A stretch of DNA of 64,000 nucleotides from a virus: the IMG/VR virus record IMGVR_UViG_3300035210_000189, positions 88,441 to 152,440 of that record; one strand, written 5' to 3'. Both the position numbers and the translations under genes were made by a program. Under the pieces are notes generated by a model, which saw only the letters and a list, made by a program, of their open reading frames with translations, made no database searches and was not told where the DNA came from. Positions 1 to 64,000 of this stretch are shown piece after piece; within the stretch, counting starts at the first letter, position 1; every line of letters begins with the position of its first letter.

Positions 1-69
1 CATTTAGGGTTGGCTATTGTCCTCACCCCTTTTTTTGGATACCTACGTTAAAAAAATTAAAAAAAGGTC

Positions 70-98
70 TTGAATACGGTTGAAAGGTTTGCTAGAAT
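70..98 (+). promoter_or_regulatory. sigma70-type promoter for the tRNA-like RNA cluster
   Basis: TTGAAT (70-75), 17 bp, TAGAAT (93-98). Similar promoters at 277-305, 480-508 and 773-801. Confidence 0.7.
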
Positions 99-146
99 GG
101 CTACATTGAATGAGACGACAGCTTCAATGTCACTCAGAATTGTAAC

Positions 147-268
147 GCGGGTGTGTGAGTGTAATAGGAGAGTTGGCCTTCCGTCCTTGAATAAAGGTTG
201 CTCTACCGTTAAGGCGTGCGTGCCTTGCAACATCGGTAACGTAGGTTCAAATCCTGCCATCTGCACCA
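147..268 (+). ncRNA. tRNA-like RNA with G3.U70/A73 acceptor, canonical T-arm and enlarged body
   Basis: Acceptor GCGGGTG/CATCTGC-A-CCA; T-arm GTAGG-TTCAAAT-CCTGC; no D-stem; two long hairpins (169-204, 204-238); 122 nt. Confidence 0.7.
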
Positions 269-311
269 AATTGTTGTTGTGTTGAAACTTGTTTTATGCT
301 ACAATGATTTA

Positions 312-397
312 AGTTGAGAATTAACCGAAATGCTGGATCATTTCTGTTAAAAGTAGGTGATTCAGGTAGACCTAGCTTCTTCTCTTACTCTGAACCA
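312..397 (+). ncRNA. structured three-way-junction RNA ending in CCA
   Basis: GAGAA/TTCTC closing stem; hairpins TTAAC-GAAATG/CATTTC-GTTAA and TAGGT/ACCTA; follows promoter 277-305. Confidence 0.4.
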
Positions 398-399
398 AT

Positions 400-473
400 C
401 GGTGAAACGCTCAAATGGTGAGCAAATGGTGTTGTAACCATACTCGTGGGTTCAAGTCCTACTTCACCGGCCA
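400..473 (+). tRNA. tRNA with irregular anticodon loop (Thr-UGU- or Tyr-GUA-like; identity uncertain)
   Basis: CGGTGAA/TTCACCG-G-CCA; D-arm GCTC/GAGC; T-arm GTGGG-TTCAAGT-CCTAC; stem ATGG(T)/(A)CCAT closes a 6- or 8-nt loop TGTTGTAA. Confidence 0.7.
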
Positions 474-517
474 AATTACTTGATTGTTGTGATGACTTGT
501 GGTATAATCATCCCATC

Positions 518-681
518 AAACGAATTCGGAGCCTTCGCCATAGAGGGTTGGACAGCAGCGGTGTCGCGGGCAAGCTGTCACGAAAGGTGAGAATCAACTC
601 CCTTTCATAGTAATGAAGTGCATCAGAGATGAGTTTTTCTCTTGATTAAAACGCTTGGGTGAAGCGGCCTTTGTTACGAAC
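518..681 (+). ncRNA. novel structured ncRNA, copy 1
   Basis: Follows promoter 480-508; four stem-loop domains; paralogous to 813-980 with compensatory changes. Confidence 0.7.
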
Positions 682-692
682 TTGATTGTCAA

Positions 693-762
693 TTAGCGAA
701 GGAATTATAGTCCTAGTGGCTATGATTAAAACGGTTAGGTGGACTGGCCTTCGTTAAGACCA
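693..762 (+). ncRNA. stand-alone copy of the GATTAAAAC three-way-junction domain
   Basis: TTAGCGAAGG/CCTTCGTTAA stem; inner ATTATAG/CTATGAT stem; TAAAA-CGGTT-AGGTG-GACTG. Confidence 0.65.
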
Positions 763-812
763 AATTAAAAGGTTGTTATTTACAGGTGGTTGATGTATAA
801 TAGCGGTCAGTT

Positions 813-980
813 AAACGAATACGGAGAACCACTTAAATGGTTCTGAATGGTAGCGGTGGTCGGGCGAGCCATTGTAAGAAGGAGAGGTGATTTCTTAGTC
901 CCTCTCTTAGCAACAAGGGCATTGTGGGTGCTGTTTTCCTCGATTAAAACGGTTGGGCGAACCGGCTCTTGTTGCAAACC
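813..980 (+). ncRNA. novel structured ncRNA, copy 2
   Basis: Follows promoter 773-801; same domain order as 518-681; terminator follows. Confidence 0.7.
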
Positions 981-991
981 CTATTCCAAAG

Positions 992-1016
992 AGTTGTCGA
1001 TGACAGCTTTTTTTCT
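992..1016 (+). terminator. intrinsic terminator
   Basis: AGTTGTC-GAT-GACAGCT followed by a T tract. Confidence 0.7.
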
Positions 1017-1039
1017 TTTTAACAGTGATGGAGATTGTC

Positions 1040-1252
1040 ATGATTGAGAATAACGAATTTGCAACTGAGTATGCTGGTCAGCTTGTTTCTTACCTGACGG
1101 CTGAGCAACGACAAGCTGTCTTTGCTCATATTGAAACGTTGTTTGATAAAGATGCCATTGCTTGTATGAAGGCTGATGCTCAGCAGATTGTTGAAATGCG
1201 TGCGGATATGGATCGTCGTCTTGCTGCAATGGACGCAAAAACAGCAGTATAA
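1040..1252 (+). CDS. hypothetical protein
   Basis: GGAG SD before ATG 1040; 70 aa. Confidence 0.65.
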   Translation: MIENNEFATEYAGQLVSYLTAEQRQAVFAHIETLFDKDAIACMKADAQQIVEMRADMDRRLAAMDAKTAV

Positions 1253-1267
1253 GCTACACCTTTTTAT

Positions 1268-1342
1268 TGCCGAATAATCATAGGGGAAGCAGGTAACTGT
1301 GTAATCTATGATGTCGTAGGCTAGTCCCTACTTCGGCGGCCA
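1268..1342 (+). ncRNA. D-armless tRNA-like RNA ending in CCA
   Basis: TGCCGAA/TTCGGCG-G-CCA; T-like arm GTAGG/CCTAC; one long hairpin ATCATAGG...TCTATGAT. Confidence 0.6.
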
Positions 1343-1345
1343 GAT

Positions 1346-1458
1346 TTGCTGTAGGCTCTTGTAGCCTGTCCGACCGGGTTGTGACCGGGCAGAACCAGAC
1401 GGTTCCCACCTTTGGGTGGAGTCGATAAGGCATAGGTAATCGGTTCCTATTACAGTGA
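1346..1458 (+). ncRNA. multibranched structured RNA with cloverleaf-like topology
   Basis: TTGCTGTA/TACAGTGA outer stem; GGCT/AGCC; CGAC...GTCG with sub-hairpins; ATAGG/CCTAT; GC-rich relative to the surroundings. Confidence 0.5.
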
Positions 1459-1601
1459 TGAATTTTAGAAAGAAGAAGTTAAAAAGACGAAGATAAAAAG
1501 ATGAAGATGTAATTGCAAGCGGCTTGAACCGTGCGAAGAAAGAGGAAAGGCTTACGTTCCTACTTGCAACTTTTAATTAAACTTAAAGAGAGATATAGAT
1601 T

Positions 1602-1637
1602 ATGCCTACATACGAGAGAATCTGGACACGATTATAA
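1602..1637 (+). CDS. short leader ORF MPTYERIWTRL
   Basis: AAAGAGAG upstream; stops 25 nt before ATG 1663. Confidence 0.35.
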   Translation: MPTYERIWTRL

Positions 1638-1662
1638 AATGTTAACCCTAGGAGGGTCAATT

Positions 1663-1833
1663 ATGTCCAGAAGTGTAAAAGGTAGTAAAGGTTGTGGTTA
1701 TGAGTATTGGTCGAAACGTCCAATGTGCTATTCTTCTCCCGGTCGTTGGGCCAAGCAGAAATGCCATCGGATTGAAAGACAGCAAGACAAAGATTTGATT
1801 AGAGCTGAACTTAAAGATTGTCACGATCTTTAA
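1663..1833 (+). CDS. small basic hypothetical protein (MSRSVKGSKG...)
   Basis: Strong AGGAGG SD; 56 aa. Confidence 0.75.
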   Translation: MSRSVKGSKGCGYEYWSKRPMCYSSPGRWAKQKCHRIERQQDKDLIRAELKDCHDL

Positions 1834-1835
1834 TC

Positions 1836-1988
1836 GTTCACACAGAGCAAGACCTGCATTAAGCTAAGACTGGCAGCTTGATACGGGAATTATACCGGCC
1901 CAGCGGTTTAGCAGAGCGATAGGAGCAATCCTTGACCGTAGAAGCAGTGATAATCGGTGACTTGGTGGTGGAAATAGCAACCACATAG
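1836..1988 (+). ncRNA. structured 3' trailer RNA
   Basis: ATTAAGCT/AGCTTGAT, ACCG/CGGT, AGGA-GCAA-TCCT and GTGGT/ACCAC hairpins before the terminator. Confidence 0.45.
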
Positions 1989-1991
1989 TAC

Positions 1992-2021
1992 AAAAAAAAG
2001 ACTTCTTCGGAAGTCTTTTTT
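1992..2021. terminator. bidirectional intrinsic terminator
   Basis: A-tract, GACTTC-TTCG-GAAGTC, T-tract between convergent units. Confidence 0.85.
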
Positions 2022-2027
2022 GTTTGT

Positions 2028-2660
2028 TTACATTTTAAATTTTCTTTTGTTTTCACTTTTTGGCTTTGGTGTTTCTCTGTTGGCTAACAAATTAATCCAC
2101 TGCGTGTCTTCACGGCCTTGTTTGTCAGCACCATGATACAATTTCACATCACCAAACAATTTCGAATCTTCAAGTATTTTTGATAATTCTGGTATGGTGT
2201 AGTAGCTGAAAAACCTTCCTTTTGGATCGCTAGATTCACCTTCACCACTTTTGAAGCTTGCATAGATCTTTCCGCCTTCTTTCATGCTGTCAGCAATTTT
2301 CAATAAAGTGGTTTTCAATTCTTCTTTGTTCAAGTGCAACAATGACGCCATACACCACACACCATCAAACTCACATTTCCAGTTTATTTCTGAGAAGTCT
2401 TTGTGTTCAACTTGTACACCAGAATTGCTTTTTGCTATTTCAACTAGTTCTTTGGAAGCATCCATGCCTTGCACATTGAAGCCAAGATTTTTGAAAGCGA
2501 TTAAATCACGTCCTGAACCACAGCCAGCGTCTAAGATCTTTGCCCCAGCAGGCATGTTCTTGGTAAATTCCTTGTGGAGATCGGATATGTCCAAGTTGAT
2601 AGTGCTTTGAGCATATTCATCAGCATTCTTATTGTAGTAATCTATTGTCTCTTTATTCAT
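2028..2660 (-). CDS. class I SAM-dependent methyltransferase
   Basis: ILDAGCGSGRD motif I; FDGVWCMASLLH; basic C-terminal tail. Confidence 0.9.
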   Translation of the reverse strand: MNKETIDYYNKNADEYAQSTINLDISDLHKEFTKNMPAGAKILDAGCGSGRDLIAFKNLGFNVQGMDASKELVEIAKSNSGVQVEHKDFSEINWKCEFDGVWCMASLLHLNKEELKTTLLKIADSMKEGGKIYASFKSGEGESSDPKGRFFSYYTIPELSKILEDSKLFGDVKLYHGADKQGREDTQWINLLANRETPKPKSENKRKFKM

Positions 2661-2766
2661 AATTATCTTTATTGTTGATTATTTACATTGTACCACATTT
2701 TTTTGTTGTTTAAAGGTTTGGAAAGTGCTATAATCTACGCATACAAACACACAAAGGTGCTTTACC

Positions 2767-3033
2767 ATGATCAGTGAACGAGTTTCGGTTGATAACTATG
2801 TAGTTCGTTTCTACACCAAAGTAGAAGATGCCCGTGATGCTGCAAAATACGAACACATGCAAGTATGCCAGTATGGTCATGATAACCGTTTTGTTATCAC
2901 TCCTGACAAAGATGCTGAACATCCAGAATTGATTGATACCACGGGCGTCATTTTCAGCCAGCGTTCGCAAGAAAATGATGGTCAGGTAAAGCTTTGGATG
3001 ACTGAGTTTGTTGCTGAACTCACCGTTGTCTAA
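2767..3033 (+). CDS. hypothetical protein
   Basis: Promoter and SD; 88 aa. Confidence 0.7.
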   Translation: MISERVSVDNYVVRFYTKVEDARDAAKYEHMQVCQYGHDNRFVITPDKDAEHPELIDTTGVIFSQRSQENDGQVKLWMTEFVAELTVV

Positions 3034-3191
3034 GTAGGAACTGCTGGGGAGCAGGTAAGACCATTAGGAGCCGTTGTAAAAACCTCGCACATGTGAATGT
3101 CCGGGGTTTTTTGTTGTCTATAAATAAGTAATGACATTTAAAAACACCTTTGGTATACTGCACCCATACTAATTAATTCGGAGTAACGACA

Positions 3192-3413
3192 ATGACCAGT
3201 AAACTTAACAAAAAAATTGATGAAGAAATGGCAACCTTTATGGCTAAGATGGAAGCTGGATTTACACCTGACGCTGCTTTTAAAGCTGTTCTTCGACGTA
3301 TCCTTAAAGAACAAGACCGCGATACTCGCCATGCGTGTGCAGAGGCTGTTATGCAGACTTATAGCACGGGTGAAGCTCATGATGCTTGTATAAATTGCAA
3401 TACGTTTGATTGA
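3192..3413 (+). CDS. hypothetical protein (Cys-rich C-terminus)
   Basis: GGAG SD; terminator at 3443-3469. Confidence 0.7.
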   Translation: MTSKLNKKIDEEMATFMAKMEAGFTPDAAFKAVLRRILKEQDRDTRHACAEAVMQTYSTGEAHDACINCNTFD

Positions 3414-3530
3414 TATAAGCACACAAGATAATGTCTATATTAAAAGAGCCGACGAAAGGCTCTTTTTTTCGTTTAGCCCTTTTATTTGTTAGTATTTGAT
3501 ATATAATAGTTGCAAACTAAGGAGTGTATT

Positions 3531-4214
3531 ATGTTTAAATTAATGGCGGTTCTTTTCTCGGGATTATTCCTTACTGGTTGTGCCGTTCATGACATCGGTA
3601 AAACATTGGACAGAAAGAAAGATAATTATTCCATTCTTGAAACTGTTCATGAGCCACAAAACAATTTGAACTATGTCCGGTTTGAAAGTCGTAAAACAGA
3701 TGGAGCAGACACTTACTTTACTGTTTCCAGTGGTGTTCAATGGAACGATGACTATGTGGTCGCTTTAAAAACCACTGAAAGTGAGAATGATAAGTTTGCC
3801 TGTCTTGATGCATGTGGGGTTGTCTTTATCAAGAAACATAAAACAGCACCCGTGCCTGAATGGCGTCACCGTGTCAGTAACGAGCCTGTTATTTTGTTAG
3901 GGGCTTCTGATGAAGTTGACGAAACGTTTGTTTTTAAATCAATGGACATTGATGTTTCTGCTATCAGTGCTGACATTACACCTTATCCAGTTTATGCAGT
4001 TCCTACAACGATTGTTGAGAATAATGCAGAAGGTGGCCCTGTTTATGGGAATGACGGTAAAGTGATTGGTATCATTTCTGGCTTCGTCAACACAGTGGAT
4101 GATACAGGTGAACGATTAACCTATCTGGATGGTTTTGATTCTGGTTATTTTGCTTTGTATATTCCATACAGTGAATTGATTAGAGCATGGGATTTAGTCA
4201 AACCTGTTAAATGA
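3531..4214 (+). CDS. lipoprotein with trypsin-like fold, probably inactive
   Basis: Lipobox LTGC; GVQWN; AEGGPVY replaces GxSGGP. Confidence 0.7.
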   Translation: MFKLMAVLFSGLFLTGCAVHDIGKTLDRKKDNYSILETVHEPQNNLNYVRFESRKTDGADTYFTVSSGVQWNDDYVVALKTTESENDKFACLDACGVVFIKKHKTAPVPEWRHRVSNEPVILLGASDEVDETFVFKSMDIDVSAISADITPYPVYAVPTTIVENNAEGGPVYGNDGKVIGIISGFVNTVDDTGERLTYLDGFDSGYFALYIPYSELIRAWDLVKPVK

Positions 4215-4335
4215 TTAGTGGATATTTAGAAAAGGACTGCAGAGTCCTTTTTTATTGCTTAAATTTTGGTTTTTATTTACTTATAGCGTGCTTTATGTTA
4301 TGATAAGCCATCTAAATCAATAGGTAATCGAGCAA

Positions 4336-4920
4336 ATGAACCCAATTCCATCCGATATCTACAAATCCATGATTCTTAGCAATCCTTCCATTCATAAGTG
4401 GCGTATGGATTGTTTGTTTACTATTTTCTTTGATGCGAAATCACACTTTTCGTTTTCGACAGATGGTCATATCGTGCCCGCTTTTGATTTAAAACCGAAT
4501 CAATCAATGAACCACGATCCTAAGCCTTATGCGAAAACCTTGAAAGGATCTAAGCTTTCTAAAAAAGAGATTGCATTTCGTAAAGAATATGAACAAAAAC
4601 TTTATCTTTTTATTGAAGCCAACATTGATGAGATTTCCAAATCTCCGGCTCATTTCAATGAACGTCATCGAAGCTATGATAACAACTATCCAGCAAGCGT
4701 TATTACAAAAGAATCACTGTTTTTCAATTTGCCTAAAAAGGTTGCTCCGGTTTGGATTGAAGAACTAAAATTCATTGCCCAAAATGGATCTTCGGCTTTG
4801 TGGAGAGAGTTTTGTGGTGAATATGGTTCGACTGATGATAACACGATTTGGAAAAGTCAAGAAGCTCATGAGCTGCACCGGAAAATTTGGTCAATTGTTA
4901 AACAACTTGAGAAGGCATAA
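4336..4920 (+). CDS. hypothetical protein (paralog of 4926-5564)
   Basis: Shared MI.xxSI...R......FF N-terminus and D...IW C-terminal block. Confidence 0.7.
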   Translation: MNPIPSDIYKSMILSNPSIHKWRMDCLFTIFFDAKSHFSFSTDGHIVPAFDLKPNQSMNHDPKPYAKTLKGSKLSKKEIAFRKEYEQKLYLFIEANIDEISKSPAHFNERHRSYDNNYPASVITKESLFFNLPKKVAPVWIEELKFIAQNGSSALWREFCGEYGSTDDNTIWKSQEAHELHRKIWSIVKQLEKA

Positions 4921-4925
4921 TTAAT

Positions 4926-5564
4926 ATGACAACTGTACATGATTGTGTTAAAGATGCTATGATTAACTATAATTCAATTTTTGCCACTCGTTGGCATGTG
5001 CTTAAGCATGTATTCTTTTGCAAGGGGACAGGCTATCAATGGTCTGGCGACAGTATTTATTGCACAGCTCAAAGCTCTGATCGACGTTGGAAGGTAAGTC
5101 GCAAAGCACCACTTTCTGTTCGTGATTTCATGGTTTTTTTTGATGAACAAGAAAGTAAACGGAAAAATAATACAAATTATCCATTTCAAAAAGATGATGC
5201 TGTGGTTGCTTTGAATCGTAAATTTCTGGCGTTCCATGCTAGTTTCTTGGTTGAACATATAGATGAATTGGTTGATAGCCAGATTGCTATTACTGATGAT
5301 GATTTGCCTAAAAAAATTCACATTGATGGTGGCAATAGTTTGTTTTGGCATCCACCAGAACAAATGGCAAAAGATTGGCGAGACGCTTTGGTCGAGGTCG
5401 GTACCATTATGTTGGAACTTATCAAAAATCATTATGCTAATGGTGATGACAGTGATACGGCTATTTGGTCTTGCAACGTGACCAAGAAAACTTACTTTCA
5501 AATGAAAGAACACGTTGAGTTGGTCAAAACAAAACAATATAAAGCCAAAAAGAAAAAAGCTTAA
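4926..5564 (+). CDS. hypothetical protein (paralog of 4336-4920)
   Basis: Starts 5 nt after the paralog; terminator follows. Confidence 0.7.
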   Translation: MTTVHDCVKDAMINYNSIFATRWHVLKHVFFCKGTGYQWSGDSIYCTAQSSDRRWKVSRKAPLSVRDFMVFFDEQESKRKNNTNYPFQKDDAVVALNRKFLAFHASFLVEHIDELVDSQIAITDDDLPKKIHIDGGNSLFWHPPEQMAKDWRDALVEVGTIMLELIKNHYANGDDSDTAIWSCNVTKKTYFQMKEHVELVKTKQYKAKKKKA

Positions 5565-5661
5565 TCATTAACTATTAAAGGACTGAATAGTCCTTTTTTG
5601 TTGCTTATCTTTTAGTTTTTTGATATAATAACGACCTCATAAACCAACATAGAGAGTAATC

Positions 5662-6387
5662 ATGTTCAGACATATCGTTATTGCTACGATTACCAGCTTG
5701 ATTGTTGGTTGTTCGTTTAATCCCTTCAATTCAGAAGCTGAACGAGCAAAACAGCCCATTGATGGACTTAAAAACTATAATGTTGTGCAAGACGCCAGTG
5801 TTAATATGGGCGGTAGAGAACTGAGCTTTATCACTTTTGAGAAAACTGTTGAAGTTGTGGTTAATCAAAATGGAAAGATGATTAAAGACTCTCAATCACA
5901 ATATGCCAGTGGTGTTCAATGGAATGAAGATTATGTGGTGACGACCAAAAATGTCGATTTTGCAGACGGGTCTGTTCAGCCATGTATCAAAGATTGTGAG
6001 ATTCAATTTATCAAACGAAAAGCAACCGCTCCGGTTCCTGATTGGCGTTCTCATGTTGTTAATGAGCGAATCACCTTTGTAGGGATTGAAAGTGAAGCTC
6101 GTTTTCGTGCTGAATTTGGCATGGATTTGAACGTTAAAACCTATACTGAAACCAATACCGGCACGTTGCTCAATGTAGCCGATAATCAAATTGTTAACGG
6201 CATGTCAGGTGGTCCAGCTTATGGTCTGGATGGTAAAGTCGTTGGTATTTTGACGGGTTCGACTGAAACGATAAATCTTCGTAATTCAACCAATCGTAAT
6301 TTGAGTGGACGTGGTGAACACTTGTCAGTCTATCTTTCTTATGAAGATGTTCAGAAAGAATGGGAAAAATTTCAACAATCACATTAA
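5662..6387 (+). CDS. lipoprotein with trypsin-like fold
   Basis: Lipobox IVGC; GMSGGPAYGLDGKVVGI; paralog of 3531-4214. Confidence 0.75.
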   Translation: MFRHIVIATITSLIVGCSFNPFNSEAERAKQPIDGLKNYNVVQDASVNMGGRELSFITFEKTVEVVVNQNGKMIKDSQSQYASGVQWNEDYVVTTKNVDFADGSVQPCIKDCEIQFIKRKATAPVPDWRSHVVNERITFVGIESEARFRAEFGMDLNVKTYTETNTGTLLNVADNQIVNGMSGGPAYGLDGKVVGILTGSTETINLRNSTNRNLSGRGEHLSVYLSYEDVQKEWEKFQQSH

Positions 6388-6411
6388 TTATTTTAATATT
6401 AGGAGAATACA

Positions 6412-6621
6412 ATGGAAGCTAAACTTAAAGAATATCAAGCGATGACTGAACGTTTTCGTGTGTTGGAAACCGAAATCCTGACATCCATTCAAGCCGTGGG
6501 AAAAGCCAAAGGCTTTAATTGGTCGATTCACTCTATTTCTAATTTGTTTGTTGGTGCTGACTACGTTTCTTTTAAAGTCAATGGTCTGCCCAAACGTCTT
6601 GAAATGCATGAGGTTGTTTAA
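6412..6621 (+). CDS. hypothetical protein
   Basis: AGGAG SD. Confidence 0.65.
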   Translation: MEAKLKEYQAMTERFRVLETEILTSIQAVGKAKGFNWSIHSISNLFVGADYVSFKVNGLPKRLEMHEVV

Positions 6622-6651
6622 TATCCATCATTTTAATTAAAGGTTTTCTCC

Positions 6652-7434
6652 ATGAAAAATATTATCAAAAACCATTTAAAAAAATTATTTGAAGAGACTT
6701 TTAAACTTCCAGTTCATAAGATCCTTTTCTCTAAAAATAAGTATAATTCTCAAATTTTTGCCGGTAATGTTTATTATGGCGACAATAAAAAATTAAAATA
6801 TAAATTTACGACAACTCCTATCAATGAAGACTCATTTACAACTAAGTTAGTTATTCCAACTGATGATGATTTGTATCAATCTGATTATTTTTCTGGTTTG
6901 ATTGAAAATCATGTCATTTATCAAAAAGTCAGAAGTTGTTATAATTTAAACCATAAGTACAAACAGTTTCGCCTTGATGAATATGAATCTCCTATTGTCA
7001 TCAAGCAGACTGTCAAAAACAACAAAGTCGAAGTTACTCATGATTTTCAATTACATATTTTCTCTGTGAATGGTTTGAATTCAAAGTCTGTTTTAGAAGG
7101 TCAGTTGGACACTAATATTTTTCTTGAATGGACAGATAATAACCTCATTAATGTTCGTGATCCTTATTTGAAACAAAATATTCATTATCCTAACAAGCGA
7201 CGTATCATTGCTTTTCAGGGGCATGGTGATCAAAATATGGAGCAAAATGAAGATACTTACAATTTTATTTTAGATATTATCCATCAAAACTTTATTCACT
7301 TTATCGCTTATCATCAACGTGGCACTGTACCTATTGATGAAATGACAATTGAAGAAGTTTACAAGACAAATCATACGGAATTAAATTATAGATTCATTTC
7401 TGAAAATCTTGTTCGGGATATGGTTTTGATTTAA
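6652..7434 (+). CDS. hypothetical protein with MxxI C-terminal signature
   Basis: 260 aa; ends LVRDMVLI. Confidence 0.7.
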   Translation: MKNIIKNHLKKLFEETFKLPVHKILFSKNKYNSQIFAGNVYYGDNKKLKYKFTTTPINEDSFTTKLVIPTDDDLYQSDYFSGLIENHVIYQKVRSCYNLNHKYKQFRLDEYESPIVIKQTVKNNKVEVTHDFQLHIFSVNGLNSKSVLEGQLDTNIFLEWTDNNLINVRDPYLKQNIHYPNKRRIIAFQGHGDQNMEQNEDTYNFILDIIHQNFIHFIAYHQRGTVPIDEMTIEEVYKTNHTELNYRFISENLVRDMVLI

Positions 7435-7507
7435 TACTGTATTTCGTTGCTTAAATCCAAAAAATACGGTATAATCAGGCTATTAAATTAACTAAGGTCA
7501 TCATATC

Positions 7508-8044
7508 ATGAAAACTAGTCTTCGCCTTCTTCTCTCTGTTTTGGCTATTACATCGACAATGGCTTTTGCAGATACTCCTGTTGAAAAAGGGTTAAGCCTT
7601 GAAAAGTTTAGCTATCAGGGCATTGGTTTTAAAGACAGCAAGACTGACCTCGTTGCTAAACGTTTTGAATGCAATGCAATGTCGTGCAAACGTAAAGAAA
7701 AAGATACCAACATTGATGTTGTGTTTACGGATGATAGAATTCAAATTATTGATGCAAGAACTCGCTATAACAATCACATTGATTGCTCAGTTAATCAGCG
7801 TGAAATTAAAAAGTTTTTGACGGACACCTATAATTTTGAATATCTGAATCAAGACAGCACATTCTTGGGAATGCACATGAGCAGTAATGATGTAGGTGGT
7901 AACATCCCTACCACTAATGGATCAATTTTTGTTAACGTTTCTTGCATGAACGACCCTAAAATCAACATGGGTTATGTGAATACTCGGTTTAATCTCAAAG
8001 ACATTTCAGCTCAGAGCTTCAAGGATTCTTTCAAATATGAATAA
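7508..8044 (+). CDS. secreted hypothetical protein
   Basis: Sec signal peptide ending AFA. Confidence 0.75.
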   Translation: MKTSLRLLLSVLAITSTMAFADTPVEKGLSLEKFSYQGIGFKDSKTDLVAKRFECNAMSCKRKEKDTNIDVVFTDDRIQIIDARTRYNNHIDCSVNQREIKKFLTDTYNFEYLNQDSTFLGMHMSSNDVGGNIPTTNGSIFVNVSCMNDPKINMGYVNTRFNLKDISAQSFKDSFKYE

Positions 8045-8576
8045 AATAAGCAGCAATGGTTCTGTGCATCATCTTATTGATTTGAAATCAAGGGAGGCTA
8101 TGCACCTTTATTACGGTTTAAAGAACAGGTTTGAATATACTGTTGAGAACCGTGAAGAAGTCGTCAAAACCATTGCTGATGACATTCGTGATTTTGTATT
8201 GCAATATGATTTTGTGGTATACCCAGAAAGCAGTGCTTCGTTTATCAGTGATGTGTTGAGTCAGATTGATATTTCAACGTATCAAGTGGTGAAAAACTCT
8301 ATTGAGAACGTCAGAGTGTTTTCAAACACACTTAACCTGCAGAAGAAAGAACGCGAAAGCCATGAAGAACGATTTGCCTTGATGGGGCCAAAGTTCAAAA
8401 TCAACCAGATGAAGTCAACTCAACGTGTTAAATATGAAGAGGTTATTTTTGACAAGCTTGACTTACCAGAAGGTCGAGGGCTTATTGTAGATGATAGCCA
8501 CTTCTCAGGCACTACATACCGAGCGTTGGTAACTGTGACTGGCATTGAAGATTTCTTGGCAATCTTTTCAAAGTGA
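8037..8576 (+). CDS. phosphoribosyltransferase-like protein
   Basis: PRPP-binding-like motif LIVDDSHFSGTT. Confidence 0.65.
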   Translation: MNKISSNGSVHHLIDLKSREAMHLYYGLKNRFEYTVENREEVVKTIADDIRDFVLQYDFVVYPESSASFISDVLSQIDISTYQVVKNSIENVRVFSNTLNLQKKERESHEERFALMGPKFKINQMKSTQRVKYEEVIFDKLDLPEGRGLIVDDSHFSGTTYRALVTVTGIEDFLAIFSK

Positions 8577-8595
8577 CGACAAAACAAAAAGGAGC

Positions 8596-9474
8596 CTAAG
8601 CTCCTTTTATTATTTGATGACGACACAATTGTTTCGAAATTGAATCATAATTCATAACCATTATTCCAATCACCAACATTGGAACACATAATAGTTGACC
8701 TGTTGTTAACCAACCAAAAGCAATATAGCCTAGATTGGCATCGGGTTCTCTAACAAATTCGACTGAAAATCTGAATATCGCATACATGATCATGAACAAT
8801 CCACAAATAGATCCTTTTGTTCTTTCTTTCATCGAATACGCTTTCAATATGAAAAATAAAACAACACCTTCTAATATGGCTTCATAAATTTGTGATGGAT
8901 GTCTTGGTAATGATCCTGCATTTTGAAATACTATTCCAAATGGCCCATCTGTTACCTTCCCCCATAGTTCTCCATTGATAAAGTTGCCTAATCGACCTTC
9001 TGCTAAACCTATGGGAGCTGTTAATGCTATAATGTCCATACATTTCAAAAACTGTATTTTATATTTTCTAGCATAGATCCAGACGCCAATGACTAATCCT
9101 ATTAATCCACCATGAAAAGAGACGCCTCCTTTCCATAAGGCAATAATGTCGATAGGATGACTGAAATAATGTTCCAGTGGATAGCCTTGGTATATGATGA
9201 GATACAAAAGCCTTGCACCAATGATCATACCAAATACGGCATATAGAATAAGCATGTAAGCATCGTCTTCTTTTAATTTATTGTCTATTTTTGATATATC
9301 TTTGACCATTTTTATTCTAGCAATCACGATGGTTGTTAGGAACAAAAGCCCATACCACTTGATACTAACGATTTTAAGATCAATAGCCACTGGATTAATT
9401 GGATAGTTTTTTATAATCAATGTTAAAAATATTCCGAATAGAAATAATATTGCTATATTTGTTTTTGTTATCAT
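8596..9474 (-). CDS. lgt: prolipoprotein diacylglyceryl transferase
   Basis: WYGL, GARL, WKGGVSFHGG, GRLGNFINGELWG, RHPSQIYE. Confidence 0.97.
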   Translation of the reverse strand: MITKTNIAILFLFGIFLTLIIKNYPINPVAIDLKIVSIKWYGLLFLTTIVIARIKMVKDISKIDNKLKEDDAYMLILYAVFGMIIGARLLYLIIYQGYPLEHYFSHPIDIIALWKGGVSFHGGLIGLVIGVWIYARKYKIQFLKCMDIIALTAPIGLAEGRLGNFINGELWGKVTDGPFGIVFQNAGSLPRHPSQIYEAILEGVVLFFILKAYSMKERTKGSICGLFMIMYAIFRFSVEFVREPDANLGYIAFGWLTTGQLLCVPMLVIGIMVMNYDSISKQLCRHQIIKGA

Positions 9475-9638
9475 TAAAGAATCCTTTTAAGGCTTATAGA
9501 TTAACATCTTCTAGAACAATATCAAATTAAACAATATTGACATTAACAAAACAATAAACATTTTACTAGATAACCTCTATTTGACAGCATTTTTAAGTGG
9601 TGGTAGCATGATATTAATATAACATTAGAAGTATAACT

Positions 9639-10232
9639 ATGAACAAGTTATTATGTATACCAGCTTTGATTGTTTTAATGACAGCGGCACCTGTAAACGC
9701 AGATTACAGAATGGTGGTTGGTTTAGAGCAAAACTCTGGTGGTGGACTGGCTAATGATTCTATTGTGTTCAAAACAGCTTCTACACCACCTGTTGAAGCA
9801 CCAACAGATGATTATTCTATCTTTGGCATTTATGAGTCAGTTGCAAGAGCGATTGTTAACAATAAAAATCCTGTCACAGTAATGACATATGAAAATGTCA
9901 AAGATGTCTTTACTGCTGGGTATAACCTCAATGAATATAAACGTCTTCAAGATTTTGGATATGGATACGGCCTTATGGGGGCTTATGCTTTCAATACTGA
10001 CCTTAGTTTGAGCAATCTGATTAATTTACATGAGGAAGGTTATAATTTGATTAGATTAGGTGAAGCAGCTTATTATATTCAAAATGTGTATGACATGCCT
10101 TTTAAACAAGGACTTACTAAAATTATAACTTCTTATAAGGCAAGTTGTTGGAATACATTAGATGAAGCATTTACACAAATGGATATTTCTGCGTGGGATA
10201 ATTATGCAGCTCAGCGAAATTGTTTAAAATAA
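9639..10232 (+). CDS. secreted protein with ADYRM mature N-terminus
   Basis: Signal peptide; N-terminal motif shared with 15090-15629. Confidence 0.7.
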   Translation: MNKLLCIPALIVLMTAAPVNADYRMVVGLEQNSGGGLANDSIVFKTASTPPVEAPTDDYSIFGIYESVARAIVNNKNPVTVMTYENVKDVFTAGYNLNEYKRLQDFGYGYGLMGAYAFNTDLSLSNLINLHEEGYNLIRLGEAAYYIQNVYDMPFKQGLTKIITSYKASCWNTLDEAFTQMDISAWDNYAAQRNCLK

Positions 10233-10298
10233 TTTGAAACCATTCGTACTTTTGTGATATAATAAGGCCACACATAAAGGACAAAGAGGATAAATATC

Positions 10299-10445
10299 AT
10301 GTTGAAATGTCTGTTTGGTTTGAACTGTAACTTTGTTTATTTTAAAGATACCATTGTAGGTGGTGGTCTTGATGGAAGTGTTGTCATGTCAGTTTATAAA
10401 TGCACAGTGTGTAATCGTGAGAAGAACCAAGAATATTCTCGTTAA
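10299..10445 (+). CDS. small Cys-rich protein (DUF1660-like), not in the ORF track
   Basis: GAGGA SD; MLKCLFG...KCTVC; 48 aa; between a promoter and a terminator. Confidence 0.6.
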   Translation: MLKCLFGLNCNFVYFKDTIVGGGLDGSVVMSVYKCTVCNREKNQEYSR

Positions 10446-10484
10446 CATTAAAAAAGGTAGCCTAGGCTACCTTCTTTGTTTGAC

Positions 10485-10787
10485 TTATTCTTTCTTCAAG
10501 TCTTCGACATTATCTCTGAGATATGTCTCTTTTCTGCTGGCTTTTAATTCATCCCATTTTTTATTCTGGTCTGCATTTAACACGCCTTGTATGTCTTTGT
10601 CTTCTGCGAGACGATGTTTTTCATGTATGTCTCTAAGCTGAGTTTTTTGACTTTCTGTCAATTTTAAATCTTGATAATACTTACCAAAGAATCCTTCAAA
10701 CCAGTTGTCACTTGTGCTTGGCCCAGCGAAAGCGACTGATGATGTAAGTAGTGCTGCTCCCATAATAGCGATGAGTGATTTATTCAT
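10485..10787 (-). CDS. Spy/CpxP-like (LTXXQ) periplasmic protein
   Basis: Signal peptide; LKLTESQ and VLNADQ motifs; GGAGG SD. Confidence 0.7.
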   Translation of the reverse strand: MNKSLIAIMGAALLTSSVAFAGPSTSDNWFEGFFGKYYQDLKLTESQKTQLRDIHEKHRLAEDKDIQGVLNADQNKKWDELKASRKETYLRDNVEDLKKE

Positions 10788-10956
10788 AAACGTCCTCCTA
10801 ATTATTGGTCTTACTAATATTAGCATAGAAAAAACAAAAGTCAATAGCAATCATTCGCATTTATGTTGCTCTATTTCCTATGTTAGAGGCAAAAACATTG
10901 AACTTTTCCTTATTTTTTGGTATAATACAAACACTCAACAAATTGGAGATAATACT

Positions 10957-11280
10957 ATGGTCAGCTTCTTGAAATACGCCTTCACCATCAAACCTGAATT
11001 CGTTTCCGAACTGACCGATTCATTTAAAGAATTTGACTGGCTACAAGAATTTATTTCGGTAGAACCTTGTGGTAAAGTCACTCTTTTTGATATTCAAGAT
11101 GGTCAAACTGAAGATGCGATTACTCAGGTGATGGGTTCGTTGTCGCCAGAAGGTGTTGCCAGCATCCATTGTGACATCATTGCATGTGAAATGAATGAAG
11201 TGGTTCGTTGCCGTGTTAAAGATGGTCAAGTTGTGAAACAGTATGCTTGCGATTTCGTTTGGAGTGCAACGCCAGCTTAA
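10957..11280 (+). CDS. hypothetical protein
   Basis: GGAG SD at ATG 10957; terminator follows. Confidence 0.7.
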   Translation: MVSFLKYAFTIKPEFVSELTDSFKEFDWLQEFISVEPCGKVTLFDIQDGQTEDAITQVMGSLSPEGVASIHCDIIACEMNEVVRCRVKDGQVVKQYACDFVWSATPA

Positions 11281-11871
11281 TCAATGTAATTATTGAAGAC
11301 AAAAAGAAACCGCCATGAGGCGGTTTTTCTTTTCGTATCTCTTAAACTCCATGTTCCATGAAGTAATCAATCAATTGTTTAGCTGAAGTTATACTCGCTT
11401 CATCATATGAGTACACATTTTCGTATTCATACATCATCACTGAATATGTATCATCTTCGTTTCTTAGGATAAACCCGTCACGATATTCTATGCTGCCATT
11501 GGGTTCTAAGATTTCTTCTTCTTCGTTATTGAATTCTGCAGTAGACTGAGTTTCTTTGTGGGTAATTACTCTCTTTTTTTTCGTAAAGATGGTTTTAACA
11601 CCTTCAATCTCAATGATAAATTCAGGTTCCATTAAACTTTTGTAAGCCTGTGCATAATCAGGATGATTTCTATACGGTTCATTGTTTGTCTCAATGTAAT
11701 CAAAGGCTTCTTTCCGACTGGAAAACTCATCAGATATATAGGTCATTCTATCTGTGACACCTTCAACAATTGTTCCGTAAAAAATTACGGTGTATGTTCC
11801 TTCGGCTTCTTCTACCGTTAAGTCATTAAACATGCCAGCTTTGATCGCTTTAATTAAATTTTTCAAATTAT

Positions 11872-13091
11872 CAGATGTTGTTGAAAGAATCCCCCTTCCT
11901 TCAGGTAGGGGATGAATTTCAACCATGCTCTTGACTTTTGTTATTTTCTCAATATAATCAACCACATGATTAAAACATTCCAATATAAAATTAAAACTGG
12001 GAAGATTAATTCTTCCGATTGTCGCTGGCTTTCTCAAAAAGCCAGTTCCATTAACTATATCTGGAATTATTGCAACGATGCCCAAAAGCATAAACTTAAA
12101 TGGGACAGTCAAAAAAAGTGGTTAAGTGGTTTTGATCTTAGTTCCATGTGCGGTGGTGTATCAAAAGAAATTGGCTTACATTCACAAACAGTCCAAGCTG
12201 TTTGTGAAGAGTATGCCAATAAACGCAAAGCAAAGAAAAAAGCCTATTTACGTTATCGTAGTTATAAAAAATCACTGGGTTGGATTCCTTTTAAAACAAC
12301 GGGAATTAAGTTTGATCCTGATAATCAATCTTTTACCTATCAAAAACGTGAGTTTAAAGTGTGGTATAGGCGTGAGATTCCGGCTGATACCAAGATTAAA
12401 AGTGGTAGTTTCTGCCAAGATAATTTAGGCCATTGGTACATCAACATCGTTGTTGATATACCCGAGGTTAAACGCACTCAAAAACCGACTGCAGAAGTGG
12501 GTATTGACCTTGGCTTAAAAGATTTAGCTGTTCTTTCGGATGGGAAAGTCATTCCTATCTTCAAATACTATCGAAAAAACGAGAAAAGACTTGGATTGGC
12601 TCAACGAGCCAATAAGAAAGGTCAAGTTAAAAAAATACACAAGAAAATTGCTAATTCACGAAAAGATTCAGCGTTTAAAATCGCTAATGATCTTGTGAAA
12701 AATTACGCTTTAATTGTGGTAGGAAACGTGAGTCCATCAAAACTTGGTAAAACCAAAATGGCTAAGTCAGTTTATGATGCAGGTTGGACACTTCTAAAAA
12801 AGCAGGTTGAGTATTTAGCGATTACGCACCAATCCGTATTTTTAGAAGTGAATGAAAGTTTTACAACCCAAGCTTGTTCGTCTTGTGGAAATAGGACGGG
12901 GCCGAAAGGCTTAAAAGATCTTGGAATAAGAGAATGGAAATGCCCAGTATGCAATACTGTTCATGACAGAGATGTAAACTCTGCGAAAAACATTCTCCGT
13001 ATCGGACATGATACGCTAGAAGTAGGAATCCCCTTCCTTACCGCCTAACGGCGGCAAACATTTTTAATGTTTGAGGTGGGGAGGATGTCAA
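11872..13091 (+). mobile_element. IS200/IS605-family (IS1341-like, tnpB-only) element
   Basis: TTAT target at 11868-11871; left-end guide AAGA plus ATCCCC/GGGGAT hairpin; right end GAAT-CCCC...GGGG...TCAA; no TSD; precise removal restores the host ORF. Confidence 0.88.
11966..13048 (+). CDS. tnpB: RNA-guided endonuclease TnpB
   Basis: GIDLGLK, VNESFTTQ, CSSC/CPVC zinc ribbon, HDRDVNSA; promoter TTGACT/TATAAT immediately upstream. Confidence 0.95.
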   Translation: MIKTFQYKIKTGKINSSDCRWLSQKASSINYIWNYCNDAQKHKLKWDSQKKWLSGFDLSSMCGGVSKEIGLHSQTVQAVCEEYANKRKAKKKAYLRYRSYKKSLGWIPFKTTGIKFDPDNQSFTYQKREFKVWYRREIPADTKIKSGSFCQDNLGHWYINIVVDIPEVKRTQKPTAEVGIDLGLKDLAVLSDGKVIPIFKYYRKNEKRLGLAQRANKKGQVKKIHKKIANSRKDSAFKIANDLVKNYALIVVGNVSPSKLGKTKMAKSVYDAGWTLLKKQVEYLAITHQSVFLEVNESFTTQACSSCGNRTGPKGLKDLGIREWKCPVCNTVHDRDVNSAKNILRIGHDTLEVGIPFLTA

Positions 13092-13186
13092 AAGCTGTAT
13101 TCATGTATTCTTCATTTTCAAAGATCTCATATTCAACAATTCGACCTTTATCATTCTTTACAGGTTTAATTTTAAGAGTTCTCATT

Positions 13187-13786
13187 TCACTGCTCCCATT
13201 TTTTATTATCAGAAATTTTTTCTTGAATTTCTTGAACTTCTTTGATTGTAAGATCTTTTGAGTTAATCTCAACCTTCAACATGGAGTGTAGTTTTAACAA
13301 AGACTCATTAACAGCTAAAAACAAAATGCTGTTACTGATAAGATCTTTGTCTACTTGTCCACAAATGAAGGGATCATTCGTTTTAAATTGTTTAAACCAT
13401 TTATTTTCAAAATAACTAAATGATATTGACAATTCTTTTGTGTCTTTATAGAGATGTTGGAGTTCGTCTTCAAAAAGACTGTAATCTAATTTAAAAACAG
13501 TATCATTCATTGAGCAAATAGGTAATTCAAGATTAGATACAAGCATTCTAGCCACTTCTTTTGCAAGCATTAAGCTGTTAGTACTTTTTGAATTAATGAA
13601 GTTCATCAAATGAGAAGATGCTTCGTTTTTTATTTCAATGGCATTTATTATTTCATGTATTCCGCGAATATCAAAAAAGACAGCTCCAATTTGTTGAATC
13701 AAAAAGTTGTATGTTTTTTGTGTCATGGTTATTTCCATTGCGATGAAATGTATGGCTATTATACAGTGTGTACACTCCTTTTGCAC
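13187..13786 (-). CDS. hypothetical protein
   Basis: ORF ends 1 nt before the ATG of the split gene; true start is probably internal. Confidence 0.6.
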   Translation of the reverse strand: MQKECTHCIIAIHFIAMEITMTQKTYNFLIQQIGAVFFDIRGIHEIINAIEIKNEASSHLMNFINSKSTNSLMLAKEVARMLVSNLELPICSMNDTVFKLDYSLFEDELQHLYKDTKELSISFSYFENKWFKQFKTNDPFICGQVDKDLISNSILFLAVNESLLKLHSMLKVEINSKDLTIKEVQEIQEKISDNKKWEQ

Positions 13787-13918
13787 GAAAAATTCGTCAA
13801 CATATTAATGAAAATTGTATAAAAGCTATTCGCCTATACTTTATACTTGTTTTTTCTTTCTGGTGGTTGAAAAACTTAATTTTTATGATAATTTATTCAT
13901 TTCAAATGAGGATTTTTT

Positions 13919-14281
13919 ATGGCTTTGATTTTATACAGTAACGGTGAAGCTTCATTCATCAAAAAAAGTATTAACCCAGAATATTTTGAAGACGATGGCA
14001 GATTAAATCTTGTATTCCTTCAAGCGACTCTTGAAGCAGAAGACATTAACACAATCTTTATAGATGACCCAGAAACTGTGTTGACTATTGGTGAAGGTGA
14101 TATGGAGGGCCATTACACGATGTTTCTTTTTGATAATGAAGCTGACTTCAAATTCCTACCTGTTAATCAGTTCATGACCGATGTAGCCTTGCAAGTGGGT
14201 ATGATTCCACCTGACACTGACATTAAAGGTACTGTTATCTGTTTAGAGATTGATGAACTGGGAATTCCACTACCTTTATAA
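13919..14281 (+). CDS. DUF3846-like protein
   Basis: DNEA...LPVN..(M)T...IKGTVI; paralog of the next gene. Confidence 0.6.
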   Translation: MALILYSNGEASFIKKSINPEYFEDDGRLNLVFLQATLEAEDINTIFIDDPETVLTIGEGDMEGHYTMFLFDNEADFKFLPVNQFMTDVALQVGMIPPDTDIKGTVICLEIDELGIPLPL

Positions 14282-14349
14282 TTTGACTAACATTTGTTGA
14301 ATTTCCATTATGTTATGTTATTATTTAAGTAACAACATGGAGTTGAACA

Positions 14350-14694
14350 ATGGCTTTAGTCATTTTTGAAGACGGCACAGCGAATAGTGCCAATGCAGTA
14401 GAACAACCAGAATTTTATGATGAACTTGGTAGACCTAATCAAATGTTCATGCAAAGTATTTTAGAAACATCGAATATTGGTGCCTTATTTTTTGAAGACC
14501 CAGAAGCTGTTATTAATTATCAAGGTGAATCTTATTCATTACTTTTGATAGATAATGAAGCTGATGTTAAAGGCTTACGTGTCAATAAGTTTGCCACTGA
14601 TATAGCTATTAGAGTTGGATTAATAGAAAAAGATGAGGTTATATTAGGTTCAGTTATGTTTGTAGCCGTTACAGAATTAGGTCCAATGGAGTAA
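14350..14694 (+). CDS. DUF3846-like protein
   Basis: DNEADVKGLRVNKFAT...ILGSVMFV. Confidence 0.6.
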   Translation: MALVIFEDGTANSANAVEQPEFYDELGRPNQMFMQSILETSNIGALFFEDPEAVINYQGESYSLLLIDNEADVKGLRVNKFATDIAIRVGLIEKDEVILGSVMFVAVTELGPME

Positions 14695-14709
14695 TTTTTT
14701 TTATAGGAG

Positions 14710-14970
14710 ATGTATATGAGTGTGTTTAAAATTGAAGCAGATGGTAAGATGCATGTGTTTAATTTAGTAAAGTTTAATATGTATGACAATCGTGGTAATG
14801 GATATGTTTTACATACTGATAATTCAGATCAGTTGGCTGTCTTATCTGTTGGACAAAATATTGATAAATTAGATATTCAAGAAGGAGCTGGACAAGTTGC
14901 CAGAAACCTTATGGTAAAAGAAATAAATGATAAGACATTGACACTTGTACACCACTACTTTGTAAAATAA
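14710..14970 (+). CDS. hypothetical protein
   Basis: AGGAG SD. Confidence 0.6.
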   Translation: MYMSVFKIEADGKMHVFNLVKFNMYDNRGNGYVLHTDNSDQLAVLSVGQNIDKLDIQEGAGQVARNLMVKEINDKTLTLVHHYFVK

Positions 14971-15089
14971 TAACAATAAAGATATATAAATAAAAAGGCC
15001 ATCTGGTCTTTTTTCTTTTGTCATTAGCACTAATTGACATGCAATAGAAGTGTATTATAATGTTATTACAACAACTACCGTAACCTATT

Positions 15090-15629
15090 ATGGACACTAA
15101 ACAACTCTTTTTATTTGCTCTTATTGGCGTCTTACCTATATCATCTTTTGCTGATTATAGAATGAATGTTAAATTTTCCGATCCTAGCTCTATTTCGTTT
15201 GGAGCAGTGTCCAATCCCGGTGAAGGAACTCCTGAAGAGCCACCAACAGATCCAGAAGACAGTTGCCCCACTAATTTTCCACAGCCAACAATGGCTAGTG
15301 GTTTTCCATCTATTGTAAAAAGTGGAGCAAACGTTTCATATAGTGTTCAAGTTACATCAGCCGGTGGATATTCAACGTATGCAGAAATAACAGGTGGAGA
15401 ACGATTTGTTAAAATGTTAACAACATCTGTTAGTGGTGTTGATTATGGTAATGGTGCTCTTTATGCTGGCACAACGCAAGGTTGGTTAGTTAAGACAGGT
15501 CAAACTATTAATGTGGTTGTGACCCCAATAGCTTATGATATGCAAGAAGGGACGCCTTGTCCAATTACTGGAACACCTTTTACATTGATTAATAAGACAC
15601 ATGCCCAACTTTATTCAGAAGCACAATAA
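15090..15629 (+). CDS. secreted protein with ADYRM N-terminus and Pro/Glu linker
   Basis: Signal peptide SFA-DYRM; PGEGTPEEPPTDPE linker. Confidence 0.7.
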   Translation: MDTKQLFLFALIGVLPISSFADYRMNVKFSDPSSISFGAVSNPGEGTPEEPPTDPEDSCPTNFPQPTMASGFPSIVKSGANVSYSVQVTSAGGYSTYAEITGGERFVKMLTTSVSGVDYGNGALYAGTTQGWLVKTGQTINVVVTPIAYDMQEGTPCPITGTPFTLINKTHAQLYSEAQ

Positions 15630-15741
15630 TTCAAATGACTACAATTAAGAACCTTTCAAGGTTCTTTTTTGTTAAGTTGATAGCCTTTTATTTGTGTGTG
15701 TGTTATAATGCCATCACATAAACAGACAATGAGCACTTAAA

Positions 15742-16077
15742 ATGATGAACCTTACGCTTAGTTTCGACCAACAACGTAAACGCTTTGAACGTCACCACAA
15801 AAAAATCTCGCCTATTGCTTGCGATTATACTTGGGAAGATGATGGTTTTGCGGATGCCAATATTAATACTGTTTTTCTTGGTTGGGCAATGGCAGTTACT
15901 GCTCATAATCAAGACGAAGTTGATTTGAGCTATGATCCTACTGATGGTTGGCGGATTGTTTCATCCATGAGTGGTTTTACTGTTCGCTCTCCACAATTCA
16001 AACCTTATACAACATTGGATCAGGCTGTGGAATGGGTGAAAGAACAAGGTCTGTTGATTGTCAATATTGATGACTAA
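15742..16077 (+). CDS. hypothetical protein
   Basis: Promoter and terminator bracket the ORF. Confidence 0.65.
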   Translation: MMNLTLSFDQQRKRFERHHKKISPIACDYTWEDDGFADANINTVFLGWAMAVTAHNQDEVDLSYDPTDGWRIVSSMSGFTVRSPQFKPYTTLDQAVEWVKEQGLLIVNIDD

Positions 16078-16132
16078 TTCAATCTTCTAATTGTAGACAA
16101 TAAAAAACCCGGCTAATGCTGGGTTTTATTTT

Positions 16133-16642
16133 CTATTTAATATTCCATTTTTCTCTGCAAACATGCCTTATTCTTTCAATCTCATCTAGGAACCATTGAT
16201 AATCAGTAGCTAGGTAGATCTTGTATTTACCATTCTTCCCATACCAGTTAAAGTGAATAAATGGTAATGTTGAGTGAACCAATAAGTTGAGAAGATCTTT
16301 GTTTTGTCTAAGTTTGCATCTTAAACCTTCCAAGATATCTTCAACTTCTTCAGCAGTCAATCCTGTTGTTCTTGGATTCAACTTATCCAGTTCATCACCG
16401 CGTGTCTTAGCTTCATATCCATACAGCGAACGCAATTCATCATATTGCTGACCAGACCAAACCCATGCCCAGTAGCCTTCCATTGATTCGAAATGACCAT
16501 GTTTGGGATGATTGAATGGATGGTGTGAAAAATTGCTTAATGACTTCCCCAGTTTTGTCTTTCCTTTGGAAGCTGCATTGATGAATAGAATGCCATCATT
16601 ATCTGGCGAAATATCTTCTTCGTTTAAAATAGTCAATGTCAT
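16133..16642 (-). CDS. NADAR-like protein of a type seen in large phages
   Basis: LSNF..HPF....G.FESMEGYW and KLRQN..L..LL resemble NADAR motifs. Confidence 0.5.
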   Translation of the reverse strand: MTLTILNEEDISPDNDGILFINAASKGKTKLGKSLSNFSHHPFNHPKHGHFESMEGYWAWVWSGQQYDELRSLYGYEAKTRGDELDKLNPRTTGLTAEEVEDILEGLRCKLRQNKDLLNLLVHSTLPFIHFNWYGKNGKYKIYLATDYQWFLDEIERIRHVCREKWNIK

Positions 16643-16718
16643 TGTTAATAACTCCTAATCGCTTTACTAACAATAACACAGATTTTATTCTTTTCAATTT
16701 TGAAAGGTGAGGTCAGAC

Positions 16719-17210
16719 TTATTTTTGTGTGGTGTCTTTTTGAGTTTTCGCTTCAAATTTTTTGAATTTATTGATGGCTACATTCATTTCATCTTCAAGC
16801 TTCTTACGTTTTTGTTCATCAATGATGTGTTGATCAAGTTTTAATTTTGGTCTTTCATTGAGATCTTGAATACAATCGGTAATCCAAGGGATGAATACAC
16901 CATGTCTGACAGCCTTAATAGACTTCCAAATGAACACTAAGGTCATTACACCTGCACCAACGCAACCCAATGTAAACAGCACCATAGATGCAAGGAAGTA
17001 GAGTGGAAAAAAGAAAGCAGACTCAGCCACAAAGCTGATACGGATAATGAATTGGAGCATGAAGCCAATCACCATCATTGCCATTGACAGACAGAAGACA
17101 GTGCTTTTGACTGAATTGTCTACTAACATCCATTCCGGTATTTTTGATTTCAGGTCTATGCTCATTTTTCGATCCTCGTTAAATACTGCAATTGTATCAA
17201 ATATAAACAC
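16719..17210 (-). CDS. membrane protein
   Basis: Two hydrophobic segments. Confidence 0.65.
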   Translation of the reverse strand: MFIFDTIAVFNEDRKMSIDLKSKIPEWMLVDNSVKSTVFCLSMAMMVIGFMLQFIIRISFVAESAFFFPLYFLASMVLFTLGCVGAGVMTLVFIWKSIKAVRHGVFIPWITDCIQDLNERPKLKLDQHIIDEQKRKKLEDEMNVAINKFKKFEAKTQKDTTQK

Positions 17211-17236
17211 TTATTGCAATAGATTATAACAATGTA

Positions 17237-17749
17237 TTATATCACTAACATGTTGGCTAGAGTTAACCTTTGATTGAAATCAACACTGTTGAAATCATAC
17301 ACACCAATAACATCTAGTTCTGGTAGCAGATCTCGAATGTCTTGTCCTTCTGGTTGTTTTGAACGCATATAAATATTTAACAAATTCTTATCAACACTTG
17401 GATAAAAATGACTGGTATATCCATTTCCGTCTCTTACATAATGATAAATGACCTTAGACAGTTCCAAATGATTTTCGTGCTTTACATCAGCATAAAAAAT
17501 CCATAACACGTCACCATTTAACTTGTTGTAAAAAGAAAATCGTAAGCTTTTAAATTTTCCATTATCAAAAAGAGCATCACAGTCCCTAGACATACCATCA
17601 AAAGACAGTTTTAATTTAATGGTATTAAAATTCATTGTTTCTTTTAAAGGCATACCATTAGCATCCTGTTCGCACAGGACTTCAAAATAACCGGGAAGTC
17701 CCCATTTATTTTTATCTTCAAAATCAGTGAGTGTAAATTTTTCGTACAT
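17237..17749 (-). CDS. family-B protein (LPE...YDF...MxxI)
   Basis: Ends LLPELDVIGVYDFNSVDFNQRLTLANMLVI. Confidence 0.75.
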   Translation of the reverse strand: MYEKFTLTDFEDKNKWGLPGYFEVLCEQDANGMPLKETMNFNTIKLKLSFDGMSRDCDALFDNGKFKSLRFSFYNKLNGDVLWIFYADVKHENHLELSKVIYHYVRDGNGYTSHFYPSVDKNLLNIYMRSKQPEGQDIRDLLPELDVIGVYDFNSVDFNQRLTLANMLVI

Positions 17750-18270
17750 TAGATTAATACCATATTAGCGAGGGACACTCGTTGTTTAAAAGATTCACTG
17801 GTAAAGTCATAGACTCCTGTGATGTGTATTTCTGGTAAAAGTTCTTCCATGACTTCTTTATGGCCTGTATGTCTTGCCATTAGCACCTTAATGAGATCTT
17901 CTTCCAAAATAGCTCCTAGTCTATGTCTATCACCTTCATGATGACGCCTTCCTGTTTTACTGTAAACAAAAGACGTTCTCACGAAGTTTAGATCTTGATC
18001 AAAGAGAATGCTGAGATTTTTTGTGAAGTTTTTATTATGAAAAGAAAAGTGAAGTCTTTTAAGTTCAAACTCATCAGAAAATGAAGCACTGCAGACTTCA
18101 TTCAAACCATTAAAAGATAAACCTGTTTTAATATCAAGATTTTTTATTTCTTTATGTTTGGTATAAATATCAAATTTTTCTTTCGCCAATGACACAAGAC
18201 GAATAACCAGTCCCGTTTTATTGACGGTCAGGAAATTTGAAATAACGGGAGCATTTACCATAGATAACAC
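17749..18270 (-). CDS. family-B protein (LPE...YDF...MxxI)
   Basis: Ends LLPEIHITGVYDFTSESFKQRVSLANMVLI. Confidence 0.75.
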   Translation of the reverse strand: MLSMVNAPVISNFLTVNKTGLVIRLVSLAKEKFDIYTKHKEIKNLDIKTGLSFNGLNEVCSASFSDEFELKRLHFSFHNKNFTKNLSILFDQDLNFVRTSFVYSKTGRRHHEGDRHRLGAILEEDLIKVLMARHTGHKEVMEELLPEIHITGVYDFTSESFKQRVSLANMVLI

Positions 18271-18317
18271 CTTTTAATAGTAATCGTCAGTTTATCACAA
18301 TTAAGCAAAGATAATCA

Positions 18318-18454
18318 AGCATTATCAATAGACCGTCAGTTGATTTCACCTATGATAAGAATATCCGTGCAGTCTTCATTGAGCATTATCAATAGACCGT
18401 CGGTTGATTTCACCTATAATAAGAATATCCGTACAGTCTTCATTGAGCATTATC
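18318..18454. repeat. 64-bp tandem direct repeat (2 copies + 9 bp)
   Basis: AGCATTATC starts at 18318, 18382 and 18446; 3 mismatches between copies. Confidence 0.95.
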
Positions 18455-18520
18455 TTTAAATAAGTCTTGTGGTGGATTGATAAAAGCATTATAATGAGCC
18501 ATCTTAAATTATGAAGGATA

Positions 18521-19075
18521 ATGAAAATGCCCCCTGTTATGAAGCTTAAAAAAGATGACCTATTCGTTGTGACCACTGACATTGCTGGTTCGGCTATCAA
18601 GGCTGGTCATATTGTATTTGTCCATAAAGGTGGTGCTAATCCGATTATGGCACGCTTCGATGAGGTTACTAGTAAAACGGTTTCTTACAAGAAAGAAGCC
18701 ACTGCACACTTCATGAAATACCTTCGTCCAGCGACAGCCGCTGACATCAAGGGCGATTTTGCTGATTGTGTCATTTTGAAGAATGATGAACATGAAACCC
18801 ATCGTGGTGTTGCTTTCAATACCGTAGTAGGAATTAATAAAAAACCTGTCTTTGCTATTGCTAACACAGGTGTGGGCGGTATGACGACTGTTGAGCTTCA
18901 TGATACAGACAAAGCCACAGAAATCATGGAAAAGTTTCGTCAACTGTTGAATGCACATTCGACGACTGGCAAAGATGACTTGGATGAATTCGTTTACGAA
19001 GGCTTTGTAAACTTCCTTATGCATGACAGCAAAATCATGAATGTCGAAACTTACGTCAAGTATCGTTACACCTGA
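18521..19075 (+). CDS. hypothetical protein
   Basis: AAGGA SD; terminator follows. Confidence 0.7.
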   Translation: MKMPPVMKLKKDDLFVVTTDIAGSAIKAGHIVFVHKGGANPIMARFDEVTSKTVSYKKEATAHFMKYLRPATAADIKGDFADCVILKNDEHETHRGVAFNTVVGINKKPVFAIANTGVGGMTTVELHDTDKATEIMEKFRQLLNAHSTTGKDDLDEFVYEGFVNFLMHDSKIMNVETYVKYRYT

Positions 19076-19244
19076 TAATCGGCTATTATTCTGCCAAAAA
19101 ATAGGATGTCTACGGATGTCCTTTTTTTCATCAACCACATAAATCCGTTTTAGCCACATACCATGATGTTATATTATCTTAACTTTTCGTTGATCTATAT
19201 CAATAAATAGTGTATAATTCTAATATCATTAAGGTGCCTAAATT

Positions 19245-20243
19245 ATGCATAGCTTCCATTCTCATCACTCTCACGACGAACATGCCCACGACACGGTGAA
19301 CGTGGCAAACCATGATCATTGTCCTAGTCTCCACATTCATGAAATCAATAAGCAAAAATCCAGTGGCCGCAAAAAGCTTGCCATTATTATGGGTATTACC
19401 TTTGCTTTTGCGATTGTTGAAATGATTGGTGGTTGGTTTTCTGGTTCATTGGCTTTGATTTCTGACGCATTCCATATGTTAACCGACTCATCTTCACTGA
19501 TGTTGGCTTTAATTATGGCAATTCTTGCCCAAAAGCCCGCCGATGATAGATATTCCTATGGACATGGACGTTGGGAGATTATCGGGGCATTACTGAATGG
19601 TTTATTCATGATTGCAGTGATTGTCTTCTTGGTCTATGAAGGCATTGAACGTATTATTAATCCAAGGCCCGTTGAATCGACTACCATTATTTGGATTGCT
19701 TCCATTGGATTGGCTATCAATATCTTTGCAGCATGGTTATTGCACTCACACAGCCACTCATTAAACACCCGAGGTGCCTTTCTCCATGTGCTTGGTGATT
19801 TACTGGGTAGCGTTGCCGCTATTGCTGCAGGTGTAATTATTTATTTCACTGGCATGACCGTCTTTGACCCGATTATTTCTATTGTGGTTGCTCTTATTTT
19901 GGTTGTTCCTACTTACAACTTGTTGAAACAAACAGCCAGAATTATCTTAGAAGGCGTGCCAGAACATATTGATTATGTCGAAGTTGGTAAAAATTTGAAT
20001 GAAATTCCTAATGTTATCTCTGTCCATGACCTCCATATTTGGTCTATGACTTCTGAACATATCTCATTGTCTGCACACGTTGAAATTTCTAGCATGAATG
20101 AATGGGAAACAGTATTAGCTGATATTCAATTGATGTTATCTGAGAAGTTTCAGATTAATCACATAACCTTACAACCCGAAGTACATAAAGAAGATTTAGA
20201 AAACAATCATGATGAAGTTGACGAACATCATCACGCTCATTAA
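19245..20243 (+). CDS. cation diffusion facilitator (ZitB/CzcD-type Zn/Co/Cd exporter)
   Basis: SLALISDAFHMLTD, HVLGDLLGS, VHDLHIW, HITLQPE; His-rich termini. Confidence 0.95.
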   Translation: MHSFHSHHSHDEHAHDTVNVANHDHCPSLHIHEINKQKSSGRKKLAIIMGITFAFAIVEMIGGWFSGSLALISDAFHMLTDSSSLMLALIMAILAQKPADDRYSYGHGRWEIIGALLNGLFMIAVIVFLVYEGIERIINPRPVESTTIIWIASIGLAINIFAAWLLHSHSHSLNTRGAFLHVLGDLLGSVAAIAAGVIIYFTGMTVFDPIISIVVALILVVPTYNLLKQTARIILEGVPEHIDYVEVGKNLNEIPNVISVHDLHIWSMTSEHISLSAHVEISSMNEWETVLADIQLMLSEKFQINHITLQPEVHKEDLENNHDEVDEHHHAH

Positions 20244-20308
20244 ATAACGCTTTTAACTGTCCGTTTTTTGTGATATAATCGCTGTATTATCAATAACGGA
20301 CTTTTAAC

Positions 20309-20587
20309 ATGAACCTTTTGAAATACTTGTTTGACTGGAACAACCACCCAATCCGCATTCTTTATGTTCTCATTCCCATTGTTATCCTTAAATTTGGCTA
20401 TTTACTGGCCTATTCCATTGCACAGATTAATGTAAATAACGATTGGCTTCCACTGTCAGTGACCATACTTGGTTTTATTATTCTGACGGTTTGTGTATGG
20501 CCTCTATTTAAGATTATTCGTGATAAGGAAGCCGAAAACAAATTAAAAGAACAGCATAAAAAAGATGAAAATGATCAAAAAAATTGA
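20309..20587 (+). CDS. small membrane protein
   Basis: Two TM segments. Confidence 0.65.
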   Translation: MNLLKYLFDWNNHPIRILYVLIPIVILKFGYLLAYSIAQINVNNDWLPLSVTILGFIILTVCVWPLFKIIRDKEAENKLKEQHKKDENDQKN

Positions 20588-20680
20588 CCTTTTTATTTTT
20601 AATTGATATACTAACTACCTAAATTAAACAGATAGATCTGTTTAACAATTAACAGCCTGCAACATCTTGGAGTTTATTAA

Positions 20681-21013
20681 ATGACTAACGCTACTATTAA
20701 AATTGATAACAAAGAAATATCTACACTGGCGGCAGAATGGCTTGATGCTATTGAAACCATTCCAAACGAAAGTATTTATTCAAAAATGAAAGTTCGTGAA
20801 GAGTCCATGAATTTGTGGAATATGTTCCGCAACAACTGTGATGTGCTGGTTAATGGCGATGTTTCCATTGTTGTGACCGAAGTTGACATCATGCAAAAAT
20901 CGAAGGCGTATGCGGTGTTTGTTCACTCTCTGCCAGAAAACATTCGAGAGTTGTTTAATAGCAAGTTTGAAAACTTTTGGGACGCTGTTTGCACCCATAT
21001 GGTTCTAAAATAA
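20681..21013 (+). CDS. hypothetical protein
   Basis: Promoter and GGAG SD. Confidence 0.7.
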   Translation: MTNATIKIDNKEISTLAAEWLDAIETIPNESIYSKMKVREESMNLWNMFRNNCDVLVNGDVSIVVTEVDIMQKSKAYAVFVHSLPENIRELFNSKFENFWDAVCTHMVLK

Positions 21014-21047
21014 AATAGAACTCGAAAAAAAAGCCTCTTCGGAGGCT

Positions 21048-21950
21048 TTATTTTTTGAAGATTAAATCTAATTGACCTTCATAATCATTGATGTTAGGCA
21101 ACCCATCACAATTGTAATCAGCATTGAAACTACTGCCAATGTTTGAGAAGTATCTTTTTTCCATTACACACTCATAATCTTTTGGTGATTTTGTTGTTCT
21201 TACAACGACTACATTAGGGACATTGAGTAAGGTAGTGGAATGCACACCGTCCATTCTAAATTTCAAAGTTTGCGTTAAGCTTTCAATGATATAGTTTTCT
21301 GGATATACATCGTTTTCTTGATTTCTTGTTGAACCATTACCTTTATAGATGTCTCTTTGGGATTTATACACGTCATCACTGTAATCAAAATCAATAGAAA
21401 TGTTCAAGTTACCTACTGAGCTTGCTAATTCTGTTGTGTTTGTTACCATTGTGATGTCTTTATTCTTATTCACACCTGTATATTCAACTGAATATCTTTT
21501 ATGGTTTCCACTTTCTATCAGTGGTGGATTAGTTTTCAGTTCAAATGATATCACTGGTGCCGAGTATGCTGGTTTGTTTTCAACCATTTCATAGTTTTCA
21601 TTAGGTAGTAACGACTTTAATGCTAAACTTGTTTTTGTTTTTTCCATGTCTGATATAATAACTCTTCTCAGTGGTGGCGTAAAACTGTCATCAATAGTAT
21701 AACGTCTACCTTGTAAAAGCTTCTGTTCCTTCTGTCTATACAACTCAGGATCAATTTTGTCGATAGCGGTACTTAGCACTTCATCTTCAATACCCACAAA
21801 AGAGTCTTTCTTTACTGTTTCAACGGTTTCAACTGGTTTTGCATGATTGATACCTTCAATTTCAACTTCTTTCTCTTTGCTGATGCTGTAATATAAAACA
21901 CCCGCTACAATTATTACTGGTACCCATATTAACACGTCCTTCTTTGCCAT
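21048..21950 (-). CDS. N-terminally anchored membrane protein
   Basis: Single N-terminal TM segment; 300 aa. Confidence 0.7.
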   Translation of the reverse strand: MAKKDVLIWVPVIIVAGVLYYSISKEKEVEIEGINHAKPVETVETVKKDSFVGIEDEVLSTAIDKIDPELYRQKEQKLLQGRRYTIDDSFTPPLRRVIISDMEKTKTSLALKSLLPNENYEMVENKPAYSAPVISFELKTNPPLIESGNHKRYSVEYTGVNKNKDITMVTNTTELASSVGNLNISIDFDYSDDVYKSQRDIYKGNGSTRNQENDVYPENYIIESLTQTLKFRMDGVHSTTLLNVPNVVVVRTTKSPKDYECVMEKRYFSNIGSSFNADYNCDGLPNINDYEGQLDLIFKK

Positions 21951-22253
21951 CTTAAATTCCTATATGTGCTCTTTAAATAAGACCATATATTCATTATAAT
22001 GTCAATATATTCTTATTTATATAAAGTCATTTTTGAGCATTATATTAGTCATTAAATGGTATGATTTGCAATAAAACTGTCATCTTATAAATTTAACTTT
22101 TCTTATTTAATTGAGGATTAACGATATAATTGCTTTTGATGGTTATTAAACGATTACTTATTGAAAATATTTTTAAATTTATTTTTGTTTAATTGGCGAT
22201 ATATACCATTTATTAAATTTAAAGCAAAAAAAAGAGCCATCAGGCTCTTTGTT

Positions 22254-22511
22254 TTACTGTTTTGGTATATAGACTGGAACGGGTAATGTTTTACCATCGA
22301 AGCAACGATGTGGGCCAGCCAAATGCCAAACCTTTTCGTCATCTTGTGTTCCAATGTATTCACAATTTTCTATCTGGAATTTCTTATAGCTGAAACCATA
22401 ACCTGTCGTCTGCAACTTATTATCACCGAAGCTGCTGTCATTGACGGCGTTAGCACAACCTGTTAACAAAATACTGCCTGCGATCAAAACTCCATACATT
22501 AACTTATTCAT
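22254..22511 (-). CDS. lipoprotein
   Basis: Lipobox LTGC; AAGGAG SD. Confidence 0.75.
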   Translation of the reverse strand: MNKLMYGVLIAGSILLTGCANAVNDSSFGDNKLQTTGYGFSYKKFQIENCEYIGTQDDEKVWHLAGPHRCFDGKTLPVPVYIPKQ

Positions 22512-22621
22512 TGAAACTCCTTTTAGTCGTTAACAACTTTATATTACAATTAAAGAATTAAGTCAACTACTAATCAAAGTTTTAATGAACATTTTCAATG
22601 ATATATTGTTAATAACAGTCT

Positions 22622-23068
22622 TTAACTAACGACTTTTTGAGACTTGCGAAGTTCTTTCAGTTTATGCTCAATCTTGCCTTTTTCGAAATTACAATCCATG
22701 CACATCGTTTGTGTATTGGCGATATTGTCAGCCCCACCCAGAGAACGAGCTAAAATGTGATCATGCGTCATTAATACTTGTTGTCCATTATCACGAACAG
22801 CCCACAAGTTAATATGATACTTTGCATCCATATGATGTCGTTCCATTGCAAAGAATGCACCCTTAACACCACAATCAACACATTCGATACCATGTGTTGC
22901 AAATGTGCGAAGACGAAGTGAAGACAGTTTAATTGGTTCGCCATCAAAAGAAATACGTTTATCACGCTCTTTGTATTCAATCCCAGTAGAACCGTCATTG
23001 TGTTCTCGGATAGCTTTGAGTGTTTTTTCAATGTCGCACTTTTTCAGTCGAACATAGTTAGTAGCCAT
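22622..23068 (-). CDS. HNH endonuclease-family protein
   Basis: CVDC...THDHILARSLGGADNIANTQTMCMDCN. Confidence 0.85.
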   Translation of the reverse strand: MATNYVRLKKCDIEKTLKAIREHNDGSTGIEYKERDKRISFDGEPIKLSSLRLRTFATHGIECVDCGVKGAFFAMERHHMDAKYHINLWAVRDNGQQVLMTHDHILARSLGGADNIANTQTMCMDCNFEKGKIEHKLKELRKSQKVVS

Positions 23069-23166
23069 GAATTGTGTTCCTTTAATTTGTTCAATTAAAC
23101 AATTATAACAAAAAACTGGCCGTTAAGCCAGTGATTAATGAACAAAAAATCGCCATCAGGCGACTT

Positions 23167-23514
23167 TTAAGGTTTTGCTGGTTTCCATCTTGGATTTACA
23201 TCTTCAAGCTTACTTTCAGTGATAGTTTTAGGCTTGTAAGATTCAGTTATGAATGCACCCATTTCCTTGCCGTCAAGTTTGTAATTAGTTTTGTTCGCTA
23301 CTTTTTCAGCGTCAACTTTGTATTCTTGTCCTCTGAATTCAACTCTTGCAGCAACTACTGGACTTTTTTCATCGTATTTCAAGCCATCAATTTTGACTTT
23401 TCCTACTTCAATAGCACCTGTTTGAAGATCAACCAAGCATTCTTTCTGGATGTTTTTACCATCGGCTCTTGTTTCAACAAATGAAGCCTTCTTTTTAACG
23501 TCAGTCTCTTTCAT
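23167..23514 (-). CDS. hypothetical protein with basic KP tail
   Basis: 115 aa; ends RWKPAKP. Confidence 0.65.
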   Translation of the reverse strand: MKETDVKKKASFVETRADGKNIQKECLVDLQTGAIEVGKVKIDGLKYDEKSPVVAARVEFRGQEYKVDAEKVANKTNYKLDGKEMGAFITESYKPKTITESKLEDVNPRWKPAKP

Positions 23515-23630
23515 TTTTCAATCTCTTGTTTTTTATCATTATAGCATATTTAAAATATTCCTCAAATCACCTTGCCGATTTTTTACGTTTCTGTTATAAT
23601 CCATTCATTAAATCACATGAGGCTTTACCC

Positions 23631-24119
23631 ATGAATACTGTACGTCTTGAAGTCGTTATTAATGCCTTTCAAAATATTCCTGATCTTGCTCCCAGTGACA
23701 TTGAAAGCTTAGGAATTGTCTTGGATATGGTGGCCCGTAAGAATTTTGCGGGTGCATCCTACAGCCTTAAAAATGTTGCGTCCGCTCGACACTTCTATCC
23801 AGAAGAATATCGTGTGCATATTGCTTTTTGTAAAGCGATTAAGCTTGAATTGATGGCTCTTGGCAAAGAACATTATCATCAAGAAATTGCTAAACGCATT
23901 GATTTTCTTTTTAATAGCACTTATTTCACGCCTGACATGCCGGTTTTGCTTCCAGCACTCAGCTATGACAGTAAAAAAGTGTTGAATGTTGAAAAACTTG
24001 AAGAAGCTGTTGCTTTTTATGATAACCGTAAAGAAGAATTTGATCCTGTTATTTCTCGTATTCTTCAAGAAATTGATGTTAATCATAACTTGATGAAAAA
24101 TTATTTGAAGGATGTCTAA
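23631..24119 (+). CDS. hypothetical protein (distant paralog of 42461 and 43669)
   Basis: GAGG SD; similar length and helical pattern. Confidence 0.65.
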   Translation: MNTVRLEVVINAFQNIPDLAPSDIESLGIVLDMVARKNFAGASYSLKNVASARHFYPEEYRVHIAFCKAIKLELMALGKEHYHQEIAKRIDFLFNSTYFTPDMPVLLPALSYDSKKVLNVEKLEEAVAFYDNRKEEFDPVISRILQEIDVNHNLMKNYLKDV

Positions 24120-24570
24120 TATGGATATCACCACACAAAAACTTAAGGCACAGCATCTTAAAAGTTTAAATGAAGCTCTTGTGATTGCTGAAACCATCGC
24201 AAAAGAACGAACGTCAAACATTTGTTTTTATGCAGGATCGAATCGGGTTGAAATGAATCGGATGATTGCTGCCAACAATGCAGAGTGTTCAAAGTTTAAT
24301 GCCGTCTATGGCAAATTCTTTGACCATTTTGAAGCTCAATTTCTGGATGATGTTGATATTGAGCCGTTTACACAAGAAGACATTAAAAATATGGAGCAGT
24401 TGTTTCAAATTAAAATTGATTCCATGAATAAAGCCAAAGATGACTTAATGCGTTACAGCACTGACAATATGGTGTCTTTCAGTGTTTCCACAGAAGTCAG
24501 TCGAATTACATTTGTGTTTAAAGATATTGTTGATATTATTAAAGAACATTACATGGCTAAACATGAATAA
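24112..24570 (+). CDS. hypothetical protein
   Basis: Overlaps both neighbours (operon). Confidence 0.65.
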   Translation: MSNMDITTQKLKAQHLKSLNEALVIAETIAKERTSNICFYAGSNRVEMNRMIAANNAECSKFNAVYGKFFDHFEAQFLDDVDIEPFTQEDIKNMEQLFQIKIDSMNKAKDDLMRYSTDNMVSFSVSTEVSRITFVFKDIVDIIKEHYMAKHE

Positions 24571-25111
24571 AAATATTGAAAAAATAAAAAGACAGATGAA
24601 TAAACCCCTAGCAAGCAATGGTGTGTCCCTTGTTCGCTGGGGTGGGTTAACGATGGTTCGCCAGAAAGGGAACTATGGTCGATATACATTCCATGCGGCA
24701 CCAGAACGCTATGGTTTTTATGCTTTCTTATTTCCATTTATTGATTTATTCCTTATCAGTTCCACTAAAAAAACTGAGTTTAATGCTGGTGTTCGTAAAG
24801 AATTTCATGCGATTGGTGGTGTTATCTGGACGCATATCAAGCCGGATGACGCTTCGATGATTCTTGATGTTCATGGGGATTGGTTTAAAGTTGATGTCTC
24901 TAATTTGAACAAGATGGTTCAGAAGGCATTTGCGGTTGAAAGCTCTGTTGTTCAATCGGATTACTTCTTTGAAAATCACGAAACAAGAACCCCTTGGAAA
25001 TGCTATGAAGGCAAAGAATTAAAGGTTCAAAGGGTCAATGCTTATGGTGGTTATGGCCGTATGACTGACAATTTGGAGGTTTTTGTTTGCCGTGATACCA
25101 AGATTTCTTAA
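24563..25111 (+). CDS. hypothetical protein
   Basis: Coupled start at 24563. Confidence 0.65.
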   Translation: MNKNIEKIKRQMNKPLASNGVSLVRWGGLTMVRQKGNYGRYTFHAAPERYGFYAFLFPFIDLFLISSTKKTEFNAGVRKEFHAIGGVIWTHIKPDDASMILDVHGDWFKVDVSNLNKMVQKAFAVESSVVQSDYFFENHETRTPWKCYEGKELKVQRVNAYGGYGRMTDNLEVFVCRDTKIS

Positions 25112-25198
25112 TTTTTTCTATAAAAGTGATGAACGCTATTGTCTGTTTATAGATTTTTTGCTATAATACACTCAATCAAACAGAAAAGAGAGTTTACT

Positions 25199-25513
25199 AT
25201 GAACGGCTTCCATGTTTTTGATCTAACATCGGCACTCTTTGACACACCTACTCCACAACCAGACGTGTATCTTGAAGTGCGTCTTCAATTTAATAGCAAC
25301 CAAGAAATCGAAACTGTTAACTTTCAAAGCTTGAATGTTTTCAACTTTGTTGCTGATTCTGTAACTGTTCTTCGTTGGAAACACATTTCCGAACTGGATG
25401 GTGAAAAAGACCTTTTGAGTGATGGCACCAGTTTGGACAGCATGAATAACTACTTTTCTGAACTTGAAGCTAATGCTCGGAAAGCTGAGAAAGCTGCAAA
25501 AAACAAACGCTAA
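25199..25513 (+). CDS. hypothetical protein
   Basis: Promoter and SD. Confidence 0.65.
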   Translation: MNGFHVFDLTSALFDTPTPQPDVYLEVRLQFNSNQEIETVNFQSLNVFNFVADSVTVLRWKHISELDGEKDLLSDGTSLDSMNNYFSELEANARKAEKAAKNKR

Positions 25514-25526
25514 GAAGGAATATATT

Positions 25527-25721
25527 ATGACGCCTGAACAACGTATCCTGCATGGTCAACGTGAAAGCGACGATGATGGCTTTACTTATGTCGCTGGTAA
25601 GCACAAAGCTGGTCGTGTTAAACGCACTCGTAACCGCAACTCGACTGCTCGCAATATGCGGAATGACAAGCGTTCTGTTAAAGCCGCTGAAATGAAACGC
25701 ATGTTGAAAGAATCTTTCTAA
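25527..25721 (+). CDS. small Arg/Lys-rich protein
   Basis: AAGGA SD; 64 aa. Confidence 0.7.
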   Translation: MTPEQRILHGQRESDDDGFTYVAGKHKAGRVKRTRNRNSTARNMRNDKRSVKAAEMKRMLKESF

Positions 25722-25778
25722 ATACAAGGCTTTCGGGCCTTGTTCTTTTCCCATTATTATTTTATTGAGGTTTTCTTT

Positions 25779-26303
25779 ATGGAACTTACAGCTTCTCAGG
25801 TTGAACAAAAAATCCCAAAACGTCAAAAACAGGTTTCTACCTTTGTAGATACAGTTATTAATCCTTTAACTGCAGACGAACGTCAGCAATATGAATCTGT
25901 TGACATGCAAGCTTCTACAATGCCTTTGTTTTCAGTGACAGAAGGTGAACACAATTACATTTATTCTTTCAATCGCCTTGTTTCACAGATTAATGCTGAG
26001 ATTAAGTCACGAAAAGACTTTTTTGAAAAACAACTGACGATTTTTGTCTGCCCGATTTTGATTGCTGTCTTTGTTAAGGTGCTAAATTATTTCAATCAAA
26101 CTATTGAACCTACCAACACCTTCAATTTTATGCTTGGACTTCTTTTTGCTGTTGGTGTATACTGCACTGCACAAACGATTTATCGCCATCCATTCAAAGC
26201 CATTAAGAAACTGAAAGCTATCAAAAAAATGGTCTTTGATAGCAGCCCAGACTATCTTGCTGAACTTGAAGCAGCGGCGAAGAAACCAGTTATCAATATT
26301 TAA
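25779..26303 (+). CDS. 2-TM membrane protein, paralog 1 of 3
   Basis: PLFSV.EG..NYIYSF; ends KKPVINI. Confidence 0.75.
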   Translation: MELTASQVEQKIPKRQKQVSTFVDTVINPLTADERQQYESVDMQASTMPLFSVTEGEHNYIYSFNRLVSQINAEIKSRKDFFEKQLTIFVCPILIAVFVKVLNYFNQTIEPTNTFNFMLGLLFAVGVYCTAQTIYRHPFKAIKKLKAIKKMVFDSSPDYLAELEAAAKKPVINI

Positions 26304-26360
26304 TTTTAGACAAGGCTTTCGAGCCTTGTTTTAACTCATATTCTTCCGTAGAGGTTTATT

Positions 26361-26870
26361 ATGTCAAAAAACATCGCTGTTACTGAAATTCCGGTTGAAT
26401 CAAAAGAAGTTAGATCCTTCATGCTGTCTGATATTAAAGTACTTTCAGACACTGACCGTGCTGGTATTGACCAATTGGCTGCTGTTAAAGTCAAAGAGCC
26501 TCTGTTTTCGGTTGTGGAAGGTGATAGAAATTATATTTACTCGTTTTCTAAGGTTTTTGCGGGAATTAAAAAAGAACATGCAAAATTGAAAGATCGAAAG
26601 TTTAATATGATTATGTGTTGTGTTATTAGTCTGATTGTTGCTAGTGGCTGTCTTTTGTTTTTAAAATTTAATGGCCCTTCTCCAAATTCTGATATCTTGG
26701 GCGTTGGTGCCTCTTTTATTTTCATTGTTTGCTTGTGGGATTTGATTACAACCCGTTATACAAAAATGATTAACAATCTTAATGACAAGAAAACCTATGT
26801 GTTAACTGAAAGTCAGGACTATCTGCAACAACTCAAAAAAGAAGTTCAAAAACCAGTACTCATTATCTAA
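26361..26870 (+). CDS. 2-TM membrane protein, paralog 2 of 3
   Basis: PLFSVVEGDRNYIYSF; ends QKPVLII. Confidence 0.75.
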   Translation: MSKNIAVTEIPVESKEVRSFMLSDIKVLSDTDRAGIDQLAAVKVKEPLFSVVEGDRNYIYSFSKVFAGIKKEHAKLKDRKFNMIMCCVISLIVASGCLLFLKFNGPSPNSDILGVGASFIFIVCLWDLITTRYTKMINNLNDKKTYVLTESQDYLQQLKKEVQKPVLII

Positions 26871-26931
26871 CCAATGTTTTAAAATAGCTTAAATATTTAG
26901 CACTCCACGAATCTTATTGAGGTTTATATCC

Positions 26932-27456
26932 ATGAAAGAAGTTACCGAACAGTCAATTGAACAAGTTATTCCAGAACCAACGCCCGAAATCCACTCGTTT
27001 GTTGGGTATAACATTCAGTTGCTCAGTGAGCTAGATCGTGAACTTTATGCTGACTTAGAGAATTTGGATGATAAAGAACCTTTGCTTTCTGTTTCTAATG
27101 GTGAACGCAATTATATTTATTCTTTCACAAAGGCGGTGAAAGCAATTGAAAAAGAAATCCTGTCAATAGAAAACAGTTTTTGGGGAGCCGTGGGGGCTAT
27201 TTTTTGTGCTTTACTGCTCTCTATTTTTGTTTTTTTATTGCTCTTTGGTGGAAAAGGTAGTGTTCATGAGTTAGCACCAGTTTTGGGAGTCTGTCTTGTT
27301 GCCGTAGTTATTTGTTCAATTGTTCATTTGGTTAAGTTTAAATACCTTAAAAAAATTAAAGAACTTAAACAGAAAAAAACCTTAGTTTTCACTTATGGTC
27401 AAGATTACATTAAAACTAAAAAAGAAGAATATAAAAAGCCAGTGGTTGTTGTTTGA
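26932..27456 (+). CDS. 2-TM membrane protein, paralog 3 of 3
   Basis: PLLSVSNGERNYIYSF; ends KKPVVVV. Confidence 0.75.
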   Translation: MKEVTEQSIEQVIPEPTPEIHSFVGYNIQLLSELDRELYADLENLDDKEPLLSVSNGERNYIYSFTKAVKAIEKEILSIENSFWGAVGAIFCALLLSIFVFLLLFGGKGSVHELAPVLGVCLVAVVICSIVHLVKFKYLKKIKELKQKKTLVFTYGQDYIKTKKEEYKKPVVVV

Positions 27457-27592
27457 TTTTATTGCTTACTTTTCAAAGCCACTTCGGTGGCTTTTTTATT
27501 AACTAAATTTATTGAAAATTGATCCCTTATGCCTTTGTGGTTGATTTTTTTTATATTTTGTGTTAAACTCAAATACTATTTGGAGTTCCTTT

Positions 27593-29101
27593 ATGTCAAA
27601 AATCACCACAGAAGATTGCAAATCATTCCTTTTGGATCTATATAAAGACATAAAAGTCGTCAATTGGAAACGAATTCGTAAATTTAAAGACGAAAATGGT
27701 GATGTTTGTCGAGAATTTAAGCACTCTGATGGTATATCCGTTACTTTAATCGAAAAAAATGGTCAATTATCCGTTTTAATCCCGCAGGATTATCAAGTAT
27801 TACTGTCCAGCAAACCAATCAGCAAAACGACTGTAAACACCGAAAAACCTAAGAATGTTTCGATACTATCATTTGCGGATGAAAGTGATAAAGAACACTT
27901 AAAAAAAACAGTATTTACGCTATTTGATGATGCTCAACAAAAAGTAGCTAAACGATTAGTGAATGCTTTCGTAAAACCAAAAGAAGATCCAGTTGAGCCT
28001 GATTCGAGTGCAAAAGGCTTTCAAGCGATTCCCAATCTTATCTATTTCTCTTTCCTTGAAGATGCCAATCCAGATGAATCTGAATACTTGGAAGAAATTG
28101 CTGCAGGTATGAATTTTAAGGCTCCGATGAGAGATATTGCTGTCTTTTTTATGCCTAGCACCGTTAAATCATTTTGTGACCATATTTCACCCTTGATAGA
28201 GGCGTTCCTAACACTTCCACTGTATGAAGTCGAAGAGATGTCTTTTAAAATTAATGATTGTGATACACCCCTTAGTGTGACTGATGTATTTGAAGAACTT
28301 TGCAAAGCAGGATTTGTGTATAACCCAGATGGTTGTGCTTTGAAAAACTTGTTTACTCAATATCACATGGTGCCTACTGAACCTGTTATTGATTTAAATG
28401 ATAAGACTGCAGAATACAAAAAAGGTTTTTTGTCTGCACTGAAAAAAGATGACGTTACTAAAATGAAAGCATTAATTGATTCAGGTATGCCACTTAATTT
28501 CAAAGTGGGTGGTCAATCGCTATTAGGTAAAACCATGCATGAGAACAAACTGGAATGTTTTAAGTATCTTTTAACACTCTATTCTAATACGGCTAATACT
28601 GGCAATGGTGCTGTTGAACAGGTGTGGGAGCATGTCTGGTGGCCGAGTGATTGTTCTCGATACTTTATGGCTAATGCTTTCTATGACTTTACAGATTCCA
28701 ATAAGAATGCACATCGTCATTTAGTGACGACATTGGTTCACCATACTGCCTATTTTGAAAAAATGAAAGAGATCGTTAATCCAGAGCTTTTCTCTGTTGC
28801 TTGTTTGGAAACTACATTAACCTATGATAGAGCTTATCCGGTTTTCAAGGATTCTGTTAAAAAAGCAATAGTTGAATATCCAGCAACTGTTTCATCCAGT
28901 AAAGAAATGGTTGAGCAACTTGAACATGGGTTTATTATTCCACCTATTTTAGAGCTTTTAGCGAGTAGTTCTTGCACCTTTGATAATAAGACTGTCTTTG
29001 AAGTTGTTCAGGCTAAAATAGACAAAATAGGACACGACCCAAAGGGCTATCGTGATAAAATTGAAATCTATAAAGCATTCTTGAAGAAGTATTGTCGTTA
29101 A
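27593..29101 (+). CDS. large protein with ankyrin-like repeat
   Basis: ALKKDDVTKMKALIDSGMPLNFKVGGQSLLG...LECFKYLL. Confidence 0.6.
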   Translation: MSKITTEDCKSFLLDLYKDIKVVNWKRIRKFKDENGDVCREFKHSDGISVTLIEKNGQLSVLIPQDYQVLLSSKPISKTTVNTEKPKNVSILSFADESDKEHLKKTVFTLFDDAQQKVAKRLVNAFVKPKEDPVEPDSSAKGFQAIPNLIYFSFLEDANPDESEYLEEIAAGMNFKAPMRDIAVFFMPSTVKSFCDHISPLIEAFLTLPLYEVEEMSFKINDCDTPLSVTDVFEELCKAGFVYNPDGCALKNLFTQYHMVPTEPVIDLNDKTAEYKKGFLSALKKDDVTKMKALIDSGMPLNFKVGGQSLLGKTMHENKLECFKYLLTLYSNTANTGNGAVEQVWEHVWWPSDCSRYFMANAFYDFTDSNKNAHRHLVTTLVHHTAYFEKMKEIVNPELFSVACLETTLTYDRAYPVFKDSVKKAIVEYPATVSSSKEMVEQLEHGFIIPPILELLASSSCTFDNKTVFEVVQAKIDKIGHDPKGYRDKIEIYKAFLKKYCR

Positions 29102-29110
29102 TAGATTATT

Positions 29111-29680
29111 TCATCCAAAATAATCCTTGTATCTCTCATACCTATCAATTAAAGCTTTGGCTACACGATTATCAGTTTGTTGTGCAGCCAAGATCTTAGC
29201 TTGATCTAATTTGAAACTAAGCCATACACTGTGAGCTTGATCGGCTGTATCATAGATTCCTAAATACTTTTGACCATTTCCAAGCGTTCCACACCTTGAT
29301 TGATATTGATTACCATGTTTAGAAACACCAACAGGAAGGTTTTGCCCAGCTTTTTCAGTAATAAAAACATTAACAACACTACTCACAAATACGCAAGTTT
29401 CAGGTCCATATTCTTTGTTGTTAGGAAAGAGTAAATCTTTATCCAATTGCTTTCCATCCCAATCTTGTGTTTCCATCCACATCTTAAATTGTGTAAAATA
29501 TTTCCAATCTTCAATTACATAACAGTTTGCGTAGGCTGGATGTCTAGCTATTTCATAATCATTATAACACCGACATAGCATATCTTTCCATTTACGAAAG
29601 TATGGACAAGTCCATGCTGATGTTCTTGTTGTATAGTCAGCATCATTGACACCAACACCGTAAATCAATTTTTTGCCCAT
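29111..29680 (-). CDS. phage-type HNH-like endonuclease with AP2-like C-terminus
   Basis: YGVGVND; LDKDLL.P.NK.YGPETCVFV...N; YLGIYDTADQAH. Confidence 0.8.
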   Translation of the reverse strand: MGKKLIYGVGVNDADYTTRTSAWTCPYFRKWKDMLCRCYNDYEIARHPAYANCYVIEDWKYFTQFKMWMETQDWDGKQLDKDLLFPNNKEYGPETCVFVSSVVNVFITEKAGQNLPVGVSKHGNQYQSRCGTLGNGQKYLGIYDTADQAHSVWLSFKLDQAKILAAQQTDNRVAKALIDRYERYKDYFG

Positions 29681-29822
29681 GATATCACCTTAATTTTTAA
29701 CAATTCATAAGTTTCATTACATGTTAACTCACAAATATTGTATAGCAATTCTTTTTTTTTGTTTTTTTTATGATTAAAAAAAAGCCCCACTACTGTGAGG
29801 CTTTCTGTTTTAGGTGATTTGA

Positions 29823-30539
29823 TTACAGGAAGTGAGCAGCACTTTTTGGAGTCAGCTCATAACCATAGGATTTCAAAAACTCCTTATCAAATGCAATGAT
29901 TTGATCGCGGTTTTCAGTGAAATGTTCAGGCTCTTCAATTTTGTTGGCTGGGATGGCCGTTGCACTGAATATGTTGCCATACAGTTCAACCAGTGCCATT
30001 TGATTAGCATCAATGGTGCCAATCATGTGAATAGGCGTTGGATCGAGTTTTTGTTCCCAACCAATAATATCAGTTTGACCATTAACCAGACCAGACATCG
30101 AATCAATGGCGGCGACCATCAAAGCAAAAGCATTTTCTGGCATAGAGCTTGTTTCGTCTGTCATATAGCCGAACAGAGATACCTTTTCACCTTCGTTGGG
30201 AACCAAAGTCACTTTCTTACGCGATTTTGCGACACTGCCATAACGATATTTGCGATAACCATCAATCATGTTTTTGTAGGCATCTGCTGGCTTACCATCC
30301 ATGTGACCTTGAAAAAGTTCCAGATAAGCCGGTAGGTTCTTCATCATCTTGTTGGTAACACCCAAGCAGACATGATCAGAAGAGTGGTGATAGTTGGACA
30401 CGATAATCTTATCAGTCAGGCTGTAGCTCTTAGGCACTCGCTCAGCAGCATGCAGACCAAGACGACGTTGTTCTTGAAACAAAGGGATATTATCACGATC
30501 AATGTCATGACGAATGGCGATTAGAACTTGATTACCCAT
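29823..30539 (-). CDS. hypothetical protein
   Basis: GGAG SD; 238 aa. Confidence 0.75.
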   Translation of the reverse strand: MGNQVLIAIRHDIDRDNIPLFQEQRRLGLHAAERVPKSYSLTDKIIVSNYHHSSDHVCLGVTNKMMKNLPAYLELFQGHMDGKPADAYKNMIDGYRKYRYGSVAKSRKKVTLVPNEGEKVSLFGYMTDETSSMPENAFALMVAAIDSMSGLVNGQTDIIGWEQKLDPTPIHMIGTIDANQMALVELYGNIFSATAIPANKIEEPEHFTENRDQIIAFDKEFLKSYGYELTPKSAAHFL

Positions 30540-30690
30540 TTTTGTATCTCCGTTGGTTTTGATGTGTCTATTTTACTTAAAATGAATAAGGATGTACAGT
30601 TTTTTATTCTTTTTGTATGGGCATTATTTATCTTTTATTTTTAGCCTTGATGTGATATACTTGTAATCATTTTATCTTAGAGGCATAGCC

Positions 30691-31443
30691 ATGACCAACA
30701 CATTCAGAGAAACTATTTCTTCTGTTCTTACACTTAGTGATAGTAGTCTTGTCTTGATGGATGAGCTTTTTTCTTTACGTGAGGAATTAAAAAGAAAAAT
30801 ATGTAAAGGTATTTCTGATATTGAACAGGCATTGTCGGTGGATTTTAGCTATTCTGTGATGGATTCTGTTGATTCAGTGACCATTACCGATCATTATAAA
30901 GAAAAACCAAGTAATTTCCAACATCAACCAAAATGGATGATACCTAATGATGATAAAGTCTATAATTACAAGATGACACGTTATCAACAACATGGACAAA
31001 AGGTATTTAAATTTGAAGGCGATAAAACGATAAAACTAAGAGCAAAATCATTTGCTTTTGATTTGCCACAATCAAATTCTTCCATTTTTTATCTTACATT
31101 TGACGATTATTTTAATGTGGTGTCTGTTGTTTTTGTATCGTCTACAAAAGACATGGGTAAGTTTTCTATCAAAAAAATCAGTTTACAATTTAATCAGCAG
31201 TTGAAGTTGACGCATTATGAATATAAGCATGAAAGTCTTAGAGAGCGATTTGAGCGAACTATTAAAAAAACTTCTGATAGATTAATGAGTCTTGATGATG
31301 AAATTATTTTATGGCAACTATTTTCAAATCGGTCAGATGACATTAAAGAGCTTATTCCTGAGTATTATATTCCATCTGCTTATAATTTTAAGACACAAGA
31401 ATTTTCGGATCGTTTAAACGTACTTTCTATGTTAATTCTTTAA
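30691..31443 (+). CDS. family-B protein
   Basis: Ends LIPEYYIPSAYNF...RLNVLSMLIL. Confidence 0.75.
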   Translation: MTNTFRETISSVLTLSDSSLVLMDELFSLREELKRKICKGISDIEQALSVDFSYSVMDSVDSVTITDHYKEKPSNFQHQPKWMIPNDDKVYNYKMTRYQQHGQKVFKFEGDKTIKLRAKSFAFDLPQSNSSIFYLTFDDYFNVVSVVFVSSTKDMGKFSIKKISLQFNQQLKLTHYEYKHESLRERFERTIKKTSDRLMSLDDEIILWQLFSNRSDDIKELIPEYYIPSAYNFKTQEFSDRLNVLSMLIL

Positions 31444-31458
31444 AACAGGTGCATTAAT

Positions 31459-32163
31459 ATGTTAACTGTTACAAAAACTGACATCAAAGATCAAGAGCTT
31501 GTCAAAAAGTTCTTGATGCCACCCGACTATATATCTTATGATGACTTCATTGATCACTGCATCAATCAGATTACTGTAAAAGTTCAATCTATCATGGATG
31601 ACCTTAGTATTAAAATGAACGCTCGATTAAAATTTGGCTCACATTCATTTTTGGATGGACTTGATGATTCGCTTATCATCGCTTTAATGAAAATCTGTTT
31701 TAAAAAAGAAGTTGTTGATGGACAGATTTTTTGTGTTGCCAATTTCAATGGGATTTTGTCATTTGAATGTGGAACCTTTGATTTCAAATTTAATCAATCT
31801 TATTCTTATTTCCATGTCATAGTTAATGAAGAACTCGAATTAACTGCTTTCGAATATTCATCTGTCGTTTATGATAGCCAAAATGTTAACAAACGAGTTA
31901 ACTTAAAATTCGATCAGAATGCGAACCTTACTGAATATTTGTATAAAGTAGACTCTAGTTTTTTTGGATGGTCTGTTGAGCGTTTAAAAAGTAAAAAGAT
32001 GTTGTGCCCTTATGCTGATGAATTGTTTCTACATAATTCAATTGCTCACCGAACACCCTTGATGAATGATCTGTTTCCTGAGCTTTCTATAATTGGTGTC
32101 TATGATTTTTCGTCACCTGAATTTAAACGTAAACTAACTTTATTTGAAATGTCATTAATTTGA
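31459..32163 (+). CDS. family-B protein
   Basis: Ends LFPELSIIGVYDF...KLTLFEMSLI. Confidence 0.75.
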   Translation: MLTVTKTDIKDQELVKKFLMPPDYISYDDFIDHCINQITVKVQSIMDDLSIKMNARLKFGSHSFLDGLDDSLIIALMKICFKKEVVDGQIFCVANFNGILSFECGTFDFKFNQSYSYFHVIVNEELELTAFEYSSVVYDSQNVNKRVNLKFDQNANLTEYLYKVDSSFFGWSVERLKSKKMLCPYADELFLHNSIAHRTPLMNDLFPELSIIGVYDFSSPEFKRKLTLFEMSLI

Positions 32164-32177
32164 TTACGGAGACTATT

Positions 32178-32798
32178 ATGACTGAACTTGAACATTATAT
32201 CCAATCCAAAAAGAATGATATTAAAGAAAAAATTTATAATTGTATTTTAAAGATAGATCAGCACTTCAATATTAAACTAGATTATGATTTAACAGACGTT
32301 GGTAATGATATTATTATTAAAGGTGTTGATGAGTATTCTTTTACTGTTTCAAAATGGTTTCAATCAAAGATCAATCCTTGTAATTTATTGAAATTTAATT
32401 GTGCTGGATTTCCTTTTGTCCTTCCTAATAGTCATAAGATGATTTTTTTCATTAGGTTTAATGATGATTTTGATATTGAACAAGCTCAATTTAGAACTTC
32501 CTTTTTAACTAAGAAAGGTAATATCACTGGACTAAAGATTTTTTTTGACAAATCCCTTGAGTTGGGTCTTATCGAGAATAGTTATATTCCAAGTGGTGGT
32601 GGCAAAAGCAGTTATAGTTTAAAAACATCAGAATTGATGTGTCCATTTTTAGATGAGGTTATTTTGTTTCGACTGTCTTACAACACAAATGAAGAGGTTA
32701 AAGAACTGTTGCCAGAATATTACATCCCGTCAGCTTATGATTTTAATTCTGTAGAATTTGCAGATCGTCTGAAAGTGTACAGCATGTTGACACTTTAA
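32178..32798 (+). CDS. family-B protein
   Basis: Ends LLPEYYIPSAYDF...RLKVYSMLTL. Confidence 0.75.
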   Translation: MTELEHYIQSKKNDIKEKIYNCILKIDQHFNIKLDYDLTDVGNDIIIKGVDEYSFTVSKWFQSKINPCNLLKFNCAGFPFVLPNSHKMIFFIRFNDDFDIEQAQFRTSFLTKKGNITGLKIFFDKSLELGLIENSYIPSGGGKSSYSLKTSELMCPFLDEVILFRLSYNTNEEVKELLPEYYIPSAYDFNSVEFADRLKVYSMLTL

Positions 32799-32858
32799 TA
32801 TTGACTGTTTTTCTTAGGTGGTATACAATAACGAGCTACTTCAACTACGAGGTGATCT

Positions 32859-33416
32859 ATGTCGGAAGAATCCATTAAAATTTATTTCAGTGCTGATACA
32901 TATAACTCAATCGAAGAATTTAAAAAAGATGTACTTGCTAATTTTACAACCATTTTGACAGAATTGTCAGCTATTTTTTATGTCGATAGACATATTGATG
33001 TAGACAATTTCAAACCTTTATTTAAAACTGAAACAGTTTATAAAGTCGCTCATCATATTTCAAGTAAAACCATTAATTATGTGCTTATTTTAAATCAACC
33101 ACATTTCAAGTTGAAAGATAACATCTTTGTAGGTGATCTTCAGCTCAAAGATATTACATTGAATCAACACTTTGAACTCGATCATATTAATCTGCAATAT
33201 TTCTTGTCTGATGTTTGTGTGAAACCCCATGTTTTTGAGTTAATCAAAATTAAGCATTCCGTAAAAGAACAAGATAATGATATTCGAGTGCAATATGGTA
33301 TAGACAGTTCAAACAATGAACAACTTGTTATTAATGGCCCTTTGAAAGAAGCTGTCGATCAGGCTGTTATTTTATTTCAAAAAGTTAAAACTAATCTAAT
33401 GGAGAAATCAGTGTGA
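32859..33416 (+). CDS. hypothetical protein (paralog of the next gene)
   Basis: GAGGTG SD; EEFK / FKP / EAV..A pattern. Confidence 0.7.
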   Translation: MSEESIKIYFSADTYNSIEEFKKDVLANFTTILTELSAIFYVDRHIDVDNFKPLFKTETVYKVAHHISSKTINYVLILNQPHFKLKDNIFVGDLQLKDITLNQHFELDHINLQYFLSDVCVKPHVFELIKIKHSVKEQDNDIRVQYGIDSSNNEQLVINGPLKEAVDQAVILFQKVKTNLMEKSV

Positions 33417-33949
33417 ATAGAGACTTAATTATATCAGTAGATGCCAATTTATTTCCAACTGCAGAAGACTTTAAAGCCCATATGTATGGTGTATTTGAAA
33501 AAGCCAAGCCTTCTATTTTTGATATTGTTGGTCAATCATTCGAGATGAATTTTGATGACCTAAAACCAGTTGTTAAACCGGTTGCTGTTAAAAAAGATTC
33601 CAATGTCCCAAAGATGACATGGACATACCAGATGACTTTTGATAATCCTGTACCATTTAAAGCTCAGTTAGATCTTGGAATGAAATCAAACTTTGAAGTA
33701 AGCATTGATGAATCATTTAAACCTTCCGGTGGTCTTACTTTATTCTCAACTCATGATGGTGTGAGCGTAGACTTTCAATCAATTAAAATTTACTTTTCTG
33801 CTGATAGTCCATTCAGGATAATCAAAATTAAGTATAAGAAATCAATCACTGATGATGTGGTTAGTCATGAGGAAGCTTTTGATGGCACAGTGCTTGAAGC
33901 AGTTAATCGAGCGAAAGAGTTCTTTGCCAGTGTTGATTACTCTTTTTGA
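33413..33949 (+). CDS. hypothetical protein (paralog of the previous gene)
   Basis: EDFK / LKP / EAVNRA pattern; GTGA overlap. Confidence 0.7.
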   Translation: MNRDLIISVDANLFPTAEDFKAHMYGVFEKAKPSIFDIVGQSFEMNFDDLKPVVKPVAVKKDSNVPKMTWTYQMTFDNPVPFKAQLDLGMKSNFEVSIDESFKPSGGLTLFSTHDGVSVDFQSIKIYFSADSPFRIIKIKYKKSITDDVVSHEEAFDGTVLEAVNRAKEFFASVDYSF

Positions 33950-33999
33950 AATAGCATTTTAATATGTTAAAATAGATTAAAATAACAAAGAGAACTATT

Positions 34000-34677
34000 A
34001 TGAACCACAAGCTAGTTACCATGAATAAATTTGTAGAAACTGCAACCGCATTAAAAAGTGATTTATTGAATTTAAACAGAGATGTCAGCTTAGATGAATT
34101 TAAACAAACTTTTCATAAATTTGGGTTGGTTGTTGATGACGGTCAGTATGAGCTTTTCAATATGTATCATAAAGCACACATGTTTCCTATGATGGCAGAA
34201 GGTATGGTTGTTAACACAGTAACTATAAGTGATGGTCATTATAATGATCTTAACACACCGCCAGAACTACTCAGCTTTCAACCTATCACTGATGGATCAT
34301 CTTCTGCTGTATTGAAAGAAGACATCTTAAAAAGATTAGAAGTTTATCAAGCGGACTTTAAAGACATCAAAAAAATACCAAAAGAAAGTGTTATGGGTAA
34401 AATGAAAGACAATATGTTTGTAGAAGCTTACGAGGCTGTTCAAAAGGATCTTTCTAAGTTATTCAATAAACATGGTGTAACCACTAACTATGAAGCTAAC
34501 AAAGGAATAATTAAAGCTGCTAAACAGATTGACAAGTTTCCAATAGCTACTTCTGTTAGCGTTAATAACCTTGTGTCTCGCAGAATTCAAGAAGGTCTTT
34601 TACTTGAAGCACAAGTGTCTAAAAACAACATTAAACCAAGTGAACCTAGTAACAAAAAAGGAATATTCATTGCTTAA
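34000..34677 (+). CDS. hypothetical protein
   Basis: 225 aa; terminator follows. Confidence 0.7.
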   Translation: MNHKLVTMNKFVETATALKSDLLNLNRDVSLDEFKQTFHKFGLVVDDGQYELFNMYHKAHMFPMMAEGMVVNTVTISDGHYNDLNTPPELLSFQPITDGSSSAVLKEDILKRLEVYQADFKDIKKIPKESVMGKMKDNMFVEAYEAVQKDLSKLFNKHGVTTNYEANKGIIKAAKQIDKFPIATSVSVNNLVSRRIQEGLLLEAQVSKNNIKPSEPSNKKGIFIA

Positions 34678-34772
34678 CAACAACGCCCATTTCGATGGGC
34701 TTTTTTGTATCCTTGAAATGTGAGTAAACTTATATTATAATGAGAACTACTTAACCAACCTCGGAAACAAAA

Positions 34773-35015
34773 ATGCACACTCGCAATACACTTCATTTGA
34801 ATGACCAGCAACTTGACCTTATCGAAAACATTCTTTCTACTACACAGCTCGATATTACGGATGATTTCGTTGTTGAACAACTTGTCAATGAAGGTATTAT
34901 GCGTTATCCCGCCGAACAAGTTATACAATATCGATCATTCTATCTGAGCAATCAATGCTGTGATTCTCAAACACCTCTCCGTCATGGAAGAATAACATCG
35001 AATAAAGCCGCTTGA
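34773..35015 (+). CDS. hypothetical protein
   Basis: Promoter upstream. Confidence 0.55.
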   Translation: MHTRNTLHLNDQQLDLIENILSTTQLDITDDFVVEQLVNEGIMRYPAEQVIQYRSFYLSNQCCDSQTPLRHGRITSNKAA

Positions 35016-35166
35016 TATTTTGTATTTCATTATCCTCATGTTTGTGAGGATTTTCTTTTTTCTAATGAATATTCTTTATAAATCCTTATTATTTCGAGGA
35101 TTTCTTATTGAAAATATTATTTTTAGTGTTATCGTGAAAAGAAGCAAACGTAACTATTATAATATT

Positions 35167-35748
35167 ATGGATCAATTAGCAGAGTTATTTACAAAGCAAA
35201 CCTATCAAGAAGATGGCATTACACAAGGACAAGTAATTAGTCTTGCCAAGCATCACAAAAAAACACATTCACAAATCATACTAAGCCTTTCTAAAATTGA
35301 AGGCTTAAATTTGATTGAGTCTGTCGATTCTTTTGCAAAAAGAAAAATAAACACAAGAAACCAAGAAGGATACCTTTTCAAAGACGGGTCTGTTCTGGTA
35401 AAATCCAATGGCACCTTCGTTGCTTTCACGATTGATGAAAGTTCTTTATGGTTAAGAGGACTTGGCACACAGCCTTTCGATCTTGCTGCAGTTTATGCTG
35501 GTGCCGCATTTACCCTTCGATCTGGTGTGTCGTTTTCAGTCGTTGAAATTGATATTGCAAAAAATTTACCATTGACAATAAAGCTAGATAATGATCAGTC
35601 TATCATTGTATACAAAAATGATGGTAAATCAGACAATTATCAGTTCTCAGCTTATGATTTACTGCTTGTCACTCAAACAGATAGTATCTTTCCTGCTGCT
35701 GGTGGGAACAAAAGAAACACGAATATTTTATCAATGCTGTTGAAATAA
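35167..35748 (+). CDS. hypothetical protein
   Basis: Likely start at ATG 35167. Confidence 0.65.
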   Translation: MDQLAELFTKQTYQEDGITQGQVISLAKHHKKTHSQIILSLSKIEGLNLIESVDSFAKRKINTRNQEGYLFKDGSVLVKSNGTFVAFTIDESSLWLRGLGTQPFDLAAVYAGAAFTLRSGVSFSVVEIDIAKNLPLTIKLDNDQSIIVYKNDGKSDNYQFSAYDLLLVTQTDSIFPAAGGNKRNTNILSMLLK

Positions 35749-35784
35749 GTAACACTTCATGCTATAATTGAGAAAAATTCGGAG

Positions 35785-36147
35785 ATGATCATGTTAAAGA
35801 CGCTAAGTAGACTGTTCAGCACAGAAAAACGTGTGCTCGCTGTTGTTTTCAATGATGGTAAAGTATTAATTTTCAATGAGAAGAACTTGGAACGCAATTC
35901 TCATCTATCCACTTATGTTACCGATGACCTCAAAATCGTTGGGAAAGAAGCGGAAGGTGTTCAGTCAGCAAAGATTGATTACTATGATGGTATGATTGCT
36001 ATGCCAGAACAAACATTGTATTCAATTCCTTACGACCAAGAGAAACGTCCAGACACTTCGCCACTACTGCCAAAATCGGTGCGTAACGCGGTATGGAACT
36101 TTCTGGAAGGTGCAGAAGATAAAGTTCAAATAAAAATGGCGTCGTAA
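35785..36147 (+). CDS. hypothetical protein
   Basis: GGAG SD; terminator follows. Confidence 0.65.
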   Translation: MIMLKTLSRLFSTEKRVLAVVFNDGKVLIFNEKNLERNSHLSTYVTDDLKIVGKEAEGVQSAKIDYYDGMIAMPEQTLYSIPYDQEKRPDTSPLLPKSVRNAVWNFLEGAEDKVQIKMAS

Positions 36148-36219
36148 GGCGTCTTTTTTATTGCCTAAATTTGGTAATTTTGTTATAATTCATCCACACA
36201 AACCACAGAGTTAATCAGC

Positions 36220-36639
36220 ATGATTATCTACCATTGGACAACGGTTAAACAAGCACTCAAAGCACTTCAAACAAATACACTCGTAAAACGCCGTTGGGGT
36301 CATTTCATTCCCGAGGTTGGTGCTATTGTGAAAGGTACTAGTTGGTCACAAGAACATTCTAAGTGGCAATGCGACCATCCAGTATGCTTCATGCTTGACG
36401 CTTCCAAAATCAGCAATGAAAAATATCATATCAATGGTAATCAAACCTATCTCAGAACCCAAGGCATGATCAATAAAGACTTTGATCCTAATGCTTGGCA
36501 GTATGAAAGCAACATTCCAGACGAATGCTTTGTGGTTGGCGATATTGTATCGCTCAAAAAGAGCCTAATCGGGATGTGTTTTGCGGATGGTGTTCCAATG
36601 TCTATCAAGAACGAAGTTCAGGCCGCATTTGGCATTTAA
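36220..36639 (+). CDS. hypothetical protein, possible ADP-ribosyltransferase fold
   Basis: N-terminal YHWT, central TSWS, late DECFV. Confidence 0.5.
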   Translation: MIIYHWTTVKQALKALQTNTLVKRRWGHFIPEVGAIVKGTSWSQEHSKWQCDHPVCFMLDASKISNEKYHINGNQTYLRTQGMINKDFDPNAWQYESNIPDECFVVGDIVSLKKSLIGMCFADGVPMSIKNEVQAAFGI

Positions 36640-36704
36640 ACCTTGTTTACGTGGTCATTCTTTGGTATAATAACTTACTTTCAAAGAGCTTAGGAGCTTT
36701 TACA

Positions 36705-37232
36705 ATGCCAACTAAATACATTCGTCATCAAGATCGCTTTGTTGTGTTTCACGAAAAGATTGTTCATAGTGACATGGCCCATCGTCTTTTCGGTCATGAC
36801 AAGTTGATTCATGGTGCAGGATTTATTAAGCTTGTTCTTGAGGAAGACAAAATTCAAGCGAAGTGCGAGGGTAAGAGCGAATCATTGCGTGTAGGCACTC
36901 GACGTGATGACCACACTCATGTCTTGAATGCCATCGGTGTTGAGAACAATGATGAAGTTGAACATGCTAAATACGTCATCTGGCGTGGTAAGGCTGTTAT
37001 CTTCTCTAACGAGTTGGAACACAAAGCTGTTGCAGAAGCCGCTTTCTTGGGCAGTTCGGATTGTGAGAGTGCTGGTTTCATCAAGTTCATCTTTACAGCG
37101 GCTGGTAAAATCAAAGTCCACTGCTACGGTGAAAGCATGAGTCTTGGTGTTTCGGCTCAGAAAGGTGATGATAAAACGATTGCCGATCTGATGGGTATTC
37201 CACAAGCTAGCCTGCATGTAAGCCCACGGTGA
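36705..37232 (+). CDS. protein built from two tandem copies of one domain
   Basis: KY....VF....H...A...AGFIK......C.G.S.SL.V occurs twice. Confidence 0.75.
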   Translation: MPTKYIRHQDRFVVFHEKIVHSDMAHRLFGHDKLIHGAGFIKLVLEEDKIQAKCEGKSESLRVGTRRDDHTHVLNAIGVENNDEVEHAKYVIWRGKAVIFSNELEHKAVAEAAFLGSSDCESAGFIKFIFTAAGKIKVHCYGESMSLGVSAQKGDDKTIADLMGIPQASLHVSPR

Positions 37233-37256
37233 TTTGTTAGTATTTAATACGGAGTT

Positions 37257-37481
37257 TTGACGATGACGAAGCCACTGAATAAAAATGTGCAGTTTGTGAA
37301 GGTTAAATCTGGATGTGCTGTTGCAGCCGATATTCCTTATCGTGTAAAGACGTTTGGTGATAAAGAATGTGTGGTTATCATTGATAAAAAAGCAAACACC
37401 ATGAGTAATGATGTTTTGTATCAAGACATGGATTGCTACAAAGCTGATCAGCAAGTAAAGTTGATGCAAGCTCGACGGTAA
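37257..37481 (+). CDS. hypothetical protein
   Basis: GGAG SD; terminator follows. Confidence 0.6.
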   Translation: MTMTKPLNKNVQFVKVKSGCAVAADIPYRVKTFGDKECVVIIDKKANTMSNDVLYQDMDCYKADQQVKLMQARR

Positions 37482-37532
37482 TTGCTGTTTATTGATAACA
37501 AGAAAGGTAGCCTGAGCTACCTTTTTTATTTT

Positions 37533-38141
37533 TTAATTCATTAAACCTTTAATTATATACACTGGAAATAGTATTATATATCCAACTATTATGAATGGAA
37601 AGGCGATTGTCATTCCAAGAGCACGACCTATTTTACTCATAGTTGAGGGTTTGCCACTAGATTTATCAAAATTCTCTACTTTAATTTCATAGTTGTATAT
37701 TTTTTGTTCTTTTTCTTCAATTGTAGATGTTTTATCAAGCATTCCTTTATTTAGCTGGCATCCCGTCTTTGTTATTTTAAAATCCACTGTTTCAGTGTAA
37801 GACAAAGATTCACTGTTATAGATATCTTGTAGTTTTGATTCCTTTAATACTGTTTTAACAGTTCCTTTGTAATCAGTTTCAGCATTAGTTTTACAATCTT
37901 CCTGATTATAGAAAGCACTGACTTTCTTTATCATTACAATTTCATTTTTTGAGTTCTTTCTATATTCAAAGTTGTCACCATTTTTATTCACGTCAGTTAA
38001 GTTGACAACTTCTTCCTTTTTATCATTCATTTTTTTATCGTAAACTACGATTTGTGGTTTGCCAGCACAACCAACTATACTCATTATTGTTAATGCCACA
38101 GTAGTCATCTTAAATCCATTTTTTATGCTTTTAAAGTTCAT
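37533..38141 (-). CDS. lipoprotein with C-terminal TM segment
   Basis: Lipobox IVGC; shares E.CK / Y.Y.I / C-terminal hydrophobic pattern with 38256-38918. Confidence 0.7.
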   Translation of the reverse strand: MNFKSIKNGFKMTTVALTIMSIVGCAGKPQIVVYDKKMNDKKEEVVNLTDVNKNGDNFEYRKNSKNEIVMIKKVSAFYNQEDCKTNAETDYKGTVKTVLKESKLQDIYNSESLSYTETVDFKITKTGCQLNKGMLDKTSTIEEKEQKIYNYEIKVENFDKSSGKPSTMSKIGRALGMTIAFPFIIVGYIILFPVYIIKGLMN

Positions 38142-38255
38142 TAAAAACTCCAAGGTTATCTTATATATACTATTATATAGCATACAATAATACTTATAGC
38201 AAACCAACAAAAAAGCTAACACGAAGTTAGCTTTTTATTTGTTTCTTAATGATAA

Positions 38256-38918
38256 CTATATGTTAGCAAGTAATATGAAGGGTGAAAGTAGTATTCCACC
38301 AACCACCATAGCAACGCCTATAAAATAATAAGGTAATGACGCTTTCCAAGATTCTATTTTGTATAAAAATTTATCAATATAGCTGGCTTCAGCCGTAATT
38401 TTATAACTGTACATATTTGGCATAGTTTTATAGCACTCATTTACAGTAATAAAAAAGCTATCGTTTATATTATTTATTTGTTTTAATGTATCATCGTAAT
38501 TATTTTTACACTCTTCTAGATTTTCATTTTCATAATGATATTTCAGTTTAACTATATTTCCAGCCAATGTTTCAGTTGTTATAGTTTTTGAGTTTTTATG
38601 ATAGTTAGAAGAATTGAAACCAATGGAACTGTTGAATCTATTACCGCTACCTTCTCCAGCAGTAGTCCCAACATGGACAAAAAAATTAAAAGTTAACATC
38701 CATATTAATATTGCTATTTTTGTTTTTTTAAAGGATGAAAAGAAACTGTCTAAAAAAATTACAAATGGTCTTAATGTAAATCGGTAAGTATTGTATATTA
38801 TCTTTACACATATAAATTCAAATACATTATAAAATAAATCCCATAATCCCAACCTGTCTAATGATTTACCAACATCAGCAGTTAAGATCTCTTTTATTTT
38901 ATTTATTATTTTTTTCAT
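38256..38918 (-). CDS. membrane protein
   Basis: TM segments; paralogous C-terminal half. Confidence 0.65.
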   Translation of the reverse strand: MKKIINKIKEILTADVGKSLDRLGLWDLFYNVFEFICVKIIYNTYRFTLRPFVIFLDSFFSSFKKTKIAILIWMLTFNFFVHVGTTAGEGSGNRFNSSIGFNSSNYHKNSKTITTETLAGNIVKLKYHYENENLEECKNNYDDTLKQINNINDSFFITVNECYKTMPNMYSYKITAEASYIDKFLYKIESWKASLPYYFIGVAMVVGGILLSPFILLANI

Positions 38919-39889
38919 GGTTTTAAACTCGTTTTAGGTTTAATTTTGTTTTCCAATGGTGGATCTACTTCAATAGCTACTTCTGGCGTTGGTTTACTAT
39001 TTAACTTCTCTAACAACTTTACTGTGTAATAAGCATCATTCCCACTGTTGTGCAGTTCTTTCTTTGTATACTCTATTCCATATTCAGTTAAGAGTTCATG
39101 AAGGGGTTTTTGTTTACCGTGAAATGTTTGTGTATCCAAAATATTTAATTGACTGTAATCATCAAGCCATATGCCATGAATGTTAAATAATTTGATGTCT
39201 TCTTGATGAGAGTGAAATAAAGCATAATCAGCAATGGATAATTGATTTTTAACAATATCTGTCATCTTGTCTAATGAGATAATTTCCGTTTCGCCATATC
39301 TAAATCTTTTTTGTAGGCTACTATCACTCTTGGTCTGGTAAGCCGTATCAATGAGATAATGTTTGGATATCATGTTGTCGCCTTGCTTAACGGTCATCCC
39401 CATTTCAGTAATCAACGACTTCTTATGAGAAAACTCAAAATCAATGGAGACAATTCTTTTCTGTTCTATGTCTTCTGGCATTTCTCTGAGGTGTTTATCT
39501 TTTAACGCTAGTCTTGATTTTTTAAGTCTATCTAACACTCTAATACTGTTGCCATCTTTCATTTTTTGTGAGATGGCTCTTTTAACATCAATTAAATTAT
39601 TTACTTTAAAGTGTTCCATTTCTTTGTATATATCTGGATTGGCTACACCCACTCTTTTTATTTTGAAGCCTCTTTCTAGTTTAATGGAACCTAATAAAAT
39701 TATTTTCTCAAAGTCATCTTGCGAGATATGAACTTCATCTGTTGCTTTCGGCAAATAAAGATTTTCAACATTGAGATTATTGAAAATATTCATGTCGCTG
39801 TAAAAAGCTAATATTTGTTTTTGAAACTTTGGATTCTTGGTAGTATTGATGAAAGCTTTGCGTATTTTGTTTGTACTGTAATAGTTCAT
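38915..39889 (-). CDS. DEDD-superfamily 3'-5' exonuclease-like protein
   Basis: VSIDFEF, H...D, ILDTQ, LHNSGNDAYYT. Confidence 0.75.
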   Translation of the reverse strand: MNYYSTNKIRKAFINTTKNPKFQKQILAFYSDMNIFNNLNVENLYLPKATDEVHISQDDFEKIILLGSIKLERGFKIKRVGVANPDIYKEMEHFKVNNLIDVKRAISQKMKDGNSIRVLDRLKKSRLALKDKHLREMPEDIEQKRIVSIDFEFSHKKSLITEMGMTVKQGDNMISKHYLIDTAYQTKSDSSLQKRFRYGETEIISLDKMTDIVKNQLSIADYALFHSHQEDIKLFNIHGIWLDDYSQLNILDTQTFHGKQKPLHELLTEYGIEYTKKELHNSGNDAYYTVKLLEKLNSKPTPEVAIEVDPPLENKIKPKTSLKP

Positions 39890-40029
39890 GTTTAAGTATA
39901 TATCTATTTGTTTATTACATTGTACCATTAAAGCTAAATAAGAAAAGTTGCGGATATTTTTTCGCATTTAATTCTTGCGTTTATTCTCATTATTTACTAT
40001 AATAATTTAATTATTTTTAGGAGTTCATC

Positions 40030-41025
40030 ATGTCAAAGATCTTAACTGGCGATAGGCCAACAGGTTCACTTCACCTTGGACATTTTGTAGGTTCGCTACG
40101 AAACCGAGTAGAACTGCAGTACCTGCACCAGCAAACGATCTTGATTGCTGACAATCAGGCATTGACTGACAACATGGGTAATCCTACCAAAGTGCGTGAT
40201 AACGTCATTGAAGTCGCCAAAGACTATCTGGCTTGTGGTATTGACCCGAATATGACTACGATTTGTGTTCAATCACATCTTCCAGCTATTGCCGAACTGA
40301 CTTTGTTGTATCTAAACCTTGTCACTGTCTCTCGCTTAGAACGGAATCCTACCATTCGTGATGAGATTAAAGCTAAAAATTTCGAACGCAGTATTCCAGC
40401 AGGGTTCTTAGCGTATCCCGTTGCACAAGCGGCAGATATCACAGCGTTCAAAGCTGACCTTGTTCCAGTCGGTGAAGACCAGCTTCCGTTAATTGAGCAA
40501 GCGAATGAGATTGTTCACAAGCTTAATACCCAGATAGGTTTTGAGATTGTACCTGCGATCAAAGCTCTTACATCGACAGTAGGACGACTGCCAAGCTTCG
40601 ATGGTAAGTCTAAAATGAGCAAATCGCTCGGTAATACTATTAATCTATACGCAAGCATGAAAGACATTCAAAAAGCCGTCAATTTGATGTTTACTGACAG
40701 CAATCACTTAAAGGTTGAAGATCCCGGCCAAGTAGAAGGTAACGTAGTGTTCACCTACCTTGATGCTTTCGATCCTGATGTTGATGAGGTGGCGAACCTT
40801 AAAGAGTTCTATCAACGTGGAGGGTTAGGTGATGGCACATTGAAAAAGCGTCTGGTTGGTGTTTTAGAAACGGTGATTGCTCCTATCAGAGAGAAACGTC
40901 TATTGTTGAATAACCAGCATGATTTTGTGCTTGATGTCTTGAAGCAGGGGACATTGAAAGCCTTAACAGAAACGAACCAGAACGTCAATGAAATTAAGGA
41001 CGCTTTTGGGTTTTTCAAGTTCTAA
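40030..41025 (+). CDS. trpS: tryptophanyl-tRNA synthetase
   Basis: TGDRPTGSLHLGH, YPVAQAADI, VPVGEDQ, KMSKS. Confidence 0.98.
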   Translation: MSKILTGDRPTGSLHLGHFVGSLRNRVELQYLHQQTILIADNQALTDNMGNPTKVRDNVIEVAKDYLACGIDPNMTTICVQSHLPAIAELTLLYLNLVTVSRLERNPTIRDEIKAKNFERSIPAGFLAYPVAQAADITAFKADLVPVGEDQLPLIEQANEIVHKLNTQIGFEIVPAIKALTSTVGRLPSFDGKSKMSKSLGNTINLYASMKDIQKAVNLMFTDSNHLKVEDPGQVEGNVVFTYLDAFDPDVDEVANLKEFYQRGGLGDGTLKKRLVGVLETVIAPIREKRLLLNNQHDFVLDVLKQGTLKALTETNQNVNEIKDAFGFFKF

Positions 41026-41054
41026 AATATTTTCAAAAATAGTGAAAAAAGTGC

Positions 41055-41083
41055 TTGCCACGATGAACGGTTTTCGGTATTAT
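41055..41083 (+). promoter_or_regulatory. sigma70 promoter for the minigene-array RNA
   Basis: TTGCCA-17 bp-TATTAT with A-rich upstream tract. Confidence 0.75.
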
Positions 41084-41138
41084 AGACACATCAAGACGAG
41101 AACAAGAACCCTAACGAAAACAAACAGTTATACTAATC

Positions 41139-41482
41139 AAGTGCCCGAGGTGAACTACCGATGGAGTAAGTAATCAAATTAGAGAATGAGACTATTTAAT
41201 ATGATGATACTAGCTTTAAACTAAACATTAACCACTTGACAATTAGATAAGTGCCAGAGGTGAACTAGGAATGCCGTAATACACTAAAATTAGATAATTA
41301 AATTGATGATATAATATTAGAGTATAACAAACACATAAACATTCACTTTAAAATCGTTTAAAATGAAGTGCTCGGAGGTGAGCTGCCCATGCCGTAGTCA
41401 ACAACTATTAGATAATTAAACTTATTATAGATGATGATATTAGAATGGAAATGAATCAAGCGGTGCGGTTTTTTTAAGTGGC
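41139..41482 (+). repeat. three ~110-nt degenerate repeats, each with an SD-ATG-codon-stop minigene
   Basis: AAGTG at 41139, 41249, 41366 and 41476; ATGGAGTAA 41161, ATGCCGTAA 41271, ATGCCGTAG 41389, each 8 nt after GAGGTG. Confidence 0.85.
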
Positions 41483-41519
41483 AATTTAACGCCCTCCACC
41501 AATTGATTAAAGCAACACG

Positions 41520-41549
41520 AAAAAGACCTAGGAATAGGTCTTTTTTTTT
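41520..41549 (+). terminator. intrinsic terminator
   Basis: AAAAAGACCTA-GGAA-TAGGTC followed by a T tract. Confidence 0.9.
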
Positions 41550-41656
41550 GCGTTCATATAGTAAAAAGTTCTTGCATTATATTTAAAAGTATGATCGACT
41601 CTTTACTTTTTGTATTTTTATAGTATGATGTTGAAGACCAACAGTAAGGAGGACGT

Positions 41657-41941
41657 ATGAATAAAAATACAGTTCCGATTGCTCTGGCGGCTTTATTGCC
41701 TGTTGCTTATGGAGTTAGAAGACTCATTAAAACTAAAGCAACTGAACAAACTGAAATGAATCAACTTCTCGGAGATCATTTCAAGGATGAATACAAAAAT
41801 TTGAAATTGACCTCCCACCAAAGAAAAGAGATTTATTCAGTTCTTAAGAATAAAGCTGCTGACGCCAATCATGACATTAAACACATACTTAATGATACAC
41901 AACTTAGTCTATACGAAAAAATTCGTAATAAACTTCATTAA
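41657..41941 (+). CDS. LTXXQ-motif protein
   Basis: AAGGAGG SD; LKLTSHQ...ILNDTQ. Confidence 0.65.
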   Translation: MNKNTVPIALAALLPVAYGVRRLIKTKATEQTEMNQLLGDHFKDEYKNLKLTSHQRKEIYSVLKNKAADANHDIKHILNDTQLSLYEKIRNKLH

Positions 41942-41996
41942 GTATCAAATAAAACATGAAACAAATTTAACTAAATTAACTTTGGAGGCTACACTT

Positions 41997-42344
41997 ATGA
42001 AAAAATTACTACTTATTACTGCACTTACATCATTAATGGCTCTATCCGCTAGCTCTTTTGCAGCAGATACTTCAGGTTCTATGTATGGGGCGACTGATAG
42101 CATGAAGAATACCACGTCAGAAATGAAAGGCCACATGGGGGCTAAAATGATGAAAGGCAAGATGGAAGCTGATGCGGCTAGACTTAATCTAACCCCCGAT
42201 CAGAAAACAAAAATTGATGGTTTAATGAAAGAGAGCAAAATGAAACTTGATACCGACATCAAAGCTGTCTTAGATGACAAACAAAAAGTGGAATTTGATA
42301 AAATTCAAGCTGAACATAAAGAAGCTTGGTCAAAAATGAAATAA
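41997..42344 (+). CDS. Spy/CpxP-like periplasmic protein
   Basis: Signal peptide; Met-rich linker; LNLTPDQ...VLDDKQ. Confidence 0.75.
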   Translation: MKKLLLITALTSLMALSASSFAADTSGSMYGATDSMKNTTSEMKGHMGAKMMKGKMEADAARLNLTPDQKTKIDGLMKESKMKLDTDIKAVLDDKQKVEFDKIQAEHKEAWSKMK

Positions 42345-42460
42345 ATAGTGTTTACAGAATAAAGACCTAGCGATAGGTCTTTTTTTTGATTAAAAATATT
42401 GTTGTTTTCTTCGTGTTTTGGTATAATCAGTGTCATCTATTATTCCCTTGGAGCACTAAC

Positions 42461-42961
42461 ATGAACGAATTCATGACCCTTTTAAATACTTTCGCATCTC
42501 TCAAAATGACTGATCACTCCAACCTCACGCCGATGATTGATATTAAATTCAACGTGGCAAGTGAGCAATATTCCTTGGCTGCAAATCAAATTCGACAGAA
42601 TATTCAAAAAATGCAACAGCGTACTCCTAGTCTGGCCTACGAACATGCTGGCATTCAGTTTCTCGAAATGATTCATAATAGTATTCTTGATATGGATCAT
42701 AAATACCACAACGAATATATGATTGGTTTGTTTGAGTTGATTAAAAAGAACCTTTCAATGGCTAATTTAAATAATGAATTGCTCTCTTTTCAAGCTTATA
42801 GTCAAGATCTCAATAAACAAGAATCAAAAAACGCTTTGATTGACTTTATGAAGACTCTTAATAAAAAAGATTTTAAACATAAGCAAGCTGTAATCCTTTT
42901 TGTTGCTCAAATGTTGGCTACTCACGATTACTTGGTTTCGTTGAAGGATCAATATTTGTGA
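42461..42961 (+). CDS. hypothetical protein (paralog of 43669)
   Basis: SLAA..IR, IQ.L.MIHN, LFELI, LK.QY shared. Confidence 0.75.
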   Translation: MNEFMTLLNTFASLKMTDHSNLTPMIDIKFNVASEQYSLAANQIRQNIQKMQQRTPSLAYEHAGIQFLEMIHNSILDMDHKYHNEYMIGLFELIKKNLSMANLNNELLSFQAYSQDLNKQESKNALIDFMKTLNKKDFKHKQAVILFVAQMLATHDYLVSLKDQYL

Positions 42962-43602
42962 GTATGACTGAAGTCAACACTAATGGTTCAGTTTTTGACG
43001 ATTATTCCTCTATAATTTCTGATCTTCAGTCAAACTTGTTGAGTGTTATAGATAATGTTAATAGAAAATTTAACATTCATCTCACTGTTGATGTTAAAAA
43101 TAAAGGCAACACGATTATTATTAAAGGAGAAGAAGAATATTCTTTTCCTATTTATAAATGGTTTCAACATGGTGTAGCTTCCCATATACCTACTATTAAA
43201 TTGGATTGTCACACTTTTCCATTTTATCCGTATCAATTTAAAAACGCTACATTTTCGCTTTTAGTTGATAAAAATTTTAAACTTGTTTCCGCTCATTTTA
43301 AGGGGCGGGTTGTCATTGACAATATTATTTCACATTTCGTCTTGAAATTTAATCATCATCTGGATTTAACAGAAATCTTGGCTCAGACATTAGGTGTCCG
43401 TGTCAGCACAAAATATTCAATTGCTAAAGAAGGAAAACAAATCTGTTCATTGGAAGATGAAAACTTATTCTTTAAATTTTTTCTTCACAATAAATTAGAT
43501 ACTATTAATTTACTTCCTGAATTTTTTTTTCCTTCTGCGTATGACTTCAACTCAGTCGATTTTCAAGATCGTTTAAAATTGTTTGATATGATTATTTGTT
43601 AA
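42958..43602 (+). CDS. family-B protein
   Basis: Close to 32178 (GN.IIIKG..EYSF...KWFQ); ends RLKLFDMIIC. Confidence 0.75.
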   Translation: MSMTEVNTNGSVFDDYSSIISDLQSNLLSVIDNVNRKFNIHLTVDVKNKGNTIIIKGEEEYSFPIYKWFQHGVASHIPTIKLDCHTFPFYPYQFKNATFSLLVDKNFKLVSAHFKGRVVIDNIISHFVLKFNHHLDLTEILAQTLGVRVSTKYSIAKEGKQICSLEDENLFFKFFLHNKLDTINLLPEFFFPSAYDFNSVDFQDRLKLFDMIIC

Positions 43603-43668
43603 CAAAATAAATTGTTGTTTTCGCTGTTTTCTGTTATACTTCACATCTCATTTTAATGGAGCTTTACC

Positions 43669-44163
43669 ATGAATCAACTCGTATCTTTGCTGAAAACGTT
43701 GAAATCTTTGAAGTTGAATGTTCGCACTGAAATGCCATCGGTGGATGATTTTCAGTTGTTGATTGCCACTGACAGTTGCAGTCTTGCGGCTCATCACATT
43801 CGTAAAGAAATCCAGTATCACCATGACCACAATAATCTGACAGATGATACCCATCAAATCCAGCTTCTCAAAATGATTCATAATCAGGTCATTGACAAAA
43901 GCATTGTTCAAAAGCAAGAGTATTTTGATAGCCTGTTCGAACTTATTCAATCAAATTCTGAGTTGAAGCCTATTTTGGTTTTTCACGAATTTAAAAATAG
44001 TGGTTACAAGCTGACCGAACCCGAACATTACGAAAAGTTTGTTAAGATGGGTCGAAGCTTGAACAACAAGGAATTCCAAAACAAAGAGCTTATCATTTTC
44101 TTTTGCTCTAAAATTCTGGAAACCAATGATGAAATTCAAAAACTTAAATCTCAATATTTCTAA
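43669..44163 (+). CDS. hypothetical protein (paralog of 42461)
   Basis: Same motifs as 42461. Confidence 0.75.
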   Translation: MNQLVSLLKTLKSLKLNVRTEMPSVDDFQLLIATDSCSLAAHHIRKEIQYHHDHNNLTDDTHQIQLLKMIHNQVIDKSIVQKQEYFDSLFELIQSNSELKPILVFHEFKNSGYKLTEPEHYEKFVKMGRSLNNKEFQNKELIIFFCSKILETNDEIQKLKSQYF

Positions 44164-44276
44164 ATTTTTGACAGCAACATTAAGAAATATGTTGCATTAA
44201 ACTCTAAAATTAGGTATTATGAAGATCTTAAATCAAACAACGCAATTTTATTAACTTACTTAAAGGAGAACTCATT

Positions 44277-44297
44277 ATGTCTAAATTTTTACGTTAA
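44277..44297 (+). CDS. leader mini-ORF MSKFLR
   Basis: AAAGGAG SD; ATG TCT AAA TTT TTA CGT TAA; 17 nt before the next ATG. Confidence 0.55.
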   Translation: MSKFLR

Positions 44298-44314
44298 TTT
44301 AGAGGACTTTAAAA

Positions 44315-44644
44315 ATGAGCAAAACAATCCGCCGCAAAAACGAGATGACCAATTTCGGTAAACTCTTCATGTTCAGCGAACGTGATTTGGACGAAAACGG
44401 ACTGATCGAATACCATTGGGATAAAGCCTATGTTGGCTTGACCTTGGAAGAAGCGAACATCAAACGCAAGCAGTGGTTCCATTCCTGCAATGGGCCACGG
44501 TTCGATTACTGCCCCGGCAAAGCTTACCGTCAGGAATACAGGGCGAAAAGCAAGCAACAACTCAGGGAGCAGTTGAACACCCTCGATGACTACGAGGCCG
44601 TAGCTATCGACAAGCTGTGCAACGATTGGCGTTTCTGGATGTGA
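44315..44644 (+). CDS. hypothetical protein (MSKTIRRK...)
   Basis: GAGGA SD; codon usage GC-richer than the neighbours; terminator follows. Confidence 0.8.
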   Translation: MSKTIRRKNEMTNFGKLFMFSERDLDENGLIEYHWDKAYVGLTLEEANIKRKQWFHSCNGPRFDYCPGKAYRQEYRAKSKQQLREQLNTLDDYEAVAIDKLCNDWRFWM

Positions 44645-44697
44645 TTAAAAGGAAGACCTTTTTCGAAAGGTCTTTTTTATTTCTAAGGATTTATAAA

Positions 44698-45117
44698 ATG
44701 AAGAAAATTAAGGTTTATCGGTTGGAAAATATCAATAATCTTGGGCCATTTAGAGGTGGTCACAGGAATGAAGCTAACCTCTTGAAAGGTCATTTCGGCA
44801 TTCGCAATTGTCTGATTGACTATAAAGTCATGAAACCTCGGATGTTTAAAAAATTTGCTAAGAATGGTTGGCGGTGTGCTTGGAGTGTGGAAGAAGACTT
44901 CGATAACTGGCTTAATGACCATGCTGCCTATTTTGAGTCGTTAGGCTATTTTAAAGTGGCTTATGAGGTGTCTCAATACAAACTCTGTGGCGATCAAAAG
45001 CTTTTTTATATTGATGAAAAACTAGATGAGTATGTTTACTGTGATGTTGTAGGTCATCAGGTCTTTTTCAATCCAAAAAATGCATCAAAACTTAAACCCA
45101 TTCATCTTAATGCTTGA
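44698..45117 (+). CDS. hypothetical phage-type protein (VYRLE...GPF)
   Basis: AAGGA SD. Confidence 0.65.
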   Translation: MKKIKVYRLENINNLGPFRGGHRNEANLLKGHFGIRNCLIDYKVMKPRMFKKFAKNGWRCAWSVEEDFDNWLNDHAAYFESLGYFKVAYEVSQYKLCGDQKLFYIDEKLDEYVYCDVVGHQVFFNPKNASKLKPIHLNA

Positions 45118-45265
45118 CCTTATTGTCAGGTTTCTCTATAATAGTTGTTTTGAAATCAACTATATATAAGGAGGACTTATGAGTGGAGATGCGTCTTAAA
45201 TCATAGCTACATTTATATTTGTTAACTGGCACTGAATGGTTTTCCATTCGGTGTTTTTCTTATTT
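45114..45265 (+). promoter_or_regulatory. frr leader: promoter, uORF MSGDAS (45179-45199), terminator-like hairpin
   Basis: TTGACC-17-TATAAT; AAGGAGG SD; 12-bp hairpin 45228-45255 running into TTTTTCTTATTT. Confidence 0.65.
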
Positions 45266-45287
45266 GTTTAATTTAAAGGAACTTATC

Positions 45288-45842
45288 ATGACTAATGTAA
45301 AAAAAGAAACACAAAAAGAATTATCAAAAGCCATTGAGTCGTTGAAAATTACATTGGCGAAAATTCGAACAGGTCGAGCACATCCCAGCTTACTGGATTC
45401 AGTCATTGTTGAACACCAGAATACAAAATCACCACTTAAACAAATGGCAACTATCGTTGTAGAAGACGCTCGCACACTCAAAGTAGTGGCATTTGACCCC
45501 AAATCAGTAGGAGCTATCACAAAGTCTATCTTGAACGCTGGACTAGGCTTAAATCCTTCAAATACTGGCACCAACATTTATGTTCCTCTACCTGCACTGA
45601 CAGAAGAAACACGCAAAATGTATATCAAGCAGTTACGTCAGAATATTGAAAGTGCTCGCATTGTTGTTCGTAATCTTCGTAGAGATGCTTTCACTGCCTA
45701 TAAGAAACAATTGAAGAATAAAGAAATCAACGAAAACGATGAAAAACGATTGAGTAATTCTATTCAGAAAGACGTTGATGAGACGATGGCTATTATTGAT
45801 GGACTATTAACTCAAAAAGAAAAAGAAATCATGGCTATTTAA
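45288..45842 (+). CDS. frr: ribosome recycling factor
   Basis: KIRTGRAHPS, LGLNP, PALTEETRK, VRNLRRDA; 184 aa. Confidence 0.97.
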   Translation: MTNVKKETQKELSKAIESLKITLAKIRTGRAHPSLLDSVIVEHQNTKSPLKQMATIVVEDARTLKVVAFDPKSVGAITKSILNAGLGLNPSNTGTNIYVPLPALTEETRKMYIKQLRQNIESARIVVRNLRRDAFTAYKKQLKNKEINENDEKRLSNSIQKDVDETMAIIDGLLTQKEKEIMAI

Positions 45843-45879
45843 TATTGACTTTTTAAGTGTTATTTGTTATAATCTCATA

Positions 45880-46285
45880 TTATTACGGTTATAAAAGATT
45901 TCAGTAATAGCTCCTGCGTGTGTTATTACTGGATGTGGAAAGCGGACGACAGCTAACAGTTTGGCCTTGAATTCTGTGTTGTTTTGCTTAAAAAATCAAA
46001 GGTAGTGTTCTGCTAAGGGATCTTTTGCAGAGGACATGAGCTTAAAAATGAGATTATGCACAGAAAGATGTGTAGTCAAAAAAAGACCGGCGAAGTGAGT
46101 TTAGTTCAGACAACCTTCGTGACATTACCCCGAGCTTTCCTAATTAAAAAGGAACCTCAACTGGATAATACAACTGAATTGTTTCCACCATGCAGGTTGT
46201 GTGTCAGGTCTTTACCAAATGGCTTTCATCGCCGCCTGACCCCTTATTTAAAAAGAAGGCTACTATTCATTTAGTGGCCTTTTTT
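45880..46285 (+). ncRNA. candidate ~400-nt structured ncRNA
   Basis: Own TTGACT/TATAAT promoter at about 45846-45873; terminator at 46256-46285; long hairpins; no SD-supported ORF. Confidence 0.5.
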
Positions 46286-46347
46286 ATTTATTGTTTGAAA
46301 AATATTGCAATATATGCTAAAATTCCTTATATTTTAAAGGTCTTATT

Positions 46348-47157
46348 ATGAATTTATTAAAGCAAATGTTATGTAATTCAACTGACAAACTTTCAGCCGA
46401 TTTTCATTCGGCTGTCGCAAAAAAGCTTGTTATTCTATTACAAAAAATCTGTAAAATTGACTTATCTAATATGGATGAGATACATCCTGATTATTTTAGA
46501 TATACACCAAGTCAATCAGCAGCTAATATTTTTTATGCTTTTGCTTATAAAGGAAAATCTGGTAAAGCTATTATAAGGCGAATTGATTCTCAACTTTCTG
46601 TTATTTTCTCATTTCGGCTGGCAGATGATTACCCTACGTTACCTGCGGGGGTTCGCTTTGTTGATATTACTGTCGATGACAACTTAAATTTACAATCTGC
46701 ATTATTTCAAAATAAATTTCACTTTGGTTGTGGAGTTAACACAAATCCAAATATTTTTCCAGCTACCATAGAATACGAGACTACTAGTAAAGGATCTTTA
46801 TTAATCAATAGGGAACTTGATAGTCAATGCAACCTAAAAACATCTATCACTTATACTATTTCAGGAGTAAATGATCGCTCATTAACACTCAATAGGGATG
46901 AAAATTCATCTAAATTTAACTTATTTTTTGAAAATGATGCTTCTTTTTACACTCCATTTTTAAAAATGATGGCGATTTGTTCTCAAAGACCACCTTTATT
47001 TTATTCTGTATTCAGTGAATATCCTTCTTATGTTGACTTAACATCAAATGGCACTGAATGCTTTCAATTATTGTTAGAAACCTATCAAAGTGAATATCAA
47101 AACCATGCTATTTCTCTCCATGATAAATTGTTATTGCTTGATATGGTCAATGTTTAA
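46348..47157 (+). CDS. family-A array protein 1
   Basis: KL..LL...C.IDLS; VD.NLN; FYSVF.EYP; ends LLLDMVNV. Confidence 0.8.
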   Translation: MNLLKQMLCNSTDKLSADFHSAVAKKLVILLQKICKIDLSNMDEIHPDYFRYTPSQSAANIFYAFAYKGKSGKAIIRRIDSQLSVIFSFRLADDYPTLPAGVRFVDITVDDNLNLQSALFQNKFHFGCGVNTNPNIFPATIEYETTSKGSLLINRELDSQCNLKTSITYTISGVNDRSLTLNRDENSSKFNLFFENDASFYTPFLKMMAICSQRPPLFYSVFSEYPSYVDLTSNGTECFQLLLETYQSEYQNHAISLHDKLLLLDMVNV

Positions 47158-47186
47158 AAACGTATGTTAAATATTTGGAGTAACTA

Positions 47187-47966
47187 ATGAGTTTTAAAGA
47201 TGATATAAAAAAATTTAGCTATTGTGGATCTAATAATTTTCCAATAAAATTTCACATTGATATGAAAGAGAAACTGGCTGAACTTTTAAAGCTGGTCTGT
47301 AACATCGATCTTTCTATGCTGTCGCCTGATGAAAATTATTTTCAATTTGATAGGGATTTCAAACAACATCAAAAAATTAAGTATCATTTCAATTATACTG
47401 GCACTGACGTTGGTGAGGCGGAAGCACTTGTTATATTGAGTGGAGAACGATTTTTTGTATCATTTCAATTTTATAAAAAGGAAAAACATCCAAGCCTTCC
47501 AGCAGGAGCCTATTGTGTCGATATTGATGTAGATGAACAGTTGAGTTATATATTGGCTGAGTTTGAAATCCGCTATGATTTTGGATGGAAATTAGATAAC
47601 CCTAAACATCGTGCTACAGTCTTCTTTTATAAAGTTCTTGATAAAAATCTTAAATTAAGCACAGTTATCAATTGCATCAATCGGAATAGTCGTAAAACAC
47701 ATACCTTGCTTAAAACAAAAGATCTTCCAGCCTTGTTTTTTGAAAATAATCATCATTTTTATGACACACTGAAAGATATGCTTGAATGTTGCGAGATGCA
47801 ACCAAATTTGTTCTATTCTGTATTTTCAGAATACCCAGACCATATAGAACTAGCTTCCAACAGTGAAGCTGTCAAAAAGTTTCTCACCTTATACCATGAC
47901 CAATTTATACAGGATTCTTCGCTTGTAGAGTCAAGGCTTCTATTGCTCGAAATGCAGGCTATTTAA
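47187..47966 (+). CDS. family-A array protein 2
   Basis: Same motifs; ends LLLEMQAI. Confidence 0.8.
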   Translation: MSFKDDIKKFSYCGSNNFPIKFHIDMKEKLAELLKLVCNIDLSMLSPDENYFQFDRDFKQHQKIKYHFNYTGTDVGEAEALVILSGERFFVSFQFYKKEKHPSLPAGAYCVDIDVDEQLSYILAEFEIRYDFGWKLDNPKHRATVFFYKVLDKNLKLSTVINCINRNSRKTHTLLKTKDLPALFFENNHHFYDTLKDMLECCEMQPNLFYSVFSEYPDHIELASNSEAVKKFLTLYHDQFIQDSSLVESRLLLLEMQAI

Positions 47967-48028
47967 TTTATTTTGATTGATATAATCGCTCTATTATGAT
48001 ATTATGTTGCAAATTATTGGAGTGTTTC

Positions 48029-48760
48029 ATGACTATTTTAGACGAGATAAAAACTTTAAAATATACAGATGCTGTGTCATCTTCATTTAACACTCTTATT
48101 CAATCAAAATTAATTACTTTGTTTCATAAATTGTGCCATATAGATGAGGAAACGCTAGTTTATGGGTTTTCAGTTCTTCTTTCTGGTATAGGTTCTATTC
48201 ACGCTTCTTTTAAATATGCAACAGTGGAAATCACCTGTAAAGAAGATCATATCAAAGTGGTTTTCTATTTTAAAAGCGATCAGTTTATTAAAGAAATCCC
48301 AGTAGGATCGCAAGAGTTGGTTGTTATTACTGATGCTGATATGAACTATAAATCAGCCACATTTAAAAGTGCTTTTTCCTTTGGAATACCTAATCAAAAA
48401 GGAACGCTCCAAATAGATAGATTGGTTGACATCAATTTTAATACGACAACATCATTGTCTTATGCCATCTCATGTTATGGCTTTGATTTGTATCGGTTTA
48501 ATTTAAAACATGAAAACTTGCCTAAAATTTATTTGAGCAATGATAATAACTTTTATACCCCCTTCTTAAAAATGATTGAGTATTGCTTTTATCAATCAGA
48601 CATTTTTTACAGTGTTTTTGATGAGTATCCTTCTCACCAAGATATTTTGACCTATGACTATGAGTTTAAAAAGTTTTTAAGAAACTACAATAAAGATTAT
48701 AAAAGTCGTAAGAAACTATTGAAGTCAAAGATTGCATTACTTGATATGCAGGCGATATAA
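48029..48760 (+). CDS. family-A array protein 3
   Basis: Ends LLDMQAI. Confidence 0.8.
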   Translation: MTILDEIKTLKYTDAVSSSFNTLIQSKLITLFHKLCHIDEETLVYGFSVLLSGIGSIHASFKYATVEITCKEDHIKVVFYFKSDQFIKEIPVGSQELVVITDADMNYKSATFKSAFSFGIPNQKGTLQIDRLVDINFNTTTSLSYAISCYGFDLYRFNLKHENLPKIYLSNDNNFYTPFLKMIEYCFYQSDIFYSVFDEYPSHQDILTYDYEFKKFLRNYNKDYKSRKKLLKSKIALLDMQAI

Positions 48761-48761
48761 C

Positions 48762-49508
48762 ATGACCACTATTTATGAACAGTTAACCAACAAGGATTAT
48801 TCTGTTGAGCCTACGATTATTGCTCGTTTGATTGTATTGCTAAAAATTGTCTCAGGTGTTGACTTGTCAGGCCAAGATGCTGAGTTCAAACGTAATACGA
48901 TCATAACAGGTGGTTTTGTGACCATTGAGTTTCATTTTCCTAATGGTGTAGCTTCCGTTACGTCTAAAAAAGGCTTGCTGACGGCTGACTTCAAATTTTT
49001 GAGAAAGATGAAGGAAAACTTTCCTTTCAATGCGTGGCATTGTCAAATAGATGTCGATCATGAAATGAATTTTGAAAAGGCACGTTTTGAATATTATATC
49101 AGCGTCTCAAAATATAACTTAAACCGTGATGAAAGTTCAGCAGCGTATTGTGCCATTAAAATAAACCATGTTCTGGATAAAGAGCTTAACCGCTTTAATA
49201 CTGTTGAGTACAACAATTTGCATTCAACAACATTCAGAACCTATGCTGATATGTCATCAATTGGGCTAAATTCATATTTTTTAACGCCTAATAATGATTT
49301 TGAGCAACTTTTAATCAAATTTCTTGATTTCTTTAAACAAGATCCCCGTATGTTTTACAGTATTTTTACGGAATATCCTTCTTTTGTTCATGTCATTGAA
49401 CAGATGGAGAAAGCAAAAGACTTTTTAAATCTATTTCATGAACAATATATCAATGATATAGATATTTTAAAATCAAGAATGCTACTTATCGACATGCAGG
49501 CGATTTGA
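48762..49508 (+). CDS. family-A array protein 4
   Basis: MTTIYE start; ends LIDMQAI. Confidence 0.8.
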   Translation: MTTIYEQLTNKDYSVEPTIIARLIVLLKIVSGVDLSGQDAEFKRNTIITGGFVTIEFHFPNGVASVTSKKGLLTADFKFLRKMKENFPFNAWHCQIDVDHEMNFEKARFEYYISVSKYNLNRDESSAAYCAIKINHVLDKELNRFNTVEYNNLHSTTFRTYADMSSIGLNSYFLTPNNDFEQLLIKFLDFFKQDPRMFYSIFTEYPSFVHVIEQMEKAKDFLNLFHEQYINDIDILKSRMLLIDMQAI

Positions 49509-49509
49509 T

Positions 49510-50289
49510 ATGAAAACAATCTATGATCGTATGTTAGAAAAAGAAGCTCGTATTTTTAATGAAGAGTTAAATTCTGTCATTATTCCAAAATTAGTTCATT
49601 TACTTAATCAGTTGTGTGATATTGATTTGAATGCAACAGGAACATGTTTTAAGCCTTATATGATCTATACTGGTTCTACCATTTATGATCACAATCTTAA
49701 AATTACTTACAGATGTCAATACTGTGAAGCAAGCGTGTCATTAAAAGATAATAAATTATCCGTATATTTTAGTTTTTTTAAGAAGAATTTAGATCATTAT
49801 AAAACACCTTTAAATGCAGATAGATGTGCTATTGATGTTGACCATCAGTTGAATTTTAAACAAGCTGTTTTTAATTATTATGCAAACTTTTCAAAGTTAA
49901 AAATTGATCGTCACTGTGATGGGCATGTATATAGTTCATTGAATATTGCTCGAACTTTTGATTCAAACTTCAATCAAACCAACACAGTAAGCTATTTGAA
50001 TGGGTTAACGGAAACATCAGATTATATTGATTTAAAGGACTTTGCTTTAAATCCAGTTTTTTTTCAAGCCAATAACCAATTTGATAAATTACTTGTAGAC
50101 GCTACAACCTTTTGCGAGTATAATCCAAAAGAATTCTACAATGTCTTTCCAGAATATCCAACCTATGTTGAGTTCATGACCAACATTGGAAAGGCTACTG
50201 CGTTTTTGAACCTTTTTTACGCACAATACACTGACGATGTTGAAATCTTAACATCACGACTTCTACTATTAGACATGCAGGCGATTTAA
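49510..50289 (+). CDS. family-A array protein 5
   Basis: Ends LLDMQAI. Confidence 0.8.
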   Translation: MKTIYDRMLEKEARIFNEELNSVIIPKLVHLLNQLCDIDLNATGTCFKPYMIYTGSTIYDHNLKITYRCQYCEASVSLKDNKLSVYFSFFKKNLDHYKTPLNADRCAIDVDHQLNFKQAVFNYYANFSKLKIDRHCDGHVYSSLNIARTFDSNFNQTNTVSYLNGLTETSDYIDLKDFALNPVFFQANNQFDKLLVDATTFCEYNPKEFYNVFPEYPTYVEFMTNIGKATAFLNLFYAQYTDDVEILTSRLLLLDMQAI

Positions 50290-50290
50290 T

Positions 50291-51046
50291 ATGAAAACAC
50301 TCTACGAACAATTCAGGAAATGTAAATTAGCCCTTAATTCTGATGTCGGTGATAATCCATTAATTTCAAAGAAACTTAAAGTCTTGTTTCATAAAGTTTA
50401 TGGCATTGATATTTCTGATGAATCTATACTGTTTAAAAAAGATATCGGATCTATTGGTCAAGAACTAAGTATTAGTTACAAATTTGAATATGGATCGGTT
50501 GATGTCTCCACTCAACAAGAGCAATTGGTTGTGAAGTTTTATCACAATGACAACTTTAAAGCTCCTTTTAAAGCTAATCGTTCTACTATTTCTGTGGATC
50601 ATGATTTAAATTTTGTTCGTGCTGAATATTGTATGTATTTTGCATTTTTAAACAGCGTTCTCCATAATAATGGTGGTTATGGTGGATACAACCAAATGAA
50701 AATCCAGCGGATTATTGATTTGAACGGTGCTTACAATTCTATCTCCTTCCGACATTCAGATGATGCAGATAGTGATTTATTTATTGATGTTGAACGGAGT
50801 AAGCTGGATGAACGCTTTTTTCAACCAAATACCAATTTAGAAGAAACATTCTATCAATTGATCGACTTTGTTACTGAACACCCACACGAATTTTATGCGA
50901 TATTTGATGGATATCCAAGTTTTTCTAAATGTGTTGACCATTCTGACGGTATTATTGATTTCGTTAATGTTTTTATTCATCAGTATTTTAGTGATAACGA
51001 AAGATTAAAACAAAACATGTTGTTACTTGATATGCAGGCCATATAA
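50291..51046 (+). CDS. family-A array protein 6
   Basis: Ends LLDMQAI. Confidence 0.8.
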   Translation: MKTLYEQFRKCKLALNSDVGDNPLISKKLKVLFHKVYGIDISDESILFKKDIGSIGQELSISYKFEYGSVDVSTQQEQLVVKFYHNDNFKAPFKANRSTISVDHDLNFVRAEYCMYFAFLNSVLHNNGGYGGYNQMKIQRIIDLNGAYNSISFRHSDDADSDLFIDVERSKLDERFFQPNTNLEETFYQLIDFVTEHPHEFYAIFDGYPSFSKCVDHSDGIIDFVNVFIHQYFSDNERLKQNMLLLDMQAI

Positions 51047-51047
51047 C

Positions 51048-51812
51048 ATGAAAACCATTTCTGATTATCTTTTTAAATGCAAACGTAATCTGACAACTAA
51101 CTTAGCTACTGATGTCAAACTTCGCATTGCGGTTAAGCTTGAAACATTACTTAACCAGTTTTGTGACATCGAACTTTCAGAAAATTCGCCTTCTTTTACA
51201 CCTAATGGTGGCATGGTAGGTCAAGAGATGGTTTCTTGCTATCAATTTAAATATGGTTCAGCCGATGTATCGACAAAAGATCAAAATCTGGAAGTTACTT
51301 TTTTCTTTAAAGAAAGTAATTTATTAAAAATTCCTTTGGGCACTAGTCGTTGTGTAGTTACTGTAGATCATGATTTAAACTTTAAAAAAGCAACATATTC
51401 ATATTATGTTTGCTTCTCAAAAAGAATTCTAGATTCAGACTACACTGATTTTGAACATTGCAATCTTCTTATTCAAAGGATTGTAGACGCAACTAACTAT
51501 TATAACAATATACTTTATCATAACACTCAATCAAAAGGCAAAGAATATAAGGATTTATTACAACATGGTCTTAATGAACGCTATGTGATTCCAGATTATG
51601 AATTTGAAATGATGTTTAAGAATTTCATTGTGTTTGCATGTACTAAACCATTTGATTTTTACGAAGCTTTTCCTGAGTATCCAAGTTATATGGATTTCAT
51701 TCATAAAATTGATCAGACTGTCGCATTTATGAACTTGTTTAACCAACAATACACAGCAGACCCAATACTGCTTAATCAAAAGATGTTACTTCTTGACATG
51801 CAGGTGATCTAA
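51048..51812 (+). CDS. family-A array protein 7
   Basis: Ends LLDMQVI. Confidence 0.8.
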   Translation: MKTISDYLFKCKRNLTTNLATDVKLRIAVKLETLLNQFCDIELSENSPSFTPNGGMVGQEMVSCYQFKYGSADVSTKDQNLEVTFFFKESNLLKIPLGTSRCVVTVDHDLNFKKATYSYYVCFSKRILDSDYTDFEHCNLLIQRIVDATNYYNNILYHNTQSKGKEYKDLLQHGLNERYVIPDYEFEMMFKNFIVFACTKPFDFYEAFPEYPSYMDFIHKIDQTVAFMNLFNQQYTADPILLNQKMLLLDMQVI

Positions 51813-52613
51813 TTGACAACTATTTATGATCACCTATTTTTATGCAATAAACTGAATGGCTTTAACAGTTCCCTCAATGATCAAATTATGTCTAAATTGG
51901 TTGTTTTGCTAGAACAGGTTTGTAATGTGGATTTGTCTGATGAACCAGCACTCTTTTTTCAAAATATAGCTAGTTTTGGAAAGGATGTTAGTATTGAATA
52001 TAAGTCCAAGTATGGGACGGCATCGTTATACACTAACAATAAAATGTTGGAAGTCATTTTTCTATTCACTCTAAAAGCATGTGATTCCCTATACATTCCA
52101 TTTAAATCAACTATTTGCGAAGTTAAAGTGGATAATGACTTAAATTTTAAGCAGGCAACTTTTAATTTTTTTGTTAACTTTTCTCACAACAACATCGAAC
52201 TTAAAGTCAATCCAAATAAATATGTTGGAACGGTATTGGTTACTAATCCTAAGTATTCAGCTATTCATATTAAACGTATCATTGATGAACATAGAATTAG
52301 TTCTAATATTATTACTTATAATAATTTTAAATGTAACAGTGGAGAATATATTAATTTAGGTAATATTGAGCTAAATAACCAATACTTTATACCAGACAAT
52401 GATTTTGAAAATTTATTTGTTAAATTCATTTTACTTTGTTCGAACAAACCAAAACAATTTTATACTGTTTTCATTGATTATCCTAGTTATCAAAATATTA
52501 TTGATCATAAAAAACATGCGGTTGAACTATTAAACCTATTCAGTGAACAGTATTTTAATAATTTTGAAACTTTGCAATCAAATATGCTACTAATTGATAT
52601 GGTGGAAATTTAA
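51813..52613 (+). CDS. family-A array protein 8
   Basis: TTG start abutting the previous stop; ends LIDMVEI. Confidence 0.8.
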   Translation: MTTIYDHLFLCNKLNGFNSSLNDQIMSKLVVLLEQVCNVDLSDEPALFFQNIASFGKDVSIEYKSKYGTASLYTNNKMLEVIFLFTLKACDSLYIPFKSTICEVKVDNDLNFKQATFNFFVNFSHNNIELKVNPNKYVGTVLVTNPKYSAIHIKRIIDEHRISSNIITYNNFKCNSGEYINLGNIELNNQYFIPDNDFENLFVKFILLCSNKPKQFYTVFIDYPSYQNIIDHKKHAVELLNLFSEQYFNNFETLQSNMLLIDMVEI

Positions 52614-52614
52614 T

Positions 52615-53382
52615 ATGACGAATATTTATGAGGCGATGGTACACTTTAAAAAGACAAACGAACCTAACTGGGGTATGACGCCTTTGGTTAGCTCTAAACT
52701 TGCTTCATTGCTTCGACAGGCAACTGGCATAGAACTGCATGGTGATGAACCTCATTTTACTAATAACATTAGCGTATGTGGTTTGGAAGTGGCTATGGAT
52801 TACTTCTTTAAATATGGATCAGCCACTTTGAGTTTGAAAGATAATGAGTTGGAAGTAGGTTTTTACTTTGTTCGTAAAGATGACAATGCTTATCAACTTC
52901 CATTTAATGCTAAACAATGTAGAGTTTATCTTGATCGTGATTTTAATTTTAAATTCGCTGTTTTTAATTATAAAGTTAATTTTTTAAAATCTCTTTTAAA
53001 TAATCACAACCAAAGTTCTGTGTATGCTTCCATTAAGATTCAAAAAATTATTGAGCAGGATTCAACAACAAGAACTACTGTTGAATATCAAAACCTTCTC
53101 TCTAATGTAAAAGAACATACTTCGCTTCATGATAAAGGTCTGGATACCCATTTCTTTAATGCTGATGTTAAATTTGAATCGTTTTTAGCTAAATTCATGG
53201 ATTCTTGTGCCACACGACCATATCAGTTCTATGAATTATTTCCAGAATATCCAAACTATATTGATTTCATGGAAAAAATGCACAAAGCTGTTGAATTTTT
53301 AAACCTATTTAACTCCCAATACATTAATCAGTTTGATGTGTTAGAATCTAAACTTCTTTTACTTGAAATGCAGGCTATCTGA
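52615..53382 (+). CDS. family-A array protein 9
   Basis: Ends LLEMQAI. Confidence 0.8.
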   Translation: MTNIYEAMVHFKKTNEPNWGMTPLVSSKLASLLRQATGIELHGDEPHFTNNISVCGLEVAMDYFFKYGSATLSLKDNELEVGFYFVRKDDNAYQLPFNAKQCRVYLDRDFNFKFAVFNYKVNFLKSLLNNHNQSSVYASIKIQKIIEQDSTTRTTVEYQNLLSNVKEHTSLHDKGLDTHFFNADVKFESFLAKFMDSCATRPYQFYELFPEYPNYIDFMEKMHKAVEFLNLFNSQYINQFDVLESKLLLLEMQAI

Positions 53383-53383
53383 A

Positions 53384-54160
53384 ATGTCTACAATACTGGA
53401 AAATATTGCAACATTAAAAAACAATCATTTTCCTGATGAGCTTAACGCCGTTATTCTCGCTAAGCTAACAATATTATTAAATATTACTTTTGGCTCTGCC
53501 TTATCCAGTGCTGGTAATGTTTCTTATCGTGAAATGGTAACTTATAATGACAATGACCAGATAGATATTTCATATAACTTTGAGTTTGGCGTTGCCTTCA
53601 TTTCTTTTTTTCGACCACTTAATCAACTCACTGTTTCCTTTTGTTGTTCTGTTAATATTGATAACTTATATCATAAAGATCTTAATTATTGTTTAACCGT
53701 TGATCCTAATCTTAATTTCGAGACGTTCTCTTTTGATAGATTCTTTGAGTTTTCGAGAGAACATAATGATAAACGTAAATATACATCTGTATGGTCAAAC
53801 TTGCTATTTGATATTAAAATGGATAATTTTTTAAATGTTAGCAAGAACTTTCTATATCGTAACGAAGAGATGTATACAATAGATGAAGATGATAAACAAA
53901 ATCTTTTTGATCATGGTTTGAATCCAGTGTTTTATCTTTCCAGTCGGCACTTTGATGAACTATTATTAAAGTTCTTAAATTATTGTATGAGAAATAAAAA
54001 AGATTTTTACTCTATATTTCCACACTATCCGACACAGATAAATTGTATGGAATCACTCAACAAAACAGTAGAGTTTTTAAATGTTTTTTGTGAAGAATAT
54101 ACAGACAATTTGTTAATTTTGGAGTATAATATTCTACTACTTGATATTCAGGCGATTTGA
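53384..54160 (+). CDS. family-A array protein 10
   Basis: Ends LLDIQAI. Confidence 0.8.
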   Translation: MSTILENIATLKNNHFPDELNAVILAKLTILLNITFGSALSSAGNVSYREMVTYNDNDQIDISYNFEFGVAFISFFRPLNQLTVSFCCSVNIDNLYHKDLNYCLTVDPNLNFETFSFDRFFEFSREHNDKRKYTSVWSNLLFDIKMDNFLNVSKNFLYRNEEMYTIDEDDKQNLFDHGLNPVFYLSSRHFDELLLKFLNYCMRNKKDFYSIFPHYPTQINCMESLNKTVEFLNVFCEEYTDNLLILEYNILLLDIQAI

Positions 54161-54161
54161 T

Positions 54162-54920
54162 ATGACGACACTTTATGAACAATTTAATGCAGTTCGAACA
54201 GCTCAGAAGAACTGGCTGTATGAACCGGACGTTCAACAAAAACTTATTGATATCTTTAAGATTATTTGTGATATTGATCTGTCTAATGAAACGACACCAT
54301 TTAAACCTGATGGCGGTTCTTTTGGTATGGAAATTGTTTATAACTATAAGTTTAAATATGGCAGAGTCTATGTTCAAACTGAGAAAAAAGAAATGCAGGT
54401 TATGTTTATTTTTGATGACCCCTATGATCTGACCATTCCATTTAGTCGTTCTTCAAGTTCACACCGTTGTACTGTCAAAGTCGATCACGACTTAAATTTT
54501 GTAGAAGGTCGATTTGGGTTTTATACATCTTTTTCAAATAGAACTCTAGATAGAGATGTTTCTGGATTTCTTATCCTCTGTTTTGAACGAGTCATTAATA
54601 GTAAACAATCATTTAATAGCATTGCTTATAGTCCTGATATGCTATCAGATAACTATCTAGATTTAATTCCACATCATCTTCATAAAAATTATTTAATTCC
54701 TAACATTGATTTTGAACAAGTATTCATGGAGTTCATGACTTTTTGTTCAGAGAATCCAGAAGACTTTTATAATGTGTTTGTTGAATATCCAAACTATGAA
54801 CAAATTATTAGTAATGTTGATAATTTTGTTCTTTTCTTAAACTTATTTAACCAACAATACATCGAAAACTCAGCACTTTTACAATCACGTATTTTGTTGT
54901 TAAACATGCAGACAATTTAA
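54162..54920 (+). CDS. family-A array protein 11
   Basis: Ends LLNMQTI. Confidence 0.8.
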   Translation: MTTLYEQFNAVRTAQKNWLYEPDVQQKLIDIFKIICDIDLSNETTPFKPDGGSFGMEIVYNYKFKYGRVYVQTEKKEMQVMFIFDDPYDLTIPFSRSSSSHRCTVKVDHDLNFVEGRFGFYTSFSNRTLDRDVSGFLILCFERVINSKQSFNSIAYSPDMLSDNYLDLIPHHLHKNYLIPNIDFEQVFMEFMTFCSENPEDFYNVFVEYPNYEQIISNVDNFVLFLNLFNQQYIENSALLQSRILLLNMQTI

Positions 54921-55001
54921 ATATGAGCTTAATATAATAAAGTAAATTGACATGTAGTTATTTTTAAATTAAACTTTCAAGACTTATATGAGGATAGTTA
55001 C

Positions 55002-55820
55002 ATGTTAGAACGTATATTTAAAGCAAAAGATGATTTCGATAAAGCCACTCTGTTAAAAGTCTCGGTTGATGATTATAAACCTAAGATCACTTTCTTTACA
55101 GGCTCTGGCATATCTCAGGAGAGCGGTTTAGAAACATTCAGGGCGGATGATGGTTTGTGGAGCAATCATCGTGTGGATGAAGTTGCAACGGCTCACGCCC
55201 TTCAAAAAGACTTTAAAAAGGTTAACAACTTTTTCAATGATCGACGTAAAGAAGTGATGGCCGCTCAACCTAATCGTTCTCATGAGATATTGAAAGAACT
55301 TGAAAAGTATTTTCATGTTGTCGTTGTCACTCAGAACGTTGATGACTTGCATGAGCGTGCTGGCAGTTCGTGTATCTATCATTTGCATGGCGAAATCATG
55401 CGTTCACGACCAGTTGGTAATGCCAAAGTATTCTATGACCAAAAGAAAGACATTAAACTGGGTGATAAGTGTATGTTGACCAAAGCACAAATTAGACCTC
55501 ATATTGTTTTGTTTGATGAAATGTTAGATGACAGTATTTTGTCTGACGCCAGAAAGCATATTAGAGAATCGGATGTCTTTGTTGTGGTTGGTAGTAGTCT
55601 TCAAGTTGAACCTGCCGCTTCATTGGTGGTAGAAGGCTTTGGTCTGAGGGATTTTATTTTGGTTGACCCAAGCACTGTCTTCATGAAATACAATGCTAAC
55701 TATGTGCATGTGAAAGAAAAAGCGACTGTGGGTTTGGAAATGATGTTACCGCAGTTGATTATTAAAGCCGACCAGATGAAAACTCAGTTTAAAGAAAATA
55801 AAGAAAGATTGAAAGTATAG
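55002..55820 (+). CDS. Sir2/CobB-family NAD-dependent protein deacylase
   Basis: TGSGISQESG..TFR; TQNVDDLHERAGS; HLHGE; RPHIVLF; GSSLQV. Confidence 0.93.
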   Translation: MLERIFKAKDDFDKATLLKVSVDDYKPKITFFTGSGISQESGLETFRADDGLWSNHRVDEVATAHALQKDFKKVNNFFNDRRKEVMAAQPNRSHEILKELEKYFHVVVVTQNVDDLHERAGSSCIYHLHGEIMRSRPVGNAKVFYDQKKDIKLGDKCMLTKAQIRPHIVLFDEMLDDSILSDARKHIRESDVFVVVGSSLQVEPAASLVVEGFGLRDFILVDPSTVFMKYNANYVHVKEKATVGLEMMLPQLIIKADQMKTQFKENKERLKV

Positions 55821-55873
55821 TGTATTGTGTGTTATACTTGCGATAATCTTATTTTTTTGAAGGCTATTTCAAC

Positions 55874-56677
55874 ATGACAACGATTTATGACAAACTTTTA
55901 GTATTAACAAATAAAATTGTCGATATGGATGATCTAATTTTCAAGCTTGATAATGAGTTAGATTTAGAGATAACTTCAAATTTGATTACTTTATTAAATC
56001 TCTCCTGTGGCATTGACTTGTCACAGGTAGAATCTGCATTTAGCGACCACAGATTATCATTTGATGAGTTTAATGATTTAGAGATTTCTTATAAGTTTCC
56101 GTATGGCAATTCTTTTATTAGTGTAAACACAACATCTAAATCATTGGACGTGTCATTTTCTTTTTCAAATGAAGTTCCTATAAAATTATACAAAAATAAT
56201 GTGTGTTATCTTAATGTTGATCATAACATGCAGTTTGAAAAATGTGCATTTAAAAGAGTTATTCAATATTCTAAATCTACTGTCGGCCAACCATTTTCTC
56301 TGCCAGTTTGGGGTGTTTTAATCATCTATACTTCTATTGACAAAGATTTAAACAAAATGCATAAGTTACATTATCAAAACAACAAATTGTATTCAGTGGA
56401 CGAAAACAATTTGATCAATTTATTTGATCAAAATATTAATCATTTTTTTAAATCACCACCTAATGAGTTCGATGAATTGTTATTTAGTTTTTTTAACTTT
56501 AACAGTCTCCATTCTGTCGAATTCTATGAGGTATTTCCTGATTATCCAGATTACAACAATCTAATGAAATCAGTTGATTACCTTATTCAATTTTTAAATT
56601 TGTTTTTTACACAATATACTACTGATAAACATCTATTACATCGTAAAATAGAATTGCTTGAAATGAGATTAATTTAA
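55874..56677 (+). CDS. family-A array protein 12
   Basis: Ends LLEMRLI. Confidence 0.8.
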   Translation: MTTIYDKLLVLTNKIVDMDDLIFKLDNELDLEITSNLITLLNLSCGIDLSQVESAFSDHRLSFDEFNDLEISYKFPYGNSFISVNTTSKSLDVSFSFSNEVPIKLYKNNVCYLNVDHNMQFEKCAFKRVIQYSKSTVGQPFSLPVWGVLIIYTSIDKDLNKMHKLHYQNNKLYSVDENNLINLFDQNINHFFKSPPNEFDELLFSFFNFNSLHSVEFYEVFPDYPDYNNLMKSVDYLIQFLNLFFTQYTTDKHLLHRKIELLEMRLI

Positions 56678-56678
56678 A

Positions 56679-57389
56679 ATGGATACTATTTACAATGAGA
56701 TCTTGAAGAGGAAAACGACCAGAAGCTTAGGGGACGACTTGACTTCGGCTATTAGTTTGAAATTAGTTAAACTTTTAAAAGCTTCCTGTAATATTGATTT
56801 ATCTGGTATAGAAGTGCCTTTTCAACAAACTGCTATTATTGATTTATCAGAGCTTAGTTGGCCGTTATTTGGTATTGCTCCTGATGGCACATTTTACATA
56901 ACTTTTCATTTTATTCATGGAGTGGTATCGCTACACCTTTATCCAGATAAACAAAGTTTAACATTGTCATTTGGCTTTAAGTATGATCATTTAGATTTTA
57001 TCCTTCCTAGTAATTCAAAATCTTGTAATGTAACGATAGATAACAATATGAATTTTATTGATTGCAATTTTGAAGTTGGTTTTTTATTTTCAACTGTGAC
57101 TTTAAATAATATTGAATCCAAAAGAATATTTGACATGGATTTTATCAATCCAGAAGATGTTCATAAAATAGAGGATGAAACAGATAGTCTTAATGAAATT
57201 ATCTATTATAATTATTTACATACATTAACGTCATATGAATTAGATCCATTATTGATAAATCATGATTTGTTAGTTCAATCAATTTTCACTAAATTAATGG
57301 GGTTACATTCAAAATATCCACATATTTGTTATTCAGGATTTGAAAATCACCTAACATTAAGGAACTATTTAAATGATAACAATTCATGA
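56679..57389 (+). CDS. family-A array protein 13, lacking the C-terminal module
   Basis: Family N-terminus present; ends NYLNDNNS and overlaps the next gene. Confidence 0.7.
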   Translation: MDTIYNEILKRKTTRSLGDDLTSAISLKLVKLLKASCNIDLSGIEVPFQQTAIIDLSELSWPLFGIAPDGTFYITFHFIHGVVSLHLYPDKQSLTLSFGFKYDHLDFILPSNSKSCNVTIDNNMNFIDCNFEVGFLFSTVTLNNIESKRIFDMDFINPEDVHKIEDETDSLNEIIYYNYLHTLTSYELDPLLINHDLLVQSIFTKLMGLHSKYPHICYSGFENHLTLRNYLNDNNS

Positions 57390-58116
57390 TTCCATGATGA
57401 AATTACAATACTTGGATAACCTTGATATTGGTTCATTATTTTATCCAAAATTTATTTTTTTACTCAAACAAGTATTTGACATTGATTTGACGAACGAACT
57501 CAATCCATTTCAGGAAGTTTCTCAAATGATTGGTAGTAATATTGATATTTGCTATCTATTTAAATATGGAAGCATTCTTGTATCTGCTCACAAAGAAAAC
57601 ACTGCTATTGGTGTATATATCACTATTACTGATAGTGTTATTAGTAATAAAATGCCTTACAAATCCACATCTTGCAGTTTAAAACTTGATCATGATATGA
57701 ATTTTATATGGGCATCTTTTGATATTAGTCTGGAATTTTCACGTTCGTACAATGATGAGTATAGCTTATTACAAATCAGAAATGTATTAAGTCCATCATC
57801 TCGTATTGTTAAAACATTCACTTATTCCAATCAAACGCAGTATTCAGTTTCAAAAGATTTGAAATCTTTTGGACTTAGTTCCAACTTTTTTACAGCCAAT
57901 AAAGAATTTGATGATTGCTTAATCGACTTCTTAACGTGCTGTTCAGTGACACCAAAACAATTTTATGACGAATTCACCGAATACCCCAACTATGATACGT
58001 TGATATCAACGGTTGAAGGCACTGTACAATTATTGTCTATATTTAACAAGCAATATATAGATGATAAAGATTTATTGAAATCACGATTGTTATTGACTGA
58101 AATGTGTTTGATTTAA
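57373..58116 (+). CDS. family-A array protein 14
   Basis: Ends LLTEMCLI. Confidence 0.8.
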   Translation: MITIHDSMMKLQYLDNLDIGSLFYPKFIFLLKQVFDIDLTNELNPFQEVSQMIGSNIDICYLFKYGSILVSAHKENTAIGVYITITDSVISNKMPYKSTSCSLKLDHDMNFIWASFDISLEFSRSYNDEYSLLQIRNVLSPSSRIVKTFTYSNQTQYSVSKDLKSFGLSSNFFTANKEFDDCLIDFLTCCSVTPKQFYDEFTEYPNYDTLISTVEGTVQLLSIFNKQYIDDKDLLKSRLLLTEMCLI

Positions 58117-58171
58117 TTTTGACATTTTGTTGATAATTTGATAAAATCAGCAGATCATTAAGGAGTTCACC

Positions 58172-59275
58172 TTGTTTAATTTCTTCAAAAAATTCCGACA
58201 AAAAAACAAACTACGTGGTTTCTTGTGTGGAACCCACTCTGTTACTGTGTCACAAGTTGAAATTGAGTTTGGTAGAGTTATTACTTATTCCTGTTCTTTT
58301 TTGGATTACATCATTTCTTTTGATTACAATGATTATGCTGGTGTCATTAATCAGTTAGGTGTGAGCACTATATCTTACAAAAACACCGTTATTTGCAAAG
58401 AGCACCACAATTTAACGATTAGTGGGCTAACACCAGAAGATTATTTGAAAAAATATTTTCAAAAAGCAATTGATTACTCTCAGAAATTAGATATAAATCA
58501 TTTGAATATCATCTTGCCATTTTTTGAAACAAAAGCCTTTCATTACACTAAAAGCCTTGAAATTGGATTAGAATCTACTTATCCGCAAGGTTGTATTTAC
58601 AATGTAGCCTTAATGCAGGAAAAAGCACCTTATAACGCCTATCTTAATAGCCATTGTAATAAAGGTTGGACTAAATTTAAAATAGTCACCTACAATGATA
58701 CGGTTTTTAATTGTTTATACACCAATGAGTTTGGTTATCTGTTAAGACAAAATCAAATACAAATTTCTCAAATAGAAACAATATCAGCTCAAATTAGTAC
58801 CCTGCTTGATAACAGTAAACTCACGTTGGAAACTTACGAGCGTGATGCTGACAAAGTTTTCTTTAATGAAGAAAAAAAGACAGCCTTGTTATACCGAGTT
58901 ATCAATTCAGAAAAGGATTATCACGGATCTCATATGGACGCGGTTGATGAATTGTATAATTACACTTCATTACATCTATTCTGGGTGGTTGATTTTACGC
59001 ATAAAACTACGACACTTAATATTTTTGAGTATGCGTATGATGACCATACATTCATTAAAGAACACATTCATTCAATGGAAACTAGGTTTCTAGCGGAAAT
59101 GCTTGATTTAGCTTATTATGAAGACTTCTTTAACAAAACTGTTGATAAGTTAATACATTGTCATTATCCCAGCAGAAAGCTTATTGAGCTTTTGGATAGT
59201 GCAATAGATCTCGATGGTTTTGATGGTACGCTGACAGAAGAACAATACAATTTGTTTAAAATGATGACAATTTGA
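58172..59275 (+). CDS. family-C protein
   Basis: TTG start with AAGGAG; ends FDGTLTEEQYNLFKMMTI. Confidence 0.75.
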   Translation: MFNFFKKFRQKNKLRGFLCGTHSVTVSQVEIEFGRVITYSCSFLDYIISFDYNDYAGVINQLGVSTISYKNTVICKEHHNLTISGLTPEDYLKKYFQKAIDYSQKLDINHLNIILPFFETKAFHYTKSLEIGLESTYPQGCIYNVALMQEKAPYNAYLNSHCNKGWTKFKIVTYNDTVFNCLYTNEFGYLLRQNQIQISQIETISAQISTLLDNSKLTLETYERDADKVFFNEEKKTALLYRVINSEKDYHGSHMDAVDELYNYTSLHLFWVVDFTHKTTTLNIFEYAYDDHTFIKEHIHSMETRFLAEMLDLAYYEDFFNKTVDKLIHCHYPSRKLIELLDSAIDLDGFDGTLTEEQYNLFKMMTI

Positions 59276-59352
59276 TTAAAATTAACCTGTTCAGTTCATT
59301 TTGACATTCTTCTTTATTTTGATAAACTTTTTCAATTGATAAGGAGTTTATC

Positions 59353-60390
59353 TTGTTTAATCTATTTAAGTTTTTAAAAAACAATAAAAATACACCTTTT
59401 AAAGTGAATGGTGTTCGAGTTTCTGTCATAGTCACTCCAGCCATTTCATGTCAGCATATTAAATACGTTGCTTATCTGAGTGGTTTTGAAATTGTTTTTG
59501 AGTATTATGACTACTTGTATATAGTTAATAAAATAGGCCGCTGTCAGATACTATTAAACAATGTGGTTATTCATCAAGAACCTTATAATATCACCTTATC
59601 GAAACTAGATCCTAATAAATATATAAAACAGTGTTTTAAAAGACTAATTCATCATGTTAATCAATTAGATCATTTGAAATTAGCTAAGATTACTCCAATT
59701 TTTAACGTTGATATTTTTAACTATATAAGCAGTATTTCAATCCATACAATTCGAAAATTTAGAAATGTTGATATTTATCATCTGTCATTAACTCAGAAAA
59801 ATGATATTGAGATTCCCTATAATCTTCGATACAATGCTAGGGATTTAAATAACATTGAAATTGTTGCTTTTTCTGACACTCCTTTTTGTCATCTGATGTC
59901 TCGGGATAAATCTTCTCCTAAATTTATTGAGGCTAGCAACGCTATTTATGATAATAACCGTATTAGAAACCATCCAGAAAAGTATTCGTCTTTCAAACTG
60001 GGAGATAATTTTAAGAATTCTTTATATAATGCGACTTTAAATGAAGCTCTTGTGTATGTTGTGTTTAAAGACTCGCTTAGTTATTCCAACAATAAGATTG
60101 TTTTACATTTTTTTTGGCATGTTTCCTTTGCCACGCAAGCTGTTAATGTGGTTACTTTTATTTTTGATGATGAAAAATTCGTTGGTGAATGCAGTGAACC
60201 CATAGAATCAAGATTCATCGAGAACGATATTGATCTTGATTATTATAAGAACTTCCTTGAAATTTTTGTCGAAAAATTATTGCTTATTTATTTCCCTACA
60301 CAGAATCTGGCTGATTTTCTTAGTATCCCTGATTTTAATGGACGACTAACCGAAGAACAGTACAGTGTTTTTTCGATGTATAGCATTTAA
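59353..60390 (+). CDS. family-C protein
   Basis: Paralog of 58172; ends FNGRLTEEQYSVFSMYSI. Confidence 0.75.
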   Translation: MFNLFKFLKNNKNTPFKVNGVRVSVIVTPAISCQHIKYVAYLSGFEIVFEYYDYLYIVNKIGRCQILLNNVVIHQEPYNITLSKLDPNKYIKQCFKRLIHHVNQLDHLKLAKITPIFNVDIFNYISSISIHTIRKFRNVDIYHLSLTQKNDIEIPYNLRYNARDLNNIEIVAFSDTPFCHLMSRDKSSPKFIEASNAIYDNNRIRNHPEKYSSFKLGDNFKNSLYNATLNEALVYVVFKDSLSYSNNKIVLHFFWHVSFATQAVNVVTFIFDDEKFVGECSEPIESRFIENDIDLDYYKNFLEIFVEKLLLIYFPTQNLADFLSIPDFNGRLTEEQYSVFSMYSI

Positions 60391-60471
60391 CAATTTCTTT
60401 AATTTAATTTATTTTTTCAAATTTCATGATAATATATACTTAATACTTAGAAATTTAAGGAGTCTTAAGTA

Positions 60472-60852
60472 ATGCCAGCTAAACATTTGTCTTCAAGTTA
60501 TTCCATAGAAGTCACTATTCCAGAATTTTCAGCTATAGAAGCCCGTGATAAAGCTGGGTCTGATATTCATGTTCGTTGGTTTGGGCTGAAATCTATACTT
60601 GAAGAGACTCTTGAGTTTTATAATATTCAGTATCACATCACATTCGGCACCACGATATTCTTTCATGTATTGACCGAAGATGAGTCTAATATTGAATTTG
60701 CAGAAGCTATTATTAATCAATATGCATCCAATCTTCCATTAACTGATATCATTGCTTTCATTGATGATAAAATCGGCATCAAAGAAAACTGTATCTCTCG
60801 CCTTGTGGCTGACAACGAGTTTTTGTTTGGCCTAAATGAAACATTCGATTAA
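60472..60852 (+). CDS. hypothetical protein
   Basis: AAGGAG SD. Confidence 0.65.
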   Translation: MPAKHLSSSYSIEVTIPEFSAIEARDKAGSDIHVRWFGLKSILEETLEFYNIQYHITFGTTIFFHVLTEDESNIEFAEAIINQYASNLPLTDIIAFIDDKIGIKENCISRLVADNEFLFGLNETFD

Positions 60853-60889
60853 TTCTTTACAACCCCGCAAAATATTGGTATAATCACGT

Positions 60890-61045
60890 CATGGAATCAA
60901 CGAACCACAATTGGGTGGTCAATCGTCTCCTAGGCTGTAACTGCCTGCCGTTCTCAATCTGGTAAAAATTATGTTTCAAAGGCTTTCCCACCTTATGCAC
61001 TCTAATCAGTCGCATACCAAAGGTAACGAGAACAACTGACCAAAC
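60890..61045 (+). ncRNA. structured 5' leader or small RNA
   Basis: Follows TATAAT at about 60880; TGGTCA/TGACCA, GTTCTC/GAGAAC and AGGC/GCCT pairings. Confidence 0.4.
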
Positions 61046-61072
61046 ATGCACACTACTTATTGGAGATCTATT

Positions 61073-61459
61073 ATGTTCTATAACTACGCTCAGTTTAAAA
61101 AAGCAACCAAAATTCTGCTCGAAGAGATGAAAGCTGAACCATTTAAATTATCTGGACTTCGTTTGCGTCTTGTTCAATTGATGGGTTTCAGCACGGTTGA
61201 AGCGTATGAAGCAACTTTTAATCGTGAAGCTCCAAAGACGATTACAGTTGTCACTATTGCACCTCAAATGAATGTTTTCAAGAAGGATTTTACGGCTAAT
61301 GATGAAGGCCAGAAGAAGGCAGAATCCTATTTTGTTGAAAAAATTCTTGAAGTCGAACCAGACATGGATCAAAGTGAGATTGAATGCTTTCTTGATGATG
61401 GCTTCTACGCCAAAGGTCATACGGAATATCAGTTCCATATCGTTCATAACGACGATTAA
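61073..61459 (+). CDS. hypothetical protein
   Basis: GGAG SD; terminator follows. Confidence 0.7.
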   Translation: MFYNYAQFKKATKILLEEMKAEPFKLSGLRLRLVQLMGFSTVEAYEATFNREAPKTITVVTIAPQMNVFKKDFTANDEGQKKAESYFVEKILEVEPDMDQSEIECFLDDGFYAKGHTEYQFHIVHNDD

Positions 61460-61535
61460 TTAACTTCGTCATATAAACGTTTCAAATTAAAAAGAACTGC
61501 CTCGAAACAGTTCTTTTTTTGTATTTTTGTATATG

Positions 61536-62576
61536 TCAAATGAACATTGCTTCAACAACTAACAATTCATTACCTGTTAATGGGCCTTCCAATGCAAACC
61601 CTAATTCTTCTCTGGTTTTTAAACTCACGCATTCCTTACACATTTCAGACAGCCACCATTTCTGAATACTTTCATTTTCAATGAAATGGCTTTTTAACAG
61701 TGTATACACATCAATCTTCGTAAGCATATCAGAAGCTTCCAACATAAGTATTTTTTGAAATTTTGCGTTGTCGTGCATAATTCTAGAAAATGAGAATTTT
61801 GACATATCGGCATCTACAAGGTTCTTAAAAACAATCATGTTTGTTTTTGGATTATCTTGGTCATACTCCTGAGCCTTCAAATAAAAGAATGTTTTGTCAT
61901 TAAAATTGACCTCCATAACACTTTCTTTCTGCAGCGATTCGTCATCAATGTATGTTAACCAAAACGTGTAAGATTCTTCAAAATCAATACCGCTGCCATT
62001 AAAATTAAATTCTAATGGTTTAATTCCGGTTTCTAGCATTTGGTATAAATGTTCACCAATAATTTTAATATTAGTTACTTGCATCTTTCCATCCTGCATT
62101 AAATGATAAGTGTCTTTTAATTTTTCATGAGGGTTAATCATGAAAAAGCCTTTATCATAACTGATATTTATAATTTTATTTATGTGAAACCCTATTCTGG
62201 TTAATGCTTTTCTGTCCATTTCTTTGTACATAGCTAATTGATTATCAAATTCAGATAGGAGTTTAATAATCGACATGTATTGTTGTCCATTTGATAGCAT
62301 TTTTGAATCGTAAACTTTCCCATAGACCATGAAATCGTCAATAAAAATCATGTGTATAATTTCTTCTTGATTGACGAACAAACAATCTTTGAATTCTTTT
62401 TCATTTTCTTTTTTGAATATGAGGTAAGAGCATTTAGCATTAACCTTATTTTCGATCATTCCAATATCTTTAAGGTATGACTCCTTAAAAAATTCTGGTG
62501 GCACGCTCACATAACCTACATCATCCAACGTCAGAGAATTAGGTTTTATGATGGCGTTGATTAATGTTGTTAACAT
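61536..62576 (-). CDS. hypothetical protein with family-C-like C-terminus
   Basis: GAGG SD; ends LEGPLTGNELLVVEAMFI. Confidence 0.75.
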   Translation of the reverse strand: MLTTLINAIIKPNSLTLDDVGYVSVPPEFFKESYLKDIGMIENKVNAKCSYLIFKKENEKEFKDCLFVNQEEIIHMIFIDDFMVYGKVYDSKMLSNGQQYMSIIKLLSEFDNQLAMYKEMDRKALTRIGFHINKIINISYDKGFFMINPHEKLKDTYHLMQDGKMQVTNIKIIGEHLYQMLETGIKPLEFNFNGSGIDFEESYTFWLTYIDDESLQKESVMEVNFNDKTFFYLKAQEYDQDNPKTNMIVFKNLVDADMSKFSFSRIMHDNAKFQKILMLEASDMLTKIDVYTLLKSHFIENESIQKWWLSEMCKECVSLKTREELGFALEGPLTGNELLVVEAMFI

Positions 62577-62727
62577 AATAGACCTCTTTATTTCAAAATA
62601 TCTTATATTGTATCAAAAATCCGTATAAATATCTATAATTATTCTATTTTTTTGGTGTGTTGACAATTGCACCCTTTCTTGTAATAATAATCGACTATTC
62701 TCAACAACAACCAAAAAGGTAATACCT

Positions 62728-63081
62728 ATGATTCTGAATAAATACGAGTTGGCTCAGGCTGGTGATCAGATCGCGTTTCAAGTGCTGGTTAAAATGAAAG
62801 ATGGCTATAATTATCAGCAAGGAAAAATTTATGATGGCAAGGTTGTTAAGCGTTACGAATCGGCCACTGATGTAGCCTTTGTGGGTGATGATGGCTCTAT
62901 TGTTGAAATAACAGTTGATCATAAGTATGGGGCAGAAAGTATTGAATTGATTATCAGTGATGATGATTTTGAAAAACGCAAAGAGGAATGGCTTGAAAAG
63001 GCTATTGAAGTCGCTAAAATCAATGCAGAAGAAGCGTTCACTAAACAAGTTAACTATCTCAAATCTGTTACGTTTCGATAA
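62728..63081 (+). CDS. hypothetical protein
   Basis: TTGACA promoter; AAGG SD. Confidence 0.7.
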   Translation: MILNKYELAQAGDQIAFQVLVKMKDGYNYQQGKIYDGKVVKRYESATDVAFVGDDGSIVEITVDHKYGAESIELIISDDDFEKRKEEWLEKAIEVAKINAEEAFTKQVNYLKSVTFR

Positions 63082-63156
63082 TTGATATAGTGGTTGACCT
63101 CATTTTGTCATTTTGGTATAATCAAGTTGTCAAAATAATTTAATGAGGTCATCACC

Positions 63157-63531
63157 ATGCCTTCCAAAATTACGGTAAATCCTGTTTATAGCAGCAAAAA
63201 AGAAGCCGAAATTGTTAAATTATGCAAATATCATTTTATTGACCGCTTGAACTTCTCTGGTGTTCAATATGACGCTATCTCTTTTGTTTCCGCTATCCTC
63301 AACGAAGCCATTAAACGCTTGGATACAAAACAATCCACTGTTGTTGAATTATCAGACACTTGCAAACCCAAATCTTTTGACATTTCAACCATTGAAAAAC
63401 ATGCCCATGAATTCCTTCATCACTTGCGTGAGCGTCAAATCTCACTGATGTTGCTTGAATACGTCAATAACCTTGTCAAATTAGCGATTGAAGCACTAGA
63501 CAAAAGCCTCAATCATTCAGTTAAATCTTGA
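63157..63531 (+). CDS. hypothetical protein
   Basis: TTGACC/TATAAT promoter; GAGG SD. Confidence 0.7.
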   Translation: MPSKITVNPVYSSKKEAEIVKLCKYHFIDRLNFSGVQYDAISFVSAILNEAIKRLDTKQSTVVELSDTCKPKSFDISTIEKHAHEFLHHLRERQISLMLLEYVNNLVKLAIEALDKSLNHSVKS

Positions 63532-63580
63532 TTAATAAGTCTCCATTGTGTATAATTCTATACCTTTGGAGCGTATTTTC

Positions 63581-64000
63581 ATGTCAGGTAAAACTCGGTT
63601 CTACAATCGGCAAGTGGCTGAAAGCTTGTCTGCACCTCATAACATCATCAGTATTGGCGAAAATGGCGATGGCTGGAAGCTTAATAGCTGTCATACCAAC
63701 GTTATTCGCTTGCTGTTTGATGACCTTCAAGAATACCTTGAAGAAAAATACACCTTATTCTCCGGTAAGCAGGCACAGGCTATTATTAAATGGCTTCAAT
63801 CCATTCCAGATGATTCTCTGGTTATTGTGCATTGCGAAGGTGGTGTAGCCCGATCAGCCGCTGTGGTTAAGTTCATGGTAGACAAGCTAGGTTATGAATT
63901 TGAAGCTGACCGTTATTGTAAAGGCGACTATTCCTTGATGAATGTCTTCGTTTATGATACACTAGTGGCTCAATATGAGTCTATGGAGAAATCACCTTGA
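63581..64000 (+). CDS. protein-tyrosine/dual-specificity phosphatase-like protein
   Basis: VHCEGGVARS (CX5R); GGAG SD; stop at 63998-64000. Confidence 0.85.
   Translation: MSGKTRFYNRQVAESLSAPHNIISIGENGDGWKLNSCHTNVIRLLFDDLQEYLEEKYTLFSGKQAQAIIKWLQSIPDDSLVIVHCEGGVARSAAVVKFMVDKLGYEFEADRYCKGDYSLMNVFVYDTLVAQYESMEKSP

Follow-up and report, generated by a model that had tools for sequence, protein, structure and literature searches.

Of the genes on a phage-like island of ~200 kb in an uncultured gammaproteobacterium, about one in five codes for a protein of ~250 residues with a common C-terminal tag. Its consensus, D-x-h-x-[LV]-h-[ED]-M-h-x-[IY]-COOH, describes an N-capped helix that spans 10-11 residues and stops exactly at the carboxy-terminus. 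The explanation we favor, with a little less than even confidence, is that the carriers belong to one hyper-expanded superfamily and dock through their terminal helix on one shared, putative partner. The tag would then mark a lineage-specific, massively expanded set of paralogs with at least 55 copies per ~200 kb, spread over 25 families at BLAST level.

The window considered here, the whole stretch of 64,000 nucleotides that was analyzed, had been credited in a preliminary description with about 23 tagged proteins. All coordinates could be verified: 21 open reading frames (ORFs) end in M-x-x-[ILVC], comprising 12 members of family A, six of family B, two of family C and the orphan at 6652, and two variants end in …DIQAI (53384-54160) and …EAMFI (61536-62576, minus strand). 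These genes, and two untagged ones that lie within the family A array, are:

6652..7434, plus strand: tagged singleton ('orphan'), 260 aa, …NLVRDMVLI, no Pfam or NCBIfam match
17237..17749, minus strand: family B, 170 aa, …LTLANMLVI
17749..18261, minus strand: family B, 170 aa, …VSLANMVLI
30691..31443, plus strand: family B, 250 aa, …LNVLSMLIL
31459..32163, plus strand: family B, member modeled with AlphaFold2, 234 aa, …LTLFEMSLI
32178..32798, plus strand: family B, 206 aa, …LKVYSMLTL
42964..43602, plus strand: family B, 212 aa, …LKLFDMIIC
46348..47157, plus strand: family A, member 1, 269 aa, …LLLLDMVNV
47187..47966, plus strand: family A, 259 aa, …LLLLEMQAI
47996..48760, plus strand: family A, 254 aa, …IALLDMQAI
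48762..49508, plus strand: family A, 248 aa, …MLLIDMQAI
49510..50289, plus strand: family A, member modeled with AlphaFold2, 259 aa, …LLLLDMQAI
50291..51046, plus strand: family A, 251 aa, …MLLLDMQAI
51048..51812, plus strand: family A, 254 aa, …MLLLDMQVI
51888..52613, plus strand: family A, 241 aa counted from the first ATG, …MLLIDMVEI
52615..53382, plus strand: family A, 255 aa, …LLLLEMQAI
53384..54160, plus strand: family A, variant tail …LLLDIQAI in which Ile replaces Met at -4
54162..54920, plus strand: family A, 252 aa, …ILLLNMQTI
55002..55820, plus strand: CobB-like sirtuin within the family A array, untagged (Pfam SIR2, E 4e-37)
55874..56677, plus strand: family A, 267 aa, …IELLEMRLI
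56679..57389, plus strand: family A paralog that by alignment stops ~32 residues early, before the terminal helix and tag
57373..58116, plus strand: family A, 247 aa, …LLLTEMCLI
58172..59275, plus strand: family C, 367 aa, TTG start, …YNLFKMMTI
59353..60390, plus strand: family C, 345 aa, TTG start, …YSVFSMYSI
61536..62576, minus strand: as long as family C members, tail shifted in register, …LLVVEAMFI

The position of the sirtuin within the array is conserved in a related contig, and the tail-less paralog recurs in the same 236-aa form in relatives (L006, P0169). The ortholog of the minus-strand protein with the shifted tail ends in …LLLIEAMVI in a sister record. Carriers range from 164 to 401 aa and typically measure 210-300 aa.

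Over the whole 152,440-bp record, 39 of the 240 non-overlapping ORFs of at least 60 aa end in M-x-x-[ILVCY], against 1.6 expected from the internal frequency of this pattern, and a stricter seven-residue pattern is observed 32 times against an expectation of 0.19. The sister record has 55 tagged ORFs out of 292. Counted by family, 25 of the 143 BLAST-level families with proteins of at least 150 aa are tagged in these two records, where about one would be expected. The preliminary description was prepared to give up its reading had the motif been no more frequent than chance predicts; the counts place it above that level.

The tag also reaches further into the protein than first noted, with D(-11), h(-9), L/V(-7), h(-6), E/D(-5), M(-4), h(-3) and I/Y(-1). 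Positions outside the tag selection are biased too: the aspartate at -11 is present in 13 of the 25 tagged families. Across these families the hydrophobic fraction is 0.76 at -9, 0.80 at -7, 0.76 at -6 and 0.88 at -3, and position -5 is acidic in 16 families and hydrophobic in one (0.04); untagged proteins show a flat C-terminal profile with fractions of 0.35-0.46. When the rest of the pattern is held fixed, Met occupies position -4 in 75 of 93 matches, against a background of 3%, with almost no substitution by Leu or Ile. The distance to the end is locked as well: among full-length representatives of family A clusters at 50% identity, 49 of 52 end exactly three residues after the Met. Because the Leu, Ile and Val codons of the tag vary synonymously and the stop codons TAA, TGA and TAG all occur, the signal is one of protein and not of DNA. 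Within families, identity is 0.28-0.67 in the tails versus 0.28-0.35 in the bodies, and between families the tails are 0.26 identical, versus 0.06 for random 12-mers. A more distant relative with 31% GC (L040) has retained the tag. A further motif noted earlier, '(P/x)EY', is indeed present in families A (EYPSY) and B (LPEY/LPEL), but its generality is weak: the strict form occurs in six of 25 tagged families versus six of 116 untagged ones.

Database searches place the carriers apart from described families. Ten proteins compared with Pfam and NCBIfam gave no relevant match, 48 tagged proteins searched against Pfam at E < 0.01 returned three chance-level rows and nothing else, and the tagged proteins had no match in PHROGs, none in PADLOC and none among PDB sequences at E < 0.5. 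Among 1.84 billion proteins, family A itself accounts for no more than 65 clusters.

What do the bodies look like? AlphaFold2 models were made for one member each of A and B, out of the 25 tagged families. The family A model (49510..50289, mean pLDDT 89.8) consists of a helix at residues 18-36, eight strands at 48-164 and helices at 189-257; the tag continues a confident 32-residue helix (226-257) and ends it, with pLDDT of 94-98 that drops to 77 at its very tip. In the family B model (31459..32163, mean pLDDT 84.1) a helix at 27-52 and strands at 56-177 are followed by a terminal helix at 220-233. Here a loop sets the tag apart as a last helix of its own, and its pLDDT of 64-76 is the lowest of the model. 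Two family B members are without several of the strands and still have the tail. As modeled, A and B thus share a layout of N-terminal helix, antiparallel β-meander and C-terminal helices, in which the tag is the last helix. The topology is similar to that of p32/MAM33, with a weak best match to gC1qR (Z 4.4, rmsd 3.6 over 78 residues); the tagged proteins are not strongly acidic (median pI 5.5), and a match to PF02330 is absent.

Sequence profiles connect some of the bodies too. A deep, tail-trimmed profile of family A is collinear with family D over 179 columns (E 5.6e-4) and matches the central hairpin of family B over 29 columns (E 9.4e-4), while none of 26 untagged control families falls below 0.05. 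Further merges among tagged families are T6-T22 (1e-9), T2-T3, T14-T15 and T9-T13; ~19 groups are unlinked, on shallow alignments. The initial picture of several families with dissimilar bodies is not supported, given these links and the layout predicted for both A and B. It had also been stated at the outset that docking would have to be abandoned if all carriers were full-length homologs with the tail buried as an ordinary core helix. The A-D and A-B profile links and the common A/B layout therefore bear out the homology half of that scenario in part, namely for A, B and D.

Since these three families are remote homologs, a terminal helix conserved among them may be no more than a feature of the fold. 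It is possible, if in our view rather doubtful, that all carriers are one diverged fold, in which the tag forms the final core helix and packs on the β-sheet of its own chain. Burial of the terminal carboxylate or of the last side chain would then account for the exactly kept end, and no shared partner would be involved. Such a purely structural origin is in line with the helical tag in both models and with the profile links and their clean controls. Tail-trimmed tagged bodies also score slightly higher among themselves (median 13.8) than with untagged families (12.8, p = 4e-5), the weak VIA match lists of the two models have 11 entries in common (all Z ≤6.1), and the tail is strongly hydrophobic. 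Core sites, however, normally allow exchange between Met, Leu and Ile, and here Met is kept in ~90 proteins whose bodies are beyond BLAST recognition. The tail is moreover the sole element conserved in all 25 families, several genomes retain a paralog that has no last helix, and in family B it is the terminal helix that is modeled with the lowest confidence. What the analysis shows is the motif, its position lock, its conservation at the protein level and the architecture common to the A and B models.

A modeled homodimer of family A adds to this picture. It reached an ipSAE of 0.42, against 0.00 for the best control, a mark that is attained by 20 of 30 proteins solved as same-chain pairs and by one of 23 solved as single chains. 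Runs agreed in at least 93% of contacts, with a partner pLDDT of at least 83. The predicted interface comprises residues 3-27, 48-65, 76-83 and 112-114 and none within 226-259. The model is support for binding and no proof of it, and family A would pair via the N-terminal head and the first strand.

Docking of the terminal helix on a shared partner fits the constant tail, the lock on the free end, the Met at -4, the retention of the tail-less paralog, and the location of the tail outside this predicted interface. That tagged proteins rarely look secreted or membrane-bound also counts in its favor. The preliminary description had taken a constant tail on a variable body as the layout of a docking system. 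This is supported in part, as the tail is constant, the bodies vary in sequence and size and the free end is locked, but the bodies are partly homologous. In the mechanism we propose, each protein would be built from an N-terminal helix, a long antiparallel β-meander and a C-terminal helical region. The bodies, diverging fast and often encoded in tandem arrays, would probably act as variable binding surfaces, and the terminal helix as the constant handle that docks in trans. Its hydrophobic residues at -7, -6, -4, -3 and -1 would insert into a hydrophobic pocket of the partner, with Met(-4) as the key residue and the free carboxy-terminus as part of what is read. Several observations speak against docking. 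In the family A model the tag continues a confident helix, and with five hydrophobic residues among its last seven the tail probably lies against the body, if only in the resting state. Four element records of 152-193 kb, all of them fragments, contain nothing resembling a candidate partner.

Variable bodies that carry one constant terminal element and answer to a single reader are known from the ClpX-binding tail of SspB, the targeting peptides of encapsulins and microcompartments, and the XVIPCD domain of Xanthomonas type IV effectors. These systems follow the same logic as proposed for the tag and have no resemblance to it in sequence. Homology among their bodies, at least in part, sets the carriers apart from such adaptor and cargo systems with their unrelated enzymes. 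The microcompartment shell gene PF00936 is absent from the four fragmentary records. More speculatively, the terminal helix might be an undescribed C-terminal address label that loads more than 50 diversified binders onto one machine, a version that we put forward tentatively. Its user would be the uncultured gammaproteobacterium or a giant phage-derived island in its chromosome. For the machine, one may think of an apparatus for export or injection, a protease or a scaffold, and the recognition code would consist of the free carboxy-terminus and the invariant Met.

The IMG/VR 'provirus' sits within chromosome-sized contigs of 1.85-1.92 Mb and roughly 34% GC from an uncultured gammaproteobacterium, with an HMG-CoA reductase in the flanks and, also there, an AcrB-like RND pump that shares 60% identity with its enterobacterial counterparts. 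Tagged genes cross the 'provirus' border and are found past it, and homologs of the family B protein 31459..32163 are located on a 1.85-Mb contig. GTDB scans found no close relative, and the lineage is absent from the GTDB species representatives. These contigs and the tagged genes beyond the border are compatible with an export signal: a host-associated gammaproteobacterium would use the carriers as its effector arsenal, with the C-terminal helix as the signal for secretion in one step, for instance by a type IV coupling complex or a type I ABC exporter. We consider this unlikely. By a crude test the carriers lack Sec signals, which would agree with export in one step; signal-peptide-like starts occur in eight of 93 tagged proteins versus 56 of 223 untagged ones, and the carriers appear to be mostly cytoplasmic. 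The tail, acidic at -11 and -5 with a hydrophobic end, also suits this idea. Type I protease signals have an acidic residue followed by hydrophobic residues at the end. Dot/Icm signals are C-terminal as well, with a Glu-rich block that is read by DotM (PMC5802825). Dot/Icm effectors of Legionella and Coxiella are like the tagged proteins in having acidic residues upstream of a hydrophobic C-terminal end and in numbering hundreds of lineage-specific proteins in one gammaproteobacterium (PMC5802825, PMC3052360). Known type IV and type I signals, however, are degenerate and largely unstructured, and those of Dot/Icm have no invariant residue, whereas the tag is a sharp, position-locked helix on a folded domain with nearly invariant Met(-4) and Ile(-1). 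Secretion-system genes were not seen in the DNA examined. A Dot/Icm-type signal, meaning 20-35 degenerate, disordered C-terminal residues with a Glu-rich block, is not what the tag looks like: it is position-locked and predicted to be helical, with its acidic residues concentrated at -11 and -5 only.

A C-terminal degron is a still less probable explanation. The tail would deliver its carriers to one protease or unfoldase of the ClpXP, Lon or HslUV type and give them a short, co-ordinated lifetime. Signals of the ssrA-like and MuA-like kind, recognized by ClpX, are free hydrophobic C-terminal peptides; by analogy, the layout of the tag on many otherwise different proteins resembles them, and the apparently cytoplasmic location of the carriers would agree. 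To our knowledge, however, the motif corresponds to no known degron, the tail is predicted to be helical and attached to the fold rather than an exposed disordered end, and genes for AAA+ proteases were not seen in the island.

A tether to a sliding clamp seems the most improbable of the explanations considered, although its likeness to the tag goes down to single positions. The tail would bind a phage-type clamp in a PIP-like manner, as the tail of the RB69 DNA polymerase does on gp45. RB69 gp43 ends in …SLFDMFDF, that is h(-7), h(-6), D(-5), M(-4), h(-3), x(-2), h(-1), so that the extreme C-terminal h-h-acidic-Met-h-x-h peptide of T4/RB69 gp43 matches the tag position for position. An 11-residue peptide from this tail occupies a hydrophobic crevice of gp45, and, like PIP-box-type ligands, exemplifies a short hydrophobic peptide that fills a pocket on a hub protein (PMC2705854). 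The island also carries phage-like genes (two RNA ligases, HNH endonucleases and tRNAs). Such tails, however, sit on replication and transcription factors, whereas the tag is found on more than 55 proteins outside known families, and that many clamp clients without recognized function would be unprecedented. Unlike the gp43 tail, the tag is predicted to be helical and continuous with the fold. A gp45-type clamp, a β-clamp and a family B polymerase were not found in the four fragmentary records of 152-193 kb; PF02916 and PF00712 are absent there, the single PF02916 row being an 18-bit match within a family A gene. A likeness over seven hydrophobic and acidic residues may also arise by chance.

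What does this mean for the island and its host? Such an IMG/VR 'provirus' belongs to a chromosome-sized replicon of 1.9 Mb, and so its many odd genes are to be read differently. Even on the plain reading, a superfamily without known relatives makes up about one fifth of the genes on a 200-kb island. Should the tail prove to be a docking code, it would be a new short terminal motif that points to a hub protein, and the island would hold a natural library of fast-evolving binding modules, more than 50 in number, each of them answering to this hub. Such a layout would suggest an arms-race system of effectors, inhibitors or sensors, and the motif itself could provide a portable tag for protein targeting in the source organism.

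Proteins ending M-x-x-[I/L/V/C]-COOH are abundant throughout the 152,440-bp IMG/VR record, which is classed as a provirus and whose final 64 kb form the window. Translation of all ORFs in the window yields 21 with this ending, namely 12 of family A, six of family B, two of family C and the orphan at 6652. The tagged ORFs listed in the preliminary description are thus confirmed, and the observation is stronger than was stated there. Two further ORFs have variant tails:

53384-54160, variant tail …DIQAI
61536-62576, minus strand, variant tail …EAMFI

Of the 240 non-overlapping ORFs in the full record, 39 are tagged, whereas the rate at which the pattern occurs inside proteins predicts 1.6; for a stricter seven-residue pattern the figures are 32 observed and 0.19 expected. 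A collinear sister record (192,830 bp, 82-93% DNA identity over aligned blocks) encodes 55 tagged proteins among 292 ORFs. When the proteins of both records are grouped by BLAST, 25 of the 143 families of at least 150 residues are tagged.

Built from one representative per family to counter paralog bias, and counted back from the last residue, the tail consensus reads D(-11) x h(-9) x [L/V](-7) [I/L/V](-6) [E/D](-5) M(-4) h(-3) x(-2) [I/Y](-1)-COOH. Since the set was selected on -4 and -1 alone, the other biased positions constitute independent evidence: -11 is D in 13 of 25 families, -5 is acidic in 16 and hydrophobic in one of the 25, and the hydrophobic fraction reaches 0.76-0.88 at -9, -7, -6 and -3, compared with a flat level of about 0.4 in untagged proteins. 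With the remaining pattern held fixed, Met occupies -4 in 75 of 93 matches (background Met 3%), and nearly all other residues found there come from unrelated chance matches. At 50% identity, family A amounts to only 65 clusters in a set of 1.84 billion proteins, and 49 of its 52 full-length representatives stop exactly three residues past the Met. A-like and B-like proteins of a more distant relative (31% GC) also end in the tag, and both within and between families the tails are more similar than the bodies. Could such an ending reflect a DNA-level signal at gene ends, such as a promoter, ribosome-binding site or coupling signal? This is ruled out, as the Leu, Ile and Val codons of the tails vary synonymously and the stops TAA, TGA and TAG are all used; the conservation therefore acts at the protein level.

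Comparison of 48 tagged proteins with Pfam, PHROGs and PADLOC gave no match, and neither did the profiles of families A and B against PDB sequences. Few of the tagged proteins resemble secreted or membrane proteins, and their median pI is 5.5. For family A (49510-50289, mean pLDDT 89.8) AlphaFold2 predicts a helix at 18-36, eight antiparallel strands in 48-164 and helices in 189-257, with the tag at the end of a 32-residue helix. For family B (31459-32163, mean pLDDT 84.1) it predicts a helix at 27-52, about ten strands in 56-177, short helices, a loop and a last helix, the tag being this separate element at 220-233 (pLDDT 64-76). The two layouts are alike, so the predicted architecture is common to both families. 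These predicted folds have no convincing match in any library searched: Foldseek returned nothing at E 0.001 or better from PDB and BFVD, an ESM Atlas shape search gave TM values of 0.40 or less, VIA-align reached Z of at most 6.1 (A) and 6.0 (B), reflecting general beta-meander shape only, and an Atlas feature search with family B scored 0.80 or less, against unnamed viral clusters.

Profile comparison based on shallow alignments finds nothing significant between families, which look unrelated at this level. When a deep family A profile of 76 sequences is used with the tail removed, 179 columns align collinearly to family D (E 5.6e-4), a second match falls on the family B central hairpin (E 9.4e-4), and none of 26 untagged controls falls below 0.05. 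With the controls clean, these matches make at least families A, B and D remote homologs; about 19 groups are still without a link to the others. That the tail is a helix of the fold in these homologs speaks for a purely structural role, which we rank second and consider rather doubtful. One family A paralog lacks the tail:

56679-57389, tail-less family A paralog of 236 aa, ending …LNDNNS and stopping before the last helix

This form is kept in relatives, as sequence P0169 and as gene 17179-17889 of the related contig L006.

The family A protein 49510-50289 is also predicted to form a symmetric homodimer, with an ipSAE of 0.42 and 0.00 for the best control (controls passed). Among proteins of solved structure, 20 of 30 one-chain pairs attain this mark of 0.42, as does 1 of 23 single chains. 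Contact agreement between runs is at least 93%, and partner pLDDT at least 83. In the model the interface is made by the conserved N-terminal MxTIY head and the first strand (edge strand 51-55), and the tail takes no part. This supports pairing in family A rather than showing it, and the predicted dimer would account for the conservation of the N-terminal head.

Shine-Dalgarno motifs precede 51% of starts, with their peak at -9 to -14, against a background of 5%, so that the translation signals are bacterial and a giant virus of eukaryotes is ruled out. Homologs are located on the JGI contigs Ga0308423_1259934 (1,851,360 bp) and Ga0370506_000001 (1,917,244 bp). All four IMG/VR records are collinear segments of contigs 1.85-1.92 Mb long, in which their flanks are bacterial. 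The DNA just beyond the IMG/VR borders carries an AcrB-type RND pump operon that shares 60% identity with enterobacterial pumps, as well as genes for HMG-CoA reductase, UbiA and a PEP-utilising enzyme; a further tagged gene, ending …EVLRMIKI, is found past the 'provirus' border. The position of the records inside such contigs argues against a free jumbo phage, as does the lack of any tblastn match to family A in 50,697 phage records. Untagged genes of the record encode two RNA ligases, HNH endonucleases, TnpB, methyltransferases and a few tRNAs, together with TrpRS, RRF, Lgt, signal peptidase I and a cation-efflux protein. The T4-type RNA ligase has a 44% match to Ralstonia phage RsoM2USA. Four genes are scattered among orphan genes, outside their usual operon contexts:

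8596-9474, Lgt
19245-20243, cation-diffusion transporter
40030-41025, TrpRS
45288-45842, ribosome recycling factor

Acinetobacter enzymes share 69% identity with the TrpRS, a level that allows a loose taxonomic placement only, and no close relative was found among GTDB species genomes. The setting, in our reading, is a phage-like island rich in orphan genes, lying within the ~1.9-Mb chromosome of an uncultured gammaproteobacterium. An ENA scaffold of 1,691,479 bp (L038) carries a TrpRS 67% identical to that of the window, in a region of 25% GC that is rich in orphan genes and includes TnpB; the proteins neighbouring this TrpRS have no tag, and the scaffold may represent a related lineage without the tag system.

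Several other genes are of note:

3531-4214, 5662-6387 and L005:37-600(-), three BLAST-related paralogs
25779-27456, three tandem ~170-aa paralogs with C-terminus …(K/Q)KPV-h-h-h-COOH
42461-42961 and 43669-44163, two untagged ~165-aa paralogs on either side of the family B gene 42964-43602
55002-55820, CobB-like sirtuin (Pfam SIR2, E 4e-37) within the family A tandem array
L001:3867-6224(-) and L001:7570-10461(-), signal-peptide proteins of 785 and 963 aa

The sirtuin occupies the identical position in L006 and could be a partner or co-regulated enzyme, and the untagged pair may be a recurrent companion gene. The ends of the tandem paralogs (KKPVINI, QKPVLII and KKPVVVV) form a second position-locked terminal motif in the island. 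In the BLAST-related trio two members have a signal-peptide-like hydrophobic start, and an ortholog encoded on a related contig gives a faint trypsin-like match; the PHROG 'protease' family phrog_9683 has matches to three untagged proteins of the record, which we guess to be this trio. In both L001 proteins the match to the phage 'virion structural protein' family phrog_2155 (E 1e-23 and 3.5e-20) is limited to about 140 residues.

What might the tail do? Position by position it resembles the C-terminal tail of RB69 polymerase (…SLFDMFDF), as a clamp tether would, but neither a clamp nor a family B polymerase is found in the four IMG/VR records, and we rank this explanation last, as the most improbable. 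A degron comes fourth and is hardly more credible. An export signal, ranked third, appears unlikely. The preliminary description saw an adaptor or cargo library docking on one shared partner, with variable bodies on a constant tail. This is right in part: the bodies are not unrelated, and in families A, B and D what would speak against docking, homologous carriers whose tail is a helix of the fold, is partly observed, but the tail has five features that are unusual for a mere core helix. Its Met is invariant where Leu or Ile would do structurally; ~90 diverged proteins terminate at one exact residue; a tail-less paralog is retained in relatives; the same tail is borne by bodies of 164 to 401 aa; and it lies outside the predicted dimer interface. 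On these grounds our tentative preference is for a hyper-expanded superfamily whose members are variable binding modules that share a constant docking helix. The literature searched holds no description of the tag or the family; lineage-specific expansion with a constant terminal motif is of a known kind, and what is new here is this particular case, with its motif and its setting.

Follow-up and report, generated by a model that had tools for sequence, protein, structure and literature searches.

Giant phage-like elements (160–440 kb) of one small clade carry a real and uncatalogued family of RNA modules, each built from a strong SD sequence, a spacer, a start codon and an in-frame stop codon at most four codons further on. 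The layout is preserved in about 40 related copies, which makes it most likely that the RNA acts through engagement of ribosomes and not through a protein. For the array described here, our preferred reading, to which we give a probability of roughly 0.4, is that its RNA acts in trans as a sink.

The array lies in the window, i.e. the whole 64-kb stretch of DNA that was analysed, whose positions are used throughout; the parts of the unit and the neighbouring trpS and frr are all on the + strand. Its unit begins with a predicted sigma-70 promoter (41055–41083, TTGCCA-17-TATTAT, matching 10 of 12 consensus positions) and is closed by an intrinsic terminator (41519–41552) with a 4-nt loop, a 12-bp stem and a T-run (the last two within 41519–41546), which is kept in the related loci L003, L010, L047 and L061. 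Transcription would start about 7 nt 3′ of the −10 element, at a 5′ leader (41090–41138) beginning ACACATCAAGACGAG. Three modules follow. Module 1 (41139–41248; nhmmer E = 3.5e-10) comprises an AAGTGCC box, the SD sequence GAGGTGA (41147–41153), an ORF (ME) made of ATG (41161–41163), GAG and TAA (41167–41169), and an AU-rich tail. Module 2 (41249–41366; E = 2e-12) has the same box, an SD at 41257–41263 and an ORF (MP) of ATG (41271–41273), CCG and TAA (41277–41279); module 3 (41367–41453; E = 2.1e-09) opens with AAGTGCT and includes the SD GGAGGTGA (41374–41381) and again an MP ORF, of ATG (41389–41391), CCG and TAG (41395–41397). Both end in AU-rich tails. As the preliminary description had it, the GAGGTG copies (41147, 41257 and 41375) each stand exactly 8 nt before the ATG, and the pattern GAGGTG-N8-ATG-NNG-TAR is matched three times in the window against 0.00 expected from 100 dinucleotide shuffles. 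The downstream blocks ATTAGA(G/T)AAT and TGATGATA, also reported there, do recur 3′ of every module in the window. Of the two module spacings, 110 nt was given correctly and the second is 118 nt, not 117. The fourth AAGTG exists as well (41477), but it belongs to a conserved 3′ hairpin domain (41454–41508, AATCAAGCGGTG ... CACCAATTGATT), supported by the inverted repeat I7 and the minimum-free-energy fold, which is devoid of the SD, ATG and stop layout and also ends the arrays of L010, L047 and L061.

That a promoter and a terminator bracket a stretch with no long ORF was likewise borne out: no ORF of at least 40 aa lies wholly within the unit. A 61-aa ATG frame (40988–41173) starts in the end of trpS and reaches the leader and first module. 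Between the array and the next ORF (41657–41941) stand the terminator and a new promoter. The promoter and leader form a cassette common to other arrays and tRNA operons of related phages: the promoter layout recurs before the arrays of L003 and L010 and before the tRNA operons of L092 and L094, and the leader motif CACATCAAGAC is found again 3′ of the −10 element in L007, L092 and L094. The array is probably transcribed as a separate unit. The transcript itself is a prediction, and we infer its transcription, its translation and any effect on the cell from the DNA sequence. Of the RNA-labelled sources of modules just one is sizeable, and that one is probably DNA; a run of freshwater RNA covers the next gene only.

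Pattern and profile searches of five related IMG/VR giant-phage records and of peat-metagenome contigs yielded 39 distinct homologous modules. All 39 have a start codon followed by an in-frame stop after zero to four more codons, and the SD is kept in 38, the exception being a single G>T change. The invariance check proposed earlier can therefore be answered from the relatives: SD, spacer length, ATG and stop are retained in 38 of 39 modules, and what drifts is the third codon, the letters of the spacer and the flanks. The ORFs take 20 distinct forms (M, MQ, MP, MK, ME, MQN, MQH, MPY, MQI, MKR, MQHKL and others, written here without the stop), which differ in length by steps of 3 nt and exchange their stops, for example AAC TAA and AAC TGA. 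Two more variants, CAG CAA TAA and CAG CGA TAA, occur in contigs of two organisms, and three of the 39 modules are pure AUG-UAA behind the same head as the others.

Frame statistics were scored on 40 pattern matches, namely the 39 family modules and one chance match. ORFs of at most five codons are found in all 39 family modules, against 14.9 ± 3.0 of 40 when the 30 nt after the ATG are shuffled (maximum 25 of 40 in 2000 shuffles). A stop falls within three codons in 38/40 matches in frame 0, compared with 7 in frame +1 and 2 in frame +2; frame 0 also has the earliest stop triplet in 35/40, and the stop is UAA in 36/40. GAGGTG-N8-ATG is in addition nearly specific to the modules, which account for 20 of its 23 matches in the five records. 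Copies that had lost the ATG or stop and kept the flanks were sought with an ATG-independent regular expression, in the IMG/VR scans and by nhmmer over two whole genomes and the fetched loci, and none was found; all new matches of the ATG-independent pattern (L110–L121) proved unrelated to the family, as did most single matches of a looser IMG/VR pattern. We conclude that the module layout is very likely under selection. The frame-0 stops, the 20 ORF variants, the private start site and the lack of decayed copies all argue for a translation-based reading, and the module ORFs are probably translated.

It is conceivable that the modules are a non-translated motif, AAGUGCC-N-GAGGUGA-N7-AUGCAG, in which the ATG and stop are incidental and to which a protein or an antisense RNA binds, either as to its site or as to a decoy; the motif might, for instance, mimic a host start region and so titrate a repressor, a nuclease or an anti-SD sRNA. 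Translation alone does leave part of the module unexplained, since conservation is as strong at the AAGTGCC box and at positions +4 to +6 as it is at the SD. Moreover, the distance from SD to AUG is atypical: it amounts to GAGG + 10 nt in the modules versus GAGG + 7–8 nt in the real genes of these phages, and this spacing, 2–3 nt longer, implies that the module sites are not idealised for initiation. Such a motif would not, however, predict in-frame stops that persist through 3-nt length changes, stop swaps and 20 ORF variants, nor the want of copies without ATG or stop, and it finds no consensus structure to rest on: RNAalifold gives 0 consensus pairs over 37 modules. Rfam returned nothing at the gathering score across the window, and the array is without a match even at E ≤ 10; the only two hits in 40900–41700, both weak and sub-threshold (Phe_leader, E = 0.84; SraG, E = 3.4), overlap the terminator on the minus strand. 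We regard a non-translated motif as decidedly unlikely, and count the missing consensus fold and Rfam match in favour of ribosome engagement. Accessibility prediction was uninformative, the SD-to-AUG stretch being no more open than the RNA average. A CACUU/AAGUG hairpin just 5′ of the SD was also considered and discarded as no better than chance (against shuffled upstream sequence, the mean best score was 4.28 compared with 4.21 and perfect matches numbered 11 compared with 10.8).

The genomic settings of the modules are diverse. Promoter-to-terminator arrays of two to five modules, otherwise holding only a 3′ hairpin, are present in six records. Modules also occur in phage tRNA operons, either as leaders, as in the order promoter-modules-structured RNA-tRNA of L008 and L089, or as trailers 3′ of the last tRNA with nothing downstream to shield, and some single copies are located in a 3′ UTR. 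Copy number is 2, 3 or 5 in otherwise similar arrays, and a cassette of tRNA-Leu, module A, module B and terminator has been duplicated several times. This variation in number through unequal recombination would suit a functionless repeat family spread by duplication, or else protein-binding sites, iterons or the like acting at the level of DNA. Nevertheless, every copy is on the strand of local transcription, purifying selection bears on strand-specific and frame-specific features, decayed copies are lacking, and periods of 100–118 nt with drifting flanks do not fit iterons. We rate this the least probable of the explanations considered.

More weight is due to a docking pad acting in cis, where a ribosome sitting on the SD and mini-ORF would shield its own transcript (tRNA precursors, stable RNAs or the 3′ hairpin RNA) and leave the cell unaffected; it might guard against RNase E-type cleavage, 5′-end-dependent decay or Rho, a kind of protection demonstrated for mini-ORFs in the leaders of LEE1, LEE4 and axe-txe. 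Conservation of frame and stop fits such a pad equally well, the modules do act as leaders of tRNA operons (L008 and L089), their AU-rich flanks appear RNase E-prone, and published natural two-codon minigenes do protect mRNA in cis (PMC8708949). Less easily accommodated are the many copies that trail the last tRNA before a terminator or sit singly in a 3′ UTR, the stand-alone arrays containing only modules and a short hairpin, and, in the window, the strong terminator that cuts the array off from the next gene. The constant NNG codon would also be immaterial to a pad unless slow decoding were the aim. Cis protection is thus a serious rival, which we nonetheless hold to be rather unlikely, and the trailer modules count for an action in trans.

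The sink would operate as follows. Each module would offer a full translation start site, in which GAGGUGA matches the 16S 3′ tail over 7–8 nt and precedes a fixed spacer and an AUG. The frame opened there would span one to five codons, with selection maintaining the in-frame stop at its end. No useful peptide would result; the RNA would function by being loaded with ribosomes that initiate and terminate almost at once, the strong SD probably permitting re-initiation at the same module. The most likely payload would be the engagement itself, in the form of a trans sink for ribosomes, for initiator tRNA or for the tRNA reading the G-ending codon, in the last case by drop-off of dipeptidyl- or tripeptidyl-tRNA as with lambda bar and CreT. 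Expression would be driven by the strong promoter class that the arrays share with the phage tRNAs. Genes and RNAs of translation are neighbours of the modules (phage tRNAs, SRP RNA, TrpRS, RRF and an S21 homologue), which places the modules among the tools with which huge phages take over translation. Several observations count against the sink, among them the long SD-to-AUG spacing and the merely average openness of that stretch. The sink assigns no role to the AAGTGCC box 5′ of the SD, a trans effect would require very high abundance of the RNA, and RRF is not always present among module carriers.

The codons after the AUG bear on what might be trapped. A second codon is present in 36 modules and ends in G in every one, four different codons being used (CAG in 26, CCG in 6, AAG in 3 and GAG in 1), whereas G-ending codons make up only 11–14% of codons in the phages' own genes, where CCG represents 6–8% of Pro codons. 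CCG, or Pro before the stop, on which the initial proposal drew, does not hold as a rule across the family, and most ORFs add a third, variable codon. Third codons employ single-isoacceptor tRNAs (Asn, His, Tyr and Phe) that the phage needs too, which is a further point against the sink. An early notion, by which every inserted third codon would be NAY (queuosine-read), was abandoned once TTT, TCT, ATT, CTA and CGT had been found. No G-specific tRNA for AAG or GAG is known in typical Gammaproteobacteria, so that selective tRNA trapping cannot be general. A more elaborate scheme can be imagined in which the multivalent minigene RNA, co-expressed with tRNAs for A-ending codons and in some lineages with the phage's own RRF, would drive futile start-stop cycles on host ribosomes and trap tRNAs or ribosomes for G-ending codons as short peptidyl-tRNAs, shifting translation towards AT-rich phage genes. 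In its entirety we find this scheme unlikely.

The initial proposal also entertained a sensor of the translation state. Pfam confirms that trpS (40030–41025; PF00579, E = 1.2e-51) lies directly upstream and that the element's own frr, encoding ribosome recycling factor (45219–45842; PF01765, E = 1.1e-51), is nearby, 3.7 kb downstream of the array; both are outside the unit. Ribosome dwell on the mini-ORFs, set by the efficiency of termination or recycling or by the supply of tRNA for the G-ending codon, might alter the RNA fold or read-through of the terminator and so tune downstream genes or RNA stability. Two pairings are indeed open to the 3′ domain, one internal and one with the head of module 1 (inverted repeats I7 and I2), rare second codons are typical of sensing leaders, and an array is found upstream of frr in both G002 (about 0.6 kb) and G000 (3.7 kb). 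Against this, a separate promoter comes after the terminator, which is itself strong, the downstream genes vary among relatives, trailer and 3′-UTR copies have no downstream target, and the I2 pairing is only 76% complementary and shows no covariation. A sensor is therefore very unlikely in our estimation. Nor do the two neighbours carry the significance first attached to them: relatives with 94–95% identical TrpRS have other DNA in the slot after trpS and their arrays elsewhere, and frr, present in G000, G002 and G005, is missing in G001 and G003, both near-complete, with 10 and 3 modules respectively. No Pth gene was detected in the five records searched (G000–G003 and G005).

The host is probably Acinetobacter-like, judging from TrpRS, which looks to be derived from Acinetobacter and whose nearest named relatives are chromosomal enzymes of that genus (67–69% identity); the GC-rich host supposed at first is accordingly unlikely. 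A blastn search with the 531-nt region found no match among GenBank phages and PLSDB plasmids, and the strict head pattern gave only chance matches in species genomes, with long ORFs in GC-rich MAGs. Stop-codon recoding, brought to mind by two tRNA(CUA) genes in G001, was rejected as standard-code ORFs already cover 82–87% of the DNA. The five records yielded no Terminase_6N, and PHROGs recognised almost nothing among the window ORFs, so that the label "phage" rests on the IMG/VR classification.

Ever since lambda bar, minigenes have been familiar chiefly from laboratory work. Here, a start site, its spacing and an in-frame stop are under purifying selection while the peptide drifts, in some 40 copies from one phage clade, and such conservation constitutes direct sequence evidence for ribosome engagement without a protein product as a selected viral function. 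If the modules do drive futile cycles or trap tRNAs, the lambda bar/pth phenomenon, known for decades, would prove to be a weapon evolved by viruses rather than an oddity of the laboratory; if their effect is only protective in cis, the family is still a recognisable and unannotated RNA element that annotators misread as empty spacer.

Among published systems, lambda bar and the CreT RNAs come closest. Lambda bar and the engineered E. coli minigenes of 2–8 codons resemble the modules in combining an SD and an AUG with one or two sense codons and a stop on a phage transcript, but are not homologous to them in sequence. Lambda bar uses the AUA codon (barI/barII, AUG AUA UAA), which the modules, with CAG, CCG, AAG and GAG, never do, and the modules are multi-copy, reside in a dedicated array or in tRNA operons and are maintained by purifying selection in about 40 copies. 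To our knowledge, no natural role has been established for lambda bar. Published rules for minigenes count in favour of the sink: toxic ones work best with two or three codons, a strong SD and UAA (PMC8708949), and the traits known to drive peptidyl-tRNA drop-off and tRNA starvation to their maximum under limiting Pth are a strong SD, very short length and UAA (PMC2490762; PMC8708949).

Other systems resemble the array in part. ToxI-type repeats (about 36 nt) and CRISPR differ from its period of 100–118 nt with partly conserved "spacers", and Pfam revealed no toxin-like gene adjoining it. Start-stop elements, where a stop directly follows the AUG, are matched by three of the 39 modules, not by the ME, MP and MP ORFs of the window; the known bacterial examples are single 5′-UTR sites, whereas most modules hold one or two sense codons (bioRxiv 10.1101/520783). 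The cis-acting leader mini-ORFs of EHEC LEE1, LEE4 and axe-txe mg2 are single units near a downstream protein gene (PMC3262186, PMC8708949). They consist of two to six codons with their own SD, and their occupancy matters more than the peptide, as we propose for the modules; they lead a protein gene, whereas the window array is closed by a terminator and other modules trail tRNAs. CreT RNAs of the CRISPR-associated CreTA systems, which act by being translated, sequester a rare tRNA and arrest growth, and thus provide a precedent for a single translated mini-ORF RNA as a natural toxin (PMC8501985). No CRISPR-like repeat-spacer unit was seen within 40900–41700, where the neighbours are trpS and small ORFs. 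CreT combines efficient start signals with an ORF of 4–6 codons, to which the modules, with 1–5 codons, are analogous (PMC8501985). Its ORF depends on the same rare codon occurring twice in a row (AGA AGA or AUA AUA), whereas none of the 20 module ORF forms repeats a codon, and CreT is a single unit beside the creA pseudo-CRISPR and type I cas genes, whereas the modules are arranged in tandem in a phage setting and present one G-ending codon each.

The trpS gene (40030-41025; Pfam tRNA-synt_1b, E = 1.2e-51) is followed, after its stop codon, by a near-consensus predicted promoter, TTGCCA-17-TATTAT (41055-41083), a leader of about 50 nt and three diverged repeats. A hairpin domain lies 3′ of the third repeat (41454-41508) and precedes a strong intrinsic terminator (41519-41546). 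Reading of positions 40800-41800 bore out the preliminary description of a unit with a promoter, three repeats and a terminator but no long ORF inside: no ORF of at least 40 aa is contained entirely in the unit (41055-41549), and a 61-aa ATG frame (40988-41173) starts within the 3′ end of trpS and extends across the leader into the first module. All three repeats share the layout AAGTGC(C/T)-N-GAGGTGA-N7-ATG-NNG-stop, with the mini-ORFs ATG GAG TAA, ATG CCG TAA and ATG CCG TAG, and succeed one another at distances of 110 and 118 nt. The window contains this composite pattern three times, whereas 100 shuffles put the expectation at 0.00. An Rfam search of the array identified no family, even at E <= 10, and the only matches in 40900-41700 were two weak sub-threshold ones, both of which overlap the terminator on the opposite (minus) strand.

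Exact-pattern scans of IMG/VR and JGI metagenomes, followed by regex and nhmmer searches over all retrieved sequences, including two whole records, yielded 39 distinct homologous modules. These are located in six IMG/VR giant-phage records (G000-G005, G000 being the record of the window itself) and in several peat-metagenome contigs. Among 185,579 species genomes only chance matches, within long GC-rich ORFs, were obtained, and as far as exact-pattern searches can show, the family looks confined to one clade. The metagenome contigs behind loci L077, L082 and L090 include two of 1.54 and 1.86 Mb, far above any known phage size; these may represent host plus prophage or chimeric assemblies.

The reading frame is closed after one to five codons in 39/39 modules. 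There are 20 different ORF strings, which include, each followed by a stop, M, ME, MP, MQ, MK, MQN, MQH, MPY and MPH, as well as MQF, MQS, MQI, MQL, MKR and MQHKL. Their lengths differ by multiples of 3 nt and stop codons are exchanged (ATG CAG AAC TAA vs TGA; CAT TAA vs CAT TGA). CAG CAA TAA and CAG CGA TAA are extra variants from another locus, on contigs of two coded organisms. When the 40 pattern matches (39 from the family and a single chance match) were scored, a stop occurred within three codons in frame 0 in 38/40, compared to 7 and 2 in the other two frames, and the first stop triplet of any frame fell in frame 0 in 35/40, although the copies share descent and are hence not independent trials. 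After shuffling of the 30 nt 3′ of the ATG (2000 shuffles), short ORFs numbered 14.9 +/- 3.0 among 40 and never more than 25. Judged from the sequences, the variety of ORF strings shows that many separate events all left the frame closed. A non-translated binding motif, whether recognized by a protein or structural, does not predict such closure, and RNAalifold gave zero consensus pairs over 37 modules; this explanation is less likely.

In the ATG-anchored alignment, whose conserved columns are partly set by the search patterns themselves, little or no variation is seen in the AAGTGCC box, GAGGTGA, C at -6, the ATG or G at +6. Spacer letters at -3 to -1 vary, as do codon 3 and the AU-rich tail. 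The search was therefore repeated without requiring the ATG. Across the two whole genomes and every locus, an ATG stands at a constant distance downstream of each AT-rich head (GTGC..GAGGTG); the ATG-free scan of IMG/VR returned the known loci and unrelated chance matches, and nothing else. An nhmmer profile at maximum sensitivity gave 40 significant copies, in all of which the ATG is intact and the ORF short; one of them (L092:10266) carries a single G>T change in the SD. Copies retaining the flanks but having lost the ATG or stop, which the preliminary description had named as evidence against it, were looked for and none was found. The anatomy is one in which the start site is kept intact and the frame is kept shut. 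That the modules are a sensor of translation state, or a repeat without function, are both less likely explanations.

Some features go beyond what translation alone explains, among them the G-ending second codon, the fixed long SD-AUG distance and the AAGTGCC box. The second codon ends in G in every case (CAG 26, CCG 6, AAG 3, GAG 1); in the phages' own genes G-ending codons represent only 11-14% of all codons and 7-10% of second codons. The SD-AUG distance is constant (GAGG + 10 nt), exceeding that of the phages' real genes by 2-3 nt, and GAGGTG-N8-ATG is nearly private to the modules (20/23 matches). The predicted openness of the SD-AUG stretch is not unusual. No partner for the AAGTGCC box was detectable, and a candidate CACUU/AAGUG hairpin was rejected as no better than chance. 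The AGTGCC of the box also recurs in adjoining tRNA-Leu(UAA) genes (L077:2933 and others) where the variable arm meets the T-arm (AGTGCCGGTTCGAGTCC), a likeness which weakens beyond 8 nt and may be due to chance.

Modules occur in several genomic contexts. Stand-alone arrays of 2-5 modules, from promoter to terminator with a common leader motif, are found in the window and at L003, L007, L010, L047 and L061, and four of these six have a common 3′ hairpin. Leader copies (L008, L089) are arranged as promoter-modules-structured RNA-tRNA. They agree with the main rival reading, for which there is good precedent, that the modules form a cis-acting ribosome pad stabilizing or insulating linked stable RNAs; we consider it less likely than the favored reading of a trans-acting sink. 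In trailer copies (L019, L077, L081, L092), tRNA-Leu(UAA) or tRNA-Met is followed by two modules and a terminator. Single modules lie between tRNA-Leu(UAA) and tRNA-Met genes (L080, L094), and one single copy is located in a 3′ UTR. Arrays and tRNA operons have in common a promoter-plus-leader cassette, TTG(A/C)C-N17-TATAAT-like followed by CACATCAAGAC (window 41055-41100; L092:9218; L094:5685; L007 ~7100), suggesting that these phages possess a promoter class for stable RNAs.

In the near-complete record G001 there are 35 tRNA genes; 11 of these are Leu(UAA), Arg(UCU) and Met(CAU) are present in several copies, and two are amber suppressors, tRNA(CUA). Translation by the standard code still fits this genome (82% ORF coverage). 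A Bacteria_small_SRP match (Rfam, 58.7 bits, E = 1.1e-10) is present at L008:1923-2018 (- strand; ~183.3 kb in G001), where the 4.5S/SRP RNA gene lies just downstream of a module and tRNA-Arg unit. A conserved GC-rich structured RNA of ~85 nt (GGGGTATCCGCTAAAGGATAC...CTCC), with no Rfam match at gathering score, is located directly 5′ of tRNA genes (L089:1731-1815, +; L008 ~2200-2290, -; G001 ~163196, -). An extra mini-ORF with its own SD (AAGGAG-N7-ATG GCT CTC GCA TAA, encoding MALA) is found just upstream of the array promoter at L089:1432-1466 and L008 ~2625-2650 (-), the latter copy having ATA instead of ATG.

The parent record is a 152-kb IMG/VR entry classed as a provirus, estimated as 55% complete, of ~34% GC. 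Neither Pfam nor PHROG gave a match for the majority of its ORFs, or for fourteen paralogous head-to-tail ORFs of ~250-270 aa (window 46348-58116), and no hallmark phage gene was confirmed by Pfam/PHROG. Its genes include TrpRS and ribosome recycling factor (Pfam), and through TrpRS homologues four further IMG/VR records (160-437 kb) were recognized as related. The 437-kb relative G003 encodes an S21 homologue (G003:C1:61515-61673, PF01165, E = 6.2e-13), another translation-related gene of the clade. The five records searched (G000-G003, G005) encode no Pth and no protein of the RF-1 family. RRF is encoded in G000, G002 and G005 but is missing from the two near-complete records, which carry 10 and 3 modules. 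Relatives with 94-95% identical TrpRS (L004, L005, L006: 4994-5700) have unrelated sequence between trpS and the next gene, their arrays being elsewhere (e.g. L006:8608-8760). The linkage to trpS and frr initially proposed is therefore local rather than defining.

The closest named TrpRS relatives are Acinetobacter chromosomal enzymes (67-69% identity), and the stretch is present in public runs from peat and wastewater and in two coded organisms at ~97-98% identity. Together these suggest a host that is probably Acinetobacter-like and not GC-rich. This weakens the proposal of a CCG-driven bias of translation against a GC-rich host, as do the predominance of CAG as second codon and the fact that, in typical Gammaproteobacteria, AAG and GAG are read by the same tRNAs as AAA and GAA.

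Ribosomes would initiate on the modules and terminate after a di- to pentapeptide at most, and it would be this start-stop engagement, not the peptide, that matters to the phage. In synthetic and natural minigenes, peptidyl-tRNA drop-off and tRNA starvation are maximal with 2-3 codons, a strong SD and UAA, and the strong SD of minigenes permits re-initiation without release (PMC8708949; PMC2490762). We tentatively favor, with a probability of about 0.4, modules which are themselves the payload and would act in trans as a sink, taking up ribosomes, initiator tRNA or the second-codon tRNA, because arrays stand alone, trailer copies have nothing to protect, the second codon is constrained and modules are predicted to be co-expressed with phage tRNAs.

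By analogy, the unit would act in the manner of bar-type minigenes or CreT toxins while belonging to neither family. CreT RNAs are natural toxins, active only if efficiently translated (PMC8501985), and an RNA acting through its own translation is in itself no novelty. The unit has no sequence relationship to lambda bar, lacks the doubled rare codon of CreT, shows no creA- or CRISPR-like repeat within 40900-41700 and, in contrast to cis-acting leader mini-ORFs, is closed by a terminator. No published description of a tandem, phage-borne, tRNA-operon-linked minigene was found in the literature; the novelty lies in this form and in the depth of the evidence that its layout is under selection.

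Follow-up and report, generated by a model that had tools for sequence, protein, structure and literature searches.

A phage-borne ribosome recycling factor gene lies behind a conserved mini-ORF and terminator with the anatomy of an attenuator

The frr locus and its genomic setting

The window (the whole 64-kb stretch of DNA analysed here) forms the last 64 kb of a 152,440-base IMG/VR virus record that is classed as 'provirus', is about 55% complete and has a GC content of 0.34. Because this record carries a T4-type RNA ligase, a TrpRS/TyrRS-like gene and otherwise mainly ORFans, the preliminary description of its frr gene (Table 1) as element-encoded is borne out. A T4-type RNA ligase 1 (Pfam E 1.3e-30) and a DEDDh exonuclease-like protein were recognised (G000:C1:64139-65293; window 38918-39967), the other large ORFs being family-less, and no Pth, RF or IF3 gene was found in the 152-kb record, itself a fragment of the element. 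The frr locus and its neighbours are also present on metagenome contigs of 0.83-1.86 Mb (L008, 1.28 Mb; L009, 1.86 Mb; the contig bearing P0001, 835 kb), and IMG/VR excises 'proviruses' of 150-190 kb from such large contigs. To our knowledge, contigs of this size far exceed any described phage genome, and the element may be either integrated in a cell genome or itself as large as these contigs.

The frr product matches the Pfam RRF family over its full length (residues 20-182 of 184; E 6.6e-52, 176.1 bits versus a cut-off of 29.7) and its alignment to E. coli RRF (1EK8; E 2e-47) contains no gaps. The arginines aligned to E. coli R110, R129 and R132, which we take to be the ribosome-binding arginines of domain I, are kept (LTEETRKMY versus LTEERRKDL; VRNLRRDA versus VRNVRRDA). 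By these alignments the product is assigned as a ribosome recycling factor, which may be active in recycling with host EF-G. It falls in a tight clade (82-100% identity, one member at 69%), and a gap lies between this clade and cellular RRFs, which reach 54% at most; the nearest of them are Pseudomonadales-like (49-54%). RRF has been listed among the translation genes of huge phages (Al-Shayeb et al. 2020, PMC7162821), a likeness to the present element in that a very large phage carries RRF among its translation genes; that report gives a gene listing alone, and no leader or regulation is described there.

Table 1. Features of the frr locus in window coordinates, with block identities between the window-type and L003-type clades
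Feature	Position	Strand	Description	Identity between clades
TrpRS/TyrRS-like gene	40030-41025		translation-island neighbour of frr	
2-codon minigene array	41141-41400		3.8 kb upstream of frr leader	
sigma70-type promoter	45114..45142	+	TTGACC-17-TATAAT, 11/12 matches; -35 TTGACC 45114-45119, spacing 17 bp, -10 TATAAT 45137-45142	
5' leader				8-12/26
uORF Shine-Dalgarno	45168..45174	+	AAGGAGG, 4 nt before ATG	
6-codon uORF	45179..45199	+	ATG AGT GGA GAT GCG TCT TAA (MSGDAS)	14-15/18
Spacer	45200..45228	+	28-29 nt here, from uORF stop to stem	12-14/29 (0.41-0.48)
Terminator hairpin	45228-45255, core 45229..45254	+	11-12 pairs including G-U, loop 3-4 nt	21-22/26; differences in loop and compensating pairs
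U-tract	45255..45265	+	TTTTCTTATTT, directly after stem	11/11
frr Shine-Dalgarno	45275..45281	+	AAAGGAA; AAAGG invariant across leaders	
frr	45288..45842	+	ribosome recycling factor, 184 aa, Pfam PF01765	
frr 4-fold degenerate sites				0.37-0.46
Promoter-to-terminator RNA unit	45845-46285		promoter TTGACT-17-TATAAT with TG, 45845-73; terminator 46252-85	

All parts named in the preliminary description, that is the promoter, the AAGGAGG, the MSGDAS uORF, a 28-nt gap, the hairpin with its U-rich tail and frr with its own Shine-Dalgarno sequence, lie where it had placed them. The promoter, whose -35 element at 45114 overlaps the stop codon of the upstream ORF (44617-45117), is the best of 65 promoter-like matches in the interval from 40 to 52 kb; its position is kept in relatives (as TTGACC/TATAAT or TTGCAA/TATTAT), and transcription is predicted to start at about 45149. 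The hairpin core (-15.6 kcal/mol) ranks with the record's most stable terminator stems, and 22 nt separate the U-tract from the ATG of frr. On the basis that a promoter scan of 40-52 kb gave no promoter-like site between the hairpin and frr, the gene would have to be transcribed through the hairpin. Usual terminators of this genome have AAG...CTT stems and T6-T9 runs, follow a stop codon by 0-30 nt and have the next promoter behind them; at frr the order is gene, promoter, Shine-Dalgarno sequence with uORF, terminator, frr. The order promoter, translated mini-ORF, intrinsic terminator and gene is the anatomy of a leader-peptide attenuator, and the dependence of frr on read-through thus makes this leader an attenuator by anatomy.

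The surroundings of frr form a translation island made up of the synthetase-like gene, the minigene array, frr itself and the RNA gene at 45845-46285. The array consists of three repeats, each with GAGGTGA, 8 nt and ATG-X-stop (encoding ME, MP and MP), and in the relative L009 a homologous array (5180-5480; ATG-TAA, ATG-CAG-ATT-TAA, ATG-CAG-AAC-TAA) adjoins the frr leader on its upstream side; the link between leader and array is one of neighbourhood only. Downstream of frr, the promoter-to-terminator unit has no credible ORF, and no Rfam match was found for its RNA. Of the 1.4 kb compared, contigs from a wastewater run and from two freshwater metatranscriptome studies cover hardly more than 45910-46205, one 267-nt contig having a depth of 140, which suggests that the unit encodes an abundant RNA of about 300 nt. 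Seven RNA runs share small parts of the stretch; the four that were compared, as contigs, have their coverage outside 45041-45369, and such contigs by nature cannot reveal 3' ends.

Conservation of the leader among relatives

We aligned 14 distinct leaders, namely that of the window and 13 from IMG/VR, JGI, ENA and Logan contigs whose RRFs are 82-97% identical, and the Shine-Dalgarno sequence, uORF, spacer, hairpin and U-tract are kept in all of them. By the comparison of the two main clades (Table 1), neutral sites between them are near saturation. Since the leader arrangement is kept in 14 leaders despite an identity of only 0.37-0.48 at flanking and synonymous positions, it is, on this evidence, more than chance.

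The uORF retains an invariant AGGAGG in the arrangement AGGAGG-N4-5-ATG (14/14) and encodes peptides of the family M-[S/G]-[G/S]-D-A-S-UAA. Five synonymous swaps (AGT/TCT, GGA/GGC, AGC/AGT, GCG/GCT and TCT/TCG) were recorded, the first of which is a switch between serine codon families; replacements are limited to Gly/Ser at positions 2 and 3, and D-A-S varies synonymously only. As GCG/GCT and TCT/TCG would alter the amino acid if read in the overlapping +1 frame, frame 0 is the selected frame, and this substitution pattern indicates that the uORF is selected at the peptide level. An internal control for peptide conservation can be found in a second leader mini-ORF of the same genome (AAAGGAG; MSKFLR-stop, 44277-44297), which lies with a promoter in 44192-44314 and ends 17 nt before a 109-aa gene at 44315: in the relative L009 its position and Shine-Dalgarno sequence are kept, and peptide and length are changed (MSII-stop).

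Conservation of the hairpin is of a different kind, with 98.7% of stem cells paired across the leaders, two pairs that change on both sides (G-C / G-U / A-U) and one that runs through U-G, U-A and C-G, a pattern that points to selection at the level of structure. The U-tract is identical in 13 of the 14 leaders, the exception, L107, having TTTTATTATTT. Conservation of the distance between uORF and hairpin in homologues, a point raised in the preliminary description, was confirmed, for the spacing is 27, 28 or 29 nt in 14/14 leaders despite visible indels. Within the spacer, TCATA (45201-45205), 2 nt after the uORF stop, is invariant in 14/14 and the rest drifts freely. This motif supplies a +1-frame stop (TAG/TAA) and could also pair with the UAUG(A) of the start codon; covariation support for either reading was absent among the 14 leaders. 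A +1-frame mini-ORF (ATG45189..TAG45206, MRLKS) that would explain TCATA was discarded, as changes that are synonymous in frame 0 are replacements in it.

A covariance model built on the leader picked up exactly one copy per record in four virus records, each time in front of frr, and no Rfam family matched the leader at E values up to 10. Pattern scans of viral contigs for further copies returned three known relatives and two chance matches (L102 and L103); another 60 pattern matches in genome contigs were rejected by the covariance model and are due to chance, and a metagenome protein scan for more relatives or hosts gave nothing new. Upstream context varies among the relatives and the leader-frr pair stays joined. 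Taken as a whole, these comparisons indicate that the leader is real, selected and specific to frr.

On the other hand, a phage RRF gene can do without it. In the relative whose RRF is 69% identical (L012), the order is terminator, promoter, Shine-Dalgarno sequence and frr, with no uORF. There, frr is preceded by a cluster of RNA genes and driven from a plain promoter; some 900 nt of sequence ahead of it (L012 3170-4000) contain tRNA-Leu(AAG) and homologues of two structured RNAs of the element, corresponding to G000 22997-23307 (68% over 317 nt) and to the structured RNAs of window 627-994. Nor was a leader of this type found before frr in phage Phosso, an unrelated jumbo phage, and the device is therefore dispensable for a phage frr. 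Elsewhere in the present genome, 7 kb before the window (G000:C1:81340-81520), a promoter is followed by a tRNA-like RNA (T-arm GGGGTTCGAAGCCCC), a T9 terminator, GGAG and a 213-aa gene whose ATG (G000 81515) lies 5 nt behind the terminator of the tRNA-like gene. By this layout, the 213-aa gene can presumably be reached by terminator read-through only, and expression by read-through may be a habit of this phage.

Geometry of the leader and comparison with known attenuators

A ribosome with the UAA of the uORF in its A site protects the transcript to about 45210, the stem starts at 45228/9 and about 18 nt are left free. A ribosome at the UAA thus falls short of the stem, and occlusion of the MsrDL type is excluded by geometry. 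Single-sequence folds and RNAalifold on 10 leaders gave no conserved antiterminator or alternative pairing, nor a conserved pause signal. What RNAalifold returned besides the terminator was a weak SD:GCGUCUUA pairing, drawn from columns that do not vary in those 10 leaders; L108 alters the 3' partner of the SD:GCGUCUUA pairing from TCT to TCG. Several further candidates were dismissed. Pairing of the uORF with either stem arm is, on checking by hand, not kept between the clades. The U-tract (UUUUCUUAUUU) was considered as an anti-SD that would pair with the Shine-Dalgarno sequence of the uORF or of frr, but L107 has a C->A change there and the SD-proximal segment deleted. A second spacer mini-ORF, either ATG-TAA or six codons that end within the stem, occurs in the L003-type clade only. 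In the window, frame 0 stays open for 11 codons after the UAA, up to a TGA inside the 5' arm, and in 9 of 10 leaders the frame from the UAA reaches or traverses the hairpin without a stop; with shuffled spacers remaining open in about 0.5 of cases each, these open frames are compatible with in-frame reading into the hairpin but no better than chance.

Judged by its sequence, then, the leader has an RBS-bearing short ORF before the gene and an intrinsic terminator with no promoter behind it, and it lacks two features that define known attenuators, an exclusive antiterminator and a terminator that a ribosome at the stop would occlude directly. Of what marks the MsrDL type, likewise, neither a stalled ribosome over the 5' half of the terminator nor homology of peptide or RNA is apparent. 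Among ribosome-based mechanisms, this geometry would leave only those in which ribosomes move beyond the stop codon.

The closest parallel to the leader is msrDL-msrD of the mefA/msrD operon (Fostier et al. 2023, PMC10314930), where a leader of six codons, closed by UAA, likewise follows a strong RBS and precedes a Rho-independent terminator. In both, the regulated gene encodes a factor that acts on the ribosome and whose product is expected to relieve the sensed state, and in both, amino acids rather than codons would matter, as shown for MsrDL (PMC10314930) and as inferred for the frr uORF from its synonymous changes. However, the ribosome stalled at the MsrDL leader stop must cover the 5' half of the terminator (PMC10314930), whereas in the frr leader the stop lies 27-29 nt upstream of the hairpin, out of the ribosome's reach; moreover, the peptides are unrelated (MSGDAS versus MYLIFM), the setting is a phage, and the regulated gene encodes RRF rather than an ABC-F protein. 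With trpL, hisL, pheL and pheM-pheST the frr leader shares the order promoter, translated leader, intrinsic terminator and structural gene, with read-through as the regulated step, but it is far shorter and has no regulatory codon runs, no 1:2 / 2:3 / 3:4 pairings and no evident pause hairpin. Like attenuators of the pyrBI coupling type, it lacks an antiterminator, and the decision would hinge on a ribosome on the hairpin RNA at the moment when the polymerase meets the U-tract. The pyrBI leader ORF runs through the terminator, whereas the frr uORF ends before it, which leaves a role only for ribosomes that ignore its stop or stay on beyond it. In prfB (+1 frameshift at an in-frame UGA) and infC (AUU start), the step of translation that a factor carries out serves as sensor for its synthesis, as it would in the frr leader; these act in the coding frame at translation, whereas the frr leader would act on transcription via a separate mini-ORF.

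Recycling failure as a candidate signal, and alternative readings

We propose a translated-leader transcription attenuator of the phage frr: transcripts starting at about 45149 would be loaded with a ribosome at the strong Shine-Dalgarno sequence, which would make M-S-G-D-A-S, and that by default the hairpin and U-tract would stop RNA polymerase at about 45260-45265, yielding a leader RNA of about 115 nt, with frr being made solely from read-through transcripts. Given the lack of an alternative fold and the 27-29 nt between uORF stop and hairpin, a ribosome that finishes the uORF and departs in the normal way would not interfere with the hairpin, and read-through would rise only when ribosomes proceed past the UAA into it. 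The best single candidate for such a signal would be the unrecycled post-termination ribosome under RRF shortage: less RRF would give more read-through and hence more RRF, a negative feedback on recycling. That the leader gates frr by termination at the hairpin and read-through has, in our view, a probability of roughly three in four. That read-through is modulated through a ribosome on the uORF is the central but more tentative step, for which we would offer slightly less than even odds, and that the signal is RRF shortage seems rather unlikely when taken as a claim of its own.

The preliminary description had gone further in suggesting a candidate recycling-sensing attenuator here. The attenuator anatomy, the selection on the leader, the lack of a separate frr promoter and a geometry that calls for ribosomes beyond the stop stand on the side of that proposal, and a conserved antiterminator or pause element was not found. 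A dedicated recycling sensor, in which post-termination ribosomes would cross the 27-29 nt to the hairpin, suppress termination and switch on frr, possibly acting jointly with the element's 2-codon minigene arrays, is in our view doubtful. The main argument for this sensor is the logic between gene and signal, in which less recycling would call up more RRF. Failure of recycling fits the notion of ribosomes past the stop and is not proven by that fit, and the literature is divided on what unrecycled ribosomes do after a stop codon: upon loss of RRF, post-termination 70S ribosomes diffuse into 3' UTRs slowly ('over time') and without re-initiation (PMC7538156), whereas in the system of Kaji ribosomes short of RRF read on in frame with the UAA (PMC9955659). 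By an estimate from textbook rates, RNA polymerase covers the 66 nt between uORF stop and U-tract in about 1-2 s, and post-termination diffusion may be too slow to catch it unless the polymerase pauses. Such slow diffusion set against a transit of 1-2 s with no recognisable pause counts against a recycling sensor, as does the lack of the leader in a related (L012) and an unrelated (Phosso) phage.

The chief rival, and a serious one, is a constitutive damper, i.e. a leaky terminator that lets a low, fixed proportion of the transcripts begun at a strong early promoter go on into frr, with nothing being sensed and with the mini-ORF serving the RNA, for example through a ribosome at the 5' end that shields it from decay or Rho; we accord it a real, if minority, chance. 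It is consistent with a leader that has no alternative structure and whose uORF stop lies far from the hairpin, as expected if ribosomes should not interfere, and with the recurrence in this genome both of leader mini-ORFs (44277) and of a gene directly behind a terminator (G000 81515). The U-tract, moreover, is interrupted by C/A, unlike the T6-T9 runs of end-of-gene terminators, which fits partial termination. Yet a mini-ORF that merely loads ribosomes needs no fixed peptide, whereas D-A-S is kept through synonymous changes and the 44277 mini-ORF, unlike the frr uORF, changes both peptide and length; a spacer held at 27-29 nt and an invariant TCATA amid neutral sequence are likewise unexplained by a constitutive damper. 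It is improbable that the leader transcript itself is the product, either as a small RNA (about 115 nt) or as a minigene under heavy translation, with read-through into frr being incidental. Lambda bar minigenes tie up ribosomes or peptidyl-tRNA and RRF stimulates peptidyl-tRNA drop-off on short ORFs, and in keeping with such a product the leader runs from a promoter to a terminator of its own, as do the many small RNA genes found in the element, and a 2-codon minigene array lies 3.8 kb upstream of it (in relatives directly upstream, L009 5180-5480). However, the unit is found only and always joined to frr, which has no other promoter, this pair stays together where the upstream context varies, and a Pth gene is absent from the 152-kb record (a fragment).

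Arrest of the MsrDL or TnaC type, in which M-S-G-D-A-S would stall the ribosome at the UAA when a drug or metabolite is present or release factor is short and the stalled ribosome would block the terminator, has a slimmer chance still. It would agree with the conservation of the uORF peptide at the amino-acid level and with its penultimate Ala, the residue that chloramphenicol and linezolid arrest favours at this position. In msrDL-msrD, too, six leader codons and a UAA stop are followed by an intrinsic terminator and a translation-factor gene (PMC10314930). Against this, the ribosome edge (about 45210) is about 18 nt short of the stem (45228/9), there is no antiterminator to relay a signal, and induction of RRF would not relieve blocked peptide release. 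Least probable of all, and by a reading of the leader that we consider very hard to sustain, the hairpin would be a 5' stabiliser or processing landmark, the spacer being cut and the stem-loop capping and protecting the frr mRNA: the spacer is indeed AU-rich, single-stranded and directly before a stable stem, but a GC-rich stem that passes straight into an almost invariant U-run is what marks an intrinsic terminator, and such a role gives no reason for a conserved uORF peptide.

Feedback control or an autoregulatory circuit of this kind for frr or RRF was not described in the literature searched. If the recycling sensor were true, the fourth step of translation would have its first known autoregulatory circuit, and the leader would be a natural reporter for unrecycled ribosomes; if the terminator is a constitutive damper only, the leader would be an ordinary piece of phage gene-expression design. 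The leader is a compact, evolution-tested cassette of 140 nt whose only plausible ribosome-dependent mode needs ribosomes past the stop codon, so that it would make the fate of unrecycled ribosomes directly testable with a simple reporter. With RRF, a tRNA synthetase, tRNA-like RNAs, minigene arrays and a T4-type RNA ligase all carried by this giant phage lineage, it appears to manage the translation cycle of its host stepwise.
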